From positions 62,001-126,000 of the forward strand of contig CAJFCJ010000029.1 in NCBI GenBank assembly GCA_904063045.1: DNA of 64,000 nucleotides. The letters run 5' to 3'. How positions within the stretch are numbered: position 1 is the stretch's first letter; each line of letters starts with the position of its first letter. This DNA comes from Dimorphilus gyrociliatus (taxonomy: Eukaryota; Animalia; Annelida). The notes below the pieces were generated by a model. That model was not told where the DNA came from, made no database searches, and was given only the letters and a program-made list of their open reading frames with translations. Below are positions 1-64,000 of the stretch, in pieces. The translations under genes and the position numbers were made by a program.

Positions 1-2
1 CA

Positions 3-317
3 GGTCACCCACTATTAATTGCCAAAGCCATCGATAATAACGTTACTTGTTCTACTTGTTACTCAAATTGCCGCCTAGCCGAATGGGAACGTAAGCATCC
101 TCTCCCAGAAGTGCATAAGAAAATTAAACAAGCAATTAAAAAAGAAGGCCTATTTGATATTCCGGTGAGAAGTGCACATGCCGAACCAAAATCCCGTTTT
201 TATGGTAAATTTGAAGAAAATTTATTAAAAAAACGCTCGCCAAGACGTGATTTGACAGCTCAATTTTTAGGAGAACATTTACCAACTTATAGACCTCAGT
301 CTAGTCAAAACTTCTAA
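3..317 (+). CDS. 3'-terminal coding exon of an unidentified gene entering from the left edge
   Basis: The frame of ORF 111..317 is open back to nt 3 (GHPLLIAKAIDNNVTCSTCYSNCRLAEWERKHPLPEVHKK...SSQNF*). No family recognised. The stop lies 62 nt from the convergent tetraspanin stop. Confidence 0.4.
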   Translation, partial: GHPLLIAKAIDNNVTCSTCYSNCRLAEWERKHPLPEVHKKIKQAIKKEGLFDIPVRSAHAEPKSRFYGKFEENLLKKRSPRRDLTAQFLGEHLPTYRPQSSQNF

Positions 318-379
318 CAAAACGTCTTTAAAAAAATACAGTTAAAAAATATTCTAAAAAAAATCATTTACGGAGAACA

Positions 380-573
380 TTAATGTTTGACCATTTCTTG
401 TTTTCGTCGAAGATTACGAATTAGGCAGCAGGAGAGAAGAACGCCAGTAGCAATTAATATGCAAAACGTTATTCCCAAGCCAATCATAATGCTTGTGTGC
501 TCTTGAATAAATTCCTTTCCTTTATCGTAACACCCCTACATAAAACCATAAATTAACATTTTCCAATTATATA

Positions 574-609
<36 letters not shown>

Positions 610-1997
610 CAACTCCTTACATCGTAGTATAAAGCTCTGTTTAAAGCACCTTCGTGTTGTCCTGGTGGTCCAATATTCCAAGTCATGCAAACCCTCTCGT
701 TAACAGCTCTATAGTATTCGTCTCTTACGCAACATGATGAAGGTACATAAGGATTTTGTCCCTCTATATTTTATAACGTTTAAAAATATATTTAAAAGCA
801 CATTATACCAATATTAAATTATGTAATAGCATTAATAAAATTGCATGCATCTTATTATATCATCAACATATTTCTTATAATATTAATGCTATTATTAATG
901 AATGATTAAGAATAAGAATCAAATAACATATAGAATCATACCGTGCGAAAACTCTTTTTCAGCAATTGACTTTTTACCAAAGTCTTTAAACCATTTTGAT
1001 TCTCTATAAATGAACCAGCTTTTCGAATTAACGGAACAACAACGAAGCTGAAAAGCGAATTTTTAAAGCTAATCATAAGCGTTTATTAGAATCATACAAG
1101 TTAAAAATCGTAGATATTTGTTTGTATAAAAAATCGATTTGATTGATTATATGGGGAATTTATTTGGTGATGCTACCTGGATTCATATCCAATGCAACTC
1201 TCTCGTACCACAGAGAATTTTGATAGTGACTCCAACTTTTGGGATATATAGAGCAGCATCTTAGCTGTTTTATCATTATAATTATAATTAATGGAAAGGA
1301 ATTGGAATATTACTTAAAAATGTATATCCGAACGATCAATCAAGTTTCATTCGTAAGTTACGTAAATAATAACATTACAGTTTTACAAGAAATAATATTT
1401 AATTCAGTTAGAGTATTGCAAAATACATTACCTTTTCCTGTGCTTTATCCCAAGCCCTTGTCACATCCCTATTGAATTCCTCGTGAAGGTCAACTCCATA
1501 CTGGTCTCTTAAAGTATCTTCCATTATACTTTTGACTTTATTTCCGATTTGAGTACGGAAGACACCAGCCAAAAGTCCTCCAAGAAAGAATCCAACAGCA
1601 ATTACAATCAGACATATACTATAGCTAAAGATTAAGCATTTGTTCTCCATCATGCTTCCAGTGCAACCAAGTAAAGAGATGATAAAAGTTATACATCCTG
1701 TAACTAAAAGAATGTAAGCAGCCACCTCAAACAGAGAACTTCCAATAATATGAGTTAAGTAGTTTCTATCGATAATCAACCATAATCCAACTCCTATAAG
1801 GGTTGCTCCCATACACTATCATGAAGATGAACATTTATTAATAATCTTATTACTAATAATAATAATATAGAGATATCTATTATTTTAATAAATTCGAAAA
1901 AAGACCGAATAGTGATATTTACCCATGCCAGCGACGAAAATATAAATAAAAGATATTTATAAAAACTTATACGCTCATTCGTTTTAGACGGCAACAT
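380..1997 (-). CDS. Tetraspanin 1 (6-Cys EC2, CD151/TSPAN-like), multi-exon with alternative exon 3
   Basis: Exons read manually: 1997-1923, 1815-1432, [1264-1177 or 1047-942], 763-621, 535-380, all with GT-AG and consistent phases. Four TM helices; EC2 motifs LRCCS, YVPSSCC, C, GCY; ends ...RKQEMVKH*. Confidence 0.92.
575..606. repeat. (TA)n microsatellite in the last intron of tetraspanin 1
   Basis: About 16 perfect TA units. Confidence 0.95.
942..1047 (-). CDS. Tetraspanin 1 alternative exon 3b (LRCCSVNSKSWFIYRESKWFKDFGKKSIAEKEFSH)
   Basis: Acceptor ttttcAG at 1049-1048, donor GTatga at 941; 106 nt, phase 0 to phase 1; homologous to exon 3a (LRCCS..KSW..Y..S.W). Confidence 0.85.
1177..1264 (-). 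CDS. Tetraspanin 1 alternative exon 3a (LRCCSIYPKSWSHYQNSLWYERVALDMNP)
   Basis: Acceptor aaacAG at 1266-1265, donor GTagca at 1176; 88 nt, phase 0 to phase 1, no stops. Confidence 0.85.
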
Positions 1998-2116
1998 CTT
2001 CCTATGTCTAAAAACAGGCAGATCTTCTTTACCTAGAAGTCTTCGCTCATATCAATCTACCTTTAGAACAGGTTAAAAACGTGACTAATATCTTCAGTCT
2101 TCGTTATTTGTAATAT

Positions 2117-2157
2117 CAAAATGGCAGCTTGTACAAAAATAAAATGGCAGCCATTTT
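2117..2157. promoter_or_regulatory. YY1/Pho-like AAAATGGC motifs, one as the palindrome AAAATGGCAGCCATTTT, in the divergent tetraspanin promoter
   Basis: caaaatggcagc at 2117-2128 and an 8-bp inverted repeat at 2141-2157. Both ATGs are preceded by apparent splice acceptors, so the start sites probably lie in this central region. Confidence 0.5.
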
Positions 2158-2477
2158 GTATTCCTCTACAAGCTACAGTCTTAAAATGCAACGACATTGT
2201 TTCGGATCTCCATCACTGAAAAGTTCAGGTGTGAATTGAATTATCTACCGAGTGTTTTCGTGCGGTTTTCCGCACAAATCGGCTTTTAAAACGAATTTTC
2301 CGATATTTTAAAGAATACATAAAATATATATTGATCTATTCGATTTTTGATTAAAGTTAGTATATTTAAATTGCCTAAGTAAATCCAAGTTAGCCTCAGA
2401 CGTATACCTGTTAAAGTTATCTCCATTAATCATCTAATATTTTTCATTAATACTATGTTTACTTGCAGCTTTTTAAA

Positions 2478-4642
2478 ATGGGAATCAAAGGAAGAGAGTT
2501 GTCAAATGTGGCTCAATGTGTTCGGTATTTTCTATTGGTAACAAACTTAATTTTTGCCGTAAGTTACATTGTCTTGGTATTTATATAAATAACAATATAA
2601 CCCCCTCCCTTTTTCCAATTTTATAGATGGCTGGAGCGGCAATGATAGGAGTTGGAATATGGCTGGTAGTCGATAGAGACTTTTTAACACCTCTCGTTGA
2701 AATCGACTTGTTTAGGGCTGGCCTATATATGGTTTTAGTTTGCGGTGTTGTCATTTTTGCCGTCTTCTTTCTTGGGTGCTTGGGTGCAATGATGCTGAAA
2801 AAAATATTCCTTATCATATATTTCATTGCTCTTCTTATCATAACGTGCGTCCTGTTTGTTGCTGCAATCTTGGCAATTGTAATGCGAACAAAGTTACGAG
2901 ATGAAATTAAGAATACAATGATGCACAACTTGAAAAAGAGATACGGAGTTGATTTACACATCGCTAAAAATAAAGCTGTTACCTATGGCTTTGACAGGGC
3001 TCAAGAATACGTAATAATGCATTATATTATATTTATTTTATTCTAAACAGAGAAATTAATATCATATCTTAATCTTTTTTACAGCTTAGATGTTGCGCTG
3101 TTGATGATAATGGTTGGGGAAATTATAGAGAATCAGATTGGTGGCGGCAGCAACCGGGACAAGTAGGTGAGTCGAGTAGTTAGAAAAATGATTAATTATT
3201 TATTGCTAATTGATACACTGATTATTCAAACATACAAACAAATTCGTATAAGGTATAAGATGGGGTAAGCACTATACCGATAATGTATCTAGAAATAAGC
3301 ATTTGGATATTAACGTCAATCATAATCATCATAACTAGGTAATGCCAAAGTTTACGTCCCGAAATCTTGCTGCTATAAGGTAGCAGGAGAGGACTATAAT
3401 TCAGATGATTTGAAAAAATGCCAGACACCTGACGGAGGTCCTCCCAGAGATGAACAACCAATTCCCAACAATTTTTTGTATATGAAGGTGACTAACGCTC
3501 AATACATTGTTGCCTACTTTTTCTAGGTGGTGCCGAGCGCGTTAATGTACCGTCTTCGTGCTGTGCAGTGATACTGTACACTGGCCGCTATGTAAACAAG
3601 CAGAAATGCCAAACGTATCAAAATAAAGCGTTACCTGCTGGCGCTCGAGAGAATTATACGTACTATCGTAAGGTACTAAAAGAATGCCCTATTGATTACA
3701 ATATTGCAAAAAAACAAAAAATAAAGCTAGGAATATTTTACAATAAATGCAAAAATAATAATTTCGCTCTCTGTTTCTATTATATTTGCTTGAATGATTT
3801 TTTTGTCAATCAAAAATGAGGTACAAGGGGAATGATCCTTTAATTGTTTTATCAATATTGAAACGTCGACGATTTACAGTGTATCATGAAGGCAAAGATG
3901 AATTCTAATCCATAATTGATTATTCATATGCCTTATTTATAGACGATAAGAATCGTCCACGCGTTCCTGAAAGCTGCTGTTACGTTGATCTATACAAGGA
4001 TACAATTTTGGATAAGGAAAAATGCCAGACATACCAGTTTGGTCCACCTACAAAACCCGGTGGGAGTTCAAATCCCATGGTTTATCATAAGGTACAAAAG
4101 ATGATATACTTTGGAAATGGAGCGTCTATATTTCATATTGCACTGTATTTTCACCTCTTTCATTTTAATATCGCGCTCGGCACATTCTTGCTCCAAGTCA
4201 AATCTATTACCCAGAGAATAATTCAAATAAATGAAAATGATATTTATATGAGATCTAGCATGAAATGATAGGTAATTGATTTGCTGAGGCAAGAATTGTC
4301 AATAGTTTATAGCACCAGCCTTTGTATGTAGATGCTAGTATCTCTCTATTTCGCTTTTCTTGTTTTCCCTTTTACCTAGTGTGATTTAATATTGAAATAG
4401 CTATAAAATACTAATATATTGATCTCTTCCTCAATGAAGGGCTGCTATTCGCGAGCCGTTGAATTCTTAAAGGAACACGTCATCTTTATCATCGGTTTCG
4501 GATTTGGTGTTGCAATAGCATTGGTAAGTACATTCAAAAACATATTAATTGTTCTATAAAACAATTAAAAAAAACCTTTTTTCAATTTCAGATATCTGGA
4601 ATGGTCTTTTCGTTGATTCTTTACTGCTCCCTAGAGTATTAG
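2478..4642 (+). CDS. Tetraspanin 2 (6-Cys EC2), multi-exon with three alternative exon 4 copies
   Basis: Exons: 2478-2558, 2627-3010, 3085-3166, [3339-3487 or 3527-3672 or 3943-4091], 4440-4523, 4592-4642. Four TMs; motifs LRCCA, PxSCC, KC, GCY; ends ...YCSLEY*. Confidence 0.93.
3339..3487 (+). CDS. Tetraspanin 2 alternative exon 4A (GNAKVYVPKSCCYKVAGEDYNSDDLKKCQTPDGGPPRDEQPIPNNFLYMK)
   Basis: aactAG acceptor, AAG|GTgact donor; 149 nt, phase 1 to phase 0, open frame; absent from the ORF track. Confidence 0.85.
3527..3672 (+). CDS. Tetraspanin 2 alternative exon 4B (GGAERVNVPSSCCAVILYTGRYVNKQKCQTYQNKALPAGARENYTYYRK)
   Basis: ttttctAG acceptor, AAG|GTacta donor; 146 nt, phase 1 to phase 0. 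Confidence 0.85.
3943..4091 (+). CDS. Tetraspanin 2 alternative exon 4C (DDKNRPRVPESCCYVDLYKDTILDKEKCQTYQFGPPTKPGGSSNPMVYHK)
   Basis: ttatAG acceptor, AAG|GTacaa donor; 149 nt, phase 1 to phase 0. Confidence 0.85.
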
Positions 4643-4699
4643 AGAGTGTCTAGTTATTTTTTTACTATCTGAATGTTTTATTTTTTATATATATAAATT

Positions 4700-4764
4700 T
4701 ATAGATATGTATTTAAATTATATGATATAAATGTCTATATATATATATGTATATAGAAATATAC

Positions 4765-4804
<40 letters not shown>

Positions 4805-4909
4805 TTTATATATGTATATATTTATATACAAAAATTAATAGTTTTTAAATAATAATTAAATATCTTATTCATTTTCTTGTTATTTAAGAAATATACTCTT
4901 ATTATACTG

Positions 4910-4941
<32 letters not shown>

Positions 4942-4945
4942 TGTA
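4700..4945. repeat. TA-microsatellite-rich tract downstream of tetraspanin 2
   Basis: Several (TA)n runs, e.g. ~4768-4800 and ~4908-4942. Confidence 0.85.
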
Positions 4946-6036
4946 AATGTTGTGAATGGGTAGGTAGTCTGAGTGTAATATTTCCTCCTCAGGTTATTAA
5001 GTATGTACACAATTTTTGTACGATTTGTACAATTCTATTTACAGTACAAAACCGTCGAGTTTTTTAGTTTATATATTATTTATTTCAATCCTTTTATTCT
5101 TTATTATTTCGCGTGTTGATTGTAATCTTCCCAAAAAGAGATTGTTCATCTTCCATAACAGAAAAACGTGTACTAAACAAGTATTGAATAAATTATTGTA
5201 ATACTAGTAATACTATCAATTTGACAAGTGTGTCAGGTATAATCGTTTGCATCAGATATACAGTATAACATATATTAATATATCTTGATCAGGGGAGGAT
5301 GTTATTAAATACAAGAGCAGAGACAAAAGTCAAAAGTTGTTTGTAAAAATGTCGATTTTACGTGATAAAGAAAACTATGCAAATGAAGCTATTTTATGAA
5401 AGAAAATACTTTAAATCAATGATAAGTATATTAATAAACCAACACGATAACAAAAATTAATAACTTACAAGGAATAGTGGTATAATGTATCTAAACTGCA
5501 AATCGTAAAGTTAAAAGTAAAGTTTAGCAAACAGTAGAGTAAATATAGACCGAGCATAGCGGAAATGTTTACATAAGTACGCAAGCGGCCATCTAACTGA
5601 ATGCGCATTTAGAAAAGCAACTATTGAGCAATAGCAACGACCCGTAGGGTTTTTTCAAACAACAGAGAGAAATATTATCATATTTCACCTGGATTGTAAG
5701 TTCAGTTCAGTATTCTGCCTTAATTATTAAACAAAGAAGGTAAACTATATTTTTATTAAAAAATATTTTAATTAATAAACAGTCAATCTGTAAGAAACTG
5801 CGTATTATCGTTAACAACTTTGTTGATCTGCATCTTGATTTTAACTTTTAATGAGTTGATGATCATTTAATTATTACAAACCTGATTATAGGTAATCGCT
5901 GTTATTACGCAATAAGTATTAATAGAATTATCGGTTTATCCGTTTATCCGCAAATGATGGCAGTTCATAAGCTTCACAAGTGTAACATATTTTTAAACGC
6001 AGCAAAAAGAAAAAAAAAAAAACAGATAAAATCGCA

Positions 6037-6971
6037 ATGTGGTCTACGTCATTCGACGCTCTAGCTGCAATGGTTCGACATAAAAAAAAATGGAAACTGA
6101 AGAAAGTAGAAGAATTACCAGGCTATCTTCAAGATAATTTATTCTTAAAAAGGCATCATAGACCAGAATTGAAGTCTGTTAAAGAATGTATCCGTTCAAT
6201 GTTCATGCTTCATTCTGAAACTGGAAATATCTGGACTCATTTAATTGCAGCAGTAATAATGGTAATTCTCTTCATTCGTCATTTAAATAGCTCAGAAAGT
6301 TTCCAAGAATCTTTGTTCTTTTCTCTCTTCTTCCTTGGAAATATTGGATGTATGACTATATCAAGTACCTATCATACGTTTATTTGCTATTCCAAGCAAG
6401 TTTGCAGATTCTTGGCAAAGATGGATTATTGCGGCATCATAAGCATGACTATACTCTCCTGGTCTCCTTTCGTTTATTATTGCTTTTGTTATTGCTCATT
6501 AACAGTGAAGATCTATTTCTTCTTTATCGTATTGGTTCTTTTGTTAGGGTTGACAATGGTTATACGAGAAGATTTCCTGAGACCGCAGGGACACACCAAA
6601 AGAATATCAGTGTTTTTTTCGATTGGAGCAGTATCATTCGTATTCGCTGGTCACTTCCTACTCGCAGAAGCTATGTATGACTCAAAAGCAGCTCAGGTCT
6701 TTGCTTATTGTCTTCCAATGGGTTCTTTATACTTTGGTGGTGGATTTTTATACGCACTGAAATTCCCCGAAAGAAAATTCCCAGGAAAATGCGATTTATT
6801 TGTAAGTAATTGACTTCTCTATTATTAACATTTCTTGTCTTATAATTTCCAATACAGTTTCAAAGTCATCAGATAATGCACGTTTTATCTCTGTTAGGAA
6901 GTCTCCTTTGCTACTATTCCGCGTTATACTTGAAGCATTATAGGACTGTTATTAAGGGTAACTGCCGTTAA
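6037..6971 (+). CDS. PAQR family / adiponectin-receptor-like 7-TM protein
   Basis: Exons 6037-6801 and 6858-6971 (56-nt intron). Hallmark motifs ETGNIWTH, SSTYH, MDYCGI, PERKFPGKCD and FQSHQIMH (Zn-binding His residues retained). Confidence 0.92.
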
Positions 6972-7516
6972 CTGCTTGAAAAATCGATGTACTCATGAAT
7001 ATGATCGGTATAAAATAATTTTAATTTAAAAACACATCGGTCATTAAACTTATTCAAATGTAATCAATAAAAATAATGTTCATGTTTTTCTCTATAAACT
7101 AATAAAATCTTCTCATAAAACTAAAGGTTCTCGTTAAAATATGTTAATTGTATATTATATTATTACGTAATTTTAAAATTTCCCGCCGAAAGATACATTA
7201 ATATTCATATTTTTTTCTCACTCTTTTTTCGTATAGAAGTCATTATGACTTGATTTCTTATCAAAACTATATGACTGAACACTTCCCATTGATAGTAATT
7301 TTTCAGCGTAATGAATACGATCAAACCGTTGAAATTATATTTTAAGAGAATAGATCGAAAAACGAAAAAAGACAGTTCACCGCTTTTCAATATGTAATAG
7401 AATGTATCGAGATATAGATGACGCCACCAACAAGGTCAGCACTTGGAATTTTCCTCTCGTATTTAATCATTGGGAAACTATAAGGCGTGCTCAGTCATTT
7501 AATCGGTAAAAAAAGC

Positions 7517-9292
7517 ATGATAAGATTAATTTCAAGAAATAATTTTGTCAAGGTAAGGTTTACATTAATATTTTACATATATATTAGATACTTTAGAAAA
7601 CTAAAATCTTTCTTTCATATTTAGTCGGCATTCTGCCAGTCCAGCCGTCAATTATGGAGCGGAACCGAAAGCTTAGCAAAAGACGATCCCGAAATAAAAA
7701 GATTAATTGAAATGGAAAAGGATCGCCAATTATCCGGTTTGGAACTGATCGCATCCGAAAATTTCGCATCTAGAGCCGCTCTGGAGGCAATGGGCAGTTG
7801 TTTGAATAACAAATATTCTGAAGGATATCCAGGATCTAGGTAATGGAAACTAATTGTTTAATTATAAAAATTACTGAAAAATCCTTTAAAACTTCAAGAA
7901 TTCAAAGAAATAATACTTGTAATGGAATGTATCGATTGACCTAAATTAAATTTTCAAACAGATACTATGGCGGTACCGAAGTTGTAGACGAAGTAGAGCT
8001 TCTCTGCCAAAAGAGATGTTTACAAGCGTTTGATCTAGATCCGGCGAAATGGGGTGTAAACGTGCAACCATATTCTGGAAGTCCAGCTAACTTTGCTGTA
8101 TACACCGCCCTATTGAAACCACACGATCGTGTAATGGGCTTAGACCTACCTCATGGCGGTCATTTGACGCATGGTTTCATGACTGACGCAAAGAGAATCT
8201 CTTCAACTAGTATCTACTTTGAAAGTATGCCATATCAATTGAACGTAAGGACATAATATTATAATATTCAATTTTCAATGAAAAAACATCATCCATTCCT
8301 CTCTCTCTTTTATAGATGGAAACCGGAACTATCGATTACGATGCTCTTGCTGAACAGGCTCGCCTATTCCGACCAAAAATGATAATTGCAGGAACAAGTG
8401 CGTATTCTCGTCTCCTCGATTACGCACGCTTCAGGGAAATTTGCAATGTCAGTAAATCGTATTTGCTGGCTGATATGGCTCATATTTCTGGTTTAGTCGC
8501 CGCTAAAGTCGTCCCATCGCCATTCGAATACGCTGACGTTGTTTCAACAACTACTCATAAAACTTTGAGAGGTGTTCGAGCTGGTCTAATCTTTTTCAGA
8601 AAGGGAACGAAAGGTGTTGATAAGAATGGCAAAGAGATTAAGTACGATTTCGAGCAAAGAATTAACTTTGCCGTCTTTCCAAGTTTACAAGGTGGACCCC
8701 ACCAACATACCATAGCCGGTGTTGCCGTAGCAATGAAACAAGCCCTGTCTCCTGAATTTGTTGAATATCAAAAGCAGGTTGGTTGGCTTGATTCAACAAT
8801 GTAATAAATACTCTAAATGTCTTTTTTCTTCTACAGGTTATTAAAAACTCAAAAACTATGGCCGATAGTCTCCTAAAACGAGGCTATTCGTTAGTGTCTG
8901 GTGGAACCGATAACCATCTCGTCTTAGTAGATCTTCGTCCCAAAGGAATTGATGGTGCGAGAGTTGAACGAGTTTGTGAACTCGTCAACATCTCTATTAA
9001 TAAAAACACCTGCCCCGGAGATAAAAGTGCCTTGGTTCCCAGTGGATTAAGATTGGGATCAGCCGCTTTAACTTCACGTAACTTTAACGAAAAGGATTTC
9101 GAAAAAATTTGCGACTTCCTCGATAAAGCCGTAGAACTCTCAAAGGAAGTTCAAGCGAAAACGAAAAACTTGAAAGAATTCAAGGAACACGTTGTAAATG
9201 ACGAAACGACAAAACAAAAGCTGAAACAGCTGAGAGGAGAAGTAGAATCCTTCGCCAGAGGATTCCCAATGCCTGGTTATGATGATCATTAA
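7517..9292 (+). CDS. SHMT2: Serine hydroxymethyltransferase, mitochondrial type
   Basis: Exons 7517-7552, 7625-7839, 7962-8244, 8316-8777, 8837-9292. Motifs [22 protein letters not shown] and PLP-lysine [10 protein letters not shown]. The N-terminus [23 protein letters not shown] resembles a mitochondrial transit peptide. Confidence 0.95.
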
Positions 9293-9513
9293 ATTTGTTT
9301 TACTGAAAATGGCAATTAATAAATTCTAATAAAAAAGAAATTGATTGTTTTTCTTTTTATTCTCTAAAAACAGGAAATATGAAATACAATCATAACAAAT
9401 TGTGTATGATATATTTTTGTCGACGATAAAACTATAGGTTGTTTTTAAGCAATATATTACTTTTTTCAACAACACAAACTCGTGTAAAAAGATGATCTTT
9501 GTTAATATTTAGT

Positions 9514-9529
9514 GGCCCTTAAAAGGGCC
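9514..9529 (-). terminator. Histone 3' stem-loop (H2A)
   Basis: GGCCCTTTTAAGGGCC on the minus strand, followed by ACTA and CAAAG. Confidence 0.97.
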
Positions 9530-9554
9530 GTTGTTCGTTAAACGCTAATAACGT

Positions 9555-9935
<381 letters not shown>

Positions 9936-9992
9936 TTATCTTACGGCAATTGTTTAAATTAACCCACGAAAGTAGTGAACCGTCTGATTATA

Positions 9993-10410
9993 GCCTTATA
10001 TATATATATGTGCCTAGCTTCAAGAGTCTCTCGCAATTATCCAATCAGTAATCTGCCTCGTTTTCGCGAAGGCTCGCAGACAACTAATTTGCAAATATCT
10101 TTCGACCAATCAGCAAGTCGGAAATATCGACAAATCACCACCGGCCATTATATAACCATGTATACAAAATAAATTCTTTTAAAATACATTTAACAATTAA
10201 AAAATCAACCTCACTTCAACCAATTTATAACTAAAGGAGATTTTTGTCACATATATTAGAGTTTTACTAGTAAAGCTTTAACAAATGTATACTTTCAATA
10301 GAAAATCGAACGTCCAATCAGCGCGCAGCAAATCCGACCAATCACAAAGCAGTATAGGACCCGCGAAGGCGACAAGACAACTAATTTGCATACGCGTTGT
10401 ATAAAAGCTC
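9993..10410. promoter_or_regulatory. Divergent H2A/H2B promoter: TATA boxes, several CCAAT boxes, octamer ATTTGCAT
   Basis: TATA-like runs at ~9997-10008 and 10400-10406; repeated CCAATCA; ATTTGCAT at 10384-10391; ATTTGCAAAT at 10087-10096. Confidence 0.75.
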
Positions 10411-10461
10411 CTGCGCTCGTTCAGTCCAGCATCAGTTGTATTTTGCATACAATAACAAATC

Positions 10462-10845
10462 ATGCCTCCTAAAGTCGGTGGAAAAGCAGCATCCAAGGGA
10501 TCGAAGAAAGCAGCCTCCAAGGCTAAAGCTGTCCGTAGCACGGACAAAAAGAAGAAGAGAAGGAGGAAGGAATCTTATGCTATCTACATCTACAAGGTTC
10601 TCAAACAAGTCCATCCCGATACTGGAATCTCCTCCAAGGCTATGTCTATCATGAATTCTTTCGTTAACGATATCTTCGAAAGAATTGCCGCTGAAGCATC
10701 GAGACTTGCCCACTACAACAAAAGATCAACCATTACTTCAAGAGAAATCCAGACCGCAGTTCGTCTTCTCCTTCCTGGTGAATTGGCTAAGCACGCTGTA
10801 TCTGAAGGAACCAAAGCTGTTACTAAATACACCAGCGCCAAGTAG
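10462..10845 (+). CDS. H2B: Replication-dependent histone H2B
   Basis: Canonical core [23 protein letters not shown]...[11 protein letters not shown]; intronless. Confidence 0.99.
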
Positions 10846-10879
10846 ATGACTTGAAAAAGAGCGATATCTTTTTAAAAAC

Positions 10880-10895
10880 GGCCCTTTTAAGGGCC
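10880..10895 (+). terminator. Histone 3' stem-loop (H2B)
   Basis: GGCCCTTTTAAGGGCC followed by ACCA. Confidence 0.97.
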
Positions 10896-12090
10896 ACCAT
10901 ATCTTACCAAAGTTTAAAAAAACTTGTACTTGTTGTATTTATATTTTTTAGTCAACGCTTTTTGTTCATTTAAATAAATTTTGTTAAGAAGCCATAAAAT
11001 CTTTAAAAATACACACAAATTCTGAAGGAATGATTTCGTTGCATTCTTTTTTTCTGATAACCAAGTTCCAACTTAACGTACAAAATTCAAATTACAATGA
11101 AAGCCTAAATAACGTTAACGGTCACTTTCACTGTACTTCCTTTCCCCGTTTAACAGCTTTCGCTTAGGCTGTCTTATAGAAAAAAATTTTAAAACGATTG
11201 ATCTCTTATCAAACACTTATGGTAGACGACGGAACATACAAAAATTGTTATTGTTGTTGTTATTATTATTAATACAGACAAACCATTATAAAGTCACTTA
11301 AGCCAAGAGAAATCAACATAATTACGGAAATTTTATATTTTCCAAAATGAAGGAGAGTTTCAAGACCTGACCTCTTTCCAAGATGTTCAATTATATTGCA
11401 CTATATACCATATAGTTTGTTACTATTTCTCTGTCTACATTACATCCATCGCTAACATCTATAATGTCGTCTATATGCTAATAAAAAATTTGAATAATTT
11501 TTCTTTCACTCCATCTATATCTCTTCTCTTAGTCTCTTTTTAGGTGAAATACACTGTATATCGCGCAAACAATTTATTGAATATAAGGAAATATTCTCAA
11601 TTTCAATAAACAAAACTATATACAAACAATCTACAATCTACTAACTTAGTTATAAGATTGAAGACGATGACGATTTTCATATCATCGACTTACACTTTAT
11701 ACACATTATCATAAGATATACTTTGCTCTCTCTCCCCTCCTCTTTCGACTATAATAGACTTCCTGACTGATTTTAGGTGTTCTTATTTATGCAGTTAACG
11801 ATAACTTATTCACAAATAATCGTATACTGTATACTACACACACTTTATACTTGATGTGCGTACATATATAGTACATTTTGCAATGGAAAAATACAAGTCC
11901 ACTTATTGTTGCCTTTAAAATTTTTGGTGTATATTGCTGCATTAGAATTCAGAGTGTTTTCAGAATGTTTAAATAAAAAAATTAAATAAAGGGATAGCTT
12001 AACAAGCTTATGTATGTATGCAACATGCAAAGATGGATGTTTTTTCCGTATAACTTGCTTGGATCGTCTTCTGTATGTTGCTTTCCCGTT

Positions 12091-12145
12091 TAGCCAATCA
12101 GCGCGCCTCACTGAGGGTCACGTGATTTACATGTGTATAAAAAGC
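12091..12145 (+). promoter_or_regulatory. H4 proximal promoter (CCAAT, CACGTG, TATAAAA)
   Basis: agccaatcagcgcgc, gtcacgtgat and tataaaa upstream of the H4 ATG; the same motif set occurs before H3. Confidence 0.6.
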
Positions 12146-12194
12146 GTTGCTTCCAACACACCAACATTCATTTTCGGAAGTTCGAGTCTACTGA

Positions 12195-12521
<327 letters not shown>

Positions 12522-12555
12522 ATCCGACTCAACGTCTATTTAAAAACAAAAAAAC

Positions 12556-12571
12556 GGCCCTTTTCAGGGCC
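12556..12571 (+). terminator. Histone 3' stem-loop (H4)
   Basis: GGCCCTTTTCAGGGCC followed by ACCA. Confidence 0.97.
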
Positions 12572-12999
12572 ACCAAATTATATCAAAGATTTTTAGTTGA
12601 TGATTTTATACGTAACGCATTAATATTATAAACAACTTCTGAGTACTGTCTTTATCATTTACAACTGAATAATAAACTTGAACTTAAGCAAATTTCACTT
12701 ATTATCGCCAACATTTTCCCGCCGATACTTTCGCTATTGTTATTTAGAGCATGTAGGATATTTGGTACACCTGCGCATGAGTTAAATTTAGCACTGATGA
12801 ATTCAAATTATTGTATGAAATTTTAAGGCTCCAGTGTATTCACAAGCTGTTTGTTTGGCATCAGTAGATTTACTACCAAGGCTAGAATTGTCTTGAAAAA
12901 TTATTGTAGAAACAATCACCTGATTATGCATTTCATGCACTTTCTGTGCTAGAAAATGATTTTTAAAAGTTTCATAATCTTCAAGTCTTTCTCGCGGCT

Positions 13000-13145
13000 G
13001 CCCAATCAGAATCGGTCGTTTAGATCACGTGATCAGTTTTGGCGCCCGATTTTCCCGCCTTTTTATCTCGATCTCGCGACTAACCAATCAGCGGTCGTTA
13101 TTTCTGGCCACGTGATATTCCCGCCAAAAAAAGTGTATATAAGAA
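13000..13145 (+). promoter_or_regulatory. H3 proximal promoter (two CCAAT, two CACGTG, TATA)
   Basis: ccaatcag twice, atcacgtgat, gccacgtgat and tatataag. Confidence 0.6.
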
Positions 13146-13195
13146 GCTACTTCGCCTCTAGTCCTCACTCTGAAATTTTGGTTCATCTGAATTGA

Positions 13196-13618
<423 letters not shown>

Positions 13619-13647
13619 GATGCGATTTGAGATATTTTAAAACAAAA

Positions 13648-13663
13648 GGCCCTTTTAAGGGCC
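13648..13663 (+). terminator. Histone 3' stem-loop (H3)
   Basis: GGCCCTTTTAAGGGCC followed by ACCA. Confidence 0.97.
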
Positions 13664-13796
13664 ACCAAACTTTAACAAAGGTCTTTGATAATTTATAAGC
13701 CGTTTTTAGTTAAGTTGATTTAAGTAATAAATTTTATAAAGAACATTTACATAAGTGAACTGTTTATATCAAGTGCTGTCATATACTCAGTTGCAT

Positions 13797-16700
13797 TTAC
13801 TCATCTGGTTGACAGGGTGCGATTGGTGTTTTTTTATCGACACCTATTCCAGATTCATCGTCTGAATCAGGTGGTAGGGCGCATATTTCCTCTAATTCTT
13901 TTTCTACTTGTGCAACTTCTTCTCTATCCATAATAGATTCAGGTCTTTGTAATTCTGGGTTTTGTGGGGCTTTTTCATTTTCATCGTGTGGTACTTGGTT
14001 AGGTAGAGGTGTATGAGCAGGTCTCGGAGAATGAGTCAAGTTTCTGGGACTATTTACAATCATTGGGGTTTCGCGTATACTGATTGGCGTGACGGAAGTT
14101 TTGGGGGCAGGTGTTGTCCCCTGATAGAATCTATCTCCGATGGACAAGTCAGGCGAAACAGCGAGTCTAAGCATTTCATTAACATGTTTCTTATCATCTT
14201 GCTTTCTCAGTAAGTAGATGAGAGTTACAACCAAAGTAAAAGCTGCTACAAGCGAAAAGAAAACTGCCAGGGCTACAACATGAGCGGATAGGCCGTTATC
14301 AACAGGCATTGGAGGAATTTCAGTGGGTTTTGTATCTTCTAGGAACCCTTTTTGAGCTAGATACGACTGTGACTGTGCAGCCAAGAAGGGATCACCTGTG
14401 GACTCTTTAACTGCTTTTCCTATAGATTCTTGACTCTCAGTTGTTTTAATTATCTTTTCTAAAATGGTGTTAGGGACGTCAAATTTATTTATATCTCTCT
14501 TCTTTCTAGACGTTGTTGACGACGACGATGAATTTTTGTCATCTACAGGTAGAGGTATCTTACAAAGCTCATTATTCCTATCTATCAGAGCAAATATCAT
14601 TACTCTGGCCCCGCTTTCGTTGGGTATATATCTTGGATATGCAGTAGCAGTATGAAAGTCTTTGCCAAAGCAATACTTATCTAAGCTGTTTATAGGGTTA
14701 GGTGGATCTTGAAGGCAACATTCCCTATATTGCTCAGCATTAGCAGTACAATACGATTGAAGCTGTTTGCAGAAGACATTAAAAATTGTTGATTCTATTG
14801 TCTCCCAAAGAATAGGCAATAATGATTTGAAATCAAGTATAACTGATTTATCCGCTTCACTCTTTATAGCATAGCAACTTGGAGACTTGTAGTTGCATAG
14901 AGCATATTGAAGACTCTCTCCAGGACATCTTCTTCCAGGAGATGGAGGTGGTTTGTCGCATTTGCGACTTTTCTGCCTTCTACCATGACAGGCTTTCGAA
15001 CATGTATTCCAAGCAGACCATGTACTCCATTGGCCATCGGTTTGAGAGCAAGCTCTGCCATCTGCGTCTAAGATGTAATATCTATCGCATGTACAGTTGT
15101 AGCCACCTTTTGTGTTCAAGCACGTTGAATGGTCTTTACATTGATGCTTGTGTTCTGGATCGTCCGTTGTGCATTCGTCAATATCAACGCATACATTTCC
15201 ATCGACCAAGAAGCCTCCTTTGCACTCACACCAATCGCTACCATCTTTTTGAACACATAATTGTTCACAAGCATTAGCTACATTCTCATCGAAACATTTG
15301 TCCGCAACGATACACTTTTTGCCATCGCTACCCAACCTAAATCCTTGTCGGCAGAAACATCTGTACGATCCCTGAGTATTTTTACAATCTAATTCACAGC
15401 CGCTAATTGATCTACAAAGAGAGCATATCGAAACATGCACCTTATTCTTATATCATATTTATAATTGTAGGTATTCTTACCTGCTTGAGCATTCGTCTAC
15501 ATCCACACAATCGTCGCCGACTTTCTTATAACCTTTTTGACATTCACACATATAACTGCCTTCAGTATTTATACACATTTCAGTGAGTTTACAAGGACTA
15601 GTCAGGCATTCGTTTATGTCTTTGCAAGTAAACCCGTCTCCTAAATACCCAGGCTTACATCTGCAGTTGTAGGAGCCGGGCGTGTTTGTACAAAGTGCAA
15701 TATCAGTACAACCCCTGGCAGAGGGATCTTCACCAATACATTCGTTCAAATCTATACAATATGTTTCATTTCTTTTTCTGAAGCCTGGTAAACATTTGCA
15801 TGTATAGCTGGATTTTGTGTTTATACACTGAGTTCCTGCTAAACATGTATGCAAATTTTCTGTACATTCGTCTATGTCGATACAACCCGATTGAAAAGAA
15901 TCGTGTCTATAACCATCAGGACATTGACATTCATAAGAACCTTCTTTATTGATACAAGTTGCAAGACCTTTACAAGGGTTGCTTATGCATTCATCTAAGT
16001 CAACACATCCAATACCATCAAAAGTAAAACCCTTATTGCAGATACAAGTGTCGTTACCGTTTCTCTTTGCGCAGACGCCTGAGCTACCGCAAGCTAATTG
16101 GAGGTTGCAAGCGTACGATTCATTGAGAACGCAGGAGATTTTATCTTTGTGTAGATGAAATTCAGGATGACATGTGCACAGGTATGACCCTTGAGTATTC
16201 ATGCAAAAGTGCTTACAAGGGTTATTCGGTAAGAGGCATTCGTTAACATCATGGCAGTTTTTACCATCTTGATGCAGCACGTAGCCAGAAGAGCAAGAGC
16301 ACTCGAAAGAACCGAGTGTGTTTTCGCAGTAGGTTGAGCAGCCACCATTGTTTTCAAGACATTCCTCAACATCGACACAGGTTATACCATCTCCCACAAA
16401 GCCATCCATGCAGGTGCAAGCATAGCTACCGTTCATATTTCTACAGGTAGCCTTTTCCGAGCATTCATTTGCCACAGCGTATCCACATTCGTCAACATCA
16501 TAACAACTTCCATTCCTACCTTCAACAAAACCTTTCGGACATGTGCATATGAAAGAACCTTCAGTATCTTGACACAAATGTTTACAATTATGAATGTTTA
16601 ATTCACATTCATCTATATTTAAGCACATTGTTCCTGATCCAAAAGATTTAAAGCCATCTTTACATCTGCAGCTGTATCTTCCCATTGTATTTTCACAATT

Positions 16701-19700
16701 ACTATTTTCAGGACAATTGAAGCTACCTATTGAGCATTCGTCTATATCTACGCATAGTGTGATATTAGCATTGTCTAACTCCCATCCACTCGGACAAATA
16801 CATTTGTCAGGAATGTCTGTCACTGCTTGACAAAAACCTCCGTCACAGTTCAAAGAGTTACAACTCTTTTTAGGCATACATCTAGTATAGCCATCCAGCA
16901 CAGAGGCTGCTCCGCAACCACAAGTATAGTGAGCTCCATTTGCTGTGCATACGTCATCACATTCTTCATCGTAAGAACAAAGATCTCGTTTTGTACATTC
17001 AACTTCATTCGATGATTGATAACCCCAACCACAATCGCATGTATATCCTCCTAACTTATTAATGCATAGTCGTTCGCAACCACCATTATTTTCCAAGCAT
17101 TCGTCTATATCCTGGCAGGTTTTTTCTTCCGTTAGTGCATAGCCCCTCGGACATTCGCACACATACGATCCGCTTCCATCTTTGCAAAAGCTACCAACAC
17201 CGCAGTCATTAAGTTCACCGTTTAGGCATTCTTTTTTATCTTTGCAGGAGTAGCCATCAGCGTGAAGAAAATAGCCATTATAACAAGAGCAATTATAACT
17301 TTTATCGGTGTTGATACAATTATGCTCGCATTTGGCTCGTAAAGGATTCTCTGAGCTAAGAGAGCATTCATTAAAATCGTAACAATTAGTTGTTGTCGCC
17401 ACTCTAGTTTTAGAACAAGGTGAACACTCGTATTCATTTTGATTGACATCTGTAACATTTTTATCAATACATTTACCATAGCACAGTCGTTCAGTCTCGC
17501 AAACATTTAAATCTTTATCGCATAAATCTCCAAACCAACTTGTTTTACATTGACATTTTGCAAATATCATATTATTTTCATATCTAAGAGAACTAAAATC
17601 GCAAGTACCATGATTTTTACAATTGCAGATAACTAAATTAGGAAACCAAACGAATTTAGCTCCAAAACTATTCGCTATCGTTATCTGTATTCTATTCGGT
17701 TTATTTAGGGTAAATTTCACATTTGCTGAGAAAATTCCACTTGAAACCTTTTGAATTTGTTCAATGCTTATACTACCAGATAGAGCATCTACAATGTTAC
17801 CAGTAAAGCTAATATCTTGTTGATTCTTATCTTCTGCTGTCATTGAGAAGACTTTTTCTTGACCTATGATTACGTTAATCGTTTGCTGAGGTGTAGTAGG
17901 TGGTAAATTTTTGATAATTTCTAGATTTTTCACCATATCTTCTACGAAATTAGCAGTTTCATTTGCGAATTTATCATTATTAGTTACTTTTAAATCGTGT
18001 TGACAATATTTAATGCTAGTTGACTGACGTCCAATACAAATTCCAGTAATTGTTTCAGTATCAATTTCAGAAGCTTGTGGTAAGAATTTTTCCCTAAAGT
18101 ATCTATTGGCTGAGTTGAAGATAAATTCTTTATTGTATACGCTAAATAACGATCGCTTGGTTGCGTATGTTGGTCCAACTAATTTTCTAAGTGACCACTT
18201 TGTAAAAGTATCAGCGGAAATAGGTGATTCGCCCAAAATTCCTTTAAAGTTTTCCACACTATCAGCTGTGGAGAGTAGCATATTTAACCCTTTCTCGCTT
18301 TTTATTATCTTTACCGAACAGTCAGAAGTGTAGGAAATGACAATTGAATATCCGCTGTTAATAACTTCGGCGTTGCCTATACTAACTTCCCCCACATCAA
18401 TTTCTTTGGACTGGCTAACTACTTTTAGAGGTAAATCATTTTGCCAATAAATCTCTATTGCAGCATTATTAAGTTCTTTAATTGCCACTGCAGATATTGA
18501 AGATAGTTTCTCTCCTAAACGGTGGGTTCTAACTTGCATCTCAAATTTAGCTGTTTTCATTATAACAAATTCTCCAAACGCCATCATGGAATATTGTTCA
18601 CCTTTAACATTTCTCAAATGCATACTACCAAACATCAAAGCAGAGATTTCACTTTTATATTTTGACGAAGATAAACCGCCTCTATTAGTTTTGTATTCAT
18701 TGCATTGCCAGCAGTTTGATTTTGAAGGGGTGCAAAGAACCCCACAGCAAGAAGAATATGCATCCTTATCTTTCGAATGATCTGCTGAATTCCATTTATA
18801 TTTGTGCAAAAGCGATTGATATTCGAATTGCAATGATTCGTCAACTTTGCTAAGAAATGCTTCTGATGTTGGAGAATAGCAGCACGTTACTGTTTGACTT
18901 GTCAAAATTTTCCTGAAGCACTTTCTCGATTCTTTTTCAAATGTTAGCGTGAATGATGGTAAAGCTTGGACAACTCTTAAAGATGGTGGACATGAATCTT
19001 TTAATATGTCCTTCCAGCTTTCATCTTTGCCCTTCATTGCAGATAGAGCCTCAAAACATTTAATCTTATTTTCATCCCCAGTAACAGTTGAATTGGGATG
19101 ATTCAAGTTAAAAACGAAAATGCCTTTAGTCATATTTAACTCTCTTTGCAGGGGATTCAAGTCCATTCTATAGACATTATCATTTGTACTTGTCCATGTG
19201 GCTGATAATTTATGTTCAAAGTATTTATCATTTCTTATATAACCCATTCTTGCCGGATATCCCTCATATAAATTTGTTATATCTCTCGAGTTAAATGAAG
19301 TGGGGATCCAATTCATTTCGTTTTCTTTATACAAATATACGCAATAGCTTTCTTTAAAGTCAGTTGCTAGAATAACTTGGAAAGTGTTCTTTTCGATATA
19401 CAGTGACTCGTAAGCGGGTGCTACGGTATCCCATGTAACTTTCAAAAGCCATTTCGGTTTAAAAGATACATTATATGCTGAAAGGACTATATTCTTTATC
19501 TTCTCATATTTAGCATCATTATTATTTTCGTATACATTGTACCATATTTTGTAGAATTTTGATGTGCTTGAAATATCCGACCAGAATGGAGCTAGCAACA
19601 TTCCTATCCCTGTTGGTAGTTTTAGCTCTTTAAAGACTTTCGGGTAAGAAAATGTTGGTTTAACAAGCAATCTCTCATAGGTTAAGGCGATAATTCCGTT

Positions 19701-22700
19701 TTCTGATATGTATACTCCCGAATATATTTTACCATCGTCTAAAGGTATACCTCCAGGAATTTTCAGTGTTTCTGATAATCTTTCTCTGGTAATTCTGCTT
19801 ATCTTTAATAATAATTTGTCTCCTTCCGCTTCGCCGTATTCCATCAATCGTATTTCTTGACAACTTTTAAGTTTGTTCGAAGAATCTTTTATAGGTCTAT
19901 ATTTATTGGGGCAAGAACAAGTATATGAACCCAATGTATTCGTGCATATTGTTGTTTTCGGACAGGGAGATTTTTTACATTCATCAATATCTGTACAATT
20001 TACTCCATCACCTTCAAAGCCACTTTTACAAACACACTTAAAGGATCCTAAAGTATTAAGGCAAAGACTATTTGGCGCTAAACAATCGTGTATCAATGTT
20101 TGAGGAGCCTCTTCTTCTGTACACTCATTTATGTCTCTACATCTTTGAAAAACGCCATTTTTCATTAAGGGTGTGAAACCATATTTACATTCGCATTTAT
20201 AATTCCTTCCTGTGTCTATATAAGAGCACATCCCATTGTCTTGTGTGAAACATGGATTCTTTTCACACCACTTTACTCTATTAGCTATACATGTGCCATT
20301 TCCAGTACAATTTTTATATTCAGCATAGGTTTTCCCTGGCTCTTTTTTACACGGTCTTCCACCGTTCTCTGGAGCCGGATTATTACATATAATTTCCCTT
20401 TTGCTATAGCCCATATCACAATCTGAGGAACATAAAGACCACGCTGTCCACTCGGACCATCCTCCATGAGCTATTTCGCATAAATTTCCTTCGTAGGTAG
20501 AATTAAAGCATTCACACTTAACACCGCTTCCATTTTCAGTACAATTTCCTCTCGAATTACAAGAGGTCGGTGTGCATTCTTTTATATCAGTACAATTAAA
20601 AGGATCTCCTTCAAAGCCAGGTTTACAAACGCAACTGTAGGAGCCAGAATTATCGACACAAGTTGAATTTTCTGTGCAATTATGCAAATTTTCAACACAT
20701 TCGTCTATATTTTCACACGAGTAAGTGTTTGCAGCAGGATTAAAATTCACTCTTCTATAGCCATCCTTACAACCACATTCATACGAGCCAATAGCATCAA
20801 TACATTTAGCATTTTCATGCTTCTGTTTACATACAGATTCGTAGAGAATACATTCATTATCATTTTGACAATCTCTTCCTCTTTGGATGAAACCTTTATT
20901 ACAAGTACATGTATAAGGTGAACCAGAATAGCTTTGTAAATTATAATTGGCATCTGTACAAGTTGAATTTACATGGCATTTGTGTAAATTTTGTGTACAT
21001 TCATTAACGTTTTCACCGCAATCGTATATTACTTGTTCCAAATCCAAGTTATTTATTTCATTCACCTCTGACACAACATTTAAAGCGTCTACAATTATAC
21101 CTACATAGGGTTTGTTCCAACAGAAATCAGATAGCGATCTTATCAATGGAATTTCAACAGATTTTAATTGGATTGTAGTTCGTAAGTTATTTTTAGATGA
21201 AATTTCCATTTGTTGAATTTGTAACGTATGATTTTGCACTATGATTGGATCATCGTTTGCCTGATAAACTTTATCGTTGGAAAAGATTAAACCAAACTTA
21301 AAGTTGACTTCATTGCCACTTTTTTCAGGCAATTTAAAAGAGCCTGTTGTTATTATTACAATCGTCATTTCAATATCAATTTTGTCGCCTGGTCTGATAG
21401 TTTTCTCTTGGATATTTAACAACTTTAAATCTTCTATAGATAAGTCAATTTTATCACCACAAACCGAAGAAATTGGTGCCAAGAAAGCATCCCACTCAAG
21501 CTTGTTATTCTTTTCATTCGTTTCCGCAAGGCTATGTCCCGAGTCTATTTCTATTTCCAATTTCGCAGATCTAACATTGCAAAGAAACAAATGATCTTCT
21601 TCCGTTAGGGTCAAACCTGGAACTTCTCTGGCGATGTAGACTGTAGTTGTTGCGGATACTCCCTTATTTATATCAGTAATCAAGTTTTGACTATTATATG
21701 AAATTTTTTTACGGATGTCTTTATGAGAAATGTAAAATCCGACAGTATATAGTAGAGGATCTGTTTGTCCACTAGGAAAGTTTCCCCAGCCTCCACTTCC
21801 ACTTATTTCAATAAAAGTTGTAATATTAAAACCCATATCGTGGTTGAAGGTATAATTATGACTGTATACATTATCTAACCACTTGAATGCTATTGGTTGT
21901 AAATCTCTCCAATGGTCTTGACAGTCAACTGCTATTTTAAATTCCATATGATTGTTGTTCATATAACATTCAGGTATTGATGGTGCAATAACTTCTAAAC
22001 CTAATATAAAATGTCCACTTCCTAGATAGGGACACACTATATTCATGTTAATATCTCCAACCCATTTAGGAGTTTCTACAGTTGTTCCCTGCTTAAAAGT
22101 GTTTAGGTATCTTCCATTTGGAAGCTTACTTGACCAAGAACTAGGAGTTACGTAGTATCTTTGTGAATTGACTTCGTCTTTTCTTATGTAAGCTCTCATT
22201 TCAAAGCTCGCCATATGCTTGAGTGGAACAATATCTTTATCGAATATGTTTTTGACTGTTGCAACAACGCTGATAGGTGAACCGTCTTTATAATACACGT
22301 CTTCCTTTTCCAGTTGAATATCAACCAAATAAAGAACATCACTGTGGCACTTAATATCAATCTCTATTGGATAGACGTTATTACCTTCGTCAAATTCTTC
22401 GATTATATTATTTTCATCCAGTACTATAAGGAGATAAGCTGGCCCACAAATTACTAATTTTTCTATTTGTAAATGTAAAGTTAGATTAACTTCTGTTGAT
22501 TTATCAAATTTTTTCATTAGTTTTGTTATATTATATTCATTTTTGACCTTATAACTTTCTTTTTCGTCAAATTTACTTGTTTTTGATAAAAAGCTATTAA
22601 TTTTCATATCTTTAGATTCAAGATCTAATATAGATATTCCAGTTACGTTAAGATTTACAGTTATTTCCGCAATTATTGTATGCGGTATAGAAAATTTATA

Positions 22701-25700
22701 GGTTGATAATAATGCATTATTAATATTTAAATCACTCTTATCAGTAATACATTTTACCATATTTGTAACGTTCAAGTAACGAGCATGGTTATCCCAGACA
22801 CCGTCCTTTAAAGATATTGGTAGACCGAATTCTGTTTGTGCAAATAGAATTGGCTGATCACAAGTTCCAAAGGGCAATTGTATAATAGCTTCTCCTTCCA
22901 GTTTAACAGTAGTTAAATGAATTAGAGAACCCATAAGAGTTTCTCTAAGTTTGTAATCCAAATATTTGATGTTAACCTTAGAATCATAGTCTTCCTTTAG
23001 ATTCTTTCCATTTGACATGTACATAGTTAGATAAAAATTCTCTTTTCCCTCTCCGGAAGATTTAACATCGTATGAGTAGTGAATGTTTTGCATAGTACCA
23101 CTAAACCAGATCTTTGTGTCGATTCCGCCGTATAAATGGGTAAAAGGTGGAAGAGGTTTAATTGTAAAACCGCCCATAGAGAACCAATCATTTGGACAGT
23201 AGACAGTTATTTTATTCGTAAATGTATTATTAGAACTATCCGGATCAATAGCACCTTCATAGCTGCTATTAATTCGAACGATTAGATAAGCAGTTCCGCA
23301 GTAATAATTTAAATTTGGAAATTTTAGAGTATTAAGGAGAAGTCCAGATCCGCTTAACGGGAATATATCGGGCGTTGAAGAGGATATGCCTTTTTGAAGT
23401 GTTGTTTTTTGTACAGTAGAATAGACGGTTGGTATCTGGTCGTCATATTCATCAATTGCTGAATCAATACTGATAAAAAATTCCAAATATATATAAGGTT
23501 CATCTCTATTTGGAATAGAACCAGTAGCGGATTTCTTTACTCCTATTTCCAAATTGTAACTGTTTATCGAATTTGCTGATATGTACGCTTTATTCTGACC
23601 ATTCGATTCTGTTAAACTAAACTTGGTTATATACAGATCCACTTGATTTGGGTATTTACAAATCAGTAGTTTTTTATCAACTGGAAATCTTGCAACATCA
23701 TTTTCAGTGATGTTAGATTTATAAGATCCCACCTGAATTAGTTGAATAAAAATAGTTGGATTTTTTGCTCTTTTGCATGATTCTACACTTTTTATAAGAA
23801 CATTTCCCTTAAGGTATCTATTAAATATTAGAGATCCGTACGCAACAGTATTCTTATATATATAGACTTCTCCTTCGTTATTTCTTATATCCATTTCTTG
23901 ATCTTGATCTTTATCAAATATCTCGTCCTCTGAAAAGTATTCTTTAAACGTAAAATGACCTTCCAGTGATGACTGAAGGGCGGGACCATCATTCTCAACT
24001 GAAAGAGACATAGCATGTTGAATGTATAATCCGGGATACCATTCCGATGGAAGATCTATAACTTCAAACGATCCTATAGATAAACCTTCATTTTCAGGGC
24101 AATAGATAAATATCGGTTTTATAAATGTTCCTCTTCTTACACTGTTATATTTTGAGGAGATTTCAACGGCCAATAAAGAAGATTCCATACAAATGATATT
24201 TTCAAATGGTAAAGTAACTTTATTTAATGAATTTAAATCTAAATTCATTATTGAAATACCAGAAGGATTTGAATATCTTGAATTAAGCGTGTTATTACTA
24301 TTCCCACTTGAGTATTTAATCGGAATTGTAAAGTTATCTTTGATCAAGGATAAAGATATCATTAGATTATCGGTTGAAGTTTTACCAGCGAGTATTAAAT
24401 TAGCGATAACAGATATATTGTATTCTTTAGTAGCTTCGACTATCTCGGGAAAATTTACAGATTTGATATCAGTTCCTATTCCAACTGGACAATTTTTTGT
24501 AATAATCTGATACGAATATTGATTATCATCCAAGTTGGCATCATAATATGCTGTTTCTATTTTAATGATTATATAACTCTGTGTACTATGGCATATATTT
24601 ATTAATGTTTCGTTGTCTAAAGCCGATGATTTTTCAACATTATATCGGTACAACATACCATCTTTAACCATAGAAATTCCTTTCGACTTTAATTTCAAAT
24701 TTAATTTAGTTTCTTTGCCAGAGATTGTATTAGTTGTAGAAATATAGAAATTTTGTTCTATACTTTCTTCCATAAATATATATTTACTTGTAAATCGATA
24801 AAAAATATCTATCATTGTAGTTTTACTGTTCAGATTAATAGTTTGTGGTGAAATTGTTAAGCTTTCAACCTTTATAGATGAATCTTCCTCTTCTACATCA
24901 AAATTAATAATAGATATATCATTCTCCTCAATTCCCCAATTTGCTCCTTTAACTTCGTCGCTATTTCCTTTCAGAAGTTTTAATCCTAGGAATTTTGTTC
25001 TAACATCATTAATAGTGATCATAAGGTTAGCTTCCATTGGCAATGAATTAGCTGTTGTAAAATTCCATTGTAAAGCTGTTGACGGTGATATATTCTCTTC
25101 ATTACCAGAAATATAAAATGGATCTATTAAAGATGGTTGAATACTTCCTACAGGTTTTAATTGACTGTCTAGGGGAATCAATTTTATATTGAAATGTACT
25201 GGGAAAGCAAAAGTTGAGCTGGAAGCCGTCGATAACGGACAAGGAGAAGTATTACAATTGATTTTGAAATTAAGTTTTCTGGTCTTCTGCTGATTCGCAA
25301 ACTGCATTGTGTTATCTAATTCTATATCTTGAATTTCAAATAAATCAATTCCACAATTGATTTTAATAGGATCAAATCTTATGTTATTTTCATAGTTGCT
25401 CTCCGTAAGTTCTCTTCCACTTTTCAGGACTGTTACTATATAAGAATTACCGCATAAGGTCTTATTTATATTAGAAGGAAGAGTGAGTGAAGAGGAAAAT
25501 GTCTCTGTCAGTGGAGAACTTCCATAATGGAGCATCTGAAGTTTATCAAAAGGTTTATCGTATGGTAGACTATTCGTTAGAGGATAATCAATCAGTTCAT
25601 CAAATTTTACATCTTTACTTATCCAATGGTTTATGATAATATTTTTGAAATATATACTTTGTCCAGTTTGCAATTTTATCTCATAGTTGATATTTAAACT

Positions 25701-28700
25701 ACTTCCGGGTGCTTTTCCCACGCCCGCATTGATATTGAACCCAGAACCAAAGTATAAATCAATTGGTGTCGGATAACAATGTGCATCCAAAGGAAAATGC
25801 TTAATAACTTTAAAGGGTAGAATAATTAAAAGTAAATAAGTATTAGCAGAACAAAATGAACTTGAAATTGTGAATTTTAGCTGTAAATCATCAAATTTAA
25901 CAATTCCTCTTGGGTTGATTCCCTGTTCAAGAACTTTTTTATTATAAGAGATAGATTCAATTTGAACATCATAATTTGGATTCCACTTGTAGTCGGCTGA
26001 CAAAAAGGCCACTAATTTTAGATTAAACAATTTTTCTTTAGATAGATTTATAATTGAACCGGAAAATGTCATAGTCTTTTCAGTATTTTGCCAAACACGT
26101 AAATCGTCGGGTGAAAACTTTTGAAACATAACCTTTTCTTTACATTTGATAAACACGGGTGTAAGTAGCTTCTTTTTAGCATTTATAGAGCTAGACACTC
26201 TCTTTGATGCATCAAATACAAGTATACCATAGATATTATCGCACATGTCAAGGCTACTAGGAAAAGTTGCTGTTCCCATCATTTCGAAAGAAGATCCTTT
26301 CTTCAAACCTAATTGAAGTTCGGAACAGATGTCATTTTTTAATAATACGGATCCCGCTGTTGCTGTTGCTAATTTTGAAAGTAGAAAATTGACAAAAATT
26401 GGTTCAGAATAGTTGAAAGATAATGGAAATATTTCGCCAGATGTTGATAATTTAAATGAATATTTAATTTCTGACCTATCATAATCTATGTTTAGAACGT
26501 TAAAATCCGAAATTAATACTTCGTTTTCCAGCTCCTCTTGACATTCAATCATAAAATGTCTTTCATTATTCTCAGCTACAGCATCTAACATTCCCGGCAA
26601 TGTTAGTCGTACGGTTAGAACATTTTCGCTACTACCTCCACAACCACCAGTCAATAGTTCAAAGTATTCGGATATAACAAACGTTTTTTCTTCTCCAAAC
26701 TTCATGTTTATATTTGACACTATCTCTTTATTCGATAAAAGAGAATAGGATGATGATTGAGCAAATGATTTACGTGTGAAAATGTCAAGTTTCAAACTTG
26801 GAATAACACAATTTCCAGTATTCATACATGCAAACGAAAACTCTATATTAACTTGAGTACGATAGCTTTCGATAAGTTTAGCATTTTCCAAATCTAATTC
26901 AACTGAGAATAAAGAAATAATATCGTCTTCGCAAATGATATTAATTTCTTGATCCTCTTGGTTATCATCTTCATTTATCTCTGAAACTGTTTTATCACTA
27001 TCTAGAGTACCAATCGCGTAAACTCTTCCGCATAAACTTCTCGGTAGTTTTTCTAAAGAATAGTCGCCACCTAAATCAAATAGCACTGAGCCTGTGGATA
27101 AAGCTTGAGGATTAGAGATTTCCATCCATTTCCATGTAGATTGATCCATAATAGAGTTAATTTGAGAAATATGCAAAGTATTTTTAAACGAATTGATAGC
27201 TAGATTAGCAGCCGACGCTAGACTTGCGTGACCGTTCCATTTAACATTTATCTGATCATTCTTATTTAAATAATTTGGAATGATTAGTTTGTCAATCAGT
27301 AAATTTACATTAGAGTTGGATGGTGTGCAAACTTTGATCGATTCTGGTATTCTTATGACTTGTTCGTTGTTATTAGGATTGTCAATTGATACTATTGTTG
27401 TTAGTTTTATTTTTAACTGAGTTGTGTAAGTACATATATTTTCTTGCCATTCATCAGGAGTAATTTCTACTATAACAGGATTAAGAACTCTCGTCGATAA
27501 ATGTGGAAATTTTTCGACGTTAACAGGAGGATAGTGTACAAATGTAGAGATAACTTTGTTAAATAATGCAGTCTCATTGAAAGCTATCACTTCTAAACGG
27601 TATGGATTGCTGCTTTCAAGAAGCATTTCATCGTTTACATTTTCAATAGCAATAGATAGCTTCAAAGTGGAAACTTCCCCGACTATCAATGTTCCGTCCA
27701 GAAGAGACGCTGAAGTTAGTCTTAGATAATCTTGTAAGAAAAAGGAATCATTATTAATAGATACGCTTTTCTATTGATATGAATGTTCAAAATTTACCTT
27801 GATTTGGTAAGGATAAGCTAATTTTTGAAACTGCAATATTATTCCCTTCATTAGTTTCCGCAATATCGTTATCAGCGTCAATTTTTGCAATGATATAAAC
27901 ATCTCCAGCGTATTTAACATCAGTATCGAATGGTATGGTTATCTGAGAGCCCTTTATGATAATAGTGTGTTCTCCAGGGCCATAATACTTTTGTAATTCA
28001 GCTAGAGCTTTTCCTTTGTTAAATCCATTGAAATTTAATAGCGTATCGCTACCATCAAGAATATTGTCAACCGATAAATACAAATTTGTTTTAGTTACTA
28101 TGGAACTGATGTTGGATGATTCAGGAACAGAAATTAACATAATCATTCCTATGTCTTGGGGTTTATCAGCGACAAGTAATCTTCCGTAGGTTTCCACCTT
28201 AAGAGCTTCAAGATCAACATTTGAATTAAAGCAACTAACAGTCGTTTTTCCATTTTGGCAAAATATATCGTTATTGGCGTTATTATCAGGAGAGAAACTA
28301 TGCTGAATACAAATTAAATACGTTGACGATGAGCATATTTCTTGCGTCAAAGATATTTCGAATAGTCCCGATAACTCAACACTCTGCTTGTCCGCAATGG
28401 GAGAGCGTAACTTTAATTTAGAAGCGGTTGTCCACGTGAATTCGTCGCTTGTAATTAAAATTCTTGAATCATCTCTAATAGATACTATGAACCTAACGGA
28501 ATCTGGCTGATAAGGCTCGGGTGCTGGTAAATCTATTCCTTTTACATCAAATGTCATATTTACGCCAACTGGTCCTTTTTCACTTTCGTATAATTTCTTT
28601 TTTTCAATTGAAACTGATTGAATACCAATATTAATACCACATCGAGTACTAATATTCCATTCTGTATAAATATCAACACATTTCATATTATCTTCATCCG

Positions 28701-31700
28701 TATCTCCAGCCAAATTAGTTTTAAGTGATAAGCAAATGTATCTTTTCCCTTCACAAACAGGATTCCAAAAAGTAAATTTTACTTTTGCATTACGAATAAC
28801 TCTGAGAGATGATTTAGGCCATGTTCCATTCAAATTTGCCTGAAAAATTTCAGTATTGTTCGGTATCTAGAAAAGAGAAAGAATTAATTTTAATAAAGAA
28901 TAATAATACAATAATTTTATAGGCTTACCAAAGGACTAGCGTCTATAATAGCTGGATTAATGGCTGATGTATTTACGTTATTTGCCAAAGTAAGAGTATA
29001 AGTTACTTCAACATCTTTGTCTGAATTTTCCAAACTTAGAGCGTCCAAATCGAAGGAAAGTTCATTGTTTGTAGGAAAAAGTGACCCTTTTATACGTAGA
29101 TCGGTAAGAACAATACCTGCTTGAGCGTCACAAATCATTTTAACACGTTTCCATAATATATTGTTCATGGTTGAAGTTTCAGTGACGCCATCATCGCTGT
29201 TTATTCGTACTCCCAACCAGAGTTTATCTTTTCCGCAAAAAGCATCGGGTGTAGAGATTGTAAAACTATCAATAATTTCTTGGTTGAGGTCGGGAAAGCT
29301 ATATGTTTTTGTTTGGTCGATTAGAACTCTTCTCTTATCAGTTGTTTTTTCATCAGTGATAAACAAGTTATACTTAAAAGATGCTGGACTAGAAACAGAC
29401 TTTGCTTTAATGATATCAAACATAATTTTGATTGAAGTAGTGGCAGATGATAAAAACTGATTTTGGTAAGGTTTATCGTCAATTATAATTAATTTTGGTA
29501 TCAAATCTAGACCAGTAGGACATCCAGTTATCTCAATATCATCTATTTCTTTCACATTATTTGAAGGATCAGCATCAGTAAAGGGCGTAACAATAGTAAT
29601 TTTAATTTTATTTCCTGTACCGCAAAATTGCAGATGATTTAAAGTGGTAAGTTTAAATTTACTCGTAAGAGATATTGATATGGATTTTAGATTATTCAAA
29701 TCAAAATAAATAGGAATGTTTATCTTTCCATCTGAATTTTCAAACGTTAAAATTGGTTGAAATGACCAATTCCAATCAATATCGGATTTACCAAGATTAG
29801 CTTTTAAATCAAGATTAAAAGTTTGTAAATCATTTAAGTTAAATTGAGTTTTATCAAGCGCAAATTTGGTTATTTCAAAATCAATTCCATTATTTCCCAT
29901 ACAATTGAAATAGTAAGTGTAAAAGTTATCTATTTCTTCGCATTCAGTTCCAATTGTATCTTTTACGCCAACCAATATAGCATCATACCCAACAGAACAT
30001 ATATCAATTGGAATTTTCACATATGTTTTAACAGTTGTAAATGTCTTATCTGTATTTGAATTATGAGCAGCTTTTCGGAGGTCTTTTTCACTTCCGCTAT
30101 AAGTCCAATCATCCGGAGTAATATCTAGTCGATTTTCATTCTTCATATGAGAAGACTTTTGAAGATAGACTTTAAATTTAAAATTAGTATTCATGCCCGA
30201 TACAGCAGCTATATTACTTCCGATATTTCTTACAACACCTCCAAAGGTTAACATTGTATTTATGTTTGAGAATAGATCTTTTGGTAAATTGAAATTGTTT
30301 ATCCTAAACACGTATTTGTCTATTGAAAAATGAAATAATTATCATAGAAAATAGATGGTTAAATAAATAAATATCTTACTATTTTCACTACATTGTATTA
30401 AGATTGAAAAGGATGCAATATTGTCTACTTTGTTTTTGTCGTCTATCGCATTATTAGGATCTATTTGAACGATTATATATTTATAACCGCAATAATGATT
30501 CCAAGTATCGTTGTTGATAGACAATTCTAAAGGTCCTTTTATATCTCCATTTCCCTGTTTTACTTGACTTCCAACCACAAAATTTAATTTTTTGTCATTT
30601 TCCTTATCAATTTTATTATCTTTAGCCAAATAAACATCAAAATCTTCATAAGTTGATCCGTCAATACCCTTTTTTGTTTTGGTTGTAATGACTTTAATTA
30701 AATTAATATTAATAATAAAACAAAATATTTACCGAAATTGTCAATTCAATATTTCCTGCCAGTTGATTTGATGGATTTAATGCAATCGAGTTTGAATCAA
30801 TTACAACAGAGATACCAGTTTCTTCTGAAGGATAGGAAGAGAAGAAATATTTAAGGAACATGGATAGCTATGAAAATATAGTTTATATATTACCTTTCGA
30901 ACAGGTGATTCCGGTAATTAAAGCTCTATTGTTATCAGTACTTGTATCAGAGAAACCGACTGGAACTCCCAATCCAGTCAATACTTTAACAGTAATATTA
31001 CTAAAGATGGATAAGTAATTATTATTATTATTGAACTTTTTGTTATAAAACTAATTAACCTGTTGATTTGAGCACAAAAAGCATCATCTATATCCAATGT
31101 TGCTTTAACTGTTATTTTAGCAGTATCTCCAAATTTCAGACCTGATTTAGCATTATTTGATATGAAAATAGATTCTGGAGTTTCACCTTCTATTTCAAAT
31201 GTAAACGGGTAATCTAGACTTTGAGGAATATCTCTACCCAAGAAATCAATATTGGTAACTTCAATCATAAACTCCAAATGCCTCTTTGAACCAGAATAAA
31301 CTTGAGTTGTTATCTTATCAGCATTGATCTTAATTATGTCACCAATACAAGAGACTGCTACATCTTTTACCAAATAATTATTACTTATATACGGATCTTG
31401 AGGAGAGTTTTCCGATAATAAATTCTCGATTATTTTACTACTAGATGGAGTTATTGGTTTATTCTTTTCGTCAAAAACAGCAACAATAATAGAATTTAAA
31501 CCGCAATACGTCCTCACATCACTAGAATTAACCATCAAATCAATTGTTGTAATTTCTGCCGAGTTATTTGTTACATCATTCTTTAACTCTTTATTAGATG
31601 GAGAATAGGCTGAAATAATTGATTGAATAGTAAAACAAAGGGAAAGAGTTGGTTGTCCTAAAAGTAAATATAATAAATCAACTTACGAATTTCATAAGCT

Positions 31701-34700
31701 AATTTGCGAGTTTCTTTGAAACTCTTCTTTGGACTAATAAAGAGTTTATAGTAGAAATTATTGGTAACATTATGAAGAAAGGGTGAAAAAGTTCCATTAT
31801 TCGTTTTTGTTGCAGAAACAGTCATAGTGAATTTTTGTGTTGTATCCAAGTCTAAGATATTCGTAACGTAATCATAATTGGTTAGAAAATTAAATTTTTC
31901 CAATTTAAGGTCAAGGTATTCTAGAAAGGAAGAAAGAAACAATATAGATTTAATAAGATACGCTATATTTTACAAATATTTTCGAGGTATTACCATCGTT
32001 ACATTGGAAATTTAATGCTAATGAATATTCAATGGAATAAGTTTTATAGCCAAGCATTAAAAGGAATTTTGCTGGACGGAGCGTCATACGTAATTTATTA
32101 ATTTTTCCAATAAATTTCAAACAAGTATCACGTTTTAATTTTCCAGTATAGCTCGATACCGAAACAAGTAGAATTTGTTTGTTATTCAAAACCGTAAATT
32201 GAGCATTTTTATATTCATTCAAAAACAAAGTCTCTAAAGGATAACTAGACTCTGAATTGAATAATTCTATATCAATAAACCAATTCTTTTCAGTTGATGT
32301 CATTACTTTTTGTAATTCTTTTATTTCCTGAAAGAGAAATTATTATCAAATATCAATGTATTATCTTCCATGACAACGAAATACGGATGAATAAATGTAT
32401 AGAGATACATACCGTATGCTTTATTTGGAAATTTATAAGAAATGTATAATTAAAGTATTGTTGCAATTTCTTCTCATAAAATACAGAATTTAAAGTAGGT
32501 TTTACTGTAATTTTATTAGGATATTATAGTAAAAGTGTAAAATGAATTATTTAAGTAAAACTTACGTCCAAATTCGCATTTCATATCCATTTCAACTTTA
32601 TCTACAGATTTCAATATAAATGAATCTTTTAGATCAATTAATTTCATTTCAATTTCAACTTTAGTATCTTCATTTGGTACTATTTCATCGCAAATTACTT
32701 TTGTCAAGCGGTTATTCGGTATTGCTAATCTTACATTTATCTTTTTCGTTTCTCCAGCATTTAGGCCATTCTTAAATATATCAGAATTTTTAATATCAAT
32801 AGAGATACGAGAATGAATTGAGAATAATTTTAATTGTAGTTTTGTTTCACTTGTAGGATTGTATGGTTGGTTATAATGATTTGTAACTTCAATATCAGTT
32901 ATCCAATTATAAGAGGATAGCGGAAATAGTTGAGAAGATTGAAATGTCTTTTTATCAAGGAATTTAATAGAAACTGTTAAGAAAAAAAAACAATAGAAAG
33001 TTATTTTTTTTTAAAAAAAACAAAAAATACTTTTTATAAAAACTTACTAGATTTTGAAAAACTTGCGCTAGCACAATTCAAATTCTTTATTTCCGTTAGT
33101 GAAGTTGAACTTAGTACATTATTCAATTCGTTAGTTTCCATAAAAGTATGATAACTGTCTATCAACGCTATAATATAATAGGTTTTACCGCAAAATTTTC
33201 TTATCTTTGATTCTTTTGGAAATTTAAAATAGTCAAATATATTAATTGTTTTTGTTGAACCGCTCGACACGGCTTCCGCTAATTTCTTACGATTACAAAC
33301 ATGAAAATTAGTAATTAATTGAATATCTTCGTCGTCGTACAATGTATCTTCTGATAGATATAGATTCAATCCGTATTGTGGATTATTCGTTTGGGTTACT
33401 TCAAAATCTCCAAATGTTTGAATGGTATAATCAATTGTGAAATAGTTGAATTCGTTTAGCGTTGTAGATTTAACGGTAAAAGAATTAATATTAAAATCAA
33501 TGGAATCGCTGTTGTAGCACTTAAGTGTTACTGGAATAACCATATAATTGTTGGAAAGGTACGAATCGTCGGGTGTCAATTTCATCATAAGGTAGTAGCG
33601 TTCTTTTGTGCAAAGAGATGGATCTATAGTTACTTGTGCAGACAAATCTACAGTTACTGGTCCGTTTGTTAAGCCAGTTTTTATTCCTTTTCCGGTAACG
33701 GATTTAAGACTGGTTATAGTTAAAAGGTCAGTTGTACTTGATCTAAATTTATCATTAGAGCTTAGAAAGAGATTAACGTTAAAATTGTTGTTCGATTCAG
33801 TTTTAGAGCTACAGTCAACGCTCGTACAAGAAACAATAGCTTTAAAATGAATAGTAGAGCTTCTATCATTAACCAAAATGGACGGTGAGAGGACATTAAA
33901 TTGTTGTAGAGCTAAATCATCCCCAGAACCACAAAGTAAAGTTACTAAAATTGATTTAACGTTGTTAGTCTCATCTATTTCAGCAATTTTATTATTGCTA
34001 TCAACTTTGAGAATCGAATAAATTTTACCACAATAAAGTTGATGAAGGGGACTTGGAACGTTGCCTGTTGTTGTTATGGACCCTGAAACTGATACTGAAA
34101 ATGTCAAGGGAACTAAATAATCTGTTTCATCGAGTTTATCATCAATTGACCAATATAGGCTTACTCCAATTGTATTTGCATCTACATTTGTCGAAGTTAG
34201 ACTTGTAGCCGACAGGGGGAGCGGACTGTCAACATTTATTCGATTATTTGTTATAGAAAAGGCCTGCAAAGCGACATCTGTATCGTCAGTTAAAGTTTTT
34301 AAATCCCAAACTTTATAATTATTATGCATAACAGTTTCTGAATCCGAAGATCTTAATAGAACCAATAAATAATTATAGGCCAACTGAATATTAACGGTAA
34401 ATTTAACTTTAAAACGATACTTTTCCAAGCCAGGAAAATCTTCTAATGGATCAATAGATGTTAAAAATTCAATAGAACTTGGATTTTCCGTTAAATCTAC
34501 ACTAGTTTCCTCGTGTAAACTCTTGGAATTTTGCAGGAGAAGCTTAATTTTCCAATGCTGTTGACCTCTGAGCTTGTTCTCAGTATTAATATGAACAAAT
34601 TCTATATCCATTTTAAGATCGTAATTAGTTTGACGTTTTAAGGAAATGGTTGGAGAAGAGATTTCGTAGAATTCAGCCTTATTCAATTTAATTTCGTCCT

Positions 34701-36473
34701 GAGGACATAAAGTAATAACTTTTATCGCCTTTACATCAATTAACTCCTTTTCTCGTCGTTCAGATTTAATTATTAGATAAGATACTCCGCACAACTGTGG
34801 TTTGAGCAGAGCTACGTTTGGTATGAAATAATCTGGTCCGGATAGATCTATTATCGTTGAACTCGAATAGGTCTGTTTCAATTTTTCAAAACTGATTGGT
34901 TCCTTAGTTAAAATTACATCGAGTTCTTCTTCAATTATTTCGTTCTCTGATAAAAATAAATTGACGTAGGGACCTTGCGCATTTCCAACTCCCCCGCCAA
35001 GTTTTAGATCGATTGAAAGTTCTAAAAAGTTGTACGCTCCGGTTTGAATATAACCGGAAGGAACGCCAAACTTATGAATATTCGATAGAACGTAGTTGTT
35101 TGAGCATTTCTTATAGGAATTTATATCAATGCAATTCTCGTCTTGATCATTTATTTTAGCGCAAAAGTAGCTGAAGGAGCTGCATTTTGCGACAGGAACT
35201 ATAAAGTTAGTTTCACCTTCAAGAATAATTGACGATAGAGGTTGTAAACTTGCGTGAAATTTTTCTAACGACGCCTTATTAAATTGAATAAAAGGCGCGT
35301 TTAAAGCCAAAGTATTACTTGAAAGAGAACTAGAATCGGATAGTTCAATTTTCAAATTAAAATTGCTATCTGTTTCACTAATATTTAAAACAGGAGCATA
35401 TTTAATAGCAATAGTGAATGTAGCTAGATTCGGTATATCCTGATAGATATCATCCCCTTTAAATCTAACAACAAATGTAGAAATATTTGACGCTGTAAGA
35501 GAAAGTAAAAAAAGAAATAAATAAGCTAGTTGCACAGAGACAAACTCTTTAATGAATTATTCATAAGAGAAAAAAACTATTGATGGATATTTCCCCCTTA
35601 ACCATTAATTTCCATATATCTTTTCTTTTACAATTGATAAATATTATGAACTATAGCAATCTACATAATCTAAATTTATATATAATCTTACTTGAACCTA
35701 TAAGTCGATTGTTAAAATTCAATTTTCAATAATGAAAATAATTAATAATTAACTTAAGAATATTTAATAATAAACAATATTGAAAAGGACAAATTTTTTG
35801 TTCAAAATCTAATATTATATTCACGGCAAATCATAAATATTTTAAGTAAAAGAACAAAAAATGACTGACTGCAATAAAAAGTATATAAAGAATCGAAAAT
35901 TTTGATCACTTTTTATTAATTAGTTGTTGTGAAATACTCTCTTTTAATATTAAACTGTTTCTAAAGCAGAAAATATCAAAACTACAAAATCAATAGTTTT
36001 CCACGCGTTTCTCCTTTGATAACTTTATAATAAAATTTATATATACTGCATATAAACAGTATATACACACACACACACATATATATATATAAAGAAATGA
36101 ACATTACTCAACATTAAATAAATATTTAAAAACAGATTCATCTTGGAAAGTATTATCAAAATTTTTTTTACTTTTTTGTTTTTTTAAAAAAAAAATAAAA
36201 AAGAAATTTCATTTAAAGAAGATAAATGAATGTAAATTTATTAGATTAATATTCTGATTTTCTCTCAAATTTTCGTTTGAATAGAGAAAGCAATTCAATT
36301 TTTTTGGTTAAAAGTAACTTTTGTAATTGAATTGTTAAGTTTATTAAAGATTTTAATATATAAATGGGAAATAGTATTAAATTTGAATAAAGTATATATG
36401 AAATTTTCTTACCTTTAACGAAATACGATGAAAAAATTGTAATTAAATTGCAAGAAACCCAAAAGAGAAGCAT
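13797..36473 (-). CDS. Giant type-I membrane protein A (~6,900 aa est.): signal peptide, ~30 CARDB-like repeats, EGF, TSP1, EGF, NIDO, AMOP, VWD, ~20 Ca-EGF, TSP1, Cys-rich juxtamembrane domain, TM, cytoplasmic tail (MUC4/SUSD2/Mesh-like)
   Basis: Exon 1 at 36473-36413 (MLLFWVSCNLITIFSSYFVK) splices in phase 1 to 35492. I traced 35492-33048, 32973-32566, ~32504-32413 and 32327 onward in phase. Further small exons link the ORFs to the ~12 kb exon (ends 15481); last exon 15411-13797. NIDO: LAPFWSD, VTW, NTFQVILATD. AMOP: CP..CCY. TSP1: WSxWSxC. TM: VVALAVFFSLVAAFTLVVTLIYLL. Not every internal junction was checked. Confidence 0.85.
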
Positions 36474-36483
36474 AATTCAAGTT

Positions 36484-36492
36484 AAAATGGCG
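36484..36492. promoter_or_regulatory. YY1-like AAAATGGCG within the 117-bp bidirectional promoter of the giant pair
   Basis: Match to the YY1 core consensus; motif inference only. Confidence 0.4.
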
Positions 36493-36590
36493 ATTGTACC
36501 ATTTACAGACAGCATGAATAAGTTAAGGCTCTAGCAACGACGTATGGGCGCTCTCTATATTGTGAAAATTATTCAGCCATTCAAGCCATC

Positions 36591-39500
36591 ATGATTCGAT
36601 GGAGAATGGAGTCTTGTTTTATCATATTTTGCTGCTTACACCTAGTTTTTGGTGTTCCAGGTTTGATTGTCTAATAAATTGATAAAGTAAAAATCTATTA
36701 AACATATTTCTATCAACTTTTAGATGTGAAACTTGTAGATTTTACTTATGAACTACAATCTGCAAAAATTTATCAAGATATTCAAACGGTTTTTACAATA
36801 AGTAATGCAGTCATTAAGAACTTTAATCCTGATCATGCCGGAGATGAAGGGACGACTAATTATGTACCTGTTTTTTACGTAACCGATACTGATTTGTCCG
36901 CTGGAGTGCCAGATACTTTGTCATTATCGGGAAATTTGGAAACTAACGACGCTACAAAGACACTGTTAAAGACAAAGCTACGTTTTGAAGGCCAAATAAG
37001 TTTTGGTGGATCACTTACGCTAACAGTGCCTTCTGTAAAATGTTCAAGTGTTAGATACATATGCCTGGACATAGGTAAACAGGCGACAATTGTTGGAGAT
37101 GTCAATGAAAATGATGACAAAATTTGTAAAGATATATCAAGCTTGATTCAGTGCAATGACGGTAAATAATAAAAACAAAAAAAGACTAATCATAGCTATT
37201 GATAAATAATTAAAGCATTTTTTTTACATTCCTTTTACAGACACGGTTGAATTGTCTACCTTTTATTTAAAAACTAATACTGAAACCATAGCTGAAAATT
37301 CCTTTGCTGCTGCCGATATTATCCTCGATATACAGCTAAGAGGTTCAAAGTTCATCTATACTCATAATATATCGTTATGGGTATCATTAGGTTCGTGGGA
37401 TAGTTTAACTACTGGAAATGAAATACCAGTTGGTAAGGTTAATTTAAAAAGTGAAAAATTAGCAAGTTCGACGAAATACGAGATAACGGCAAAAAGTATC
37501 GATATTCCATCGTTAAGTTCTACACCATCAACTAGAAAGTTTTGCGGATATAGTTTATTACTATTAAAAATAGATAAGGAACAATTTGTGGACGAAACGG
37601 ATGAAACAAACAATGTCGAATCAACGACAATTTATATTTTATGTAATGGAGGTAATTTCAATTCAACCTACGCAATATTTTTTTTTCTTAAAATTAATTA
37701 ATTATGAATAAATCGTCACAACAATATTGACTGTCGATAGAAACGATATACATAATTTACTTTTATCTTATTAATAATCATCTTTATTAAAGTCAAATAT
37801 TTTTTGTCCTAGATTTTTCTTATTTATCCTTTGTTTTTATTTATGTTTACTCTTTTATAGATAAGTTGGCCGTCACTGATTTCAAGACCAGCTATGGCTC
37901 TTTACAAAACAAGCTATACTCTAATTCCGATATGCCTATTTGGGTTACGGTAACCGTTCATAATGTTGATGTTGAAGATGTTATATGGCACGGTGGAAGA
38001 GCCCATTTTAATTTAGAACTATACGCACACAATTCAAATAATTTACTGACTGGTACGCCTGTTCTAGTTAGTCAAGAAGGCGTTTATTATGAAAAATCTC
38101 CAACTGAAGCTCTGTTTCCCGCCTATGGAATTGTATTAAGAAATACAAAATTTCATCTAGATTCAACTAAATTCACAACAGGAGCTTTTACTCATTTAAT
38201 TATTAAAGCAACTTCTGATCCACTTTTTAACTTTGTTGATGATATTGTGGAAAATGACTTTGCTGCTGTAACAATTGATCAGGGGGATGATTCCGCTAAG
38301 GACCTTAAACTCATTAATTTCAAAATGAGGCAAACCGAAATAGTTGCCGACGGATCCGTTGTTCCCGAAACCAAACTATCACCAGCAGATGATTCGCCAA
38401 TAGCAGGCGATTCACTATCTTTTGCAGGGACTTTAGAATTTACGGGCGTTACCACTAACAGTATTAAAATGAAACTTTACTATTCAACCGATGGTCATTT
38501 TGATGCAAATGCTGATTCAGATTCTGGTATTCAATTAGAATTAGACGCTGCTAAAAGTTTAATAAAAGCAACCGAAGGACAAGCAGCTTTAGCGGCACCT
38601 TCCGAAAAGAAATTTTGCGGTTTCATTTATGGTATAGTTTTCGTGGAATCTGACTCGTCCATAGACAGAAATATGAATAATAATTGGGTTGCTAATCCAA
38701 TAGTATTAAAGTGTCATTCAACTGATACTATTGGATTAACGGAATTAGAAATACTTCCGACTTTAACTTCTAAACAACCAAAACTATGGCCAACTGACGA
38801 AGGAGTTCCAATATCATTTAGGATTAGAGTAACTTGCAATGTCGCTGATTGTTCAGCTTTTACTTCTTCGCAGAAAAACTTCCAATTAGAATTGTACTTA
38901 GACCAGGGTGATAAGGTTATTGGTAATGCTGAGCACCTTTTGAGTGTAGTTAATAATACTGTTGTTGAACATATATCTGGAAATGGGCTAGAATCTGCAT
39001 TAACTGAGAGGGCTGTCGATTTGGATATTACAGCCAACTTTAAGATATCGAATGTTTCTTGTAAAAGTCAAATGTATTTGGGAGTTCAGCTACTCAAAGC
39101 TGATGGAAATCCGGATGATTATGCGGATAACGATTACATAATAACATCCTTTCCTACTATTGATTGCAATGCTGTCCAGATGGATTTGAACCCCACTCTT
39201 ACTAAATTGACGTCAATAACACCTGGAAAACTGCATAATTTTGATTTAAAAGTGACGCTAACTGGTGAACTACCTCTTTCAATTATTCCCAAATTTCGAT
39301 TTAAGATAATACTGTCTAAAGATAAAGTTTATGATGATGACAGAGACATAGTAGTCAAATACAGAATGACGGAATGCCAATCAAATATCCTAAAGCAATC
39401 CTTCGCCTCAGGTTCCGTAATCGATTTATCTGATCCTGTTGGATTTAAATTCGATAAGAACGTTGCACATTATTTTTGTGATAATTTGAATAAACTCTAC

Positions 39501-42500
39501 GTTGGAATATTCGTTGATAGCAATAATGAATATGACGAAATTTACGAAGATAATAATATTGCTTGGTCACCCGAATTAACAATAAATCCAGCTCCTGTTT
39601 GTAAGAACTACGCTGTTGAAAAGAAACTCGAAGTTGCGATAGTTAATGTCAATGGTCCACCGTATTCGTCTCAAAATTGGGATGATGTATACAAATTCGA
39701 AGTACTCTTGACAAATGCCTATAATAAAATAATTGAACGTTCTTCTAGTGTATTATACACAATTTCTGTTCATCTATCTCAGGATGATAGTAAACTATCT
39801 CCAGGAAAAAAAACTCTTATAGTTGAGGAAGGAGCAAGCGATGAATACGCTGGAGGGAAGTTGGCAATTAATGCTGGACAAACTTTGAAATTAAATTATA
39901 CTGCAAAGCTTTGTAGGGATTCGACTCCAGCTGAATGTTCCATTGACAACGTCCTATCCGACTGCTCTACTCTATCAACCAAACACAATCCAACTTTTAT
40001 TGTTACTGGAACTCCTAAATCATTTTTAACAGGTTATACCGAAGGTTCGGCAGCTACTACAGCTGCTTATATTTCATGTGCGAGTCAAGGTACCAATTCA
40101 ATTTATATTTAACATATAGAATCATTAAATTAATTAACTACTCTTCTCTGTGCTTTTTATAGTTTATCCACAGATCAAATCAATAGGTTTAACTGGTACA
40201 ATATATCCTGGAACTGAATATCCGTTTACTTTCGAAGTCAGTGCTGTAAATTTTAATAGAAATCCAGCATCTTTTAGTACAAGTTCTGATAACTTTAATT
40301 TGAAAATTTTTATTGATAAAGACACACTTGATTTACCTACCGAAGCTGTAATTGATTCATCGTCATCACTTACAGCCGCTTATCGGACAGATATTGACGG
40401 TTCAGGTAAATCTGTAATGTTGTCTGGAACTGGAAAAGTGTCTTTGACCACTGCAAATTGTGGCAGTATGAATGCGAATAGTGATATCATAAAGGCTACA
40501 ATAACACCAACTGTCTCCGGATATAGTGCAGCAACATCAGTATTTCTAAACACACAATGGACGTACAACTGCAATCCAAATTATATTGACTTATCCTTCG
40601 GTCAGTTTCAGCTAAAAACTGGAGGCAGTGAGAATTCTGAAGTAACTATTGATGTGAATAAAGATTACAATATAAACGTAAAAGTTAGGACTTCCGGAAC
40701 TGAAACATTCACTTCTCAAGTCAATTATTACCTACTGCTATATTTATCAATGGACGACAAATACGACAACAACGATTGGTTTGTAGATAGCCTCGATGGT
40801 CCTACCTCAGCAGTTGCTGCCGATTCTACTAGCACTGAGTCTATGACAGGAGCAATAACTCCATCAGGTGAAAAGTGGGCTAGACTATGTAATATAGGTA
40901 GAGGATATGTCATTGCTAAACTTGAACATAAAGACAACACTAAAATTGATCCATATGTCGAAGATAATTTTATCTCTTACGCCATAACATTAAAGTGTCC
41001 AGATGATATGTTTGTATTGCTGGACTGGAAGTTGGATGAACCTAATATCCAATTACTCGAATCGACTAGCTTTACTTTAAAGAGTTCAGTAAAATTAACC
41101 AACCTTGGCAGTGCCAACATTCCGGCGTCAGAGAATCTAGAAAAGCCAAACTTTTTTTTTAGAGTAAATGTTTTCCATTATTAAAAAAATCATATCTAAC
41201 GATTACATTTGAAATTTCTTTTCCAGCTGACATTTAAACGTTCGGATAGTTCAATTGTCTTGATTCCATTAAAATCATTCAAAACATCTAATTTTAGACT
41301 ACAATATCAAGAACTTGAAGTAAATGTTACCTACTCTGTTGATATTGAACAAGTTTTTGAATTTTCAAATAGCTTTTGTACCAATTTCAACAAGTAAGAG
41401 AAATTTTTTATATACAATTTATATTGTGTCGTTTATCTTTGTTTATAATTATAGAATACTCTCTCTTGAAATTGTCGCCGGTACCGGTATACCTTTAGGT
41501 TTTGTTGATAAACTACCATCGACAAACATATACAGTATGCAAATGAAGGATAATTGTGATACACAGACTGCTGATCTGACTATAAGTTCTTTTGTTTTAA
41601 GTACTATTTCCGACGAGTTAGGATATTTCAAAAAAGTTGATTTCAGTCTTGTTACTAATTTGAAATTAAACGGTGGAAAAACTTTAACTGGAGGTAGTAA
41701 GAAATTTGATTTAAAATTCTATTTCTCTCTGGACGATATCTTCGACTCTGACAAGGATAGAGAGTTTCCTTATGATTTCACTACACACTTTAGTGCAGAA
41801 TTAAATGCCGATTATTCATCAGCCGGTGATAATTCAATAACATTTAATGGAGGTTCAGGAAGTGGAAAAGAGCTTAGACTACCTTATTACTTTCGCAATG
41901 AAATTTGTGGTAAAGCTTATATCTTTGTAGAGATAGATTCTTCGAATGGAATACAGGAAACAGATGAAACGAATAACGTCTTATTTGATTTTCTTCAATT
42001 AGAATGTTCCGGTGATGTCTACAATTTAAAGGTACCAAGCTTAAAAGTTGGTTCCATTGTTATGCTTAACGAATTTTTACAAGTTACATTTTCGTCCGAA
42101 ATATACAATTCGGGTTCGAGTAGTATATCATCTTCTTCGAATCCAAACTTTGCTATATCTGTATATCTTCAAAAGGGCGATATATTCGATGATCAAATTG
42201 CAATTGATGTCACTCCAGCGTCGTATACTTATATCAATTCAGAAGAAGATAATCTAAAAGCAAGCCAAGCTAGATGGTCAAGTGTAAAATTAAAGAATGT
42301 AAAAGCTTCTATGAATATCACTGACTGCTACAAAAATGTTGATCATTTATTTATTGTAATCAAAAGTCTAAGGAAAACAGAATGCATCCAGGAGAATAAT
42401 TATTACTCATCTAGTTCATTTAAATGCTTAACTACGAATGCTATTGACCTTCGCTTGAACCTTGACAGAAATAACGAACAAGAGTTTAAATTAGATACAC

Positions 42501-45500
42501 ACAATCAAATTACTCTTGACCAACCAAAGAAGTTTGTGCTACGTCTTGCTATTGATGCAGCTGGCAGTATGAAAGTTAAACCATTCGCTATTAAATTAAC
42601 ATTATCTGATGGATTGAATACAGTTAATATTCCATTAGGTCTAGATATAATTGACATTAAGGATACATTGACCGACACAAAAGAATTAAACTTTGATGGC
42701 TCATTCACCTTAGAGCCTGGCAAATATTTACCTTTTTGCAACAGTGACTTAACATTAAAGTTATCCATTGATCCGAACGATGAGATAAATGAATGGAATG
42801 AACATAACAATGATTTTATAATACAGCAAGTATCCGTTGTTGGAACTTTCTGTAACTCAGACTTGGATCTTTCTGTTGAGGATCTTGAAATGATAGACCT
42901 TGATGAGAATATTATTCTCCAAGACCAAGCATTCGATTTTTACTTTACATTTAATATAAACAAGCCTGGAGCGTCGACGGCGCCAGATCCTTCCAGTTTT
43001 AAATATAAATTAGTTATTGCTGATAGTATGAAGAATGACGGAAAAACTGTAACTATTTCTGATCAAACATACTCTAGCTTAGGTACAAAGAAAGTGGAAG
43101 CTTCAGTCACATTGTCAATGTCTGGTGGCGGGGATACTGTTCAAAGATGGTTTTGTGGGTTAGTTGTTTACATGGGTGTGAATATTAATTACGACGAAGC
43201 GATAACGGAGCCTACTTATACTAATAATTGGCTATGGAAACCAGTAAGAGTTAAATGCCCATCGATAAATACTATAGCCATTGTGGGTCTTCAACTTACC
43301 GGTAGTGACCAACCTGGAAATACAATACCTGAAGGTCAGAGTACTACAATAACTTTTGATGCAAAAGTTTTAAATAAGGGACAAGAAAAGAATGCCGGAT
43401 CGAATCATTTCGACTATAAAGTCTATCTTCTGTCGTCTCTAGTTAGCGATTTAAGTAGCGGTTCTCCGGGAGACGCCTCGGCAGTAATAGCAAATGCACC
43501 TGGAAGAGATGTAAAATTTTATAGTGGTCAAATTATTGAGCATACAGCAGTAACAGCAACATTTACGATTTCATCTTCAAATTGTATAACAACTAATTAC
43601 TTATGTATTGAAGCGTCTAATGTGGGTGATGAACAGAAAGAGGACAATTTCAAATGCATTTCTGTATCAGGGAATGAAAAAGTTAATTTGGACTGCAAGA
43701 GAGATATTAGTATTACGTCATTGACTGTGAAACCGCAAAAGCCTTTAAATAAAATCTATCGAGATTCTTTATCTCCGTTAAGCTTCTCACTTACTATGGG
43801 CTTTACTGGTAGGACTGTGGAAAGTGATTCAGAAACTCTTGTGTCTTTTGAAGCATACTTAAGCGATCGAAATGACATTATTCCAACAAGTGGATATAAG
43901 CAATTGATAGGAGAATCTAAGGGATTAACATACACTCAATCAACAACAACAACACTTACATCACAAATAACCCACGGTGATTCAAATAGTATAGGAGGAG
44001 ATATTAGAATAATGATACCTTCTGCAAATTGTTCAACATCAAGTAGATTCGTTTGCTTAAAATATAAAATAACTAGACAATTGAATCCGCCATTTGACGA
44101 TAGTAATTCGGGCAATGATGCAACATGCAAATCTTTAGGAGAGCATTTACAATGTGACGACGAAAGTAAAGATATAAGTCCTTCTTGGTTGAATTTTCCT
44201 GATGTCTTAATTACTGCTGGTGGTAAACATTCTTTTGAGTTATTTGTTGACGTGGAACTTAGGGGATCGGCCAATTCAGAAAACATAATCTTTGATGGAG
44301 AATTCTTCCTGTCTACCGATGACAAATTTGACAATGGAACTGATATTCTCCTGCCTTACGATGGTTTATCATACGGAATGGCTCGTTTAGAGATGATGAG
44401 AACCTACAAGACTCCTGGAAAATATACCATGAATCTAAAAAGTTCCAAATTGTCAATACCCAATTCAATATCAATTTGTGGCGAGAGCTATATACTATTT
44501 TTGGCTGATACATCCAACACAATCAGTGAAAGATATGAGGATAATAATATGATTAGCACAAAGGTAAGAACGTCTTGCGTTGGAGACGTCTATGAGGTGG
44601 TCGATTTCAAAATTTCGAGTATGGAAGATATTTATATTGGCATATCAACAACAGTAACATTTAACTTTAAAATAAGAAATATCAGTCCAAAAACTTTAAA
44701 GAAAACATCTTCTCTTTCTTTAGATAGATTAATAAGAGTTTTTGTTATGGATAGCCTGCTGGATTCATCTCCCTACGTTGTAGGCGAGATTGAACTTCCC
44801 AGTGAGTTTTATAAAGAGATAAAGCCAGGAGAACTCTTAGAAGTAGAAGGTGCAAAAACGTTTTTCTCCTCGGACAATACAGTATTCACATTAGCAAAAT
44901 GTAATAGCTTCAACGGTTTGTTATTGTATGTGGCTTCATCTACAGAAACTTATAAACTGAATAACCAAAAGTTTATCTCAATTGACCTATCATTGAAACG
45001 CTGTTCTGTATCGTCAACGTCGTTGAGAGACGTTAAGTTAATTGACATTGAATTACCACAGATATTACCAGTTCCAGGAACTTTTAGCAGTTGGCATATA
45101 ATCGCTACGAATGTCGGCTCAGCAAGTGCCGCAATAACAGAAAAAGGGTTTACGTCTACTTTTTATGTTAGTAACGGCAAATCTTCCATTAAAATAGCAG
45201 ATTTATCTAATTCGATTTCGACGTCTAAAGGAGAACAAAAGGAAGAGTTAGTTTTTAACAAAGATACAAAAATAAAAGCTTTTACCGATAAATCATATTG
45301 CGGTTACGTAACTGCTTATATAATGACTGATTCTGAAAATGATATTACAGAAAAGAGTGAAGAAAATAATAAAATGTCAACAGAAATTCTAACTGCATGC
45401 GAAGGGGATTTTTTCTCATTATCACACCTTGATCTTGTTTCAAACAGACTATCAGAATCAAACGAATTACCTTTAATTTTTTTCGTAAAGGTTATTTGCT

Positions 45501-48500
45501 TGAAATCATCTTGCATGATAGGATCGTCGGATGAAAATATAAAGTTTAACATTTATGTTTTAAACTCTACTAGTGGTTGGTCTCACTTACAAACTATTGA
45601 CAAAAACTCTACAGTTTATCCTCATCTGGGCGTCACCTTTAAACGTCAAGGTTATGAGAGGACATTTCACGTTAAAAGCAAAGCAAAATTACCAATGGAT
45701 ACTTGTAATAATAGTATTGCAAGACTGAAAATTCAATTAGACTTTGGAAGTGGTTTACCAGGAAAGATGGATAATGTTACAGAGAATAATAATATTTATA
45801 CACAAGTTGAATGCGCATCGTCCAATAGAGACTTAATAGCAACGAATTTTAAGATATTGGATGAAAATCCTTTAAAAAGTAGGCGAATTAAATACCAAGT
45901 TGATATAAATTTAGAAGGAGAAAAGCTTGATGCTATCGATCCATTAGGCATAGCTCCGCTATTCAATATAGGTCTTTATGTATCAAGAGATAGACTTTTA
46001 TCAAAAGATGATATACGAATGGACTATATTATGTCAGAATGTGCAGCCAGGACAATAAATAAAGGAATTTCGAACGAAACTATAACTGTTACGGATGCAA
46101 CTGATGGTGCAATTTTACCTGAATCAGTTTGCGGTTCCACAAATATTATCATAAAAATAGACAGCGATGACCGATACAACGAACTGAATAAGGTTAACAA
46201 TGTTTTATATAAAAAAGTTGATATAAATTGTGAGGGAAATTTATTCGAATTGATAGATGTCATATCTGATCAATTCAATGAACCACTTCATCAATTTACT
46301 TCCGGAATGAGCTATTCGTCGTGGAAATTTGATGTTATTTTAAGAACTAATAACTACGATATCTATTCTCCTTATCGGGAAACTGGAGAACCTCTTTTAA
46401 CCATTATATCAGCTTTTTCAGCTGATTCGGAGTTTTCCGACGACGATATTCAGATCCCAGTCACTATGAGTGATATATCAAAACGACTTGTATCGTTTGG
46501 TCTGTTACCAAATACGGAACTTAGATTGCCATTAAATGAACTTTCTAATATTAATATACCAGCTGATATTTGTGCCTCAATTAATTATTTACTTATTGGT
46601 ATATTGCCCTCTAAAAATCAACTAATACTAGAGAAGAAGCTTGATAACAATTTCCATTATTACCCGATTAAGAAATTATGCAATCCTGGCCAGAAAGTTA
46701 TGGCAGATACTATAAGTAAACCTGTATCAATCTCAAACCTTGATCAGCTATACGAATTTGCTGCTATAGTTAGAACATCGTTCGCTTCAGCTACTACGTT
46801 GAAATACGGTTGGTGGATATCCCACGATGATAAACTGCAAGATAATTTAGATTTTAATCTGGAGTATGGAAAAGTATCTGCAATTGGAGATATACTTTTC
46901 ACGAAGAACGTTACAGTACCTGGTCGAATTGCTCCAAAATTTTGCGGAAAAGTTTACATCCTTTTCCAGGTTGATCCTCATGATGAAATAATTGAGGTAA
47001 GAGAGGATAATAATGTTGCTAGCAAATTGATAAAAGTTAGCTGCAGTGGTGATTTAATAACTTTAAGGGATGTTAAATTGTCCTGGATCAGTAATGAACT
47101 ACTTGGAAGTGCTTCAAATAGTTTAACTATAAATGGAACTATTGAATGCACCGGTCAAAGTAAATGTCCTAACGCACCTCTTTCTGGAGATCATTACAAG
47201 ATAAAACTGCACGCTTACGATTCAAGCTTTAATATTCTTTCATCTCTCAGTCCTTCTTTCTTGCAATCGTCGATGCTTCAACCTTCTGATCTACTTACTA
47301 AAGATTTTTCTACTGGTACCATCGTTTATAGTTTTACCGCCAACAGTAAATTTCAACTCAGCAATCCGTCAATAAGCGATCTTGTGGAATATATTGGAGT
47401 TAATCTGGAAACTGATCAAACAACTGTCGGACCATCAGATGCTAAATTACGCTTAATACCTTTTAAATATTATAAAGAAGTTGGTTCAGTAGATTTTAGC
47501 ATAGATACTTTTACAGTTGCACCACAGAGTGGTGACGTCACAAAGGTAATCAATATGAATTTAATTGTTGGAGTTGCAACCTCTATGTGGAAAGACGAAA
47601 TTACCGAGCCCTTATTTGGTTACAGTCTCTACCTTTCACTTGATTCCGTTATTACTAGTGATGATATTAACATTAATTATGTCCCAAGTGAGGCTATAAT
47701 TAAGAATTTAGTAACATCTTCACCCACAGTAAATCTTGCTGATCCTTCAATTAAACTTAATACTGACATAATTCAGAGCTTTTGCGGAAAAGAAGTCTAT
47801 TTCGGTGTTATCATAGACCCGGCAAACAGAATTAAAGAATCGGATGAAACTAATAACTTTGCATCTGTTAAAATTACAATAACGTCGTGCGATAATGGAG
47901 TTACGTCTTATGTCAAAAGCATAAATTATCTTCCCTCCTGGGTAGTATCATATCAAGCCATAACAGCAAATTTTCTCGTAGAACATGTTCTAACAGGAAC
48001 GTTAGATATTCCGGCTGCTGTTGATGGTAAAGTTAATTATAAGCTAAACTGTGAATTGTTAGAGGATATTTGGTCATCAAAACATAAATTTAGCTTTAAA
48101 ATTGACACTTCGTCAATAAGTCAAACAAAAGAGCAAATTACTTCCGGTGCAAATATAGATAATGGTATTGCTGTTTTAGTTCAACACTCTTTTCCCTTTA
48201 CATTTAATATTGCCCCAAACTATTCAATTTGCGGTAGATTATGGATGATCAAGTGGCAAGTTGAATTTCTTACGAATACCCTAAGCTCAAAAAAAGTTGT
48301 TCTACCTCCTTATTATGATAACATATTCATATCATGCCCTCAAGGGGATTTGTTAGTTCTTGAGAGTATCGATATTAAACATACCCCGCCACTGTGGTGG
48401 TCTGATTCAACAAACTATTTTAAATTTATAGCCAAAGTACGAAATATTGGAACAAACGCGGCCGATGCAATAGCCGAATCGTCTGGATCAAGAAAATATA

Positions 48501-51500
48501 GTTTCATGATTGAACAATATTTTTCAATAGATGATTCTCTAGATACGCAACAAGACACAAAACAAGATGTTCGCCTCCCGGGAGATTATATACACGATTA
48601 TGAGAAATCAGTAGAACCTAAAGAAGAAGTTGTAACCCCAGTTCTAACCGGATATTTGAAGGATTTAAGTCGAGATCTATGTAAAAGTGCTCAATTAGAA
48701 ACTTCTAAACCAACTATTTTTTGGGTTATGAAACCGGCGTCTGCAACTTATTCAACATTTACTTTTAACGACGTCTTATCAGCGCCTTTAGATAAATCAA
48801 TATTTACTTGTGAACCCGATAATATTGATTTAGCAGTCACGTCATTAAAAATTGGCGGCTTAAATACAAAAATAAGACAAAGTATTGCAACTAACTATAG
48901 AGTAGAGATTTCTCAATCAAAGACTGCAGAAGCAGAAATCAAACGATCAGACTATTCGGGAAATGAATTAAGTTATAGATATGATTTCTATCTATCGAAT
49001 GATGATAAATTTTCAAAGGACGATTTAATACTACCAATTGAATATTCTAAGGAACAAAAGGTAACACTACAGCAAGGAATCTCCTCGGCCACTCCATCGG
49101 TAATACCGATAGATGGTTATAATTTTGTTGTTCCTAAAGATAGAGCCTTTTTTTGCGGAAAATATAACTATGTGATTGTCTATGTAAAAGACTTAAAGAA
49201 TCCTATTGAGCTTGATCCAAACCTTCATAATAATTGGAAAGCAACTCAAATAGAAATCGAGTGCCAAGAAGACCTTTTGACATTTGACTCCTTACAAATG
49301 ACGCCGGTTTGGCCTCAAAAAATGCTTTATAGAGATGCTTGGGCAAAGTTTCAATTGTCTGCTACTATAACTAGTTTAAAAGATATACCAAGTTCCGTTG
49401 ATGAGCGTGAATTGTTTACATTTAAAATATATCTCTCTGAAGATGGCATCTTAGATACATCTAACGACCCCGAACTGGAAATGAAGCTCGAAGATGATAT
49501 TTTTGGCATACGCAGAAAAGGTTGGCAAGCCATGGAAACAAGGAGCTTCCGGGAAACTGTCAGCATTAAGGCTTCTCAAGCTATTTGCACATTCAGACCG
49601 CAATTTCTTTTCGTCTATCTTGTGAAAAACGCTCAAATTACCATACAAGAATATGTCACAGAGAATAATGCACAGTATATTCCCTTTAGCCTAAACTGCC
49701 AGGTGAAACGTATCGAATTGAGTGCCAAATCATTTACTTTAGTTAATCCACAAGCAGTTTACACAACGGGAAGCGAAACTAAATATACATTATCTGTTTC
49801 TATTCATCTCGATGGAGGAGCAATTCTCGAACCTTTATTTAAATTGAGAAAAGGATTTAATATTAAATTCTATCTATCGACCAATACCAGCTGGGAGCAT
49901 TCAGATTATCCATTAGACTATACAATGACGGATGATAATTATGATAAATTAAAAGCTAGCTATAAAGTATCAACTGATTTATCATTCGATGCCGACGATA
50001 CTCATAAACTAAAAATTCCTGTCACTTTACCACCAAGATTCTGTGGATCAGTTTATCTTATTGTTTTTGTAGATAATGAGAATCAAATTGAAGAAGCAGA
50101 TGAGTCAAACAATTTCAAAGAAATTCCTATTTTTATTGATTGTATGGGTGATGAATTCGAGACCAGAAATTGGAAAATATGGCTACAACAGGTTTATTAC
50201 GGTGCACCCGGATTAATTAAAGTAGAAACTGATGTTAAATTGAAAACTGCAAATGTAAATAAGACAAACTTCGATATTACTGTGTGGGTAAGGGAAAATA
50301 AAGAGTCTGTTTGGTTAGAAGTCACCCCAAGCGATTGGGAAAGCGTTAACACAGATAATTACGATACTAAATCTATAAAGGGAAATCTTGACTTTAGATC
50401 TGCCTGCAAAGCAGATGTTGATAAGATAACGAACGGGTTAAAAGAAGTGAAAATTGAAGCTAGCTACAATTTGTCCTTGTCGAATTGCGTAGGCAAAAAT
50501 AATCGGGCCTATAGGCTGGCAAACGTCGATTGCTCTGGCGATTATATAGACTTGTCAATCGACGACTTTTCTTTAAGCAGTACTTTAAATTTTGGATATA
50601 ATCCCTTCATTCTTGTATTTAAAGCAGATTTGAGCTCTCCTTCGGTTGGTTGGGATGCCATGTCGGCTTTATCAAGACCTAAATTTAAATATAGGTTTAA
50701 AGTTGAATCAGTTTTAGAATGGATTTATTTAAGGCATGTTGCCGACACAAGACTAGATAAGAAAAGACTAGTAACTGAAGAGAGATACATAAAATACAAT
50801 GCAACAAAACATAACTCGATAATTAACGAAGCTACTAAAGAGACAAGATTAATGAATGTTTCCGATAATAATTTACAATTTAATCATGATGAACTATTAC
50901 TATTGTGCCACGCTATTTCGTCAAAGCTTTCAGTTCACGTTGACTCAGAAGAAGATATTAATGAAAGCAGCGAATCGAATAATATTGGTTCTTTAAATGT
51001 AGTTGTTAATTCATCACATTGCTTTGATGGTCCTCCTGCGAAGGACGTAACCGTTAGGGCATGGAAAATAAAGGCTACGAATGACGTTATGAAAGTTAAT
51101 ACGAACTATAATTACGACTTAAAAATACTATTAATTCTCGTAAAACCTTTACATCTTGACGGATTAAACGGAACCGACTCCACACACATGAATATTCAAT
51201 TTTTCATAACCGATGGAAAAAGTTCAGTGGATATCCCAGTCACTTTGTCTTCTTCGCAATTAGACGCTTTAAAAGCTTGGTACTGGAACATTTCCATAAT
51301 TGACATGTCCGATTCGAATCTTAAAATTCCATTGAATAATGAAACTTACAGATGGTGTTGGAAACCGGTTCAGATAGGAATAAAGCTTGACAGCTCAAAT
51401 AAACAAATTGAAGTAAATGAAGATAACAATGAGGGTTTTTACAGTGTCATCTTAGACTGCGGATCTAAAATAAACGAATGCAATTTAGGACTCCATAACT

Positions 51501-54500
51501 GCGATGTTAATGCCAAATGTTCAGACTTACCCAAGTTCTTATATTCAAATACTCGACAGGATGGTTTTCAATGTTCATGTAAACCCGGATTTGAAGGTAA
51601 TGGAACATCTTGCTATAACATTGATGATTGCAAAATGGCCAAAGACGACTGTGTAACAGATGTATCAGTCTGTGTTGATACAATTGGTAGTTATAAGTGT
51701 TCATGTAAAGATGGATATGCAGCGGATTTGGACGGAAAGTGTCAAAATAAGGACGAGTGTACTTTAAAAACTCATAATTGTCATGTAAAGGCTACCTGCG
51801 AGGACACTATAGGCTCTTTTAAATGTACTTGTAACCCGGGATACGAAGGCGACGGAGTAACTTGTACAGGTATGTTTTTCTTTTATTTTTTTAACAAAAG
51901 TAGTATTAACTAATGTATATTTGACAATCTCTATAGATATTGACGAATGTTCCAAGTTGTCAAATAAATGTTCTGGCAAAGGTACTTGTATCAATGGCGC
52001 AAATATGTATATTTGCGAATGTATAGATCATTACTCTGGAGATAATTGTGAAGTAGCAAATGGAAATTGGGGATTGTGGTCTGCTTGGTCGACTTGTTCA
52101 AGCAAGTGTAGTAGCGGAGTTGAACTACGAAGTAGGAAGTGTAATTCTCCAGAACCTAAAAATGGTGGTTCTTTGTGTGCGCCTTTAAATGGCACAGGTT
52201 CAATTGAACTTAGAAATTGCTCTAATTCTCCTTGTCAAAGTACTTTTAAATGGTGTGAAAAAGATCCTTGTGGGGAAGAATCAGGTGGAATATGTAGCTA
52301 TACAGACAATGGGCGCTTGTTTCAATGCTCGTGTCGTATTGGGTACGTTCCAAAGTACAATGCCACAGGAGCATTTATGCACTGTGAAGATCTAAATGAA
52401 TGTAATCAACCAGGAACTTGCCATCCTTTGGCCATCTGCCAAAACACAAAAGGTTCCTACAGTTGCACTTGTAAAGATGGTTTTGAAGGAGATGGAACTT
52501 CCTGTGAAGACATTGATGAATGTTCCAGGGGTACTCACGGATGCGATTCTTCTTTAGAAGTCTGTGAGAACGTAGGAGGAACTCGTAATTGCAATTGTAA
52601 AGATGGTTTTAAAAAGTCTCCAAAGGGTGTATGTATAGAAGACAGGCTATTACCTTATGGAATAGGGGTTGGTGATAAATTATTAACAGAAATTAGCCCT
52701 ATAACAAATGAAACTATATCGAAATTATTTAAAATCCCGAACGGCGTAAGCGTAAGCGACGGACGATTAATGGATTCTTTATATGTTACCGAAAATGGAA
52801 TTATAGTATTAACAAATGATAAAAGTTATCAGGACTTGAACACGTTCAGACATCCGCTTAAATTTACCGATATACCTGATGGTTATGGAATTATAGCCCC
52901 ATTTTGGGCTGATGTCAGAACAGACTTAGAAAAGAGTAAAATATATGTCCAATCTTATACAGATACCACTTCATCAGTTTTTGAGAAGGCAACGAAAAAG
53001 TTGAGTAAGGTTTTAGATAAAAGCATTAGCGGCTTAAAGTACATTTTTGTAGCTACTTGGGAGAACGTCATGCCTCATTATCTAACTCAAAGTGATCAAT
53101 TAAACACGTTCCAGGCTGCCCTCTTAACGGACTACAACCACGCCTATGTATTATTTATGTACGAGAGCATGAAGTGGAACCCAGTTTATCCTACAAAGCA
53201 ATTAGCAAGCAAAGGATATCCGGTTAGGGTTGGTTTTGGATTGAAACCTGTAGGAGGTAGCAAAAAAGTACAAGAAGATGAAAATTCAGCCAAGTGGTCA
53301 TCTGATGAATCTCTACCAAATGCCTACAGGCTAGATAAAAGGAAAGGATATATTGCTTATAGCTTAGACGATAACGATTTAACATACAAAAGTCCGAGGC
53401 GCCATTGTAGCGAATGGTATCAAAAAGAGGGTAGCATATCAAGTTGGGATAACGGAGTAGTTGACTCTTGTCCAGCGCATATAAGTCAAGTTGAAATAGA
53501 TAAAAGATTCCAAACTGACAATCAATGTTATAAATCTTTGTTTACTATTGGCCCATGGATTCGTTGTTGTTATTGGCCAGGCAATGGAGCACTTAAAACA
53601 TTAAAGAATACAAATAATGGTATAGTTTTTTCGACATCATCCAATCCAATAGGATATGTCTCTAGATATACTGAAAATTCAGTAAAGACAAAAGAAAATT
53701 ACTTAAAAGATGTAGCTCCTTTCGAAAGTTGTTGCCTAAATAGCAATGATCCTAGCCACTTTTGTAAAATGTATTTGGCAAAAAGGCCAATGTCAGATTA
53801 CACCAAATATGATAAGCCTCAAGTCGGAGCAATTTTCGGAATGAGTCACTTAAGAACATTGGATGGAAAGTATCTTACTTTTACAAACTTTGGAGAATAC
53901 GTTCTTTTGAAATCAATACCTACATCCCCAAATAAAGTGGAAATTCAGGTCAGAATGGAAGATATTGCAGGAGTAGACGGAAGAAAAACGGTTGTCTGTA
54001 CAGGCATTGCAGTACAAGTAAACGGAGGAACAAATATTCAAGTAATAACATATTGCCCTATTTATTTCTAATTATTATTATAATATGACTAATTAATTTC
54101 TTTTTAAAGGCATATCTACAGTCCGAATCGGAAATTATAATGTACGTCAACAATGAGGTGCGAACGTCAACCTCGACAACCACTAGCGATGTCATTATAA
54201 AAGGAAACTCACCCGAATATTATATAATCTTCTCAATAGGATTATGGATAAGGGTCACGGCTTCTCAGAAAAAACTTCTTTGCGTTGTCTACGCTGGAAA
54301 ATCTCATGGAAAAGGAGACTTTGAAGGCTTATTAGGATTGTTTGACTTAAACCCGAAAAACGAATTTAAAGCCTCCACAGGAGGTCAATACTCGGAGAAC
54401 CCTGATATTTCAGACATCGAAGCTTTTGTCAGATCGTGGAACTTGAGGGTAGTTTATGGCATATCCGATGAAGGGACGAGTGCTAATACGCAATCTCTTT

Positions 54501-57500
54501 TCACACAATACGATGCTAATAAATATAAGAATGCAAACGAATTCTACAATCTTGAATATTCTCCACCACTGTTCAATGAACAACAATATAATGATGTAGA
54601 AAGAAGTTCATGTATCTATAAGGCAGATCCGTTACTCTTTTGCATGCATGACTTAAAAGTAACCAATAACAAAAACTATGGCACAAAGACTTTAACGGAA
54701 TATGAATATTTGGAAAAAACATCGTTTCTATTTGCCTCCTCTATTCCAGAGGTAGCGGAAATTCCTGATATAAAATTATCAGTAGGACAGAAATGGACAT
54801 ATGATTTAGAGATCATGGACAAAAATGGCGATCCGGTATCAGTAATTGCGTCTGTTGACGCTGCTAGTAAGAATAATCGAGACATATCCATTAAAACTGA
54901 ACCGGTTAATAATACTATTGGTAAATACATATCGAGTATCGAATGGATTCCAGTTGCTAAGGAGAAAGCCATTGTCAATCTACTTGTAAATAATACGGAT
55001 GGAATTATGGTATTAATAAGACCCAGAGTAATTTTGTGCTCTTGTGAACATGGTAATTGTAGGGACACCTTTATGGAACCATTCACTGATACTTTTACCT
55101 TCTCTGTATGCAAATGTACAATTGGGTACGATGGTAAAAGATGCGACATCGATAAGTTAGGTTGTGCATGGAAAGACTGCTACGGACATTGCACAGATTT
55201 AACAACAGCACAAGCTATAGCAAAGGGCAAAGAGTTTGAATGTGATAAATGTCCTTTAGATATGTTGGGCAACGGACACAATTGCTATGATGTAAATGAG
55301 TGTACAGGGTTAAATCAATGTCAACAGTTGTGTATCAACACACCCGGATCGTATGTTTGTTCTTGCCGGGTAGGGTATCAACTAAAACAAGATAGATTTT
55401 CTTGCGAAGATATTCCAGAATGCGGGACAAATTTAGCAGCAAAATGCGATATAAAATATGGAAAATGCATCGAAGAGCCCGGCTCATTTAGTTGCCGTTG
55501 TGATAGCGGATTTCAACTAGACAAAAAAGGAACTTGTGTAGATATTGACGAGTGTTTAACTTCTAATGGAGATTGCGAAAGACACTGTATTAATACATTC
55601 GGTAGCTACGAATGTTCGTGCGGTTTAGGTTATAAAACAGATCCGGTAGACCAACGTCGATGTATAGAGATTAATGAATGCGAGTATGATAACGAATGCG
55701 ATCAAATCTGCACAAAAAAAATAGGCTTTTATAGTTGTTCCTGTAGAATTGGTTTTCGTTTGGACTCTGATGGAAAATCGTGTGAACCATTAAATCCATG
55801 TACAAGTTTAACATGCGGTGCCAACGCTATTTGTGCCATAGAAAGTGGAGATGAAAAATGCCTTTGTAAAAGTGGATTTGTTATGGATCCTACTAATGCT
55901 ACAAAGTGTATTGATGTGAACGAGTGTTCTGCAGGATTCCATCAGTGTAATCTTTACACGTCTAGTTGTAATAATTCAATTAGTAGCTATTTTTGTACTT
56001 GCAACAAAGGTTATAAACCATCGGAGAACAATCCTAGAGACTGCATTGATATCGATGAATGTTCAACAGATCCTGGTTGCCAACATATCTGCAAAAATAT
56101 GCCAGGATCTTTCGCTTGCTTATGTAAAGAAGGTTATATTTTAGGGGCAGACGGAAAGTCTTGTATTGATATAGACGAATGTGGTAATGGCGTCGAAAAT
56201 AAATGTGATTTAGACGCCACTTGTACAAACACTGACGGAAGTTACAAATGCGATTGTAAACAAGGTTTTGACGGTTCGGGATCAATCTGTATAGATAGAA
56301 ACGAATGCTTAGATAGCAACGGGGGCTGTCAAGTATCGTGTGTAAATACCTACGGATCCTATGAATGTGCATGTGTTTCTGGTTTTAAAGAAGACGCAAG
56401 TGATCCAAAGAAATGTTTAGACGTTGACGAATGTACTAATGATATGCATGATTGTCAACACGAATGCGTTAATACTCCTGGGTCTTTCGTTTGTCAATGT
56501 AGGATAAACTTTAAACTTGGTCAGGATGGGAAGTCGTGCGTACCAACCGTCCCTACTTGTGACTATCAATGTGGCGGTGGTCAATGTATTAAAGTCGGGC
56601 CATTAGAAACTTGTATTTGCAACTATGGTTATGATAAGACAAGTGCCGACCTATCAGAATGCGTTAATATCAATGAATGTGTTTTAGATATCCACAAATG
56701 TAATACTGAAAAGAAAGCATTGTGTGAAGATAAAAGCAGTGGTTATAATTGTATTTGCCCGAGTGGCTACAAACTTTCTTACGATGGTATCACTTGCGAT
56801 ATTATTGATAAATGTACAGATAAAGAAAATCCACATAATTGCGATAAATTGACGACAGTTTGTAAGAGAGTTGAAACGTCTTTTGAGTGCGTTTGCCGTA
56901 ACGGTTTTGTACCTACTGAGGATAAGGGGAAATGTAAAGATGTCGACGAGTGCCTGGAAGATAAGCACAAGTGCGCGTTGACCGCCAACTGTGTAAATAC
57001 GGCTGGATCGTTTAAGTGTCGATGTAAACCTGGCTATGAGGGAGACGGAAGAACATGTTCCGATATAAATGAATGCTTAATATCAAATATATGTCAGTTA
57101 AACGAAATATGCCAGAATAGTCAAGGAAGTTATAAATGCATTTGTAAGAAAGGCTATAAGAGGAAATTTAGCGATTCCAGTAGTGACGGTGAATGCGTCG
57201 ACATAAACGAATGTTTGTCGCCTCGATTGAATGAATGCAAATCACCAGAAGCCTATTGTGTTAATACTGAAGGAAGTTCAGTTTGTCGTTGCATAAACGG
57301 AGCGAGATTAAACTCTGACGGTAAATCCTGTACAATTATAGACAAATGTGATGATTCGAAAAATTGTAAACAATTGTGCATAAAGCACAACGGAACCGAT
57401 ACATGCATATGTAAATATCCCCTTGATGAACTTTGTAATGACGTAAATGAATGCTCTAAAAGTGCTGACGTTTGTGACACAAGAAATTCTAAATGCGTGA

Positions 57501-58498
57501 ACAAAAAACCAGGTTTCAGTTGTAATTGTATTGATCCATGGCTACCCGATGCAGACGGCCTAGGCTGCTCCGAAACGAATGGGGCGTGGGGCGAATGGCA
57601 AAGTTGGACTCATTGCTCAAAGACTTGTGATGGCCAAAGAATGAGAACGAGAGCTTGCAATAGTCCTTCTCCAGTGGGTGTTGGAAGAAAATGCCCTGGA
57701 AATGTTTCTCAATATCAGTTCTGTAATGGTGGAAGATGTTCCGTAAATGAACCCCAGCTAAAGAATGCTGCTATGATTAAATGGAGCTCTCTCCCACTAG
57801 AATTATATCATACAGTCGAAGAACCCCTATTTAGAACCATAGCTAAAACAGTGAACTTGTTTTGCAAGCAATCGAATACTACTTTCGAACAATGCTGCTT
57901 AACAAGTATCAGTTTAGAAAATATAGCCACTGATTTGAGCTTTGTAAAATTTACCGATTTTCAAGCTGCATCATCCTATCCTAGGCAGTTTGGACAGAAT
58001 GGTACAAAAGTAATTGTGTTTGGAACAACAGCAACCAATCTAGAGTTTTGTAAGCCTAAAGTAACGAAAAGGAATGCGGATCCATCAACGCACCGAGATA
58101 TCCCTCAGCAAGTTCTAATCAACTCTTTTAATGAGCCTAACTTTGAAACCGAACTGAGGGATCAGGCGAGGAGAAAGAGCTTGGACAGTCTAATTAGTAA
58201 TGTTTTAAATTTTCAAGTGTCAGAAGCTGTCAATGAAGACGTTAAGCCAACTGTAACACCAACCGTTGGGACAAAGAAGTCGGAAAGCTTTCCTAGTTGG
58301 GCAATAGCTGTTATAGTAATAGGCTCCTTGTTAATTTTAACTTGCTTCGCTTGCGTTATGTTTAAAGCATGTAAAATGGACAACAAAGGGTCGAGTCAAG
58401 GTAGAGTTTCTCCATCTGAAAATATAAATTTGGACGAAGGTATTAGAAGAACACCAAGATTAAATGAATATAAGGACGTCACTGGAACTCTCAGTTAA
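36591..58498 (+). CDS. Giant type-I membrane protein B (~7,000 aa est.), paralog of A with the same domain order
   Basis: Exons: 36591-36660 (signal peptide MIRWRMESCFIIFCCLHLVFGVP), 36724-37161, 37241-37651, 37861-40089, 40163-41163, ~41227-41391, ~41456-51868 (~10.4 kb), 51938-~54041, ~54111-58498. NIDO: IAPFWADV, ATW, NTFQAALLTD. AMOP: CSEWY..CP..CCY. VWD: FGMSHLRTLDG. Many DIDEC EGFs, two TSP1 domains, TM WAIAVIVIGSLLILTCFACVMF. Confidence 0.88.
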
Positions 58499-59070
58499 AC
58501 TAACAATATTAATTATATGAATAATGATGATCATAATAATAATGACAATTCAGCACTTGATGAATTTTCTATAAATAAGTGTCGTGTTTACAGTATATTA
58601 TATATATAATACCTTTCCTATTCAACGTCTTAGTCAACCAATCATAATGAAAATATTAATAGTTTGTATAATAAAATTTCATTCAGTTATTTTATTAATT
58701 ATCATCTAAATTGTGTTTTTACTCCACAATATTTTTTTTTTGGTGTTATGTTTCACATAAATTATTCAATTGATTGAATTCTTCTTTATTATTATGTTAT
58801 CTCTTTTTCACTTTAATCAAAATACTATTATTTCAATGAATGAAAACTAAGCTATAGTATTAAAGAAAGAAACAACAGAAACAGCTGATCAGAATGAATG
58901 CTAAAGAATAGAGAATTTATAAAAAAAAATAATAATAATACAATAAGATAAAAAAGAAATAACTCAACTGTTATCAAAACGTTTAGAGTAATTTGCATAT
59001 TAATTGAACAATAATAAAAAAAATGATATCAATAGACTTTACAGACTTTTGTAAAGTGTAAAAAAAATTG

Positions 59071-61864
59071 TTACGTTACGGTTTGTTTCTCTACGGGCAT
59101 AAGCTTTAAGTTTGCTTCTTTGTCTTTGTCGACAACTTCGTCGTCGTTATCGTTCTCTGCCGTCTCCTTAATATCAATTACAATTTCCTTGTCGTCGTTG
59201 CTGTAGAATTTAACTTTACGGGAAATTAGAAAGACAATTGTATACATAACGGCTCCCATAAACATCAGCACACACGTTAAAATATGTATAGATAACCTGT
59301 ATTGGATGATGTATATTTATAATTGTAATATTATTAATAATAATAATATTAATATTGGTCTTGGATCGAACCTTAAGCCTTTTGTGTTGTAAAGTAAGCA
59401 ATTACCACCTTCCCTAAGCTCACATGATTTTTCTCGTAAGAAACAATTTACATCAGCTACTTTGCCAAAGACAATAGGCATTGGGAAGAAGACTGTGAGG
59501 AACATTGGAAGTAGAAAAAAACTATGGCTAAGGAGAAAATAGCTTAATTATGAATATAATTAGGAAAATTAACCTAGACAATTTTTTAGAAAACCCCCCA
59601 CGCTTGTAGCCAAGGACGATGCTTCTCTTTTAACTAAGCTATAATGTGTCGTTTTTTTAGCATAGGAGAAAAAAAAAAAGATATACTTAAAAAGCAATTC
59701 TAATAAACTCTTTAGGCCTACCTTAACTGGACAATACTTGCAGGTATTTTATTTAGCATATGGATCACAACAGAAATTGTAGAAATAATAATGTATATGT
59801 TGAGATTAGAACAAGGCGTAAAACAAAGTCCTTTTTTAACAACGCCACCCGGAGAGCATTTACAATTGATAAAGGTCTACAAAAATAAAAAAGAGAAAGA
59901 TCTTATTAACAAGTTTTTCCTTTAATGCTTCCTTTTCTGTTTTTGATATTATTTTGCATTTCTTTTCTTTTCTCTTACGTAAAAATGTATACATTTAAAA
60001 TAGGATATATTATTTGCTCACCTCATTTACGAAGGATGCATTACATCCGGCAGCACACGGAGAGAAATAATTAATTCCTTGTGAATCACAAACTGGATCG
60101 TAGGTCATGTCGTTACAATTACATTCTTCTGTACAACCTTTGATTGATCTGTTAAATAGATACATATACTATAAACCTTTTAAACGTATCTAAGTAAACT
60201 GGATACTTTTTACTAATTTTTACTATTCCTAACAAGTGATAAATAGTATGAAGCGTAACAAATAGTATAATAATATTTATAAGGAACTAACTCGTTTGCG
60301 GTAATTCCATTTAAATTAGTTTGAGAGCAGGAAAATTGCATAAGAATAATCGGTATGACAGCTGAGAGATATGAAAGCAACGCACAAGCTGCTAATGCCC
60401 TTCTTTTTTCAACAAATCGGCTTAAAATTGATGAGAGAGCACAACCAATAATACCCGGAACAACCATTATTATACCTTAAGATAATTAAGAAATTCTAGA
60501 ATATTAACTCATAAATAATACATTTGTATCTACATCGGCTGTATACAAAACTTTATATTTACCTAATATGAAATTAGCCCTATGAATAGGCATCTTAAAG
60601 TGAGCTTCGAGATATCTTGTCGATGCAGAAGAATAACCAACTATTGCAAACATCACAAAACAATCTCCAAAGATAAAGATAATTAGTGGAATATTCTTAA
60701 AAATCATGAAAAAAGATCTTGGAATATCTAATTTTTACGGAATATAATAAAAGGATAATTAATAAAGTTACAACTATAAAAGCAAAGATTTGATACAGTT
60801 TATTTAACATGAAAAAAGGAATACCAGAAGCAACTGCTTTGAATTTCGTCAAAGATGATACGGATTTTTCCAAAAGTAATTTAGCTAGTTTCGGATTAAG
60901 AGAGTCTGTTTCGAGATTGAAAGGCTTAATGTATTTCGGAAATATAAAAAAACCCAGAGTCACTATAAACATGGCTGCTGATAGAATAACATAGCCAACC
61001 CACCACGCTCCAACAAATCTTTGATCACCAGGTTCATAAGGTGAGCCTAAGAGTATAGAAAGTTAATTATTAACATTTTATTAGGAAATGCTATTTTGGT
61101 TCAGTTACTTATTAAATTCTCGGGTATTTTCGTCAGAGCAGAAGATAAAGGCAATCCAACACCAGGAGCTAATAAAAAACTCAACATAATTGATCCTAGT
61201 AAAAACGATGCTTGTTTTCTGGAGGAATTTTCATAAATATAAGCTATTCCAAGGGTGAATAGAGAAGATTCTCCAAGACCCATGAGAATATTCGCGCATA
61301 TAAAAATTATAAACGCTCTTTTATTTCCCGAATTCGTATGATTGGTACATATATCCTTGATTGATTGAGACATTTTACAAAAATCTCTGTTAGAATCATT
61401 ACTATATCGGTCTTCAGTGAAATTTTCCGATGGAAATCCGCTAAATTTAGGCCCCTCAATAAAAAAGGGAATGGCAAATATAAAGTACCCAAAGGAGATA
61501 AGCATCATAAAACACCCAATTAGCTTTGGTTTTGAAAATATTTTACCCATGTAACCTACATAATTTTATTAGAATTATCTATATGACTTTATTGTATATG
61601 ATAATATATTTTTTACCTACCAACTAATAGAATAACAACTATTGTACCAACATCTTCAATACCATTCATAAATCCAGTTTCGACACCTCTCAAATTGAAA
61701 CGTCTTTCAAGCGTCCTAGTAACGCCTAGACTGTAAAATTTCATTGAACCAAATAGGATACCCTCTAGCAGAACCCACAATGTAAAGAAATGTATATTAT
61801 AACGTAGATTATGAATAATTGAATTTCTCTTCTCTTTTTTCATCTTCAATCTGTCTTTATCCAT
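59071..61864 (-). CDS. Organic anion transporting polypeptide (OATP/SLCO family)
   Basis: About 11 small exons joined in phase. Motifs LERRF, GDQRFVGAWWVG, Kazal-like CNCNDMTYDPVCDSQGINYFSPCAAGC, and FPMPIVFG..D..C...C....GNCLLY. Confidence 0.92.
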
Positions 61865-63491
61865 TGCAGTAGAGAAAGAAGTCTTTAAAATAGAATTGAG
61901 ATGATGTTTTTTTCTAAAAGTATACAGATGATAACGAGTTGAAGGTAGGAGAGGTGAACGAGTATTTTAATACTATAAGACTGATTTGTTTTTGATTATA
62001 ATAGATATGGCAGACAAAGGTCTGTTTTCAGGTTATGAGATAGCAGATGAAGTATTATATTCTCAATCAGCTTTTTTATGCATAAATCAACATGCAGTTA
62101 GATTCGATTAGTAGTCTTTGAGTTCAAATAAAAACTGAACACATTTCTTTAGCGCCACTTTGAACAAGCAAATTAATCTGACCTATAGTCCTAAAAAAAT
62201 CATTATGTGAGTAAGGAAATTATAAAAGAAACTGTGTTTTCACATCGTAACAAAAGTGGTATATGGGCCTATAGGCCGAAAAAGTAGGTAAGAACGAAAT
62301 AGGTAGGACTTTGAAAGGTCACTTGAAAGGGAATTAGATATTAGAGTATAATATAGAAAAGAATAGAGAAAAGAAAAAACGCGCCAGAGAGAGAAGAATA
62401 AGGGCTAAGAGCCAGTGGGATTGAGTGAAAAAGAATAAAAAGGGGAGTAATTTATCTCATTATCTTTTAGTCTTTCGGAATCTTATGCAACATTGCAACG
62501 CTTCGAGCACAAAATGCATTAGCATTGTTTATGAAAATACAGCGAAATATCAGAATAAACCAAATAATGAGTAGTGAAAAGTTTAGGGCATACACTGTAT
62601 TATAGATTGCAAATACTAAATATACAGTATATACATAGAGAGAGGGAGAGAGAGAAATTTGAGAATATTTGCCTACAATAAGTTTATATAACTATCTGTA
62701 GAAAGAATATTAAAATGCAATATGAATAAAAATTATTTAATATTTTCTCTTTCAATCATCCCATTCACCTAGACTTCCACTTACATGCATTTATTTCTCT
62801 CTTCCCTCTTTCTCTTTACTCCGTCAGCTTCTCATTAATTCCTTCCTCCTACCGCCTTTCCTCTATGTCTTTCTATGCTCGTCTTCTCTCTTTCTCTCTT
62901 TCTCATTCTCTATTTCTATCTATCTAACCTACTCCTTTTTCTTAGCTGACAAGATTATTCTCTTTTTTATAATCTCGTATTAAAGAAAGACAAAACTAAA
63001 AAGAAATGAAAGTACTCTTTTTTTCCTTTTTTGCAAGTTATAGAGTGTTTTTTTTATTAGATAGATAGTAAATAATATTTAAATAATTTAATTTCTTTTC
63101 ACATATAAGCAAAGTTGTTAATGGTGTTTTTTTTCCTTCCTTTTATAGCATAGTAAATTCTGGAGTAAATAGATATATAGATTTTCATGTATAATACTAC
63201 TTACTCTCTTTCATCGTCTTCTTCCTCTTCCTTTTCTGTATTATATTCTAATACTTTTTATAAACAATAAGCATGTTATTTTGTAGCAATTACAATTGAA
63301 CAATTATGCATTATGTATATCTATTGGTTTAAGAGTTTTGGATTAAAATCATTATAAATAATTAAAAAAAGGGATAATAGATTATTTCTAGTATAAAAGA
63401 ATATTTTAGATCTCTTTCTATACCTACTTTGATCATTTATTTCATCTTCTTGGAACTTTTCATACAGTATTCTAAATCGGCTGAAAATTTG

Positions 63492-63507
63492 AAAATGCCG
63501 CCATTTT
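63492..63507. promoter_or_regulatory. YY1-like CCGCCATTTT near-palindrome, likely in the SLCO/E2 divergent promoter
   Basis: aaaatgccgccatttt within a locally GC-richer patch in AT-rich DNA. Confidence 0.5.
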
Positions 63508-63929
63508 GCTATACGGACATAACGTCATCCAGAGGGAGTGTTTTGCCAAAGTTCCGGTTTTCCATTAAATGCTAGTTAATAATCATTATTTTAAGGGAAG
63601 AATGTAAGTATATTTCTATTAAAATTGACAGAATCCCTTATACTACATTTAATAGGAAATAATTAGCGACCTTAGCCATTGAAAACTGTATTTTAATTCG
63701 GAGAGAATCTCATTAAATGAATATCTGCTGTAATTTCGTAATAGAATTCTCGATTAATCCATTCGATTATTTCTCTAATTTCGCGAATTGTGCAATCATA
63801 CTAGTAAATAACAGAATGACAGTTGAAATCGTTATTTTTTTAGGGAAAACTTTAACTAAAAGACTTCTAAGCCGATAATCTAATCAACCGTTAGAAAATC
63901 TTAAAATTTAGCCATCACGAACAAGCAAA

Positions 63930-64000
63930 ATGGAGAGGAGATTAAGAAAAGAGTTGACAAACCTTATAAAAGATCCCCCAGATGGTATTGTTGTTGACCC
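63930..64000 (+). CDS. N-terminus of an E2 ubiquitin-conjugating enzyme (UBE2W-like start), truncated by the window end
   Basis: MERRLRKELTNLIKDPPDGIVVDP matches the E2 helix-1 pattern RLxKELxxLxxDPP. Only 23 codons are visible, so the subfamily is uncertain. Confidence 0.7.
   Translation, partial: MERRLRKELTNLIKDPPDGIVVD

What the first reader, a model, noticed from the sequence alone, without database searches (positions are those of the whole stretch)
942..1264. Tetraspanin 1 has a duplicated, mutually exclusive 'CC' exon in its large extracellular loop
Seen: two homologous exons, 3a (LRCCSIYPKSWSHYQNSLWY...) and 3b (LRCCSVNSKSWFIYRESKWF...). Each has good splice sites and runs phase 0 to phase 1. 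Including both, or skipping both, shifts the frame, so only one-of-two splicing gives protein. Established: this EC2 segment forms the base of the partner-binding variable head. Inference: two isoforms with different partner specificity. Neither exon appears in the ORF track.
Basis: partly seen in the sequence, partly recalled or inferred. Interest (0 to 1): 0.8.

Follow-up and report, generated by a model that had tools for sequence, protein, structure and literature searches.

The report
Two-way swappable exon in worm tetraspanin
A membrane-organiser gene (a tetraspanin) of a small annelid worm has two tandem copies of one exon; RNA shows each message uses exactly one, giving two proteins that differ only in part of the outward-facing loop, and the same exon pair is in the distant annelid Capitella, so it is old and kept.

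Summary
On the minus strand lies a six-exon tetraspanin gene. It has two tandem homologous 'LRCCS' exons: 3a (1264-1177, 88 nt) and 3b (1047-942, 106 nt). Both run from phase 0 to phase 1.

Assembled RNA contigs from three studies show all four predicted junctions: 1432|1264, 1432|1047, 1177|763 and 942|763. No 3a-3b joint and no skip-both joint was seen. Either of those would hit a stop codon within 6 or 13 codons.

The pair is not private to this genome:
- The Capitella teleta ortholog has the same two exons in the same order and phase. The upstream one is missing from its gene model.
- A second, unnamed annelid expresses two proteins that are identical except for this exon.
- Annelid transcripts fall into a short 'A' class and a long 'B' class.
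- Owenia, a brachiopod, a chiton and a bivalve have one copy in their closest genes.

3b is clearly B-type. 3a is very diverged, and its A-type orthology rests mainly on position, length and its ending.

Different partner binding by the two isoforms remains an inference. I found no paper describing such exons in tetraspanins. Earlier scan notes report this same stretch, a three-way exon set in the neighbouring paralog, and a TspanC8 case elsewhere in this genome. Verdict: a new member of a known kind.

The parts
1923..1997 (-). Exon 1 coding part (ATG at 1997; 25 codons MLPSK...SSLAW, phase 0 end), donor GT at 1922
   Evidence: Sequence and script; joint 1815|1923 in X1 and X4 contigs
1432..1815 (-). 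Exon 2 (128 codons): end of TM1, small loop, TM2, TM3 and EC2 helices A-B, ending ...AWDKAQEK in phase 0
   Evidence: Translation; Pfam PF00335 Tetraspanin 75.9 bits against a cut-off of 32.1; 53% identical to annelid orthologs
1265..1431 (-). Intron upstream of exon 3a (167 nt)
   Evidence: Joints 1264|1432 and 1047|1432
1177..1264 (-). Alternative exon 3a, short 'A-type' (88 nt, phase 0 to 1; LRCCS...LDMNP)
   Evidence: Spliced to exon 4 in X2 and X4 and to exon 2 in X4. Upstream position, short length and ...NP + split G ending match Capitella copy A. HMM preference for A is only +2.5 bits
1048..1176 (-). Intron between the two alternative exons (129 nt)
   Evidence: no contig joins 1177 to 1047
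942..1047 (-). Alternative exon 3b, long 'B-type' (106 nt, phase 0 to 1; LRCCS...WFKDFG...EFSH)
   Evidence: Spliced to exons 2 and 4 in X1, X3 and X4. B-type HMM 45.3 bits against A-type 30.5
764..941 (-). Intron downstream of exon 3b (178 nt)
   Evidence: Joints 763|942 and 763|1177
621..763 (-). Exon 4 (143 nt, phase 1 to 0): split codon E, then GQNPYVPSSCC...C...GPPG...LYYD. This is the rest of the variable EC2 subdomain, with 3 conserved Cys
   Evidence: 57-60% identical to annelid orthologs; contigs
380..535 (-). Exon 5 coding part (GCYDKG..., TM4, short tail; stop TAA at 382-380). The 3' UTR runs on to at least 200
   Evidence: contigs X2 and X4 cover 200-534

Best explanation
This is a pair of mutually exclusive exons that arose by an old tandem exon duplication in an annelid tetraspanin gene. 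Every productive mRNA takes exon 3a or exon 3b between constant exons 2 and 4. The two proteins (about 281 and 287 residues, by summing exon lengths) are identical in all four membrane helices and in the rest of the large extracellular loop. They differ only in 28-34 residues that start at the CC motif after helix B and form the first half of the variable head of EC2.

Shown: the two exons, their shared phase, all four junctions in RNA contigs, premature stops if both or neither is used, and the same two-exon arrangement in Capitella. Also shown: both isoforms in a second annelid, and A-type and B-type transcripts across many annelids.

Inferred: exclusivity is enforced at least by reading frame, with nonsense-mediated decay removing wrong combinations. 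I found no convincing RNA docking/selector structure, and the 129-nt middle intron is too long for steric exclusion. Also inferred: the choice is regulated, and the two heads differ in lateral or trans partner binding. In models of a relative's two natural isoforms, the A form has a short compact connection. The B form adds about 9 residues, with a low-confidence loop and an extra short helix.
For: Gene model and phases.

RNA: joints 763|942 and 1047|1432 (X1, X3, X4), 763|1177 (X2, X4), 1264|1432 (X4) and 1815|1923 (X1, X4). One 583-nt X1 contig runs exon 5-4-3b-2. X4 matches the window in all five laid contigs (99% or more alike, no differing letters listed). It holds the two forms as separate short contigs of 145 and 163 nt with identical flanks. 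X2 and X3 come from one study and carry a 95-97% identical lineage; they show the 3a form and the 3b form respectively. Of the 19 listed differences in that lineage, 17 are synonymous.

Frame: stops.

Orthology: every constant exon hits the same annelid clade best, at 53% for exon 2 and 57-60% for exon 4. That clade includes Capitella CAPTEDRAFT_21307.

Capitella locus L001 has copy A at 6904-6985 (82 nt...QVWNP) and copy B at 7250-7349 (100 nt...RMSH), each with AG/GT and phase 0 to 1.

P0168 (A) and P0216 (B) are 100% identical outside the swapped exon.

Among the representatives of this annelid clade, 5 carry an A-type exon and about 30 a B-type exon.

Old age: in the window pair 7 of 11 identical residues use different codons, including an Arg AGA/CGT switch; the Capitella pair has a Ser TCA/AGC switch.

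Models: pLDDT 93.3 (A) and 92.5 (B), with the B-specific block 171-180 at 63. The fold matches solved tetraspanins.
Against: All RNA evidence is assembled contigs, not raw reads. Rare double-inclusion or skipped forms, relative usage, strand and tissue or sex specificity cannot be read.

Exon 3a is extremely diverged. In a tree of exon peptides it sits on a very long branch away from the other A exons. It scores only 20.9 bits on the A profile against 18.4 on the B profile. Its orthology to annelid A exons therefore rests mainly on position, length class and the NP + split-G ending.

One of the two listed differences in 3a between lineages is non-synonymous (S to N). That is too little data to show purifying selection on 3a within this lineage.

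The B-specific tail is acidic in most annelids but lysine-rich here, so a single conserved binding chemistry is not evident.

No binding partner was tested. The organism name (Dimorphilus gyrociliatus) comes from an earlier AI note and was not verified independently.
Confidence: 0.85

Rival explanations
1. Exon 3b is the working exon. Exon 3a is a decaying duplicate whose inclusion is splicing noise or gives a poorly functional protein.
For: 3a is far more diverged than 3b: best match to anything is about 31 bits, it has a very long branch, and it has weak splice signals. Most annelid transcript representatives are B-type. X1 and X3 show only the 3b form.
Against: 3a keeps an open frame, the right phase, both Cys, the W..Y..S.W core and AG/GT. 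It is spliced correctly to both neighbours. In X4 its contig depth (1282) is no lower than that of 3b (1076), although the tool warns that depth is crude. The diverged lineage in X2 also uses it. A-type exons are conserved and expressed in at least six other annelids.
Confidence: 0.07
2. The pair is real, but the window's 3a is not the ortholog of the annelid A exon. The ancestral A was lost, and 3a is a later re-duplication in the dinophilid lineage.
For: 3a and 3b share lineage-specific residues (CCS and KSW, where other annelids have CC[AG] and [NE]GW). The A-profile preference is only +2.5 bits. The tree does not place 3a with the A exons.
Against: It has the same upstream position, the same short length class and the same ...NP + split-G ending as Capitella A and the other A exons. 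Synonymous sites between 3a and 3b are saturated (4 identical codons among 11 identical residues), so any re-duplication would also be old. Within-species similarity of A and B is also seen in Capitella (17/21 residues, yet only 10 of those 17 with the same codon). This fits shared protein-level constraint rather than recent copying.
Confidence: 0.12
3. The main role is quantitative. Frame-shifting combinations (both or neither exon) are made on purpose and destroyed by nonsense-mediated decay, so the exon pair tunes expression rather than making two functional proteins.
For: Both wrong combinations give early stops. Contigs drop rare variants, so such forms cannot be excluded.
Against: No such joint appears in any of four runs. 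Both exon classes keep conserved, class-specific peptide motifs across annelids, which a pure on/off switch would not need.
Confidence: 0.04

Closest known systems
Mutually exclusive exons derived from tandem exon duplication (e.g. human tandem duplicated exon substitutions, PMC9741552; 29 C. elegans clusters, PMC4165533; Drosophila Dscam1)
   Same: Adjacent homologous exons of similar length and equal phase, with one and only one in each mRNA. The isoforms differ in one homologous segment. The duplication is ancient and conserved.
   Different: The gene family. The word tetraspanin (also TSPAN, CD151) does not occur in the main text of the catalogues I checked (supplementary gene tables not opened), and full-text searches gave no paper on such exons in a tetraspanin. 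No competing RNA structure is evident here. Frame incompatibility is the only enforcing feature shown.
Capitella teleta tetraspanin CAPTEDRAFT_21307 (P0169) and its annelid clade
   Same: Ortholog by best hits of every constant exon. Same intron positions around the CC exon. Same A-then-B exon pair with phase 0 to 1.
   Different: The public Capitella model contains only copy B; copy A (L001:6904-6985) is unannotated. Capitella has CCA where the window has CCS. Its A and B are much more alike (17/21 residues) than the window's (11/21).
CD151-like six-cysteine tetraspanins ('CD151 antigen(-like)' is NCBI's name for the Lingula, Liolophura and Crassostrea relatives)
   Same: Four membrane helices. 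EC2 has CC, PxSCC, C and GC cysteines. It also has the CCx....W..Y..S.W stretch, which from my own recollection of the human CD151 sequence resembles its CCG-to-PDSCC stretch; I did not align it here.
   Different: In those genomes' closest genes the CC exon is single. No QRD-like integrin motif is evident in exon 4. Orthology to vertebrate CD151 was not tested. The best solved relatives by sequence are CD53, CD81 and CD9.
Neighbouring head-to-head paralog in this window (about 2479-4630, plus strand), reported by an earlier scan note (s1-080400) to have a three-way exon choice
   Same: Same family and same exon-intron layout. It also diversifies EC2 by tandem exon copies.
   Different: The paralog has a single CC exon (3085-3167). 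It multiplies the next exon, which carries PxSCC and the cysteine after it. I did not test its RNA.

Membership tests
Tetraspanin (Pfam PF00335) | Significant match to the family profile | tested here: met
   Exon 2 alone scores 75.9 bits against a cut-off of 32.1. Exon 5 scores 19.8 bits, below the cut-off on its own. Full-length orthologs P0168 and P0216 score about 150 bits.
Tetraspanin (Pfam PF00335) | Four transmembrane helices with a small and a large extracellular loop | tested here: met
   Hydrophobic stretches are present in exons 1-2 (TM1-3) and exon 5 (TM4). Models of the orthologs' two isoforms show four long helices and match solved tetraspanins. The window's own spliced protein was not assembled or folded.
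Tetraspanin (Pfam PF00335) | CCG motif and further conserved EC2 cysteines (PxSCC, C, GC) | tested here: met
   CC is present in both 3a and 3b. The third residue is S here and A or G in relatives, so the G is not strict in this clade. PSSCC and one Cys are in exon 4 and GC is in exon 5. The Cys columns are invariant in a 78-sequence alignment.
Mutually exclusive exon pair from tandem duplication | Two adjacent exons that are homologous, with the same phase at both ends | tested here: met
   11/21 identical residues, E = 4e-8. Lengths are 88 and 106 nt, both 1 mod 3, phase 0 to 1.
Mutually exclusive exon pair from tandem duplication | Each alternative exon is spliced to both shared flanking exons | tested here: met
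   All four joints are in RNA contigs. 1264|1432 is seen in one run only (X4).
Mutually exclusive exon pair from tandem duplication | Never both and never neither in productive mRNA | tested here: inconclusive
   No 1177|1047 or 763|1432 joint appears in four runs, and either would give an early stop. But only contigs were available, and contigs drop rare forms.
Mutually exclusive exon pair from tandem duplication | Both copies kept in related species | tested here: met
   Capitella DNA has both copies. P0168 and P0216 differ only in this exon. A and B classes occur across annelid transcripts. There is a single copy in Owenia, Lingula, Liolophura and Solemya.
Structure-guided exon choice (docking/selector RNA pairing, as in Dscam1 or ATE1) | Conserved competing intronic base pairing | tested here: not met
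   Only short AT-rich inverted repeats of 70-77% complementarity were found. Folding the whole cluster gives z = -1.67. No intron sequence from close relatives was available to test conservation.
Vertebrate CD151 orthologs | Orthology by phylogeny and the integrin-binding QRD site | not tested
   Only NCBI's names for invertebrate relatives point this way. No QRD is visible in exon 4.

The most novel reading that the evidence does not exclude
Annelid tetraspanins may use exon cassettes in EC2 as a general route to diversify partner recognition, in place of the gene-family expansion seen in vertebrates. Earlier scan notes attribute tandem alternative EC2 exons to three tetraspanin genes in this compact genome. 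Only this one was checked here against RNA; for the neighbouring paralog I only read the exon copies in the sequence. In this gene the A/B pair dates to before the split of Dinophiliformia from Sedentaria + Errantia. Within each species the two exons also track each other at the protein level while differing at synonymous sites. That would mean both heads co-evolve with the same constant surface or partner. The A/B choice could then be a regulated (sex-, stage- or tissue-specific) switch of tetraspanin-web partners.
Probability: 0.3. Interest if true: 0.65.

Novelty: new member of a known kind. Interest (0 to 1): 0.5.

Why it matters
Tetraspanins organise membrane partners such as integrins, proteases and Ig-family proteins, largely through the variable head of EC2. 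In well-studied animals this head is diversified by having many genes. Here one gene makes two heads by exon choice. The arrangement has been kept since before this worm's lineage and Capitella's separated, which argues that both heads are needed.

This gives a clean natural experiment: two proteins identical except for about 30 exposed residues. It can be used to map what that part of EC2 binds. It also corrects a public gene model, because the Capitella model lacks exon A, and it shows that annotation pipelines miss such exons.

Tried and rejected
1. Docking/selector RNA structures. An inverted-repeat scan and a fold of the 668-nt cluster gave only AT-rich weak pairings and z = -1.67. Not supported.
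2. Steric exclusion. The middle intron is 129 nt. The median intron reported for D. gyrociliatus is 66 bp (PMC7854359), so it is not too short to splice.
3. Placing 3a by tree. Too few columns, and 3a is on a very long branch. Profile scoring favours A only weakly.
4. Finding the window's own annotated protein and the organism name in the protein collections. Three searches found relatives only, so I could not see which isoform the public annotation carries.
5. Two metagenomic genomic contigs of other annelids (L006, L007). They end before the CC exon, so they gave no extra genomes.
6. An exact look-up of Owenia P0202 failed. Its sister entry P0262 worked.
7. Selection within the lineage. Only two listed differences fall in 3a and none in 3b, too few for dN/dS.
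8. Contig depths in X4 (3a 1282, 3b 1076, exon 2 1117, exons 4-5 565) do not add up as simple isoform shares. I did not interpret them.
9. Literature. Three full-text searches and three catalogue papers gave no tetraspanin case.

Exons were searched one by one by reference, and natural full-length isoforms of a relative (P0168, P0216) were folded instead.

Full report
**What is in the sequence**

The window is AT-rich eukaryotic DNA, about 30-40% G+C. On the minus strand between 1997 and 380 lies a tetraspanin gene with six coding exons:
- Exon 1: 1997-1923, 25 codons.
- Exon 2: 1815-1432, 128 codons, ending ...AWDKAQEK in phase 0.
- Exon 3a: 1264-1177.
- Exon 3b: 1047-942.
- Exon 4: 763-621. 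It starts with two bases that complete a split codon, then reads GQNPYVPSSCC...
- Exon 5: 535-380, reading GCYDKG..., with the last membrane helix and the stop.

Exon 2 alone passes the Pfam tetraspanin threshold, 75.9 bits against 32.1.

Exons 3a and 3b both begin LRCCS and share the core KSW..Y..S.W. They match at 11 of 21 residues, E = 4e-8. They are 88 and 106 nt long, so each takes the frame from phase 0 to phase 1. Both have AG/GT borders, with weaker signals at 3a. Of the 11 shared residues only 4 use the same codon, two of them Trp, and Arg is AGA in one and CGT in the other. The copies are therefore old, not recent.

**Do the messages use one or the other?**

One search for public runs found four that hold this stretch, from three studies. 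All are kept as assembled contigs.
- 763|942 and 1047|1432 in X1, X3 and X4.
- 763|1177 in X2 and X4.
- 1264|1432 in X4.
- In addition, 1815|1923.

One X1 contig of 583 nt runs through exon 5, exon 4, 3b and exon 2. X4 matches the window in all five contigs laid (99% or more alike, no differing letters listed). It holds the two forms as separate short contigs of 145 and 163 nt with the same 28-29-nt flanks, as an assembler produces when two paths join the same neighbours.

X2 and X3 come from one study and share variants, so they carry a related lineage, 95-97% identical. X2 has the 3a form and X3 has the 3b form. Of that lineage's 19 listed differences, 17 are synonymous.

No contig joins 3a to 3b or exon 2 to exon 4. 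Such products would stop after 5 further codons in 3b, or at codon 13 of exon 4.

Limits: contigs drop rare forms. They give no usable quantities, strand or tissue information.

**Is it conserved?**

A full-library profile search with exon 2 found no identical protein. It did find an annelid clade at about 50% identity. Each constant exon, searched on its own, hits that same clade best: 53% for exon 2 and 57-60% for exon 4. The clade contains Capitella teleta CAPTEDRAFT_21307.

In the Capitella locus (L001) the annotated CC exon at 7250-7349 ends ...RMSH. It is preceded, 264 nt upstream, by a second, unannotated CC exon at 6904-6985 ending ...QVWNP. That exon has AG/GT borders and the same phase. 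The order (short exon first, long exon second) and the endings match the window: NP plus a split G for the first exon, SH plus a split G for the second.

Proteins from annelid transcript assemblies fall into two classes at this exon:
- A short A class ending QVW[NT]P, in 5 cluster representatives.
- A long B class with WF..FG followed by a mostly acidic tail, in about 30 representatives.

In one 90% cluster, P0168 (A) and P0216 (B) are 100% identical over about 200 residues before and 94 residues after the exon, and differ only there. A second annelid therefore expresses both isoforms.

Profile scoring puts 3b firmly in class B, 45.3 against 30.5 bits. It puts 3a only weakly in class A, 20.9 against 18.4. 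In a tree of the exon peptides 3a sits on a very long branch apart from the other A exons. The identity of 3a as the A exon thus rests mainly on position, length class and ending.

The closest genes of Owenia fusiformis, Lingula, the chiton Liolophura and the bivalve Solemya each have a single CC exon by motif scan and tblastn.

An earlier scan note says the window is Dimorphilus gyrociliatus. I could not verify this independently. If it is right, published phylogenomics place its clade as sister to Sedentaria + Errantia (PMC7854359). The duplication would then predate that split. It would also postdate the divergence from Owenia, provided the Owenia gene is the ortholog.

**A side observation on co-variation**

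Within Capitella, A and B share 17 of the first 21 residues, but only 10 of those 17 use the same codon. Serine is TCA in one copy and AGC in the other. Orthologous exons between the two species share only 9-11 of 21 residues. The window's two exons likewise share CCS and KSW, where other annelids have CC[AG] and [NE]GW. This fits shared protein-level constraint on both alternative exons within a lineage. Old partial gene conversion cannot be excluded.

**Where the segment sits**

Instead I folded the two natural isoforms of the relative, using a 78-sequence alignment. Both models are confident, pLDDT 93.3 and 92.5, and both match solved tetraspanins such as the uroplakins, CD53, TSPAN15, CD9 and CD81.

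The alternative segment starts at the last turn of EC2 helix B. It contains the two Cys of the CC motif and two short helices. It ends a few residues before the PxSCC motif, so it forms the first half of the variable head. The B form is 9 residues longer, with a low-confidence loop (block mean 63) and an extra short helix.

From general knowledge of the family (CD81, CD9, CD151, TSPAN15), the variable head carries partner contacts. A difference in partner binding is therefore plausible, but it was not tested here.

**Mechanism of exclusivity**

Frame incompatibility is shown. I found no convincing competing RNA pairing. The 129-nt middle intron is about twice the reported median intron of this species, so steric exclusion is unlikely. 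The three introns of the cluster (167, 129 and 178 nt) are all longer than that median. This may reflect regulatory content, but that is only a hint.

**Novelty**

Full-text searches for tetraspanin together with mutually exclusive or duplicated exons returned nothing relevant. Human and C. elegans catalogues do not mention tetraspanins in their main texts. The Dimorphilus genome paper does not mention tetraspanins.

The mechanism is a textbook kind. The gene family, the position in EC2 and the annelid-wide conservation appear to be undescribed.

Earlier notes of this scan cover the same stretch read in another window (s1-081506). They also cover a three-way exon set in the head-to-head paralog (s1-080400) and a TspanC8 case on another piece of this genome (s1-081142).

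**Verdict**

The functional claim is plausible but untested. This is a new member of a known kind, of moderate interest.

Noticed in passing
L001:6904-6985 (Capitella teleta KB305005.1, reversed): An intact A-type CC exon (82 nt, AG/GT, ...QVWNP) lies 264 nt upstream of the annotated CC exon. It is missing from the public gene model CAPTEDRAFT_21307.
   Followed up: yes
window 2479-4630 (+): A head-to-head tetraspanin paralog has the same exon layout. It has a single CC exon (3085-3167) but three homologous copies of the next exon (about 3339-3489, 3528-3673 and 3943-4092). This is the subject of another scan note.
   Followed up: partly
window 2207-2470: Contigs in X1 and X4 end at 2228 or 2355 and continue with the sequence that starts at about 2470. 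Both places have GT donors. The plus-strand paralog therefore seems to have an upstream non-coding exon with two alternative donors, overlapping or abutting the 5' end of the minus-strand gene. This suggests a shared bidirectional promoter region.
   Followed up: partly
L008:10773-10886 and 13232-13324 (Owenia fusiformis): The closest Owenia gene has one CC exon but two alternative last coding exons for the end of TM4 and the tail. They are annotated as two proteins (P0202, P0262) that differ only in the last 14 residues or so.
   Followed up: partly
window 565-617: A (TA)n microsatellite lies in the intron between exons 4 and 5. The read tool skipped it as a repeat.
   Followed up: no
L005:3001-3858 (Crassostrea virginica): The oyster 'CD151 antigen-like' relative P0152 is encoded without introns, which looks like a retrocopy.
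   Followed up: no
runs X1, X2, X3 (coral and marine metatranscriptomes): Spliced transcripts of this worm gene (X1, 99% or more identical) and of a 95-97% identical lineage (X2, X3) turn up in environmental RNA libraries. Dinophilid-like worms therefore appear to be present in those samples.
   Followed up: no
L001 A/B exons and window 3a/3b: Within a species the two alternative exons are more alike in protein than orthologous exons are between species (17/21 in Capitella against 9-11/21 across species), while differing at many synonymous sites. This suggests lineage-specific co-variation of the two heads.
   Followed up: partly

What the first reader, a model, noticed from the sequence alone, without database searches (positions are those of the whole stretch)
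3339..4091. Tetraspanin 2 has a cassette of three mutually exclusive exons encoding the hypervariable EC2 subdomain
Seen: three tandem exons (149, 146 and 149 nt) all encode V-P-x-S-C-C...K-C-Q-T...Y-x-K, all run phase 1 to phase 0, and all end AAG|GT. The cysteine scaffold is kept while the loops differ strongly. Any two together are out of frame. This is a small Dscam-style exon array placed on the recognition surface of a tetraspanin. I do not know of a described equivalent, but I cannot search. Inference: isoform-coded tissue or partner specificity, or recognition diversity.
Basis: partly seen in the sequence, partly recalled or inferred. Interest (0 to 1): 0.88.

Follow-up and report, generated by a model that had tools for sequence, protein, structure and literature searches.

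The report
Three-way alternative exon in a tetraspanin
A membrane-organiser gene (a tetraspanin) of the tiny marine worm Dimorphilus gyrociliatus has three interchangeable copies of one exon, and RNA data show each message uses exactly one, giving three proteins that differ only in the outward-facing, partner-binding part of the loop.

Summary
Three tandem homologous exons sit at 3339-3487, 3527-3672 and 3943-4091. They share phase (1 to 0), AG|..AAG|GT borders and the VPxSCC..KCQT..YxK scaffold. Spliced RNA contigs from four public runs join constitutive exon 3 (ends 3166) to each of a, b and c, and join a, b and c to exon 5 (starts 4440). No listed joint links two cassette exons.

The gene is Dimorphilus gyrociliatus DgyrCDS14006. 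Its public 356-aa model wrongly strings all three cassettes together. The exons are old or fast-diverged (38-40% aa identity) but intact. In a diverged lineage exon a shows 6 synonymous and 2 non-synonymous changes, so this is not neutral decay.

An AlphaFold model puts the cassette in the non-helical variable subdomain of EC2. Exons a and b are only 39 nt apart, and b's only branch-point motif lies 7 nt from a's donor. That argues for steric exclusion. Frame incompatibility covers the other combinations. One strong RNA duplex is a candidate regulator.

Four mollusc relatives have a single exon here. I found no published tetraspanin equivalent. "Dscam-style" is overstated, because there are only three variants.

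I confirmed it by RNA and found it conserved in Capitella. Verdict: a new member of a known kind (mutually exclusive exon cluster). Partner specificity is untested.

The parts
2214..2355 (+). Non-coding 5' exon of tetraspanin 2, spliced 2355>2469
   Evidence: GT..AG joint in X1, X3 and X4
2469..2558 (+). Exon 1 (ATG at 2478): N-terminus and start of TM1
   Evidence: Joint 2558>2627 in all four runs. Translation.
2627..3010 (+). Exon 2: TM1-TM3 and EC2 helices A and B
   Evidence: Joints. 99% identical to P0001. Model helices.
3085..3166 (+). Exon 3, constitutive: the CC(A) motif and first half of the variable EC2 subdomain. It ends with 1 nt of a split codon.
   Evidence: Joint 3010>3085 in all four runs. 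Frame arithmetic.
3339..3487 (+). Cassette exon a (149 nt)
   Evidence: E3>a and a>E5 joints in X2 and X4. 6 synonymous and 2 non-synonymous differences in the X2 lineage.
3488..3526 (+). 39-nt spacer between a and b. Its only branch-point-like motif (CTAAC, 3492-3496) lies 7 nt from a's donor and 31 nt from b's acceptor.
   Evidence: No a>b joint is listed. All spliced introns seen in these two genes are 68 nt or longer.
3527..3672 (+). Cassette exon b (146 nt), with the strongest polypyrimidine tract and the highest word depth in X4
   Evidence: E3>b and b>E5 joints in X4, depths 1428 and 1349
3530..3541 (+). 5' arm of a 12-bp GC-rich RNA duplex, inside the start of exon b
   Evidence: Pairs with 4172-4183. 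dG about -27.6 kcal/mol, and 0 of 300 dinucleotide shuffles reach it. Function is untested.
3943..4091 (+). Cassette exon c (149 nt), the copy closest to the family consensus (GPP, N..Y)
   Evidence: The full-length X1 contig carries c only (= P0001). The X4 loose end at 3940 equals the end of exon 3.
4172..4183 (+). 3' arm of the duplex, in the intron between c and exon 5
4440..4523 (+). Exon 5: the GC motif, helix E and start of TM4
   Evidence: a>E5 and b>E5 joints. P0001 reads ..YHK|GCY...
4592..4642 (+). Exon 6: end of TM4, the tail and the stop codon
   Evidence: Joint 4523>4592 in X1 and X4. Translation.

Best explanation
Tetraspanin 2 (Dimorphilus gyrociliatus DgyrCDS14006) carries a cluster of three mutually exclusive exons made by tandem exon duplication. 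Each mature mRNA contains exactly one of a, b or c between constitutive exons 3 and 5.

The three resulting 275-276 aa tetraspanins have identical transmembrane helices and an identical constant EC2 scaffold (helices A, B, E). They differ in ~49 residues, from the PxxCC motif to just before the final GC. These residues lie in the disulfide-stapled variable EC2 subdomain, which in studied tetraspanins makes the specific partner contacts.

Shown:
- the exon anatomy;
- single inclusion of each exon in RNA;
- intact coding capacity, and purifying selection on exon a.

Inferred:
1. a and b cannot be spliced to each other. The spacer is 39 nt, and b's only branch-point motif overlaps the region occupied when a's donor is bound. 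This is steric exclusion of the alpha-tropomyosin exon 2/3 type.
2. Every other wrong combination (none, a+c, b+c, a+b+c) shifts the frame to a premature stop, so it is non-productive.
3. A strong duplex between the start of exon b and the intron after c may loop out b and c and favour a>E5 splicing. This is speculative.
4. The biological role is to switch the lateral or trans partner specificity of one tetraspanin among three states.
For: - Anatomy and frames.
- Homology of the three exons, with conserved cysteines.
- GT..AG joints E3>a, a>E5, E3>b, b>E5 and E3>c in RNA contigs of X1, X2 and X4. The full-length X1 contig, translated as P0001, carries c only.
- No joint between two cassette exons is among those listed.
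- Exon a has 6 synonymous and 2 non-synonymous differences in a 90-95% identical lineage. Exon c keeps its frame despite a 6-nt indel.
- Tetraspanin identity: Pfam PF00335, E = 6e-39, full length.
- Cassette location in the non-helical EC2 segment, residues ~183-234.
- The 39-nt spacer, with a single CTAAC 7 nt from a's donor. The published median intron in this species is 66 bp (PMC7854359).
- Duplex dG of -27.6, beaten by 0 of 300 shuffles.
Against: - The RNA evidence is assembled contigs, not reads. Contigs drop rare forms, one joint was not displayed, and absence of double inclusion is not proven.
- Isoform proportions (roughly b > a > c in X4) rest on word depth, a poor measure.
- There are no data on tissue, stage or sex.
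- There is no comparative genome to test conservation of the array, the 39-nt spacer or the duplex. Four mollusc relatives lack the array.
- In the close strain exon c shows 3 non-synonymous and 0 synonymous changes plus an indel. That could mean relaxed constraint on c.
- No protein partner is known.
Confidence: 0.85

Rival explanations
1. Only one cassette exon is functional. The other two are decaying duplicates included as splicing noise.
For: Exon c in the close strain has 3 non-synonymous and 0 synonymous changes plus a 6-nt indel. Each metatranscriptome contig shows only one isoform.
Against: All three ORFs, cysteines and splice sites are intact despite only 42-47% nt identity between copies. 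Exon a shows 6 synonymous and 2 non-synonymous changes. In X4 all three are joined to exon 3, and a and b to exon 5, at depths of hundreds to more than 1000. Different samples have different dominant exons: X1 has c, X2 has a, X4 has b.
Confidence: 0.04
2. The public gene model is right. All three modules are included through internal donor sites, giving a 356-aa tetraspanin with a triple PxxCC module.
For: P0151 (DgyrCDS14006) is annotated that way.
Against: None of the joints that model needs is listed (a donor inside exon a to 3527, or a donor inside b to c). The joints that are seen use the full exons one at a time. No other family member among about 160 fetched has more than one PxxCC module.
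Confidence: 0.02
3. It is a Dscam-like recognition-diversity system: stochastic exon choice giving cells individual surface identities.
For: A tandem array on an extracellular recognition surface, and one strong long-range RNA duplex.
Against: There are only three variants in one cluster. There is no set of selector sequences pairing with a common docking site. Nothing shows stochastic use, and tetraspanins are not known homophilic recognition molecules.
Confidence: 0.03
4. The exons are mutually exclusive, but the switch tunes folding, trafficking or glycosylation of the protein rather than partner specificity.
For: Nothing here identifies a partner. The variable loops differ in charge and length.
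Against: By established knowledge of CD81, CD9 and CD151, this subdomain carries the specific partner contacts. The scaffold cysteines are conserved in all three exons.
Confidence: 0.15

Closest known systems
FGFR1-3 exons IIIb/IIIc
   Same: Tandem-duplicated, mutually exclusive exons replace part of one extracellular domain. The scaffold is kept while the binding surface, and so partner specificity, changes.
   Different: Different protein family (Ig domain of a receptor kinase). Two variants, not three. Choice there is controlled by known splicing factors (ESRP, PTB). Here regulation and partners are unknown.
Alpha-tropomyosin exons 2/3 (steric-hindrance MXE)
   Same: The branch point of the downstream exon lies too close to the donor of the upstream exon, so the two cannot be spliced together. 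Here the spacer is 39 nt and the branch motif is 7 nt from the donor.
   Different: This is inferred from sequence only. It explains a/b but not b/c or a/c exclusion.
Drosophila Dscam1 / 14-3-3zeta / Mhc exon arrays with docking-selector RNA pairing
   Same: A tandem array of homologous exons used one at a time. There is one unusually stable long-range duplex (3530-3541 with 4172-4183).
   Different: Only three exons. There is no common docking site with one selector per exon, and no conservation test was possible.
Annelid and helminth coq-2, and metazoan Mhc, MXE clusters (PMC7434440, PMC3912159)
   Same: They show that MXE clusters exist and are conserved in annelids.
   Different: Unrelated genes. 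None affects a tetraspanin.
Neighbouring paralog tetraspanin 1 (window 942-1264, minus strand) and its Capitella teleta orthologue CAPTEDRAFT_21307
   Same: Same clade of tetraspanins and same principle: an MXE pair in the variable EC2 subdomain, RNA-supported and conserved between two distant annelids.
   Different: There the duplicated exon is the CC-motif exon 3 (two copies), not the PxxCC exon 4 (three copies).

Membership tests
Tetraspanin (Pfam PF00335) | Profile match above the curated cut-off over the full length | tested here: met
   P0001 scores 134.4 bits (cut-off 32.1), residues 15-275 on profile positions 1-225
Tetraspanin (Pfam PF00335) | Four transmembrane helices with a small EC1 and a large EC2 | tested here: met
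   AF2 model helices 10-42, 54-83, 86-112 and 236-275. EC2 spans 113-235. Mean pLDDT 82.8.
Tetraspanin (Pfam PF00335) | EC2 cysteine signature: CCG, PxxC(C), a later C, and GC before TM4 | tested here: met
   CCA (G replaced by A) in exon 3. VPxSCC and KCQT in every cassette. GC at the start of exon 5.
Mutually exclusive exon cluster from tandem exon duplication | Adjacent exons homologous to each other, of similar length and the same phase | tested here: met
   149/146/149 nt, phase 1 to 0, 30-43% aa identity with conserved Cys
Mutually exclusive exon cluster from tandem exon duplication | Each exon is found alone between the flanking constitutive exons in mature RNA | tested here: met
   Joints. 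P0001 for exon c.
Mutually exclusive exon cluster from tandem exon duplication | No productive transcripts with two or no cassette exons | tested here: inconclusive
   No such joint is among those listed, but one joint was not displayed and contigs drop rare forms. All such combinations give premature stops.
Steric-hindrance MXE (tropomyosin 2/3 type) | Donor-to-branch-point distance too short for spliceosome assembly | tested here: met
   39-nt spacer with its only YTNAY motif 7 nt from the donor. Other introns in these genes are 68 nt or longer. Sequence inference only; splicing was not assayed.
Dscam-type array with docking/selector RNA competition | One docking site complementary to a selector next to every variant exon | tested here: not met
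   Only one strong duplex (start of exon b with the intron after c). No shared docking site was found.
Dscam-type array with docking/selector RNA competition | A large repertoire, with stochastic choice per cell | tested here: not met
   Three variants. Cell-level choice is not testable with these tools.
CD151/TSPAN11 orthology group | Orthology to vertebrate CD151 or TSPAN11 by phylogeny | not tested
   Mollusc relatives carry inconsistent automatic names: CD151-like, tetraspanin-11-like, tetraspanin-4-like, CD82-like. The tree has no vertebrate rows.

The most novel reading that the evidence does not exclude
Annelid tetraspanins repeatedly use exon cassettes to swap modules of the variable EC2 subdomain. 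Examples are exon 3 in tetraspanin 1 (conserved from Dimorphilus to Capitella), exon 4 in tetraspanin 2, and possibly a TspanC8 gene elsewhere in this genome. On this reading a few genes encode a regulated 'tetraspanin code' of partner specificities. Exon choice in tetraspanin 2 would be set by a combination of steric exclusion and a long-range RNA duplex.
Probability: 0.2. Interest if true: 0.7.

Novelty: new member of a known kind. Interest (0 to 1): 0.55.

Why it matters
Tetraspanin specificity is normally thought to be diversified by gene duplication (33 human genes). Here one gene swaps the partner-binding half of EC2 by mutually exclusive splicing, which the searchable literature does not describe for this family.

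This gives three natural isoforms with identical scaffolds. They could be used to map which EC2 residues select partners.

The public gene model of DgyrCDS14006 is an artefact that concatenates the three cassettes. Similar clusters may be hidden in other lophotrochozoan annotations.

The neighbouring paralog's exon-3 pair is shared with Capitella, so this mode of diversification is ancient in annelids.

Tried and rejected
- Orthologous arrays. I fetched genomic loci of four mollusc relatives: Liolophura L001, Argopecten L002, Argonauta L003 and Solemya L004. Each has the same intron positions but a single cassette exon, with no extra tblastn hit at E <= 5.
- The Capitella locus L005 is the orthologue of tetraspanin 1, not 2. 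It has one exon 4.
- No annelid orthologue of tetraspanin 2 was identified. In the tree it lies outside the Tsp1/Capitella clade with weak support.
- NCBI isoforms of nemertean, bivalve, gastropod, insect and urchin relatives differ at the N-terminus or in alternative homologous last exons, not in EC2.
- Two exact-word scans of JGI metagenome contigs for genomic DNA of related strains found nothing.
- The look-up of encoding contigs could not fetch the Tubulanus and Lineus X2 isoforms.
- U2/U12 incompatibility is rejected: all donors and acceptors are GT..AG without U12 consensus.
- Haplotype or assembly artefact is rejected: the copies are only 42-47% identical.
- A fourth or decayed cassette copy was not found by tblastn in the window.
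- I did not submit isoforms a and b to searches or folding, because spliced sequences have no reference.
- Six literature searches found no tetraspanin MXE.

Full report
**What is in the sequence**

The + strand between 2214 and 4642 carries a compact tetraspanin gene. From the sequence and RNA joints its exons are:
- a non-coding exon, 2214-2355;
- E1, 2469-2558 (ATG at 2478);
- E2, 2627-3010;
- E3, 3085-3166;
- three cassette exons: a (3339-3487, 149 nt), b (3527-3672, 146 nt) and c (3943-4091, 149 nt);
- E5, 4440-4523;
- E6, 4592-4642.

E1+E2+E3 total 547 nt. All three have AG acceptors and AAG|GT donors.

With any single cassette the mRNA encodes an open 275-276 aa protein. With none, any two, or all three, a premature stop follows.

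The three peptides share VPxSCC, KCQT and a terminal YxK. Otherwise they are 30-43% identical by MAFFT (38-40% by global pairwise alignment) and 42-47% identical at nucleotide level. The exons are GC-richer (41-47%) than the introns (29%). A 49-codon open frame in intron-like sequence has a probability of about 0.016.

**Identity**

A HMMER search with exon 2 found P0001 (278 aa, 99% identical). A word search with P0001 then found P0151, annotated DgyrCDS14006 of the annelid Dimorphilus gyrociliatus.

P0151 is 356 aa. It reads through a truncated a, a truncated b and then c, so it has three PxxCC modules. No other protein among about 160 fetched relatives has more than one such module. None of the internal junctions this model needs is seen in RNA. 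The public model is an annotation artefact that hides the cluster.

Pfam confirms a full-length tetraspanin (PF00335, E = 6e-39).

**RNA evidence**

Four public runs hold the gene: three metatranscriptomes (coral, marine, invertebrate) and one 2017 run of 'organism A'. The last is clearly RNA, because its contigs are spliced.

Laid on 612-4660, the contigs give these GT..AG joints:
- E3>a (3166>3339) and a>E5 (3487>4440) in X2 and X4;
- E3>b (3166>3527) and b>E5 (3672>4440) in X4;
- E3>c in X1, and as an X4 contig whose loose end is the last 14 nt of E3.

The X1 contig (997 nt) is a full-length mRNA with c only. Its translation is P0001, which reads ..YHK|GCY.. across the c>E5 junction.

No a>b, b>c or a>c joint is listed. 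One joint was not displayed, and contigs cannot prove absence.

In X4 the word depths suggest b > a > c (about 1400, 400-900 and 280). This is a poor measure. The dominant assembled isoform differs between samples: c in X1, a in X2.

Parts of the introns after E3 and after c are retained in several runs.

**Selection**

The X2 lineage is 90-95% identical. In exon a it differs at eight sites, six of them synonymous. Exon a is therefore under purifying selection.

The X1 strain carries a 6-nt in-frame insertion at the start of c. It also has three non-synonymous and no synonymous changes in c, against five synonymous and one non-synonymous in E2. The numbers are too small to separate relaxed constraint from diversifying selection, but the frame is preserved.

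No second lineage covers exon b.

The three cassettes are no closer to each other than to the homologous exon of molluscs (25-45%). The duplications are therefore old, or divergence was fast.

**Where the cassette sits**

An AlphaFold2 model of P0001 (mean pLDDT 82.8) shows TM1-3, EC2 helices A (114-131) and B (140-156), and the CC motif at 158-159. A mostly non-helical stretch follows, up to helix E/TM4 (236-275).

The cassette is residues ~183-234. That is most of the variable, disulfide-stapled subdomain. The constant scaffold is encoded by constitutive exons.

From established work on CD81, CD9 and CD151, this subdomain carries the specific partner contacts. This point rests on my own knowledge and was not tested here.

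**How exclusivity probably works (inferred)**

1. Exons a and b are 39 nt apart. The only branch-point-like motif upstream of b's acceptor is CTAAC at 3492-3496. It lies 31 nt from that acceptor but only 7 nt from a's donor. All introns seen spliced in the two tetraspanin genes are 68 nt or longer. The published median for the species is 66 bp (PMC7854359). Splicing a to b should therefore be sterically impossible, as in alpha-tropomyosin exons 2/3.
2. The b-c intron (270 nt) is ordinary. Exclusion of a+c and b+c must rest on frame incompatibility, and presumably NMD, or on regulation.
3. A 12-bp GC-rich perfect complement joins the first bases of exon b (3530-3541) to the intron after c (4172-4183). 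Its dG is about -27.6 kcal/mol, and no dinucleotide shuffle out of 300 reached that. If it forms, it would loop out b and c and bring a's donor near E5. This is a hypothesis only. No second genome was available to test covariation.
4. U2/U12 incompatibility is excluded.

**Distribution**

Four mollusc relatives (L001-L004) share the intron positions around this exon but have one copy only.

In a maximum-likelihood tree, tetraspanin 2 falls in a lophotrochozoan clade beside, but outside, the group containing tetraspanin 1 and its Capitella orthologue. No orthologue with a genome sequence was found. Two metagenome scans for related genomic DNA gave nothing.

**The neighbour**

Tetraspanin 1 lies head-to-head on the minus strand. 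It has two alternative copies of the CC-motif exon: 3A (1264-1177, 88 nt) and 3B (1047-942, 106 nt). Each is joined singly to exons 2 and 4: 3B in X1, 3A in X2, and both in X4.

Its Capitella teleta orthologue, CAPTEDRAFT_21307, has the same pair in the same order. The short form ends ..NP and the long form ends ..SH. Both have proper splice sites and the same length modulo 3.

Cassette diversification of EC2 is therefore ancient in annelids. Another note reports a possible TspanC8 case elsewhere in the genome, which I did not check.

**Comparison with what is known**

Mutually exclusive exon clusters from tandem duplication are a well-known kind. Examples are FGFR IIIb/IIIc, tropomyosin, Dscam1, Mhc and, in annelids, coq-2 (PMC7434440, PMC3912159). 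Six full-text searches found no such cluster described in any tetraspanin.

The closest functional analogue is FGFR IIIb/IIIc: half of an extracellular binding domain is swapped on a constant scaffold. The Dscam comparison fails on repertoire size and on docking/selector architecture.

**Verdict**

This is a real, expressed, three-way mutually exclusive exon cluster. It is a new member of a known kind, in a family where it appears undescribed. The mechanism of exclusion is partly explained from sequence. The biological role (partner switching) remains an inference.

Noticed in passing
window 942-1264 (minus strand); L005:10904-10985 and 11250-11349: Tetraspanin 1 has a mutually exclusive pair of CC-motif exons (3A 88 nt, 3B 106 nt), each spliced singly in RNA contigs. 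The Capitella teleta orthologue has the same short ('..NP') and long ('..SH') pair in the same order, so the pair predates the split of these annelids.
   Followed up: yes
window 3339-4091 / protein P0151: The public gene model DgyrCDS14006 (356 aa) concatenates truncated exon a, truncated exon b and exon c through unsupported internal donors. This gives a tetraspanin with three PxxCC modules, which is an annotation artefact.
   Followed up: yes
window 1923-2355: The two head-to-head tetraspanin genes have overlapping divergent 5' exons. Tsp1 transcript contigs reach 2225, and Tsp2's non-coding first exon spans 2214-2355. One X4 contig links the two regions, and there is an alternative joint 2225(+3)>2469.
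   Followed up: partly
window 3167-3365 and 4092-4374: The intron after exon 3 (X3, X4) and the intron after exon c (X1, X2, X4) are partly retained in RNA contigs, at about 10-25% of exon depth in X4. This may reflect slow splicing around the cassette.
   Followed up: no
window 3943-3946 (X1 strain; protein P0001 residues 183-190): A closely related strain in a coral metatranscriptome carries a 6-nt in-frame insertion at the start of exon c, plus three non-synonymous and no synonymous changes in that exon.
   Followed up: partly
proteins P0014/P0272, P0162/P0273/P0274, P0291/P0309, P0189/P0281: In nemertean, bivalve and sea-urchin tetraspanin genes, NCBI isoforms differ by alternative homologous last exons (second half of TM4 plus the cytoplasmic tail). 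This is a different tandem-exon switch in the same superfamily.
   Followed up: partly
window 575-606 and 4700-4950: (AT)n/(TA)n microsatellites lie in the Tsp1 intron and directly after the Tsp2 stop codon. I kept them out of the reads query.
   Followed up: no
L001-L004 versus window 2627-3010: Exon 2 of the Dimorphilus gene corresponds to three or four exons in the mollusc relatives. This is consistent with the intron loss reported for this compact genome.
   Followed up: partly

Follow-up and report, generated by a model that had tools for sequence, protein, structure and literature searches.

Two giant genes of Dimorphilus gyrociliatus, here called A and B, diverge from a spacer of 117 bp and, taken as a whole, are probably best explained as ancient paralogs within a family of giant type I membrane proteins of bilaterians, a family that has no name. 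Together they occupy positions 13797-58498 of the window (i.e. the complete stretch of 64,000 nucleotides analysed), or 69.8 % of its length, which agrees with the 70 % given in the initial annotation. That annotation had also described the products as two paralogous surface proteins of about 7,000 aa, alike in module order, their genes diverging from a very small common spacer, a description upheld by the collinearity of the proteins, their Pfam domain order and the 117 bp measured between the start codons.

Gene models

Gene A (13797..36473, minus strand; stop codon at 13797-13799) consists of the public model DgyrCDS14008 plus a distal signal exon, and encodes about 6,978 aa. The public model (P0001, 6,964 aa) maps to 35502..13800 at 98-100 % identity and starts in a 19-nt mini-exon at 35562, without a signal peptide. 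Since this mini-exon start is not kept in a second species (Logan assembly SRR23372228) while the distal signal exon is, the latter was assigned to gene A, and we propose a correction of DgyrCDS14008, from which the signal exon appears to be missing. As read from the sequence, A exon 1 (36413..36473, minus strand) comprises 20 codons and one base, ends in phase 1 and is followed by a GT donor at 36412-36411; its ATG, first eight residues and donor are kept in the second species (L002 1083-1143). A intron 1 (35493..36412, minus strand) leads to exon 2, which starts at 35492; at 920 nt it is long for this genome, where the median intron is 66 bp (PMC7854359), and it contains low-complexity, high-depth repeats at about 36146-36342.

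Gene B (36591..58498, plus strand; stop codon at 58496-58498) was assembled from ORF pieces collinear with A, and its length of about 6,950-7,150 aa derives from an approximate splice model. B exon 1 (36591..36660, plus strand) encodes the signal peptide in 23 codons and one base, again in phase 1 and with a GT donor, and is separated by intron 1 (36661-36723, plus strand) from exon 2, which begins at 36724. In both genes, the first exon encodes a hydrophobic signal-like peptide, ends at a phase-1 GT donor and is joined to an exon whose first part is homologous between the two genes.

Paralogy and module order of A and B

Over their whole length, A and B align collinearly at 24-37 % identity, and their Pfam domains follow an identical order. 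The counts agree as well: 21 CARDB-type domains were confidently detected in each protein by an iterated jackhmmer search, each contains 27 C-x-C EGF motifs, and the EGF array that follows the VWD region holds 122 cysteines in A and 122 in B. Each gene encodes one signal peptide at its start and one transmembrane helix at its end. A and B would have arisen when an ancestral gene was duplicated in inverted orientation, together with its signal exon and the phase-1 intron behind it, and would have remained head to head since.

The signal peptide is followed by about 4,600 aa of CARDB-type domains, by EGF, TSP1 and calcium-binding EGF modules, by a NIDO-AMOP unit extended by a putative VWD, by about 20 further calcium-binding EGF modules and by a TSP1. 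After this final TSP1 come a membrane-adjacent domain, its loop basic and conserved, the transmembrane helix and a conserved tail.

The CARDB domain array

The N-terminal modules had been called Ig-like in the initial annotation; Pfam scores and the predicted fold assign them to the CARDB family instead. In A, the array of beta-sandwiches spans 21018..35492 on the minus strand (P0001 about 8-4581), a length that would fit about 36 domains, 21 of which were detected; in B, with the same number detected, it spans 36724..51460 on the plus strand. Against a cut-off of 22.7 bits, Pfam CARDB (PF07705) scored 30.5 and 27.7 bits in A and 101.8 bits in B. An AF2 model of A residues 3735-4138 (pLDDT 83) contains three beta-sandwiches, whose best matches among AFDB clusters are prokaryotic CARDB/APHP/DUF11 proteins (E 3e-15 to 1e-8). 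When the same three-domain model was compared with the PDB using Foldseek, only generic Ig-like arrays were returned (integrin legs, TRAPPII, complement), with low TM. No second repeat type was found by jackhmmer in the stretches between the detected CARDB repeats.

To our knowledge, CARDB domains are hardly known in animals and are otherwise typical of prokaryotes. Both Pfam and the fold place the A and B repeats in the same domain family as those of prokaryotic CARDB/APHP/DUF11 surface proteins, and they also carry the acidic/Asn motif near the C-terminal end that is typical of the prokaryotic family. Unlike these proteins, A and B have introns, a signal peptide, EGF, TSP1 and NIDO modules and a eukaryotic-type membrane anchor. 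Two conserved cysteines are present in every animal CARDB repeat.

The membrane-proximal half

NIDO is the most readily recognised module of this half, with scores of 86-93 bits across A, B and the A ortholog of the second species: in A it lies at 19104..19715 on the minus strand (P0001 5016-5219; 86-90 bits), and in B at 52773-53270 on the plus strand (92-93 bits). B continues with an AMOP domain at about 53562-53774 (plus strand; 28.9-30.4 bits against a cut-off of 25) and with a VWD split by an intron into two halves (53832-54068 and 54137-54382, plus strand). These halves cover profile positions 3-69 and 76-155, in order, and both are sub-threshold (18-19 and 17 bits, cut-off 22.9); VWD is weak in the Owenia homologs as well. 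In A alone, Pfam detected neither AMOP nor VWD, and the corresponding region (18243..19103, minus strand; P0001 5220-5506) was recognised from its alignment with B and both second-species orthologs, in which it aligns with conserved cysteines to the AMOP of B. A profile built from this alignment weakly matches the VWD of MUC5AC (E 0.0036) and that of VWF. The GDPH self-cleavage site is absent throughout A and B, the aligned position reading GSMH in A and GMSH in B.

The array of about 20 calcium-binding EGF modules that follows (15012..18242 on the minus strand in A, with matches to Pfam EGF_CA, cEGF and FXa_inhibition) is followed in B by a TSP1 at 57590-57739, the array and this TSP1 together spanning 54386..57739 on the plus strand by Pfam.

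Membrane anchor and placement of the proteins

The membrane-adjacent domain was delimited in A by alignments (14295..14876, minus strand; P0001 6606-6799), with a disordered loop containing RKKR, and in B at 57737-58285 (plus strand), where the loop reads KVTKR. For the A domain, one of the five AF2 models reached pLDDT 72, the other four being at about 35. Foldseek against the PDB gave nothing significant for this model, with weak ferredoxin-like and PCDH15-MAD12-like matches (TM 0.36, probability 0.2-0.5); the region had no match in Pfam, and the best Protein Atlas score, 0.56, provided no lead. What A and B have in common with PCDH15 MAD12 is a small alpha/beta domain placed between the membrane and the extracellular repeat nearest to it, with a non-significant fold match and an uncertain model; unlike PCDH15, A and B are devoid of cadherin repeats.

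A hydropathy scan placed the transmembrane helix of A at P0001 6800-6829, followed by a cytoplasmic tail of 135 aa (helix and tail: 13800..14294, minus strand), and that of B at 58286-58372 (plus strand), followed by a tail of 41 aa, this region ending at 58495. The A tail has changed little in the second species; the tails of A and B differ, each being conserved. A and B are thus predicted to be anchored as type I transmembrane proteins and not to lie free in the matrix, and because both combine such an anchor with conserved, differing cytoplasmic tails, the matrix or cuticle filament proposed in the initial annotation needs revising. Its estimate of an ectodomain well over 100 nm is plausible, judging from about 36 beta-sandwich domains and about 27 EGF modules.

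The products would most likely form long, calcium-stiffened stalks on the epithelial surface, of the order of 200 nm when fully extended, and would belong to the apical coat or to an adhesion layer. A proprotein convertase may cut near the membrane, at the conserved basic sites of the exposed loop; such cleavage would yield an ectodomain and a membrane stub, and the stub may signal or traffic via its tail. This localisation and this cleavage of A and B are predictions.

Comparison with named proteins

The statement that no named protein has this architecture was partly right: every homolog found is nameless, but the C-terminal half follows the design of MUC4 and SUSD2, and the repeats are CARDB domains. 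Mesh is the insect relative of SUSD2, which is itself related to MUC4. Like A and B, MUC4 and SUSD2 are type I membrane proteins with a NIDO-AMOP-VWD unit, its VWD putative in A and B, which precedes EGF modules, a single transmembrane helix and a short tail; in MUC4, too, the N-terminal region is extended over a great length and stands out from the epithelial surface (domain description of MUC4: PMC5354666, PMC8660890). The differences are substantial: the N-terminal region of A and B is made of about 36 folded CARDB beta-sandwiches, without a Pro/Thr/Ser mucin repeat, EGF modules number about 27 versus 2-3, TSP1 is present, and GDPH is replaced by the tetrapeptides given above. Short Ser-rich linkers near the membrane are the only such stretches, with no mucin-type Pro/Thr/Ser tandem repeat, and sequence similarity to MUC4 and SUSD2 is confined to the domain level. 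The combination of a CARDB array with a MUC4-type membrane-proximal design bears on the modular assembly of apical coats and adhesion in early animals.

Hemicentin, fibrillin, zonadhesin and SVEP1 were the sole named matches of the word-based search, through their EGF arrays alone, and were rejected as families, since the Pfam scans lack the modules that define them: across all pieces of A and B, no VWA, I-set Ig, G2F, TB/8-Cys or fibulin C-terminal module was detected. Hemicentin, fibrillin and fibulin resemble A and B in having long beta-sandwich arrays followed by TSP1 and calcium-binding EGF arrays, but identity is limited to 7-17 % of the query. Proteins of the hemicentin, fibrillin and fibulin types are secreted and lack a membrane anchor.

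Homologs and age of the pair

The family is rare, with 28 matches among 1.84 billion representative proteins, and all homologs found lack a name. Word-based searches for full-length or N-terminal homologs returned just the query or the second-species piece. Both orthologs and both signal exons are present in the second species, the A ortholog being 58 % identical and the B ortholog, carried by L002, 67 %.

The initial annotation had proposed a synteny search in other spiralians, and a divergent pair of homologs does recur in another annelid, Owenia fusiformis. There, two homologs lie on the same chromosome, one on the minus and one on the plus strand, in the region CAIIXF020000001.1 from about 4.03 to 4.16 Mb. 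The plus-strand homolog opens at L010:2316 with a start codon leading into a clear signal peptide. On the opposite strand, the N-terminal fragment of the other gene begins at L010:10001, which puts less than about 7.7 kb between the two starts (the junction between the genes was reached through CAH1772460). The divergent arrangement is seen in three annelid genomes. Homologous exons of about 400 aa are also contained in GCA_013332715.1 and GCA_029979725.1.

In amphioxus, three consecutive same-strand models carry, respectively, CARDB and WSC, CARDB, and EGF_CA/TSP1/NIDO/EGF; this trio looks like a single homolog of about 7,400 aa split into three gene models. The 5' neighbour of the amphioxus P0035 gene is a PRMT gene, not a paralog. 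In current annotations, the homologs of Owenia and amphioxus seem to be broken into several models. The family thus occurs in at least annelids and amphioxus, and no database names it.

A tree was constructed from a collinear region of about 800 aa in A, B, the second-species A and B, Owenia 1 and 2 and amphioxus. Its deep nodes do not separate one duplication from several for the Owenia and Dimorphilus pairs, and AU tests reject neither a clade of Owenia 1 with Owenia 2 (p 0.11) nor one of Owenia 2 with B (p 0.16).

The 117-bp spacer and expression of the pair

The start codons at 36473 (minus strand) and 36591 (plus strand) are separated by exactly 117 bp (36474..36590), a sequence presumed to hold a shared bidirectional promoter and both 5' UTRs; the spacer was measured between the ATGs, not between transcription start sites. 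The tight head-to-head pairing reported earlier is thus confirmed, and its length is kept in the second species (L002 1144-1260), where 98 of the 117 positions are identical (84 %) with no indel. Elsewhere, identity between the two species is 79-84 % at second codon positions and 44-50 % at third codon positions, and reaches 51 % in B intron 1 and about 61 % in A intron 1. The spacer is hence as constrained as second codon positions, with conservation running on into both signal exons, and for this reason it is most likely one shared bidirectional promoter/5'-UTR unit, which would switch on A and B in the same cells. From this comparison we infer, with good support, that A and B would share their regulation. 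Part of the conservation may reflect just two overlapping core promoters.

Within the spacer, a conserved AAAATGGCG core, which we take to be YY1/Pho-like, lies at 36484-36492; it occurs four times in the window versus 0.45 expected. Compared by eye with the CTCF consensus, the GC-rich core of the spacer did not fit well, and a CTCF-like element was discarded. A repeat search of the spacer revealed no meaningful palindrome or direct repeat, and Rfam identified four histone stem-loops in the whole window and nothing in the spacer. The spacer may be regarded as a very small, evolutionarily validated bidirectional element, free of indels between two deeply diverged species. Dimorphilus gyrociliatus has a compact, gene-dense genome, with no trans-splicing and no operons (PMC7854359), and a host with canonical promoters and without trans-splicing makes such an element easy to dissect.

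Fragments of both genes were found at similar low depth in a single dataset, the 2017 transcriptome X1. Its contig record 6 (904 nt) skips 37161-37239 and so fixes a B intron, and the depth in the 36540-36736 bin is that expected if the remaining 53 letters of this record fall on B exon 1; A exon 1 has no covering read in X1. A and B are presumably co-expressed. In the supplementary tables of PMC7854359, DgyrG14009 and DgyrG14007 are stage-regulated; these entries, whose numbering could not be matched to DgyrCDS14008, were left out of the evidence on A and B.

Partners or independent paralogs

The relationship between the two products can be read in several ways. A and B could be independent paralogs, each working by itself or as a homomer and perhaps in separate tissues; the head-to-head order would then be a relic of the inverted duplication, and the spacer would be conserved solely through two packed core promoters and 5' UTRs. 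The low identity between A and B (24-37 %), together with their unrelated tails, suggests old functional divergence; the genome is gene-dense and compact (PMC7854359), and the tree permits separate duplications in Owenia and the dinophilids. However, such a relic does not readily account for a spacer kept at its exact length and at the identity of second codon positions into both signal exons, nor for the retention of the arrangement in Owenia, whose genome is not compact and does not force genes together. We consider independence possible, if rather improbable.

The initial annotation had favoured obligate partnership in one hetero-oligomeric surface filament, with a shared promoter equalising the amounts of A and B as for collagen IV. 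Collagen IV alpha1/alpha2 is indeed similar in being encoded by divergent paralogous genes for extracellular proteins with a short spacer and an arrangement kept across species; its proteins are unrelated to A and B, and heteromer formation, the reason given for its gene arrangement, is hypothetical for A and B. Several observations are consistent with partnership, i.e. the retention of both paralogs in two dinophilid species, the equal module counts (27 EGF motifs and 122 post-VWD cysteines each), the conservation of spacer length and sequence, the divergent pair in Owenia, and tails that differ while each is conserved, as in heterodimeric receptors. Against these, no complementary feature was found among charged transmembrane residues or as an obvious unpaired-cysteine pattern, head-to-head pairing is lacking for at least one homolog in amphioxus, and co-expression rests on one low-depth transcriptome. 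We thus hold obligate partnership to be doubtful.

The lineage of Owenia probably separated from the other annelids over 500 million years ago. A bolder proposal is that an ancient bilaterian CARDB-based family was kept in annelids as a head-to-head pair predating this split, a single shared promoter securing the stoichiometry of an obligate heteromeric filament. This combination seems distinctly unlikely; were it true, the Dimorphilus 117-bp element might be used as a natural bidirectional promoter of minimal size.

Finally, that the giant genes are an annotation artefact, merging several shorter genes or pseudogene debris, is scarcely credible: public databases carry the homologs of Owenia and amphioxus as fragments and transcripts at the Dimorphilus locus are fragmentary, but single uninterrupted open exons reach 4,097 and 3,529 codons, A, B and both second-species orthologs are collinear throughout with codon-position conservation typical of purifying selection, and each gene has exactly one start-side signal peptide and one end-side transmembrane helix.

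Gene structure and head-to-head arrangement

On the best-supported reading, this locus encodes two co-regulated giant type I membrane proteins that belong to an unnamed family and combine two known kinds, the giant modular membrane protein and the bidirectional paralog pair. Gene A (minus strand, 36473 to 13797) was identified by protein search as DgyrCDS14008 (P0001, 6,964 aa, 100 % identity), and its paralog B lies on the plus strand (36591 to 58498). As described in the initial annotation, the start codons (36473 and 36591) are separated by 117 bp and each opens a signal-like exon. The leader is hydrophobic and 20 residues long in A exon 1 (36413-36473, minus) and 23 residues long in B exon 1 (36591-36660, plus). 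Both exons end in phase-1 donors and are joined to exons opening with homologous sequence, including a common IYQDI motif; the inverted duplication thus took in the signal exon with the intron that follows it.

In the public model, A opens with a mini-exon of 19 nt (ATG 35562; within 35493-35580) and carries no signal peptide. This ATG is absent in a second species (Logan assembly SRR23372228), where the distal A exon is conserved along with its donor and the eight residues it starts with; from this sequence comparison, the mini-exon start looks like a gene-prediction artefact. A exon 1 was accepted because a signal peptide is required in a protein that has EGF/TSP1 modules and is anchored in the membrane at its C-terminus. 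Read support for the pair came from a single 2017 transcriptome (X1), where fragments of both genes were found at similar low depth (3.4-6.6 for A, 4.9-8.0 for B). A B intron is fixed by one contig (record 6, 904 nt), from which 37161-37239 is missing, and the depth of bin 36540-36736 equals the value expected were the remaining 53 letters of this contig on B exon 1; no read coverage of A exon 1 was found in X1. Within A intron 1, the stretch 36050-36342 consists of low-complexity A/T runs and (TA)n/(TG)n, with a word depth of 4,000-9,000 in all runs, and coincides with contig breaks both in a source-like DNA run and in the species-2 assembly. In the latter, the contig carrying the A ortholog (L001) begins with an Illumina adapter-like string (1-20, an assembly artefact) and retains only ~200 bp of A intron 1 before exon 2.

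Conservation of the 117-bp spacer

On the second-species contig carrying the B ortholog (L002), an A-type signal exon (minus strand, ATG 1143) and a B-type signal exon (plus strand, ATG 1261) are likewise separated by exactly 117 bp, and the spacer (36474-36590) is identical at 98 of 117 positions, with no indel. In the same comparison, B intron 1 was 51 % identical and A intron 1 about 61 %, with gaps; third and second codon positions of the big exons were 44-50 % and 79-84 % identical, respectively. Perfect identity extends into the spacer from within each signal exon; 43 consecutive identical bases (36450-36492) cover the A start codon and a AAAATGGCG block, which we infer to be YY1/Pho-like. 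This motif occurs four times in the window (0.45 expected) and may be a recurrent promoter motif in the D. gyrociliatus genome. A further exact copy was noted at 63499-63507 (minus), upstream of multi-exon ORFs on the minus strand (about 59-62 kb) that resemble membrane proteins. Searches of the spacer gave no Rfam match and no notable repeat.

D. gyrociliatus has canonical promoters and neither trans-splicing nor operons (PMC7854359). Without trans-splicing, the promoters and 5' UTRs of the two genes must be located within the spacer or overlap it. The conservation of a presumed bidirectional element of this size between deeply diverged species is of interest in itself. It is possible, if somewhat doubtful, that the paralogs act independently and that conservation of the spacer reflects two core promoters overlapping in it.

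Domain architecture and repeat fold

A and B are collinear from the first domain to the membrane anchor (24-37 % identity), and the identical domain order reported initially was recovered with Pfam: CARDB repeats (about 4,600 aa); EGF, TSP1 and calcium-binding EGF; NIDO; AMOP-VWD; a long calcium-binding EGF/cEGF array; TSP1; about 190 aa with no family assigned; and a hydrophobic helix followed by a tail. AMOP was above cut-off in B, in which VWD appeared as two sub-threshold halves, in the right order and split by an intron. No Pfam match to AMOP or VWD was obtained on A, which aligns with B across this stretch with conserved cysteines. A profile of this alignment weakly matched the VWD of MUC5AC and VWF, and the VWD-start motif is GSMH/GMSH in the pair versus GDPH in MUC4. 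Each protein contains 21 confidently detected CARDB repeats, 27 C-x-C EGF motifs and 122 cysteines in the post-VWD array. The N-terminal region is long enough for about 36 domains of about 125 aa, and no second repeat type was found in the gaps between detected CARDB repeats.

These equal module counts, together with the retained pairing, form the whole basis of the initial proposal that A and B assemble into a hetero-oligomer, which we consider unlikely. It is about as likely as independent action of the paralogs, and both are sub-cases of the co-regulated pair. The initial observation stands and its interpretation is supported in part.

The alignment of A 3735-4138 (20 homologs) divides into three successive units of ~130 aa; every unit has a pair of conserved cysteines and, close to its end, an acidic/Asn-rich motif. 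AlphaFold2 modelled them as three beta-sandwiches (mean pLDDT 83), whose best AlphaFold DB cluster matches were prokaryotic CARDB, APHP and DUF11 repeat proteins (E 3e-15 to 1e-8); PDB matches were generic Ig-like arrays only. Given these cluster matches, the modules first labelled 'Ig-like' are reassigned to the CARDB family.

The closest likeness of A and B is to MUC4/SUSD2, in the membrane-proximal half, but in the pair a folded CARDB array replaces the mucin domain and EGF modules are far more numerous. By analogy, both proteins should project from an epithelial surface as long calcium-stiffened stalks. A beta-sandwich typically measures about 4 nm and an EGF module 2.5-3 nm, from which the extended length of either protein would be about 200 nm.

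Both tails and the ~190-aa pre-membrane region are conserved between species far above the whole-protein level. This region contains an invariant Arg-Asp with basic clusters nearby (RKKR or KRKR in A, KVTKR in B), in a loop left disordered by AlphaFold; cleavage by a convertase near the membrane may accordingly be proposed with reason. Of five models, one (pLDDT 72) showed a beta-alpha-beta...beta-alpha-beta layout, and its fold search gave weak ferredoxin-like matches only, including the membrane-adjacent domain of protocadherin-15.

Homologs in other genomes

With A 3022-4138 as query, an exhaustive HMMER search across 1.84 billion representative proteins returned only 28 matches. Those from named organisms belonged to Owenia fusiformis and Branchiostoma, all labelled 'unnamed' or 'uncharacterized'; the others were unannotated ~400-aa ORFs on long eukaryote-like contigs, or bacterial CARDB proteins. 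In the second species, the A ortholog is 58 % identical to A over 4,055 aa and the B ortholog 67 % identical to B over 3,472 aa.

In amphioxus (Branchiostoma hybrid assembly CM033049.1; L009 1-53695), three abutting same-strand models of 3,220, 1,505 and 2,713 aa carry, in turn, CARDB+WSC, CARDB, and EGF_CA/TSP1/NIDO/EGF. They are probably one split giant homolog of roughly 7,400 aa, which makes the architecture older than annelids; the WSC domain of the N-terminal model is absent from the annelid proteins. The undescribed bilaterian CARDB-EGF family is, with the conserved spacer, one of two points of interest at this locus. The 5' neighbour of one amphioxus homolog is a PRMT gene, not a paralog.

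The synteny search in other spiralians proposed at the outset revealed a head-to-head pair in Owenia. The homolog CAH1772454 lies on the minus strand (about 4.038-4.059 Mb), and a string of plus-strand fragments from about 4.107 Mb, ending in a model of >3,023 aa with NIDO, VWD and EGF, is collinear with B residue by residue. In the junction (L010), reached through fragment CAH1772460, a clear signal peptide marks the start of the plus-strand gene at 2316 and the minus-strand fragment (A residue ~241 onward) begins at 10001, weaker exon homology extending back to about 9281; the starts are therefore <~7.7 kb apart. A tree of an 800-aa region left one and separate duplications for the Owenia and Dimorphilus pairs unseparated, a single duplication being the more economical reading.

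Genomic setting

The window is AT-rich (GC about 28-40 %); its introns are very short and its open exons giant. The 73.8-Mb genome has a median intron of 66 bp and short intergenic regions (PMC7854359). A histone quartet (9488-13687) comprises H2A (9558-9935, minus), H2B (10456-10842, plus), H4 (about 12210-12518, plus) and H3 (about 13205-13615, plus), each with its own 3' stem-loop (RF00032). A is convergent with H3: the distance from the end of the H3 stem-loop (13687) to the A stop codon (13797) is only about 110 bp, which leaves room for no more than a very short A 3' UTR unless this UTR overlaps the 3' end of the histone gene. From ORF translations only, serine hydroxymethyltransferase-like plus-strand exons were noted at 7625-9289, and two divergent genes at 1-4300, with hydrophobic ORF pieces at 1411-4265. 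Contigs of run X3 over 35508-36201 differ densely from the window by G>A changes only, a pattern that usually marks a methylation library made by bisulfite or enzymatic conversion, not real variation.

What the first reader, a model, noticed from the sequence alone, without database searches (positions are those of the whole stretch)
21015..51465. Arrays of prokaryote-style CARDB-like repeats in animal proteins, 'eukaryotised' with cysteines
Seen: ~130-145 aa repeats, ~33 counted in B and about 30 in A. They carry [YF]LSxDxx[FL]DxxD (e.g. YLSVDNILDGSDTLL, FLSTDDKFDNGTDILL) and CGxxY[IL]xxxxDxxNxIxExxExNN (e.g. CGKAYIFVEIDSSNGIQETDETNN). From memory these match the CARDB (PF07705) signature of bacterial and archaeal giant surface proteins, here with added Cys. 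They occupy the place where MUC4 has its PTS mucin repeats. Inference: an ancient horizontally acquired or rarely retained Ca-binding adhesin module replaced the mucin domain.
Basis: partly seen in the sequence, partly recalled or inferred. Interest (0 to 1): 0.85.

Follow-up and report, generated by a model that had tools for sequence, protein, structure and literature searches.

The report
Giant animal proteins with CARDB-type repeats
Two neighbouring worm genes encode giant membrane proteins whose outer part is a chain of about 30 domains of a kind otherwise found almost only in bacteria; matching genes with matching introns in another annelid and in amphioxus show it is an old animal gene, not a recent bacterial import.

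Summary
Genes A (minus strand) and B (plus strand) lie head to head. Each encodes about 30-33 tandem repeats of about 140 aa; a self-built profile finds 55 copies, and its outer limits (21012, 51466) match the finding.

The repeats are CARDB-type:
- Pfam PF07705 scores 101.8 bits on B's large exon.
- The AlphaFold model has pLDDT 94, and its best solved matches are the Pyrococcus CARDB domain.
- The motif columns are shared with about 1,480 prokaryote-type repeats.
- Two cysteines are near-universal in the animal repeats and absent from the prokaryote-type ones.

The genes are real. RNA contigs confirm eight GT-AG introns, and dN/dS is about 0.1 against a 67%-identical orthologue.

The transfer idea is not supported for any recent date. 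Owenia (annelid) and Branchiostoma (amphioxus) have the same design: repeat array, EGF, TSP1, NIDO, AMOP/VWD, EGF array. In both, phase-1 introns bound the repeats, and 12 of 17 Owenia introns coincide with amphioxus introns (0.5 expected by chance). The gene therefore predates the protostome-deuterostome split and was kept in few lineages. A much older transfer remains open.

Calcium binding is untested; only 13 of 55 repeats keep the full acidic motif. I found no paper describing this. The scan noted CARDB-like modules once before in this genome, on a cadherin gene.

The parts
21012..35490 (-). Gene A: array of about 31 CARDB-type repeats. 26 were detected, and gaps fit more. It spans several exons plus the first 2253 codons of the 12.3 kb exon.
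   Evidence: Self-built profile; Pfam CARDB 30.5 and 27.7 bits on exons 33037-35556 and 27790-28866.
27731..33047 (-). Gene A introns confirmed by RNA contigs: 27731-27797, 28867-28928, 30320-30379, 30668-30731, 30825-30893, 31610-31686, 31921-31993, 32974-33047. All are GT..AG and 60-77 nt long. Most are phase 1 and lie at repeat ends.
   Evidence: Joints with CT..AC ends on the plus strand; phases worked out.
13800..21011 (-). Gene A C-terminal half: EGF modules, TSP1, NIDO (19104-19715), an AMOP/VWD-like region (VWD start motif GSMH at 18629), about 20 calcium-binding EGF modules, TSP1, transmembrane helix (14208-14282) and a cytoplasmic tail.
   Evidence: Pfam; colinear paralogy with gene B, 32-37% identity, E 2e-103 and 8e-154; transmembrane helix read from the sequence.
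35557..36590 (.). Shared intergenic region of about 1 kb between the two diverging genes. It is a probable bidirectional promoter and may hold short first exons.
   Evidence: Layout of the open frames. The promoter role is inferred only.
36591..36650 (+). Candidate first exon of gene B with a signal peptide (MIRWRMESCFIIFCCLHLVFG).
   Evidence: Open frame with ATG and a hydrophobic core; the splice was not confirmed.
36723..51466 (+). Gene B: array of about 33 CARDB-type repeats. 29 were detected. Exons are 36702-37166, 37210-37698, 37791-40109, 40138-41181 and the first 3381 codons of exon 41324-51910.
   Evidence: Self-built profile; Pfam CARDB 101.8 bits; AlphaFold model of 49715-50149 with pLDDT 94; dN/dS 0.10 against the orthologue.
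51467..58495 (+). Gene B C-terminal half: 3 EGF, EGF, TSP1, EGF modules, NIDO (52773-53270), AMOP (53562-53774), VWD in two halves around an intron (53832-54068 and 54140-54382; start motif GMSH at 53838), a weak MUC4-type C8-3 match, about 14-20 calcium-binding EGF modules, TSP1, transmembrane helix (58298-58363) and a short tail.
   Evidence: Pfam; sequence.

Best explanation
Genes A and B are old paralogues. Each encodes a giant type-I membrane protein of the MUC4/Mesh/SUSD2 kind, with a NIDO-AMOP-VWD core, long calcium-binding EGF arrays, TSP1 modules, one transmembrane helix and a cytoplasmic tail. Their N-terminal ectodomain is not a mucin domain. It is a chain of about 30 folded beta-sandwich modules homologous to the prokaryotic CARDB domain.

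Each animal module is about 20 residues longer than the prokaryote-type one. Each has two added cysteines, placed just before the sixth strand and just after the seventh, so they most likely form a disulfide that staples the hairpin carrying the conserved D..N...E..E.NN loop (inferred from the model's strand register, not measured). Modules alternate between a type that keeps the prokaryotic acidic/Asn motifs and a type that has lost them.

Shown here:
- homology to CARDB;
- transcription and splicing of gene A;
- purifying selection on every repeat of gene B;
- the same whole architecture in Owenia and Branchiostoma;
- repeats bounded by phase-1 introns;
- intron positions shared between annelid and amphioxus.

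The gene with its array therefore already existed in the last common ancestor of protostomes and deuterostomes. It has been inherited vertically and was lost or diverged beyond recognition in most lineages whose proteins reached the list.

Inferred: the array forms a long, semi-rigid rod that projects from the apical cell surface. It could be well over 100 nm long if each module spans 4-5 nm. It would act as a spacer, barrier or adhesive filament, doing with folded domains what membrane mucins do with glycosylated PTS repeats. The subset of motif-bearing modules may bind calcium.
For: - CARDB homology: Pfam. The model has pLDDT 94.1. Best solved matches are 3idu and 2kl6, the CARDB domain of P. 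furiosus PF1109: Foldseek E 6e-5 to 9e-5 and VIA-align Z 8.8 and 8.4. AFDB cluster matches with TM 0.6-0.7 are CARDB, APHP and DUF11 proteins. The atlas search returns CARDB families only. The shared motif columns are Y51 L52 S53 D55 D59 D62 P98 G107 Y110 D116 E123 E126 N128 N129.
- Animal-specific cysteine pair.
- Real, expressed, constrained gene: spliced RNA contigs. The orthologue P0001 is colinear and 67% identical, with dN 0.23, dS about 2.3 (saturated) and ratio about 0.1. Orthologous repeats are 46-80% identical, against about 20% between repeats of one protein. The gene A orthologue lies in the same run.
- Same architecture elsewhere: Owenia P0010 has the array, EGF and TSP1, and NIDO-to-VWD matches follow colinearly downstream. 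In Branchiostoma, the model that starts 2 nt after P0027 carries EGF_CA, TSP_1 and NIDO, and B. lanceolatum has EGF and TSP1 downstream of P0155.
- Introns: phase-1 introns lie at nearly every repeat boundary in both taxa. 12 of 17 Owenia introns in the aligned parts coincide with amphioxus introns within 1 residue and in the same phase; 0.5 are expected by chance, and 0 of 5000 shuffles reach 12. The window's own introns are mostly phase 1 at repeat ends.
- Single origin not rejected: the tree with all animal repeats held together is 17.5 log-likelihood units better than the free quick tree, p-AU 0.72.
- Membrane topology.
Against: - No functional data exist. Rod shape, surface location and calcium binding are all inferences.
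- Only 13 of 55 detected repeats keep at least 7 of the 8 acidic/Asn positions, and 18 are degenerate, so a cadherin-like calcium site at every junction is unlikely.
- The two-repeat model has only pTM 0.67, and its second (type II) module has pLDDT about 65, so rigidity is not supported by the model.
- The structural match to CARDB stands only slightly above generic E-set folds: Spo0M Z 8.3 and NPC2 Z 8.1.
- VWD falls below Pfam's cut-off in both halves, and gene A's AMOP/VWD region is recognisable only through its paralogy with B.
- The census of animals is incomplete. Only the best 150 of 7,140 profile hits could be seen, and the word-indexed searches were nearly blind at this divergence. 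'Rarely retained' could therefore partly be a search artefact.
Confidence: 0.75

Rival explanations
1. Ancient horizontal transfer. A CARDB module or array passed from a bacterium into the animal stem lineage, or earlier in holozoans, before the bilaterian ancestor. It then gained phase-1 introns and the cysteine pair, and was shuffled into a MUC4-like gene. This adds to the best explanation rather than excluding it.
For: The family is overwhelmingly prokaryote-type: 7,140 profile hits, and of the 150 seen only 5 are animal. Atlas and AFDB neighbours are bacterial or archaeal CARDB. No reviewed protein in Swiss-Prot comes close; the best E is 1.4e-3, from generic folds. Sequence motifs, not just the fold, are shared with bacteria. 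Animal repeats can form one clade.
Against: There is no positive evidence of direction or date. The tree is unresolved: none of the 57 inner branches of the 60-row tree is well supported, and the larger 166-row tree has only 1 of 161. No donor clade was identified. The patchy distribution could reflect vertical descent with loss or divergence. Non-bilaterian animals and unicellular relatives could not be surveyed.
Confidence: 0.35
2. Recent or lineage-specific horizontal transfer into this annelid, or bacterial contamination of the assembly.
For: It rests only on the prokaryotic look of the motifs and on the very long intron-free exons.
Against: The repeats lie in the same exons as EGF and NIDO modules. 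GT-AG introns are confirmed by RNA. GC content matches the flanks. Orthologues with shared introns exist in Owenia and Branchiostoma. The cysteine pair is absent from all prokaryote-type repeats.
Confidence: 0.02
3. The repeats are a generic immunoglobulin-like (E-set) domain of animal origin, and the resemblance to CARDB is convergent or trivial.
For: Structural scores against CARDB are only slightly above those for other E-set folds. Pfam aligns mostly the last third of its model. Sequence matches to solved CARDB chains are weak, E 0.1-0.6.
Against: Pfam scores are far above the cut-off, and CARDB is the only family hit. Fourteen motif columns spread over the whole domain show the same preferred residue as in about 1,480 prokaryote-type repeats. 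The window-derived profile retrieves thousands of prokaryote-type arrays at E down to 1e-165.
Confidence: 0.05
4. Decaying or non-functional repeat DNA: pseudogenes, or open frames kept by chance.
For: Many repeats have degenerate motifs. One RNA contig differs from the genome by a frame-breaking base.
Against: Open frames of 3,529 and 4,097 codons run without a stop. The dN/dS ratio is about 0.1, with a one-to-one repeat correspondence to the orthologue. Spliced RNA is present.
Confidence: 0.01

Closest known systems
Prokaryotic CARDB domain arrays (Pfam PF07705; solved examples 3idu/2kl6 of Pyrococcus furiosus PF1109 and 2l0d of Methanosarcina MA_4588; the named cyanobacterial protein P0066 of Gloeothece verrucosa)
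   Same: Homologous beta-sandwich module with the same motif columns (YLSxD..D..D, G..Y, D..N...E..E.NN). It occurs as long tandem arrays in giant extracellular proteins.
   Different: The animal modules are about 20 aa longer, with a short helix after the fourth strand. They carry a conserved cysteine pair that the prokaryote-type repeats lack. They alternate with a motif-poor type. They are bounded by phase-1 introns and fused to EGF, TSP1, NIDO, AMOP and VWD modules.
MUC4 (vertebrate membrane mucin)
   Same: Type-I membrane protein with NIDO, AMOP, VWD (plus a weak MUC4-type C8-3 match), EGF modules and a very long N-terminal repetitive ectodomain.
   Different: There is no PTS mucin domain: S+T+P is 21.5% and only 22 N-glycosylation sequons occur in 3,298 aa. 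Folded CARDB-type repeats stand in its place. There are many more EGF modules, plus TSP1 modules. The GDPH motif at the VWD start, which from my own knowledge is the autocleavage site of MUC4 and SUSD2, reads GMSH or GSMH here.
Drosophila Mesh / vertebrate SUSD2 (other NIDO-AMOP-VWD membrane proteins)
   Same: The same NIDO-AMOP-VWD core on a single-pass membrane protein. From my own knowledge, Mesh is a junction and surface protein of gut epithelium, which suggests an epithelial surface role here.
   Different: As far as I know these proteins have sushi domains and no long N-terminal array. No CARDB-type repeats have been reported for them.
Cadherin and ADGRV1 (Calx-beta) ectodomains
   Same: Works-like comparison only: long chains of beta-sandwich modules with acidic/Asn motifs, which in those families bind calcium and stiffen the chain.
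   Different: These are unrelated families. Pfam gives no cadherin or Calx-beta match. Calcium binding is untested here, and most repeats lack a complete motif.

Membership tests
CARDB (Pfam PF07705) | Score above the family's gathering threshold (22.7 bits) | tested here: met
   B large exon 101.8 bits. A exons 30.5 and 27.7 bits. The first repeat alone scores 25.5 bits, and 11 of 30 single repeats match at E<=0.01. The A large exon alone scores 18.1 bits, below threshold. Alignments mostly cover model positions 55-100 of 101.
CARDB (Pfam PF07705) | Family motif columns over the whole domain (YLSxD..D..D; G..Y; D..N...E..E.NN) | tested here: met
   The same preferred residue appears in the window, Owenia, Branchiostoma and 1,482 prokaryote-type repeats at 14 columns. 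Within the window, 13 of 55 repeats are complete, 24 partial and 18 degenerate.
CARDB (Pfam PF07705) | Seven-stranded beta-sandwich closest to solved CARDB domains | tested here: met
   The model has pLDDT 94.1. 3idu and 2kl6 rank first by Foldseek and by VIA-align, Z 8.8 and 8.4. The margin over other E-set folds is small.
CARDB (Pfam PF07705) | Metal-ion binding, as in the 3idu crystal (di-metal complex) | not testable with these tools
   No model coordinates or binding assay were available. Only motif conservation could be scored.
MUC4 / Mesh / SUSD2-type NIDO-AMOP-VWD membrane proteins | NIDO domain | tested here: met
   A 86.4 bits and B 92.3 bits, against a cut-off of 25.
MUC4 / Mesh / SUSD2-type NIDO-AMOP-VWD membrane proteins | AMOP domain | tested here: met
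   B scores 30.5 bits against a cut-off of 25. A gives no Pfam hit, but it aligns colinearly with B across this region at 32% identity, E 2e-103.
MUC4 / Mesh / SUSD2-type NIDO-AMOP-VWD membrane proteins | VWD domain | tested here: inconclusive
   B has two halves either side of an intron, at 19.5 and 15.6 bits, each below the 22.9 cut-off. A C8-3_MUC4 match scores 12.7 bits. The Owenia downstream model carries a weak VWD.
MUC4 / Mesh / SUSD2-type NIDO-AMOP-VWD membrane proteins | GDPH autocleavage motif at the start of VWD (known for MUC4 and SUSD2, from my own knowledge) | tested here: not met
   The equivalent residues read GMSH in B (53838) and GSMH in A (18629).
Membrane mucins (MUC4 as a mucin) | PTS-rich, heavily O-glycosylated tandem-repeat domain | tested here: not met
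   The array is made of folded domains and its S+T+P content is 21.5%. It should not be filed as a mucin.
MUC4 / Mesh / SUSD2-type NIDO-AMOP-VWD membrane proteins | Single C-terminal transmembrane helix with a cytoplasmic tail | tested here: met
   Hydrophobic helices at 14208-14282 (A) and 58298-58363 (B), each followed by basic residues and a tail. This was read from the sequence; no predictor was run.

The most novel reading that the evidence does not exclude
A bacterial CARDB adhesin module entered the animal lineage before the bilaterian ancestor. There it was turned into a typical animal shuffling module, with phase-1 introns and a stapling disulfide, and was expanded into a rod of about 30 domains on an ancestral MUC4/Mesh-type surface protein. 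That ancestral giant protein survives in only a few lineages (annelids and cephalochordates so far). The mucin domain of vertebrate MUC4 would then be the later replacement, not the other way round.
Probability: 0.3. Interest if true: 0.7.

Novelty: new variant of a known kind. Interest (0 to 1): 0.55.

Why it matters
CARDB is treated as a domain of bacterial and archaeal surface proteins. In the paper library I found no article describing it in animals; 17 papers mention the domain and all of them concern prokaryotes or mention it only in passing.

This work shows an animal-type version with a diagnostic cysteine pair. It forms the bulk of a giant, conserved, expressed membrane protein that dates back at least to the bilaterian ancestor.

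That has three uses:
- It gives a clean, testable case of how a 'prokaryotic' extracellular module behaves once it is in animal genes (phase-1 exon module, added disulfide, alternating super-repeat).
- It adds a member to the small set of ancestral bilaterian surface and matrix proteins missing from the standard model organisms.
- It offers a folded-domain counterpart to the mucin domain of MUC4-type proteins, which bears on how that family evolved.

It also corrects the tempting reading of such motifs as evidence of recent gene transfer.

Tried and rejected
- Word-indexed protein searches were close to blind at this divergence. B's large exon found only the 67% orthologue. Owenia P0010 found only itself and one B. 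lanceolatum protein. A four-repeat alignment found nothing. These blanks say little about distribution.
- The AU test on the full 166-row repeat tree did not finish in three runs of 288 s each. I replaced it with a 60-row subset from which the 12 long-branch rows that the first tree's printout named (of 18 it counted) were left out.
- The repeat tree itself is unresolved and gives no donor clade.
- Naming the prokaryotic neighbours mostly failed. Only P0066 carries a name, Gloeothece verrucosa. The AFDB rows came without organisms.
- Hit A0A2G8JWI2 may, from my memory of the accession series, be a sea-cucumber protein. I could not check this and did not use it.
- Sequence search against solved structures gave only weak matches, E 0.06-0.9.
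- Contamination, pseudogene and convergence readings were considered and rejected (see rivals).
- I could not measure the Cys-Cys distance or locate the acidic loops in three dimensions, because model coordinates are not returned. The disulfide is inferred from strands 111-119 and 134-142 forming a hairpin with Cys110 and Cys143 at its base.
- The first exon and start codon of gene A were not found.
- I did not verify the species name. It comes from earlier notes of this scan.

Full report
**What is in the window**

The region is AT-rich (GC about 0.30-0.35) and its composition does not break from the flanks. Two very large open frames diverge from a gap of about 1.1 kb. On the minus strand, 15480-27770 is open for 4,097 codons. 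On the plus strand, 41324-51910 is open for 3,529 codons. Chains of further open pieces lead back towards 35556 and 36702. The short gaps between pieces carry GT..AG boundaries of about 50-90 nt. I call the minus-strand gene A and the plus-strand gene B.

**The repeats are real**

I seeded a profile with nine copies from B and iterated it against all open pieces. It converged on 55 copies of about 120-150 aa, 26 in A and 29 in B. Copies lie back to back with 2-10 residues between them. Where a gap occurs it is about 150 aa, the size of one diverged copy. The outermost copies end at 21012 and 51466, matching the finding's coordinates.

In an alignment of 30 copies, mean identity is only about 22%. 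The Cys of CGxxY and the NN pair are nearly invariant.

**The repeats are CARDB-type**

- Pfam gives CARDB (PF07705) as the only family on the repeats. B's large exon scores 101.8 bits (E 2.6e-29, 7 stretches). Two A exons score 30.5 and 27.7 bits. A's large exon scores 18.1 bits, below the 22.7 cut-off. Eleven of 30 single repeats match at E<=0.01. The alignments mainly cover the last half of the Pfam model.
- An AlphaFold model of repeat 49715-50149, using the 30 copies as its alignment, is confident (pLDDT 94.1, pTM 0.87). It is a seven-stranded sandwich with one short helix.
- Its best solved matches are the CARDB domain of Pyrococcus furiosus PF1109 (3idu, 2kl6), both by Foldseek (E 6e-5 to 9e-5) and by VIA-align (Z 8.8 and 8.4).
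- The margin over other E-set folds is small (Spo0M 8.3, NPC2 8.1), so structure alone would not decide the matter.
- AlphaFold DB clusters give CARDB, APHP and DUF11 proteins at TM 0.6-0.7. The language-model atlas returns CARDB families only.
- In Swiss-Prot nothing comes close; the best E is 1.4e-3, from generic folds.

The strongest argument is column by column. I aligned 40 window repeats, 8 Owenia repeats, 25 Branchiostoma repeats and 1,482 prokaryote-type repeats to one profile. The same residues are preferred at Y51, L52, S53, D55, D59, D62, P98, G107, Y110, D116, E123, E126, N128 and N129.

**The cysteines**

In that same alignment, Cys occupies state 106 in 95-100% of animal repeats and 0% of prokaryote-type ones. 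Cys occupies state 139 in 68-100% of animal repeats and 1% of prokaryote-type ones. Animal repeats are also longer, with a median of 146-153 aa against 126. Among the 150 best database hits, only the animal proteins have the pair.

In the model the two cysteines sit just before strand 111-119 and just after strand 134-142. These two strands form the hairpin that carries the D..N...E..E.NN loop. A disulfide stapling that hairpin is therefore likely, but it is inferred; no coordinates were available.

The repeats also alternate. Type I keeps the acidic motifs. Type II keeps both cysteines and the NN pair but lacks the acidic loops. This alternation is seen in the window, Owenia and Branchiostoma alike. 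A two-repeat model gives the same strand order for type II, with lower confidence: pLDDT about 65 and pTM 0.67.

**The rest of the proteins**

After the array both genes continue with the following modules:

- EGF modules, a TSP1 module and further EGF modules;
- NIDO (86 and 92 bits);
- AMOP (30.5 bits in B);
- a VWD split by an intron (19.5 and 15.6 bits, both below the cut-off), with a weak MUC4-type C8-3 match;
- some 14-20 calcium-binding EGF modules and another TSP1;
- a transmembrane helix and a cytoplasmic tail.

A and B are colinear paralogues through all of this, at 32-37% identity with E 2e-103 and 8e-154. The core is therefore of the MUC4/Mesh/SUSD2 kind.

It is not a mucin. The array has 21.5% S+T+P and consists of folded domains. 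The GDPH motif known from MUC4 and SUSD2 reads GMSH or GSMH here.

**The genes are expressed and under selection**

Contigs of a public run lie on 27700-33100 with eight joints. All have CT..AC ends on the plus strand, meaning GT..AG introns of 60-77 nt on the minus strand. Most are phase 1 and fall just after the last Cys of a repeat.

A 67%-identical, colinear orthologue of B (P0001, 3,469 aa) and an orthologue of A's first exon (P0148) both come from one other sequencing run.

Across B's large exon dN is 0.23. dS is about 2.3 and saturated, so the ratio of about 0.1 is rough. Each repeat has its own orthologue at 46-80% identity, while repeats within one protein share about 20%. The copies are therefore old, individually maintained, and not homogenised.

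**Where else the module occurs**

A profile of the 30 repeats, scored against 1.84 billion representative proteins, gives 7,140 hits at E<=1e-3. I could see the best 150. By cysteine content, signal peptides and Pfam, nearly all are prokaryote-type arrays. I infer this rather than having it from taxonomy; only P0066, from the cyanobacterium Gloeothece verrucosa, is named.

The animal-type hits are P0001 and P0148 (the close relative), P0010 from Owenia fusiformis, and P0007 and P0027 from Branchiostoma. P0155 from B. lanceolatum was found later. A protein with five well-matching repeats scored high enough to be listed (P0148, rank 148). Proteins with long arrays of this kind from other animals should therefore have appeared, but fragmented gene models or more diverged repeats would not.

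**Vertical descent**

- Owenia's P0010 ends with the same EGF-EGF-TSP1 stretch as the window genes. Matches to NIDO through VWD follow colinearly downstream in its locus.
- In Branchiostoma the gene model that begins 2 nt after P0027 carries EGF_CA, TSP_1, NIDO and many EGF_CA modules. In B. lanceolatum, EGF and TSP1 follow P0155.
- In both taxa the array is broken into two or three exons per repeat, and nearly every repeat boundary carries a phase-1 intron.
- P0010 and P0155 align colinearly in three blocks. In the best block, eight Owenia introns face eight amphioxus introns with the same order of phases, apart from the first.
- Overall, 12 of 17 Owenia introns coincide with an amphioxus intron within one residue and in the same phase. 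Five of them are inside repeats. By chance 0.5 would coincide, and 0 of 5,000 shuffles reach 12.

This is what descent from an intron-rich gene in the common ancestor of protostomes and deuterostomes looks like.

A maximum-likelihood tree of repeats is unresolved. Holding all animal repeats together gives a better likelihood than the free quick search (p-AU 0.72). Repeats of the three animals are intermixed, as expected if the array diversified before the lineages split.

The CARDB call, made from memory, was right, and so was the remark on the cysteines. The placement relative to the NIDO-AMOP-VWD core is right, with EGF and TSP1 modules in between.

'Horizontally acquired' is not supported at any date that can be examined. 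Within Bilateria the gene is vertical. 'Rarely retained' fits the hits I could see. An older transfer stays open: the family is overwhelmingly prokaryotic and the motifs are well kept, but no donor, date or direction can be shown.

'Calcium-binding' is untested. Only 13 of 55 repeats keep at least 7 of the 8 acidic/Asn positions, 24 are partial and 18 are degenerate.

**How it most likely works**

This part is inferred. The protein would be a type-I surface protein that holds a chain of about 30 disulfide-stapled sandwich modules away from the membrane, on top of a NIDO-AMOP-VWD core and a long EGF stalk. It would be a folded-domain counterpart of a membrane mucin's extended ectodomain, serving as spacer, barrier or adhesive filament on an epithelial surface. 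A subset of modules could bind calcium.

I put 0.75 on the overall explanation. Most of the uncertainty lies in the function, not in the identity or the history.

**Literature and earlier notes**

Full-text searches found 17 papers mentioning the CARDB domain. None describes it in animal proteins. Apparent animal hits were the unrelated CARD domain, or were about bacterial teneurin-like proteins.

Earlier notes of this scan name the organism as the annelid Dimorphilus gyrociliatus. One unchecked note reports CARDB-like modules on a giant cadherin elsewhere in this genome. I did not verify either.

The single read-laying run used 5,401 letters.

Noticed in passing
window 15480-27730 and 41324-51910, against L005 and L006: Intron loss looks biased towards the 3' end. 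Both genes keep short introns between repeats only in their 5' third and then run as single exons of 12.3 and 10.6 kb. The Owenia and amphioxus orthologues have two or three exons per repeat throughout.
   Followed up: partly
window 31785: The RNA contig has one extra A in an A5 run inside exon 31687-31920. It would break the reading frame; the genome version is open. This is probably a contig or sequencing error, or a polymorphism.
   Followed up: partly
window 30958-31138 and 32949-33100: Depth in the RNA contigs spikes to 30-40 against about 5 elsewhere, and there are loose ends at 31001 and 33075. This may reflect alternative 5' exons, another transcript or a repeated sequence.
   Followed up: no
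window arrays; P0010, P0007, P0027, P0155: The repeats form a two-module super-repeat in which motif-rich and motif-poor types alternate. The pattern is conserved between annelids and amphioxus.
   Followed up: partly
L008 1-3448 and L006 1-8638: In Branchiostoma the gene models upstream of the array also carry faint CARDB matches, one of them together with a WSC domain. The amphioxus locus may therefore hold an even larger gene, or several tandem genes of this kind.
   Followed up: no
P0143 (metagenomic, prokaryote-type): All 7 repeats of this protein have a Cys at profile state 139 but none at state 106. It is a different, independent cysteine variant of the domain.
   Followed up: no
window 36591-36650 and 35490-35556: Gene B has a candidate signal-peptide exon starting at ATG 36591. 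Gene A's first large exon begins with a hydrophobic leader but has no in-frame ATG, so a short upstream exon is probably still unrecognised.
   Followed up: partly
window 37950-38160 (residues 54-123 of piece 37791-40109): A Pfam Lyx_isomer match of 22.1 bits (cut-off 20.8) falls on a diverged repeat, with no stretch passing on its own. It is most likely spurious.
   Followed up: no
If true, the module was shuffled into a second gene family.
   Followed up: no
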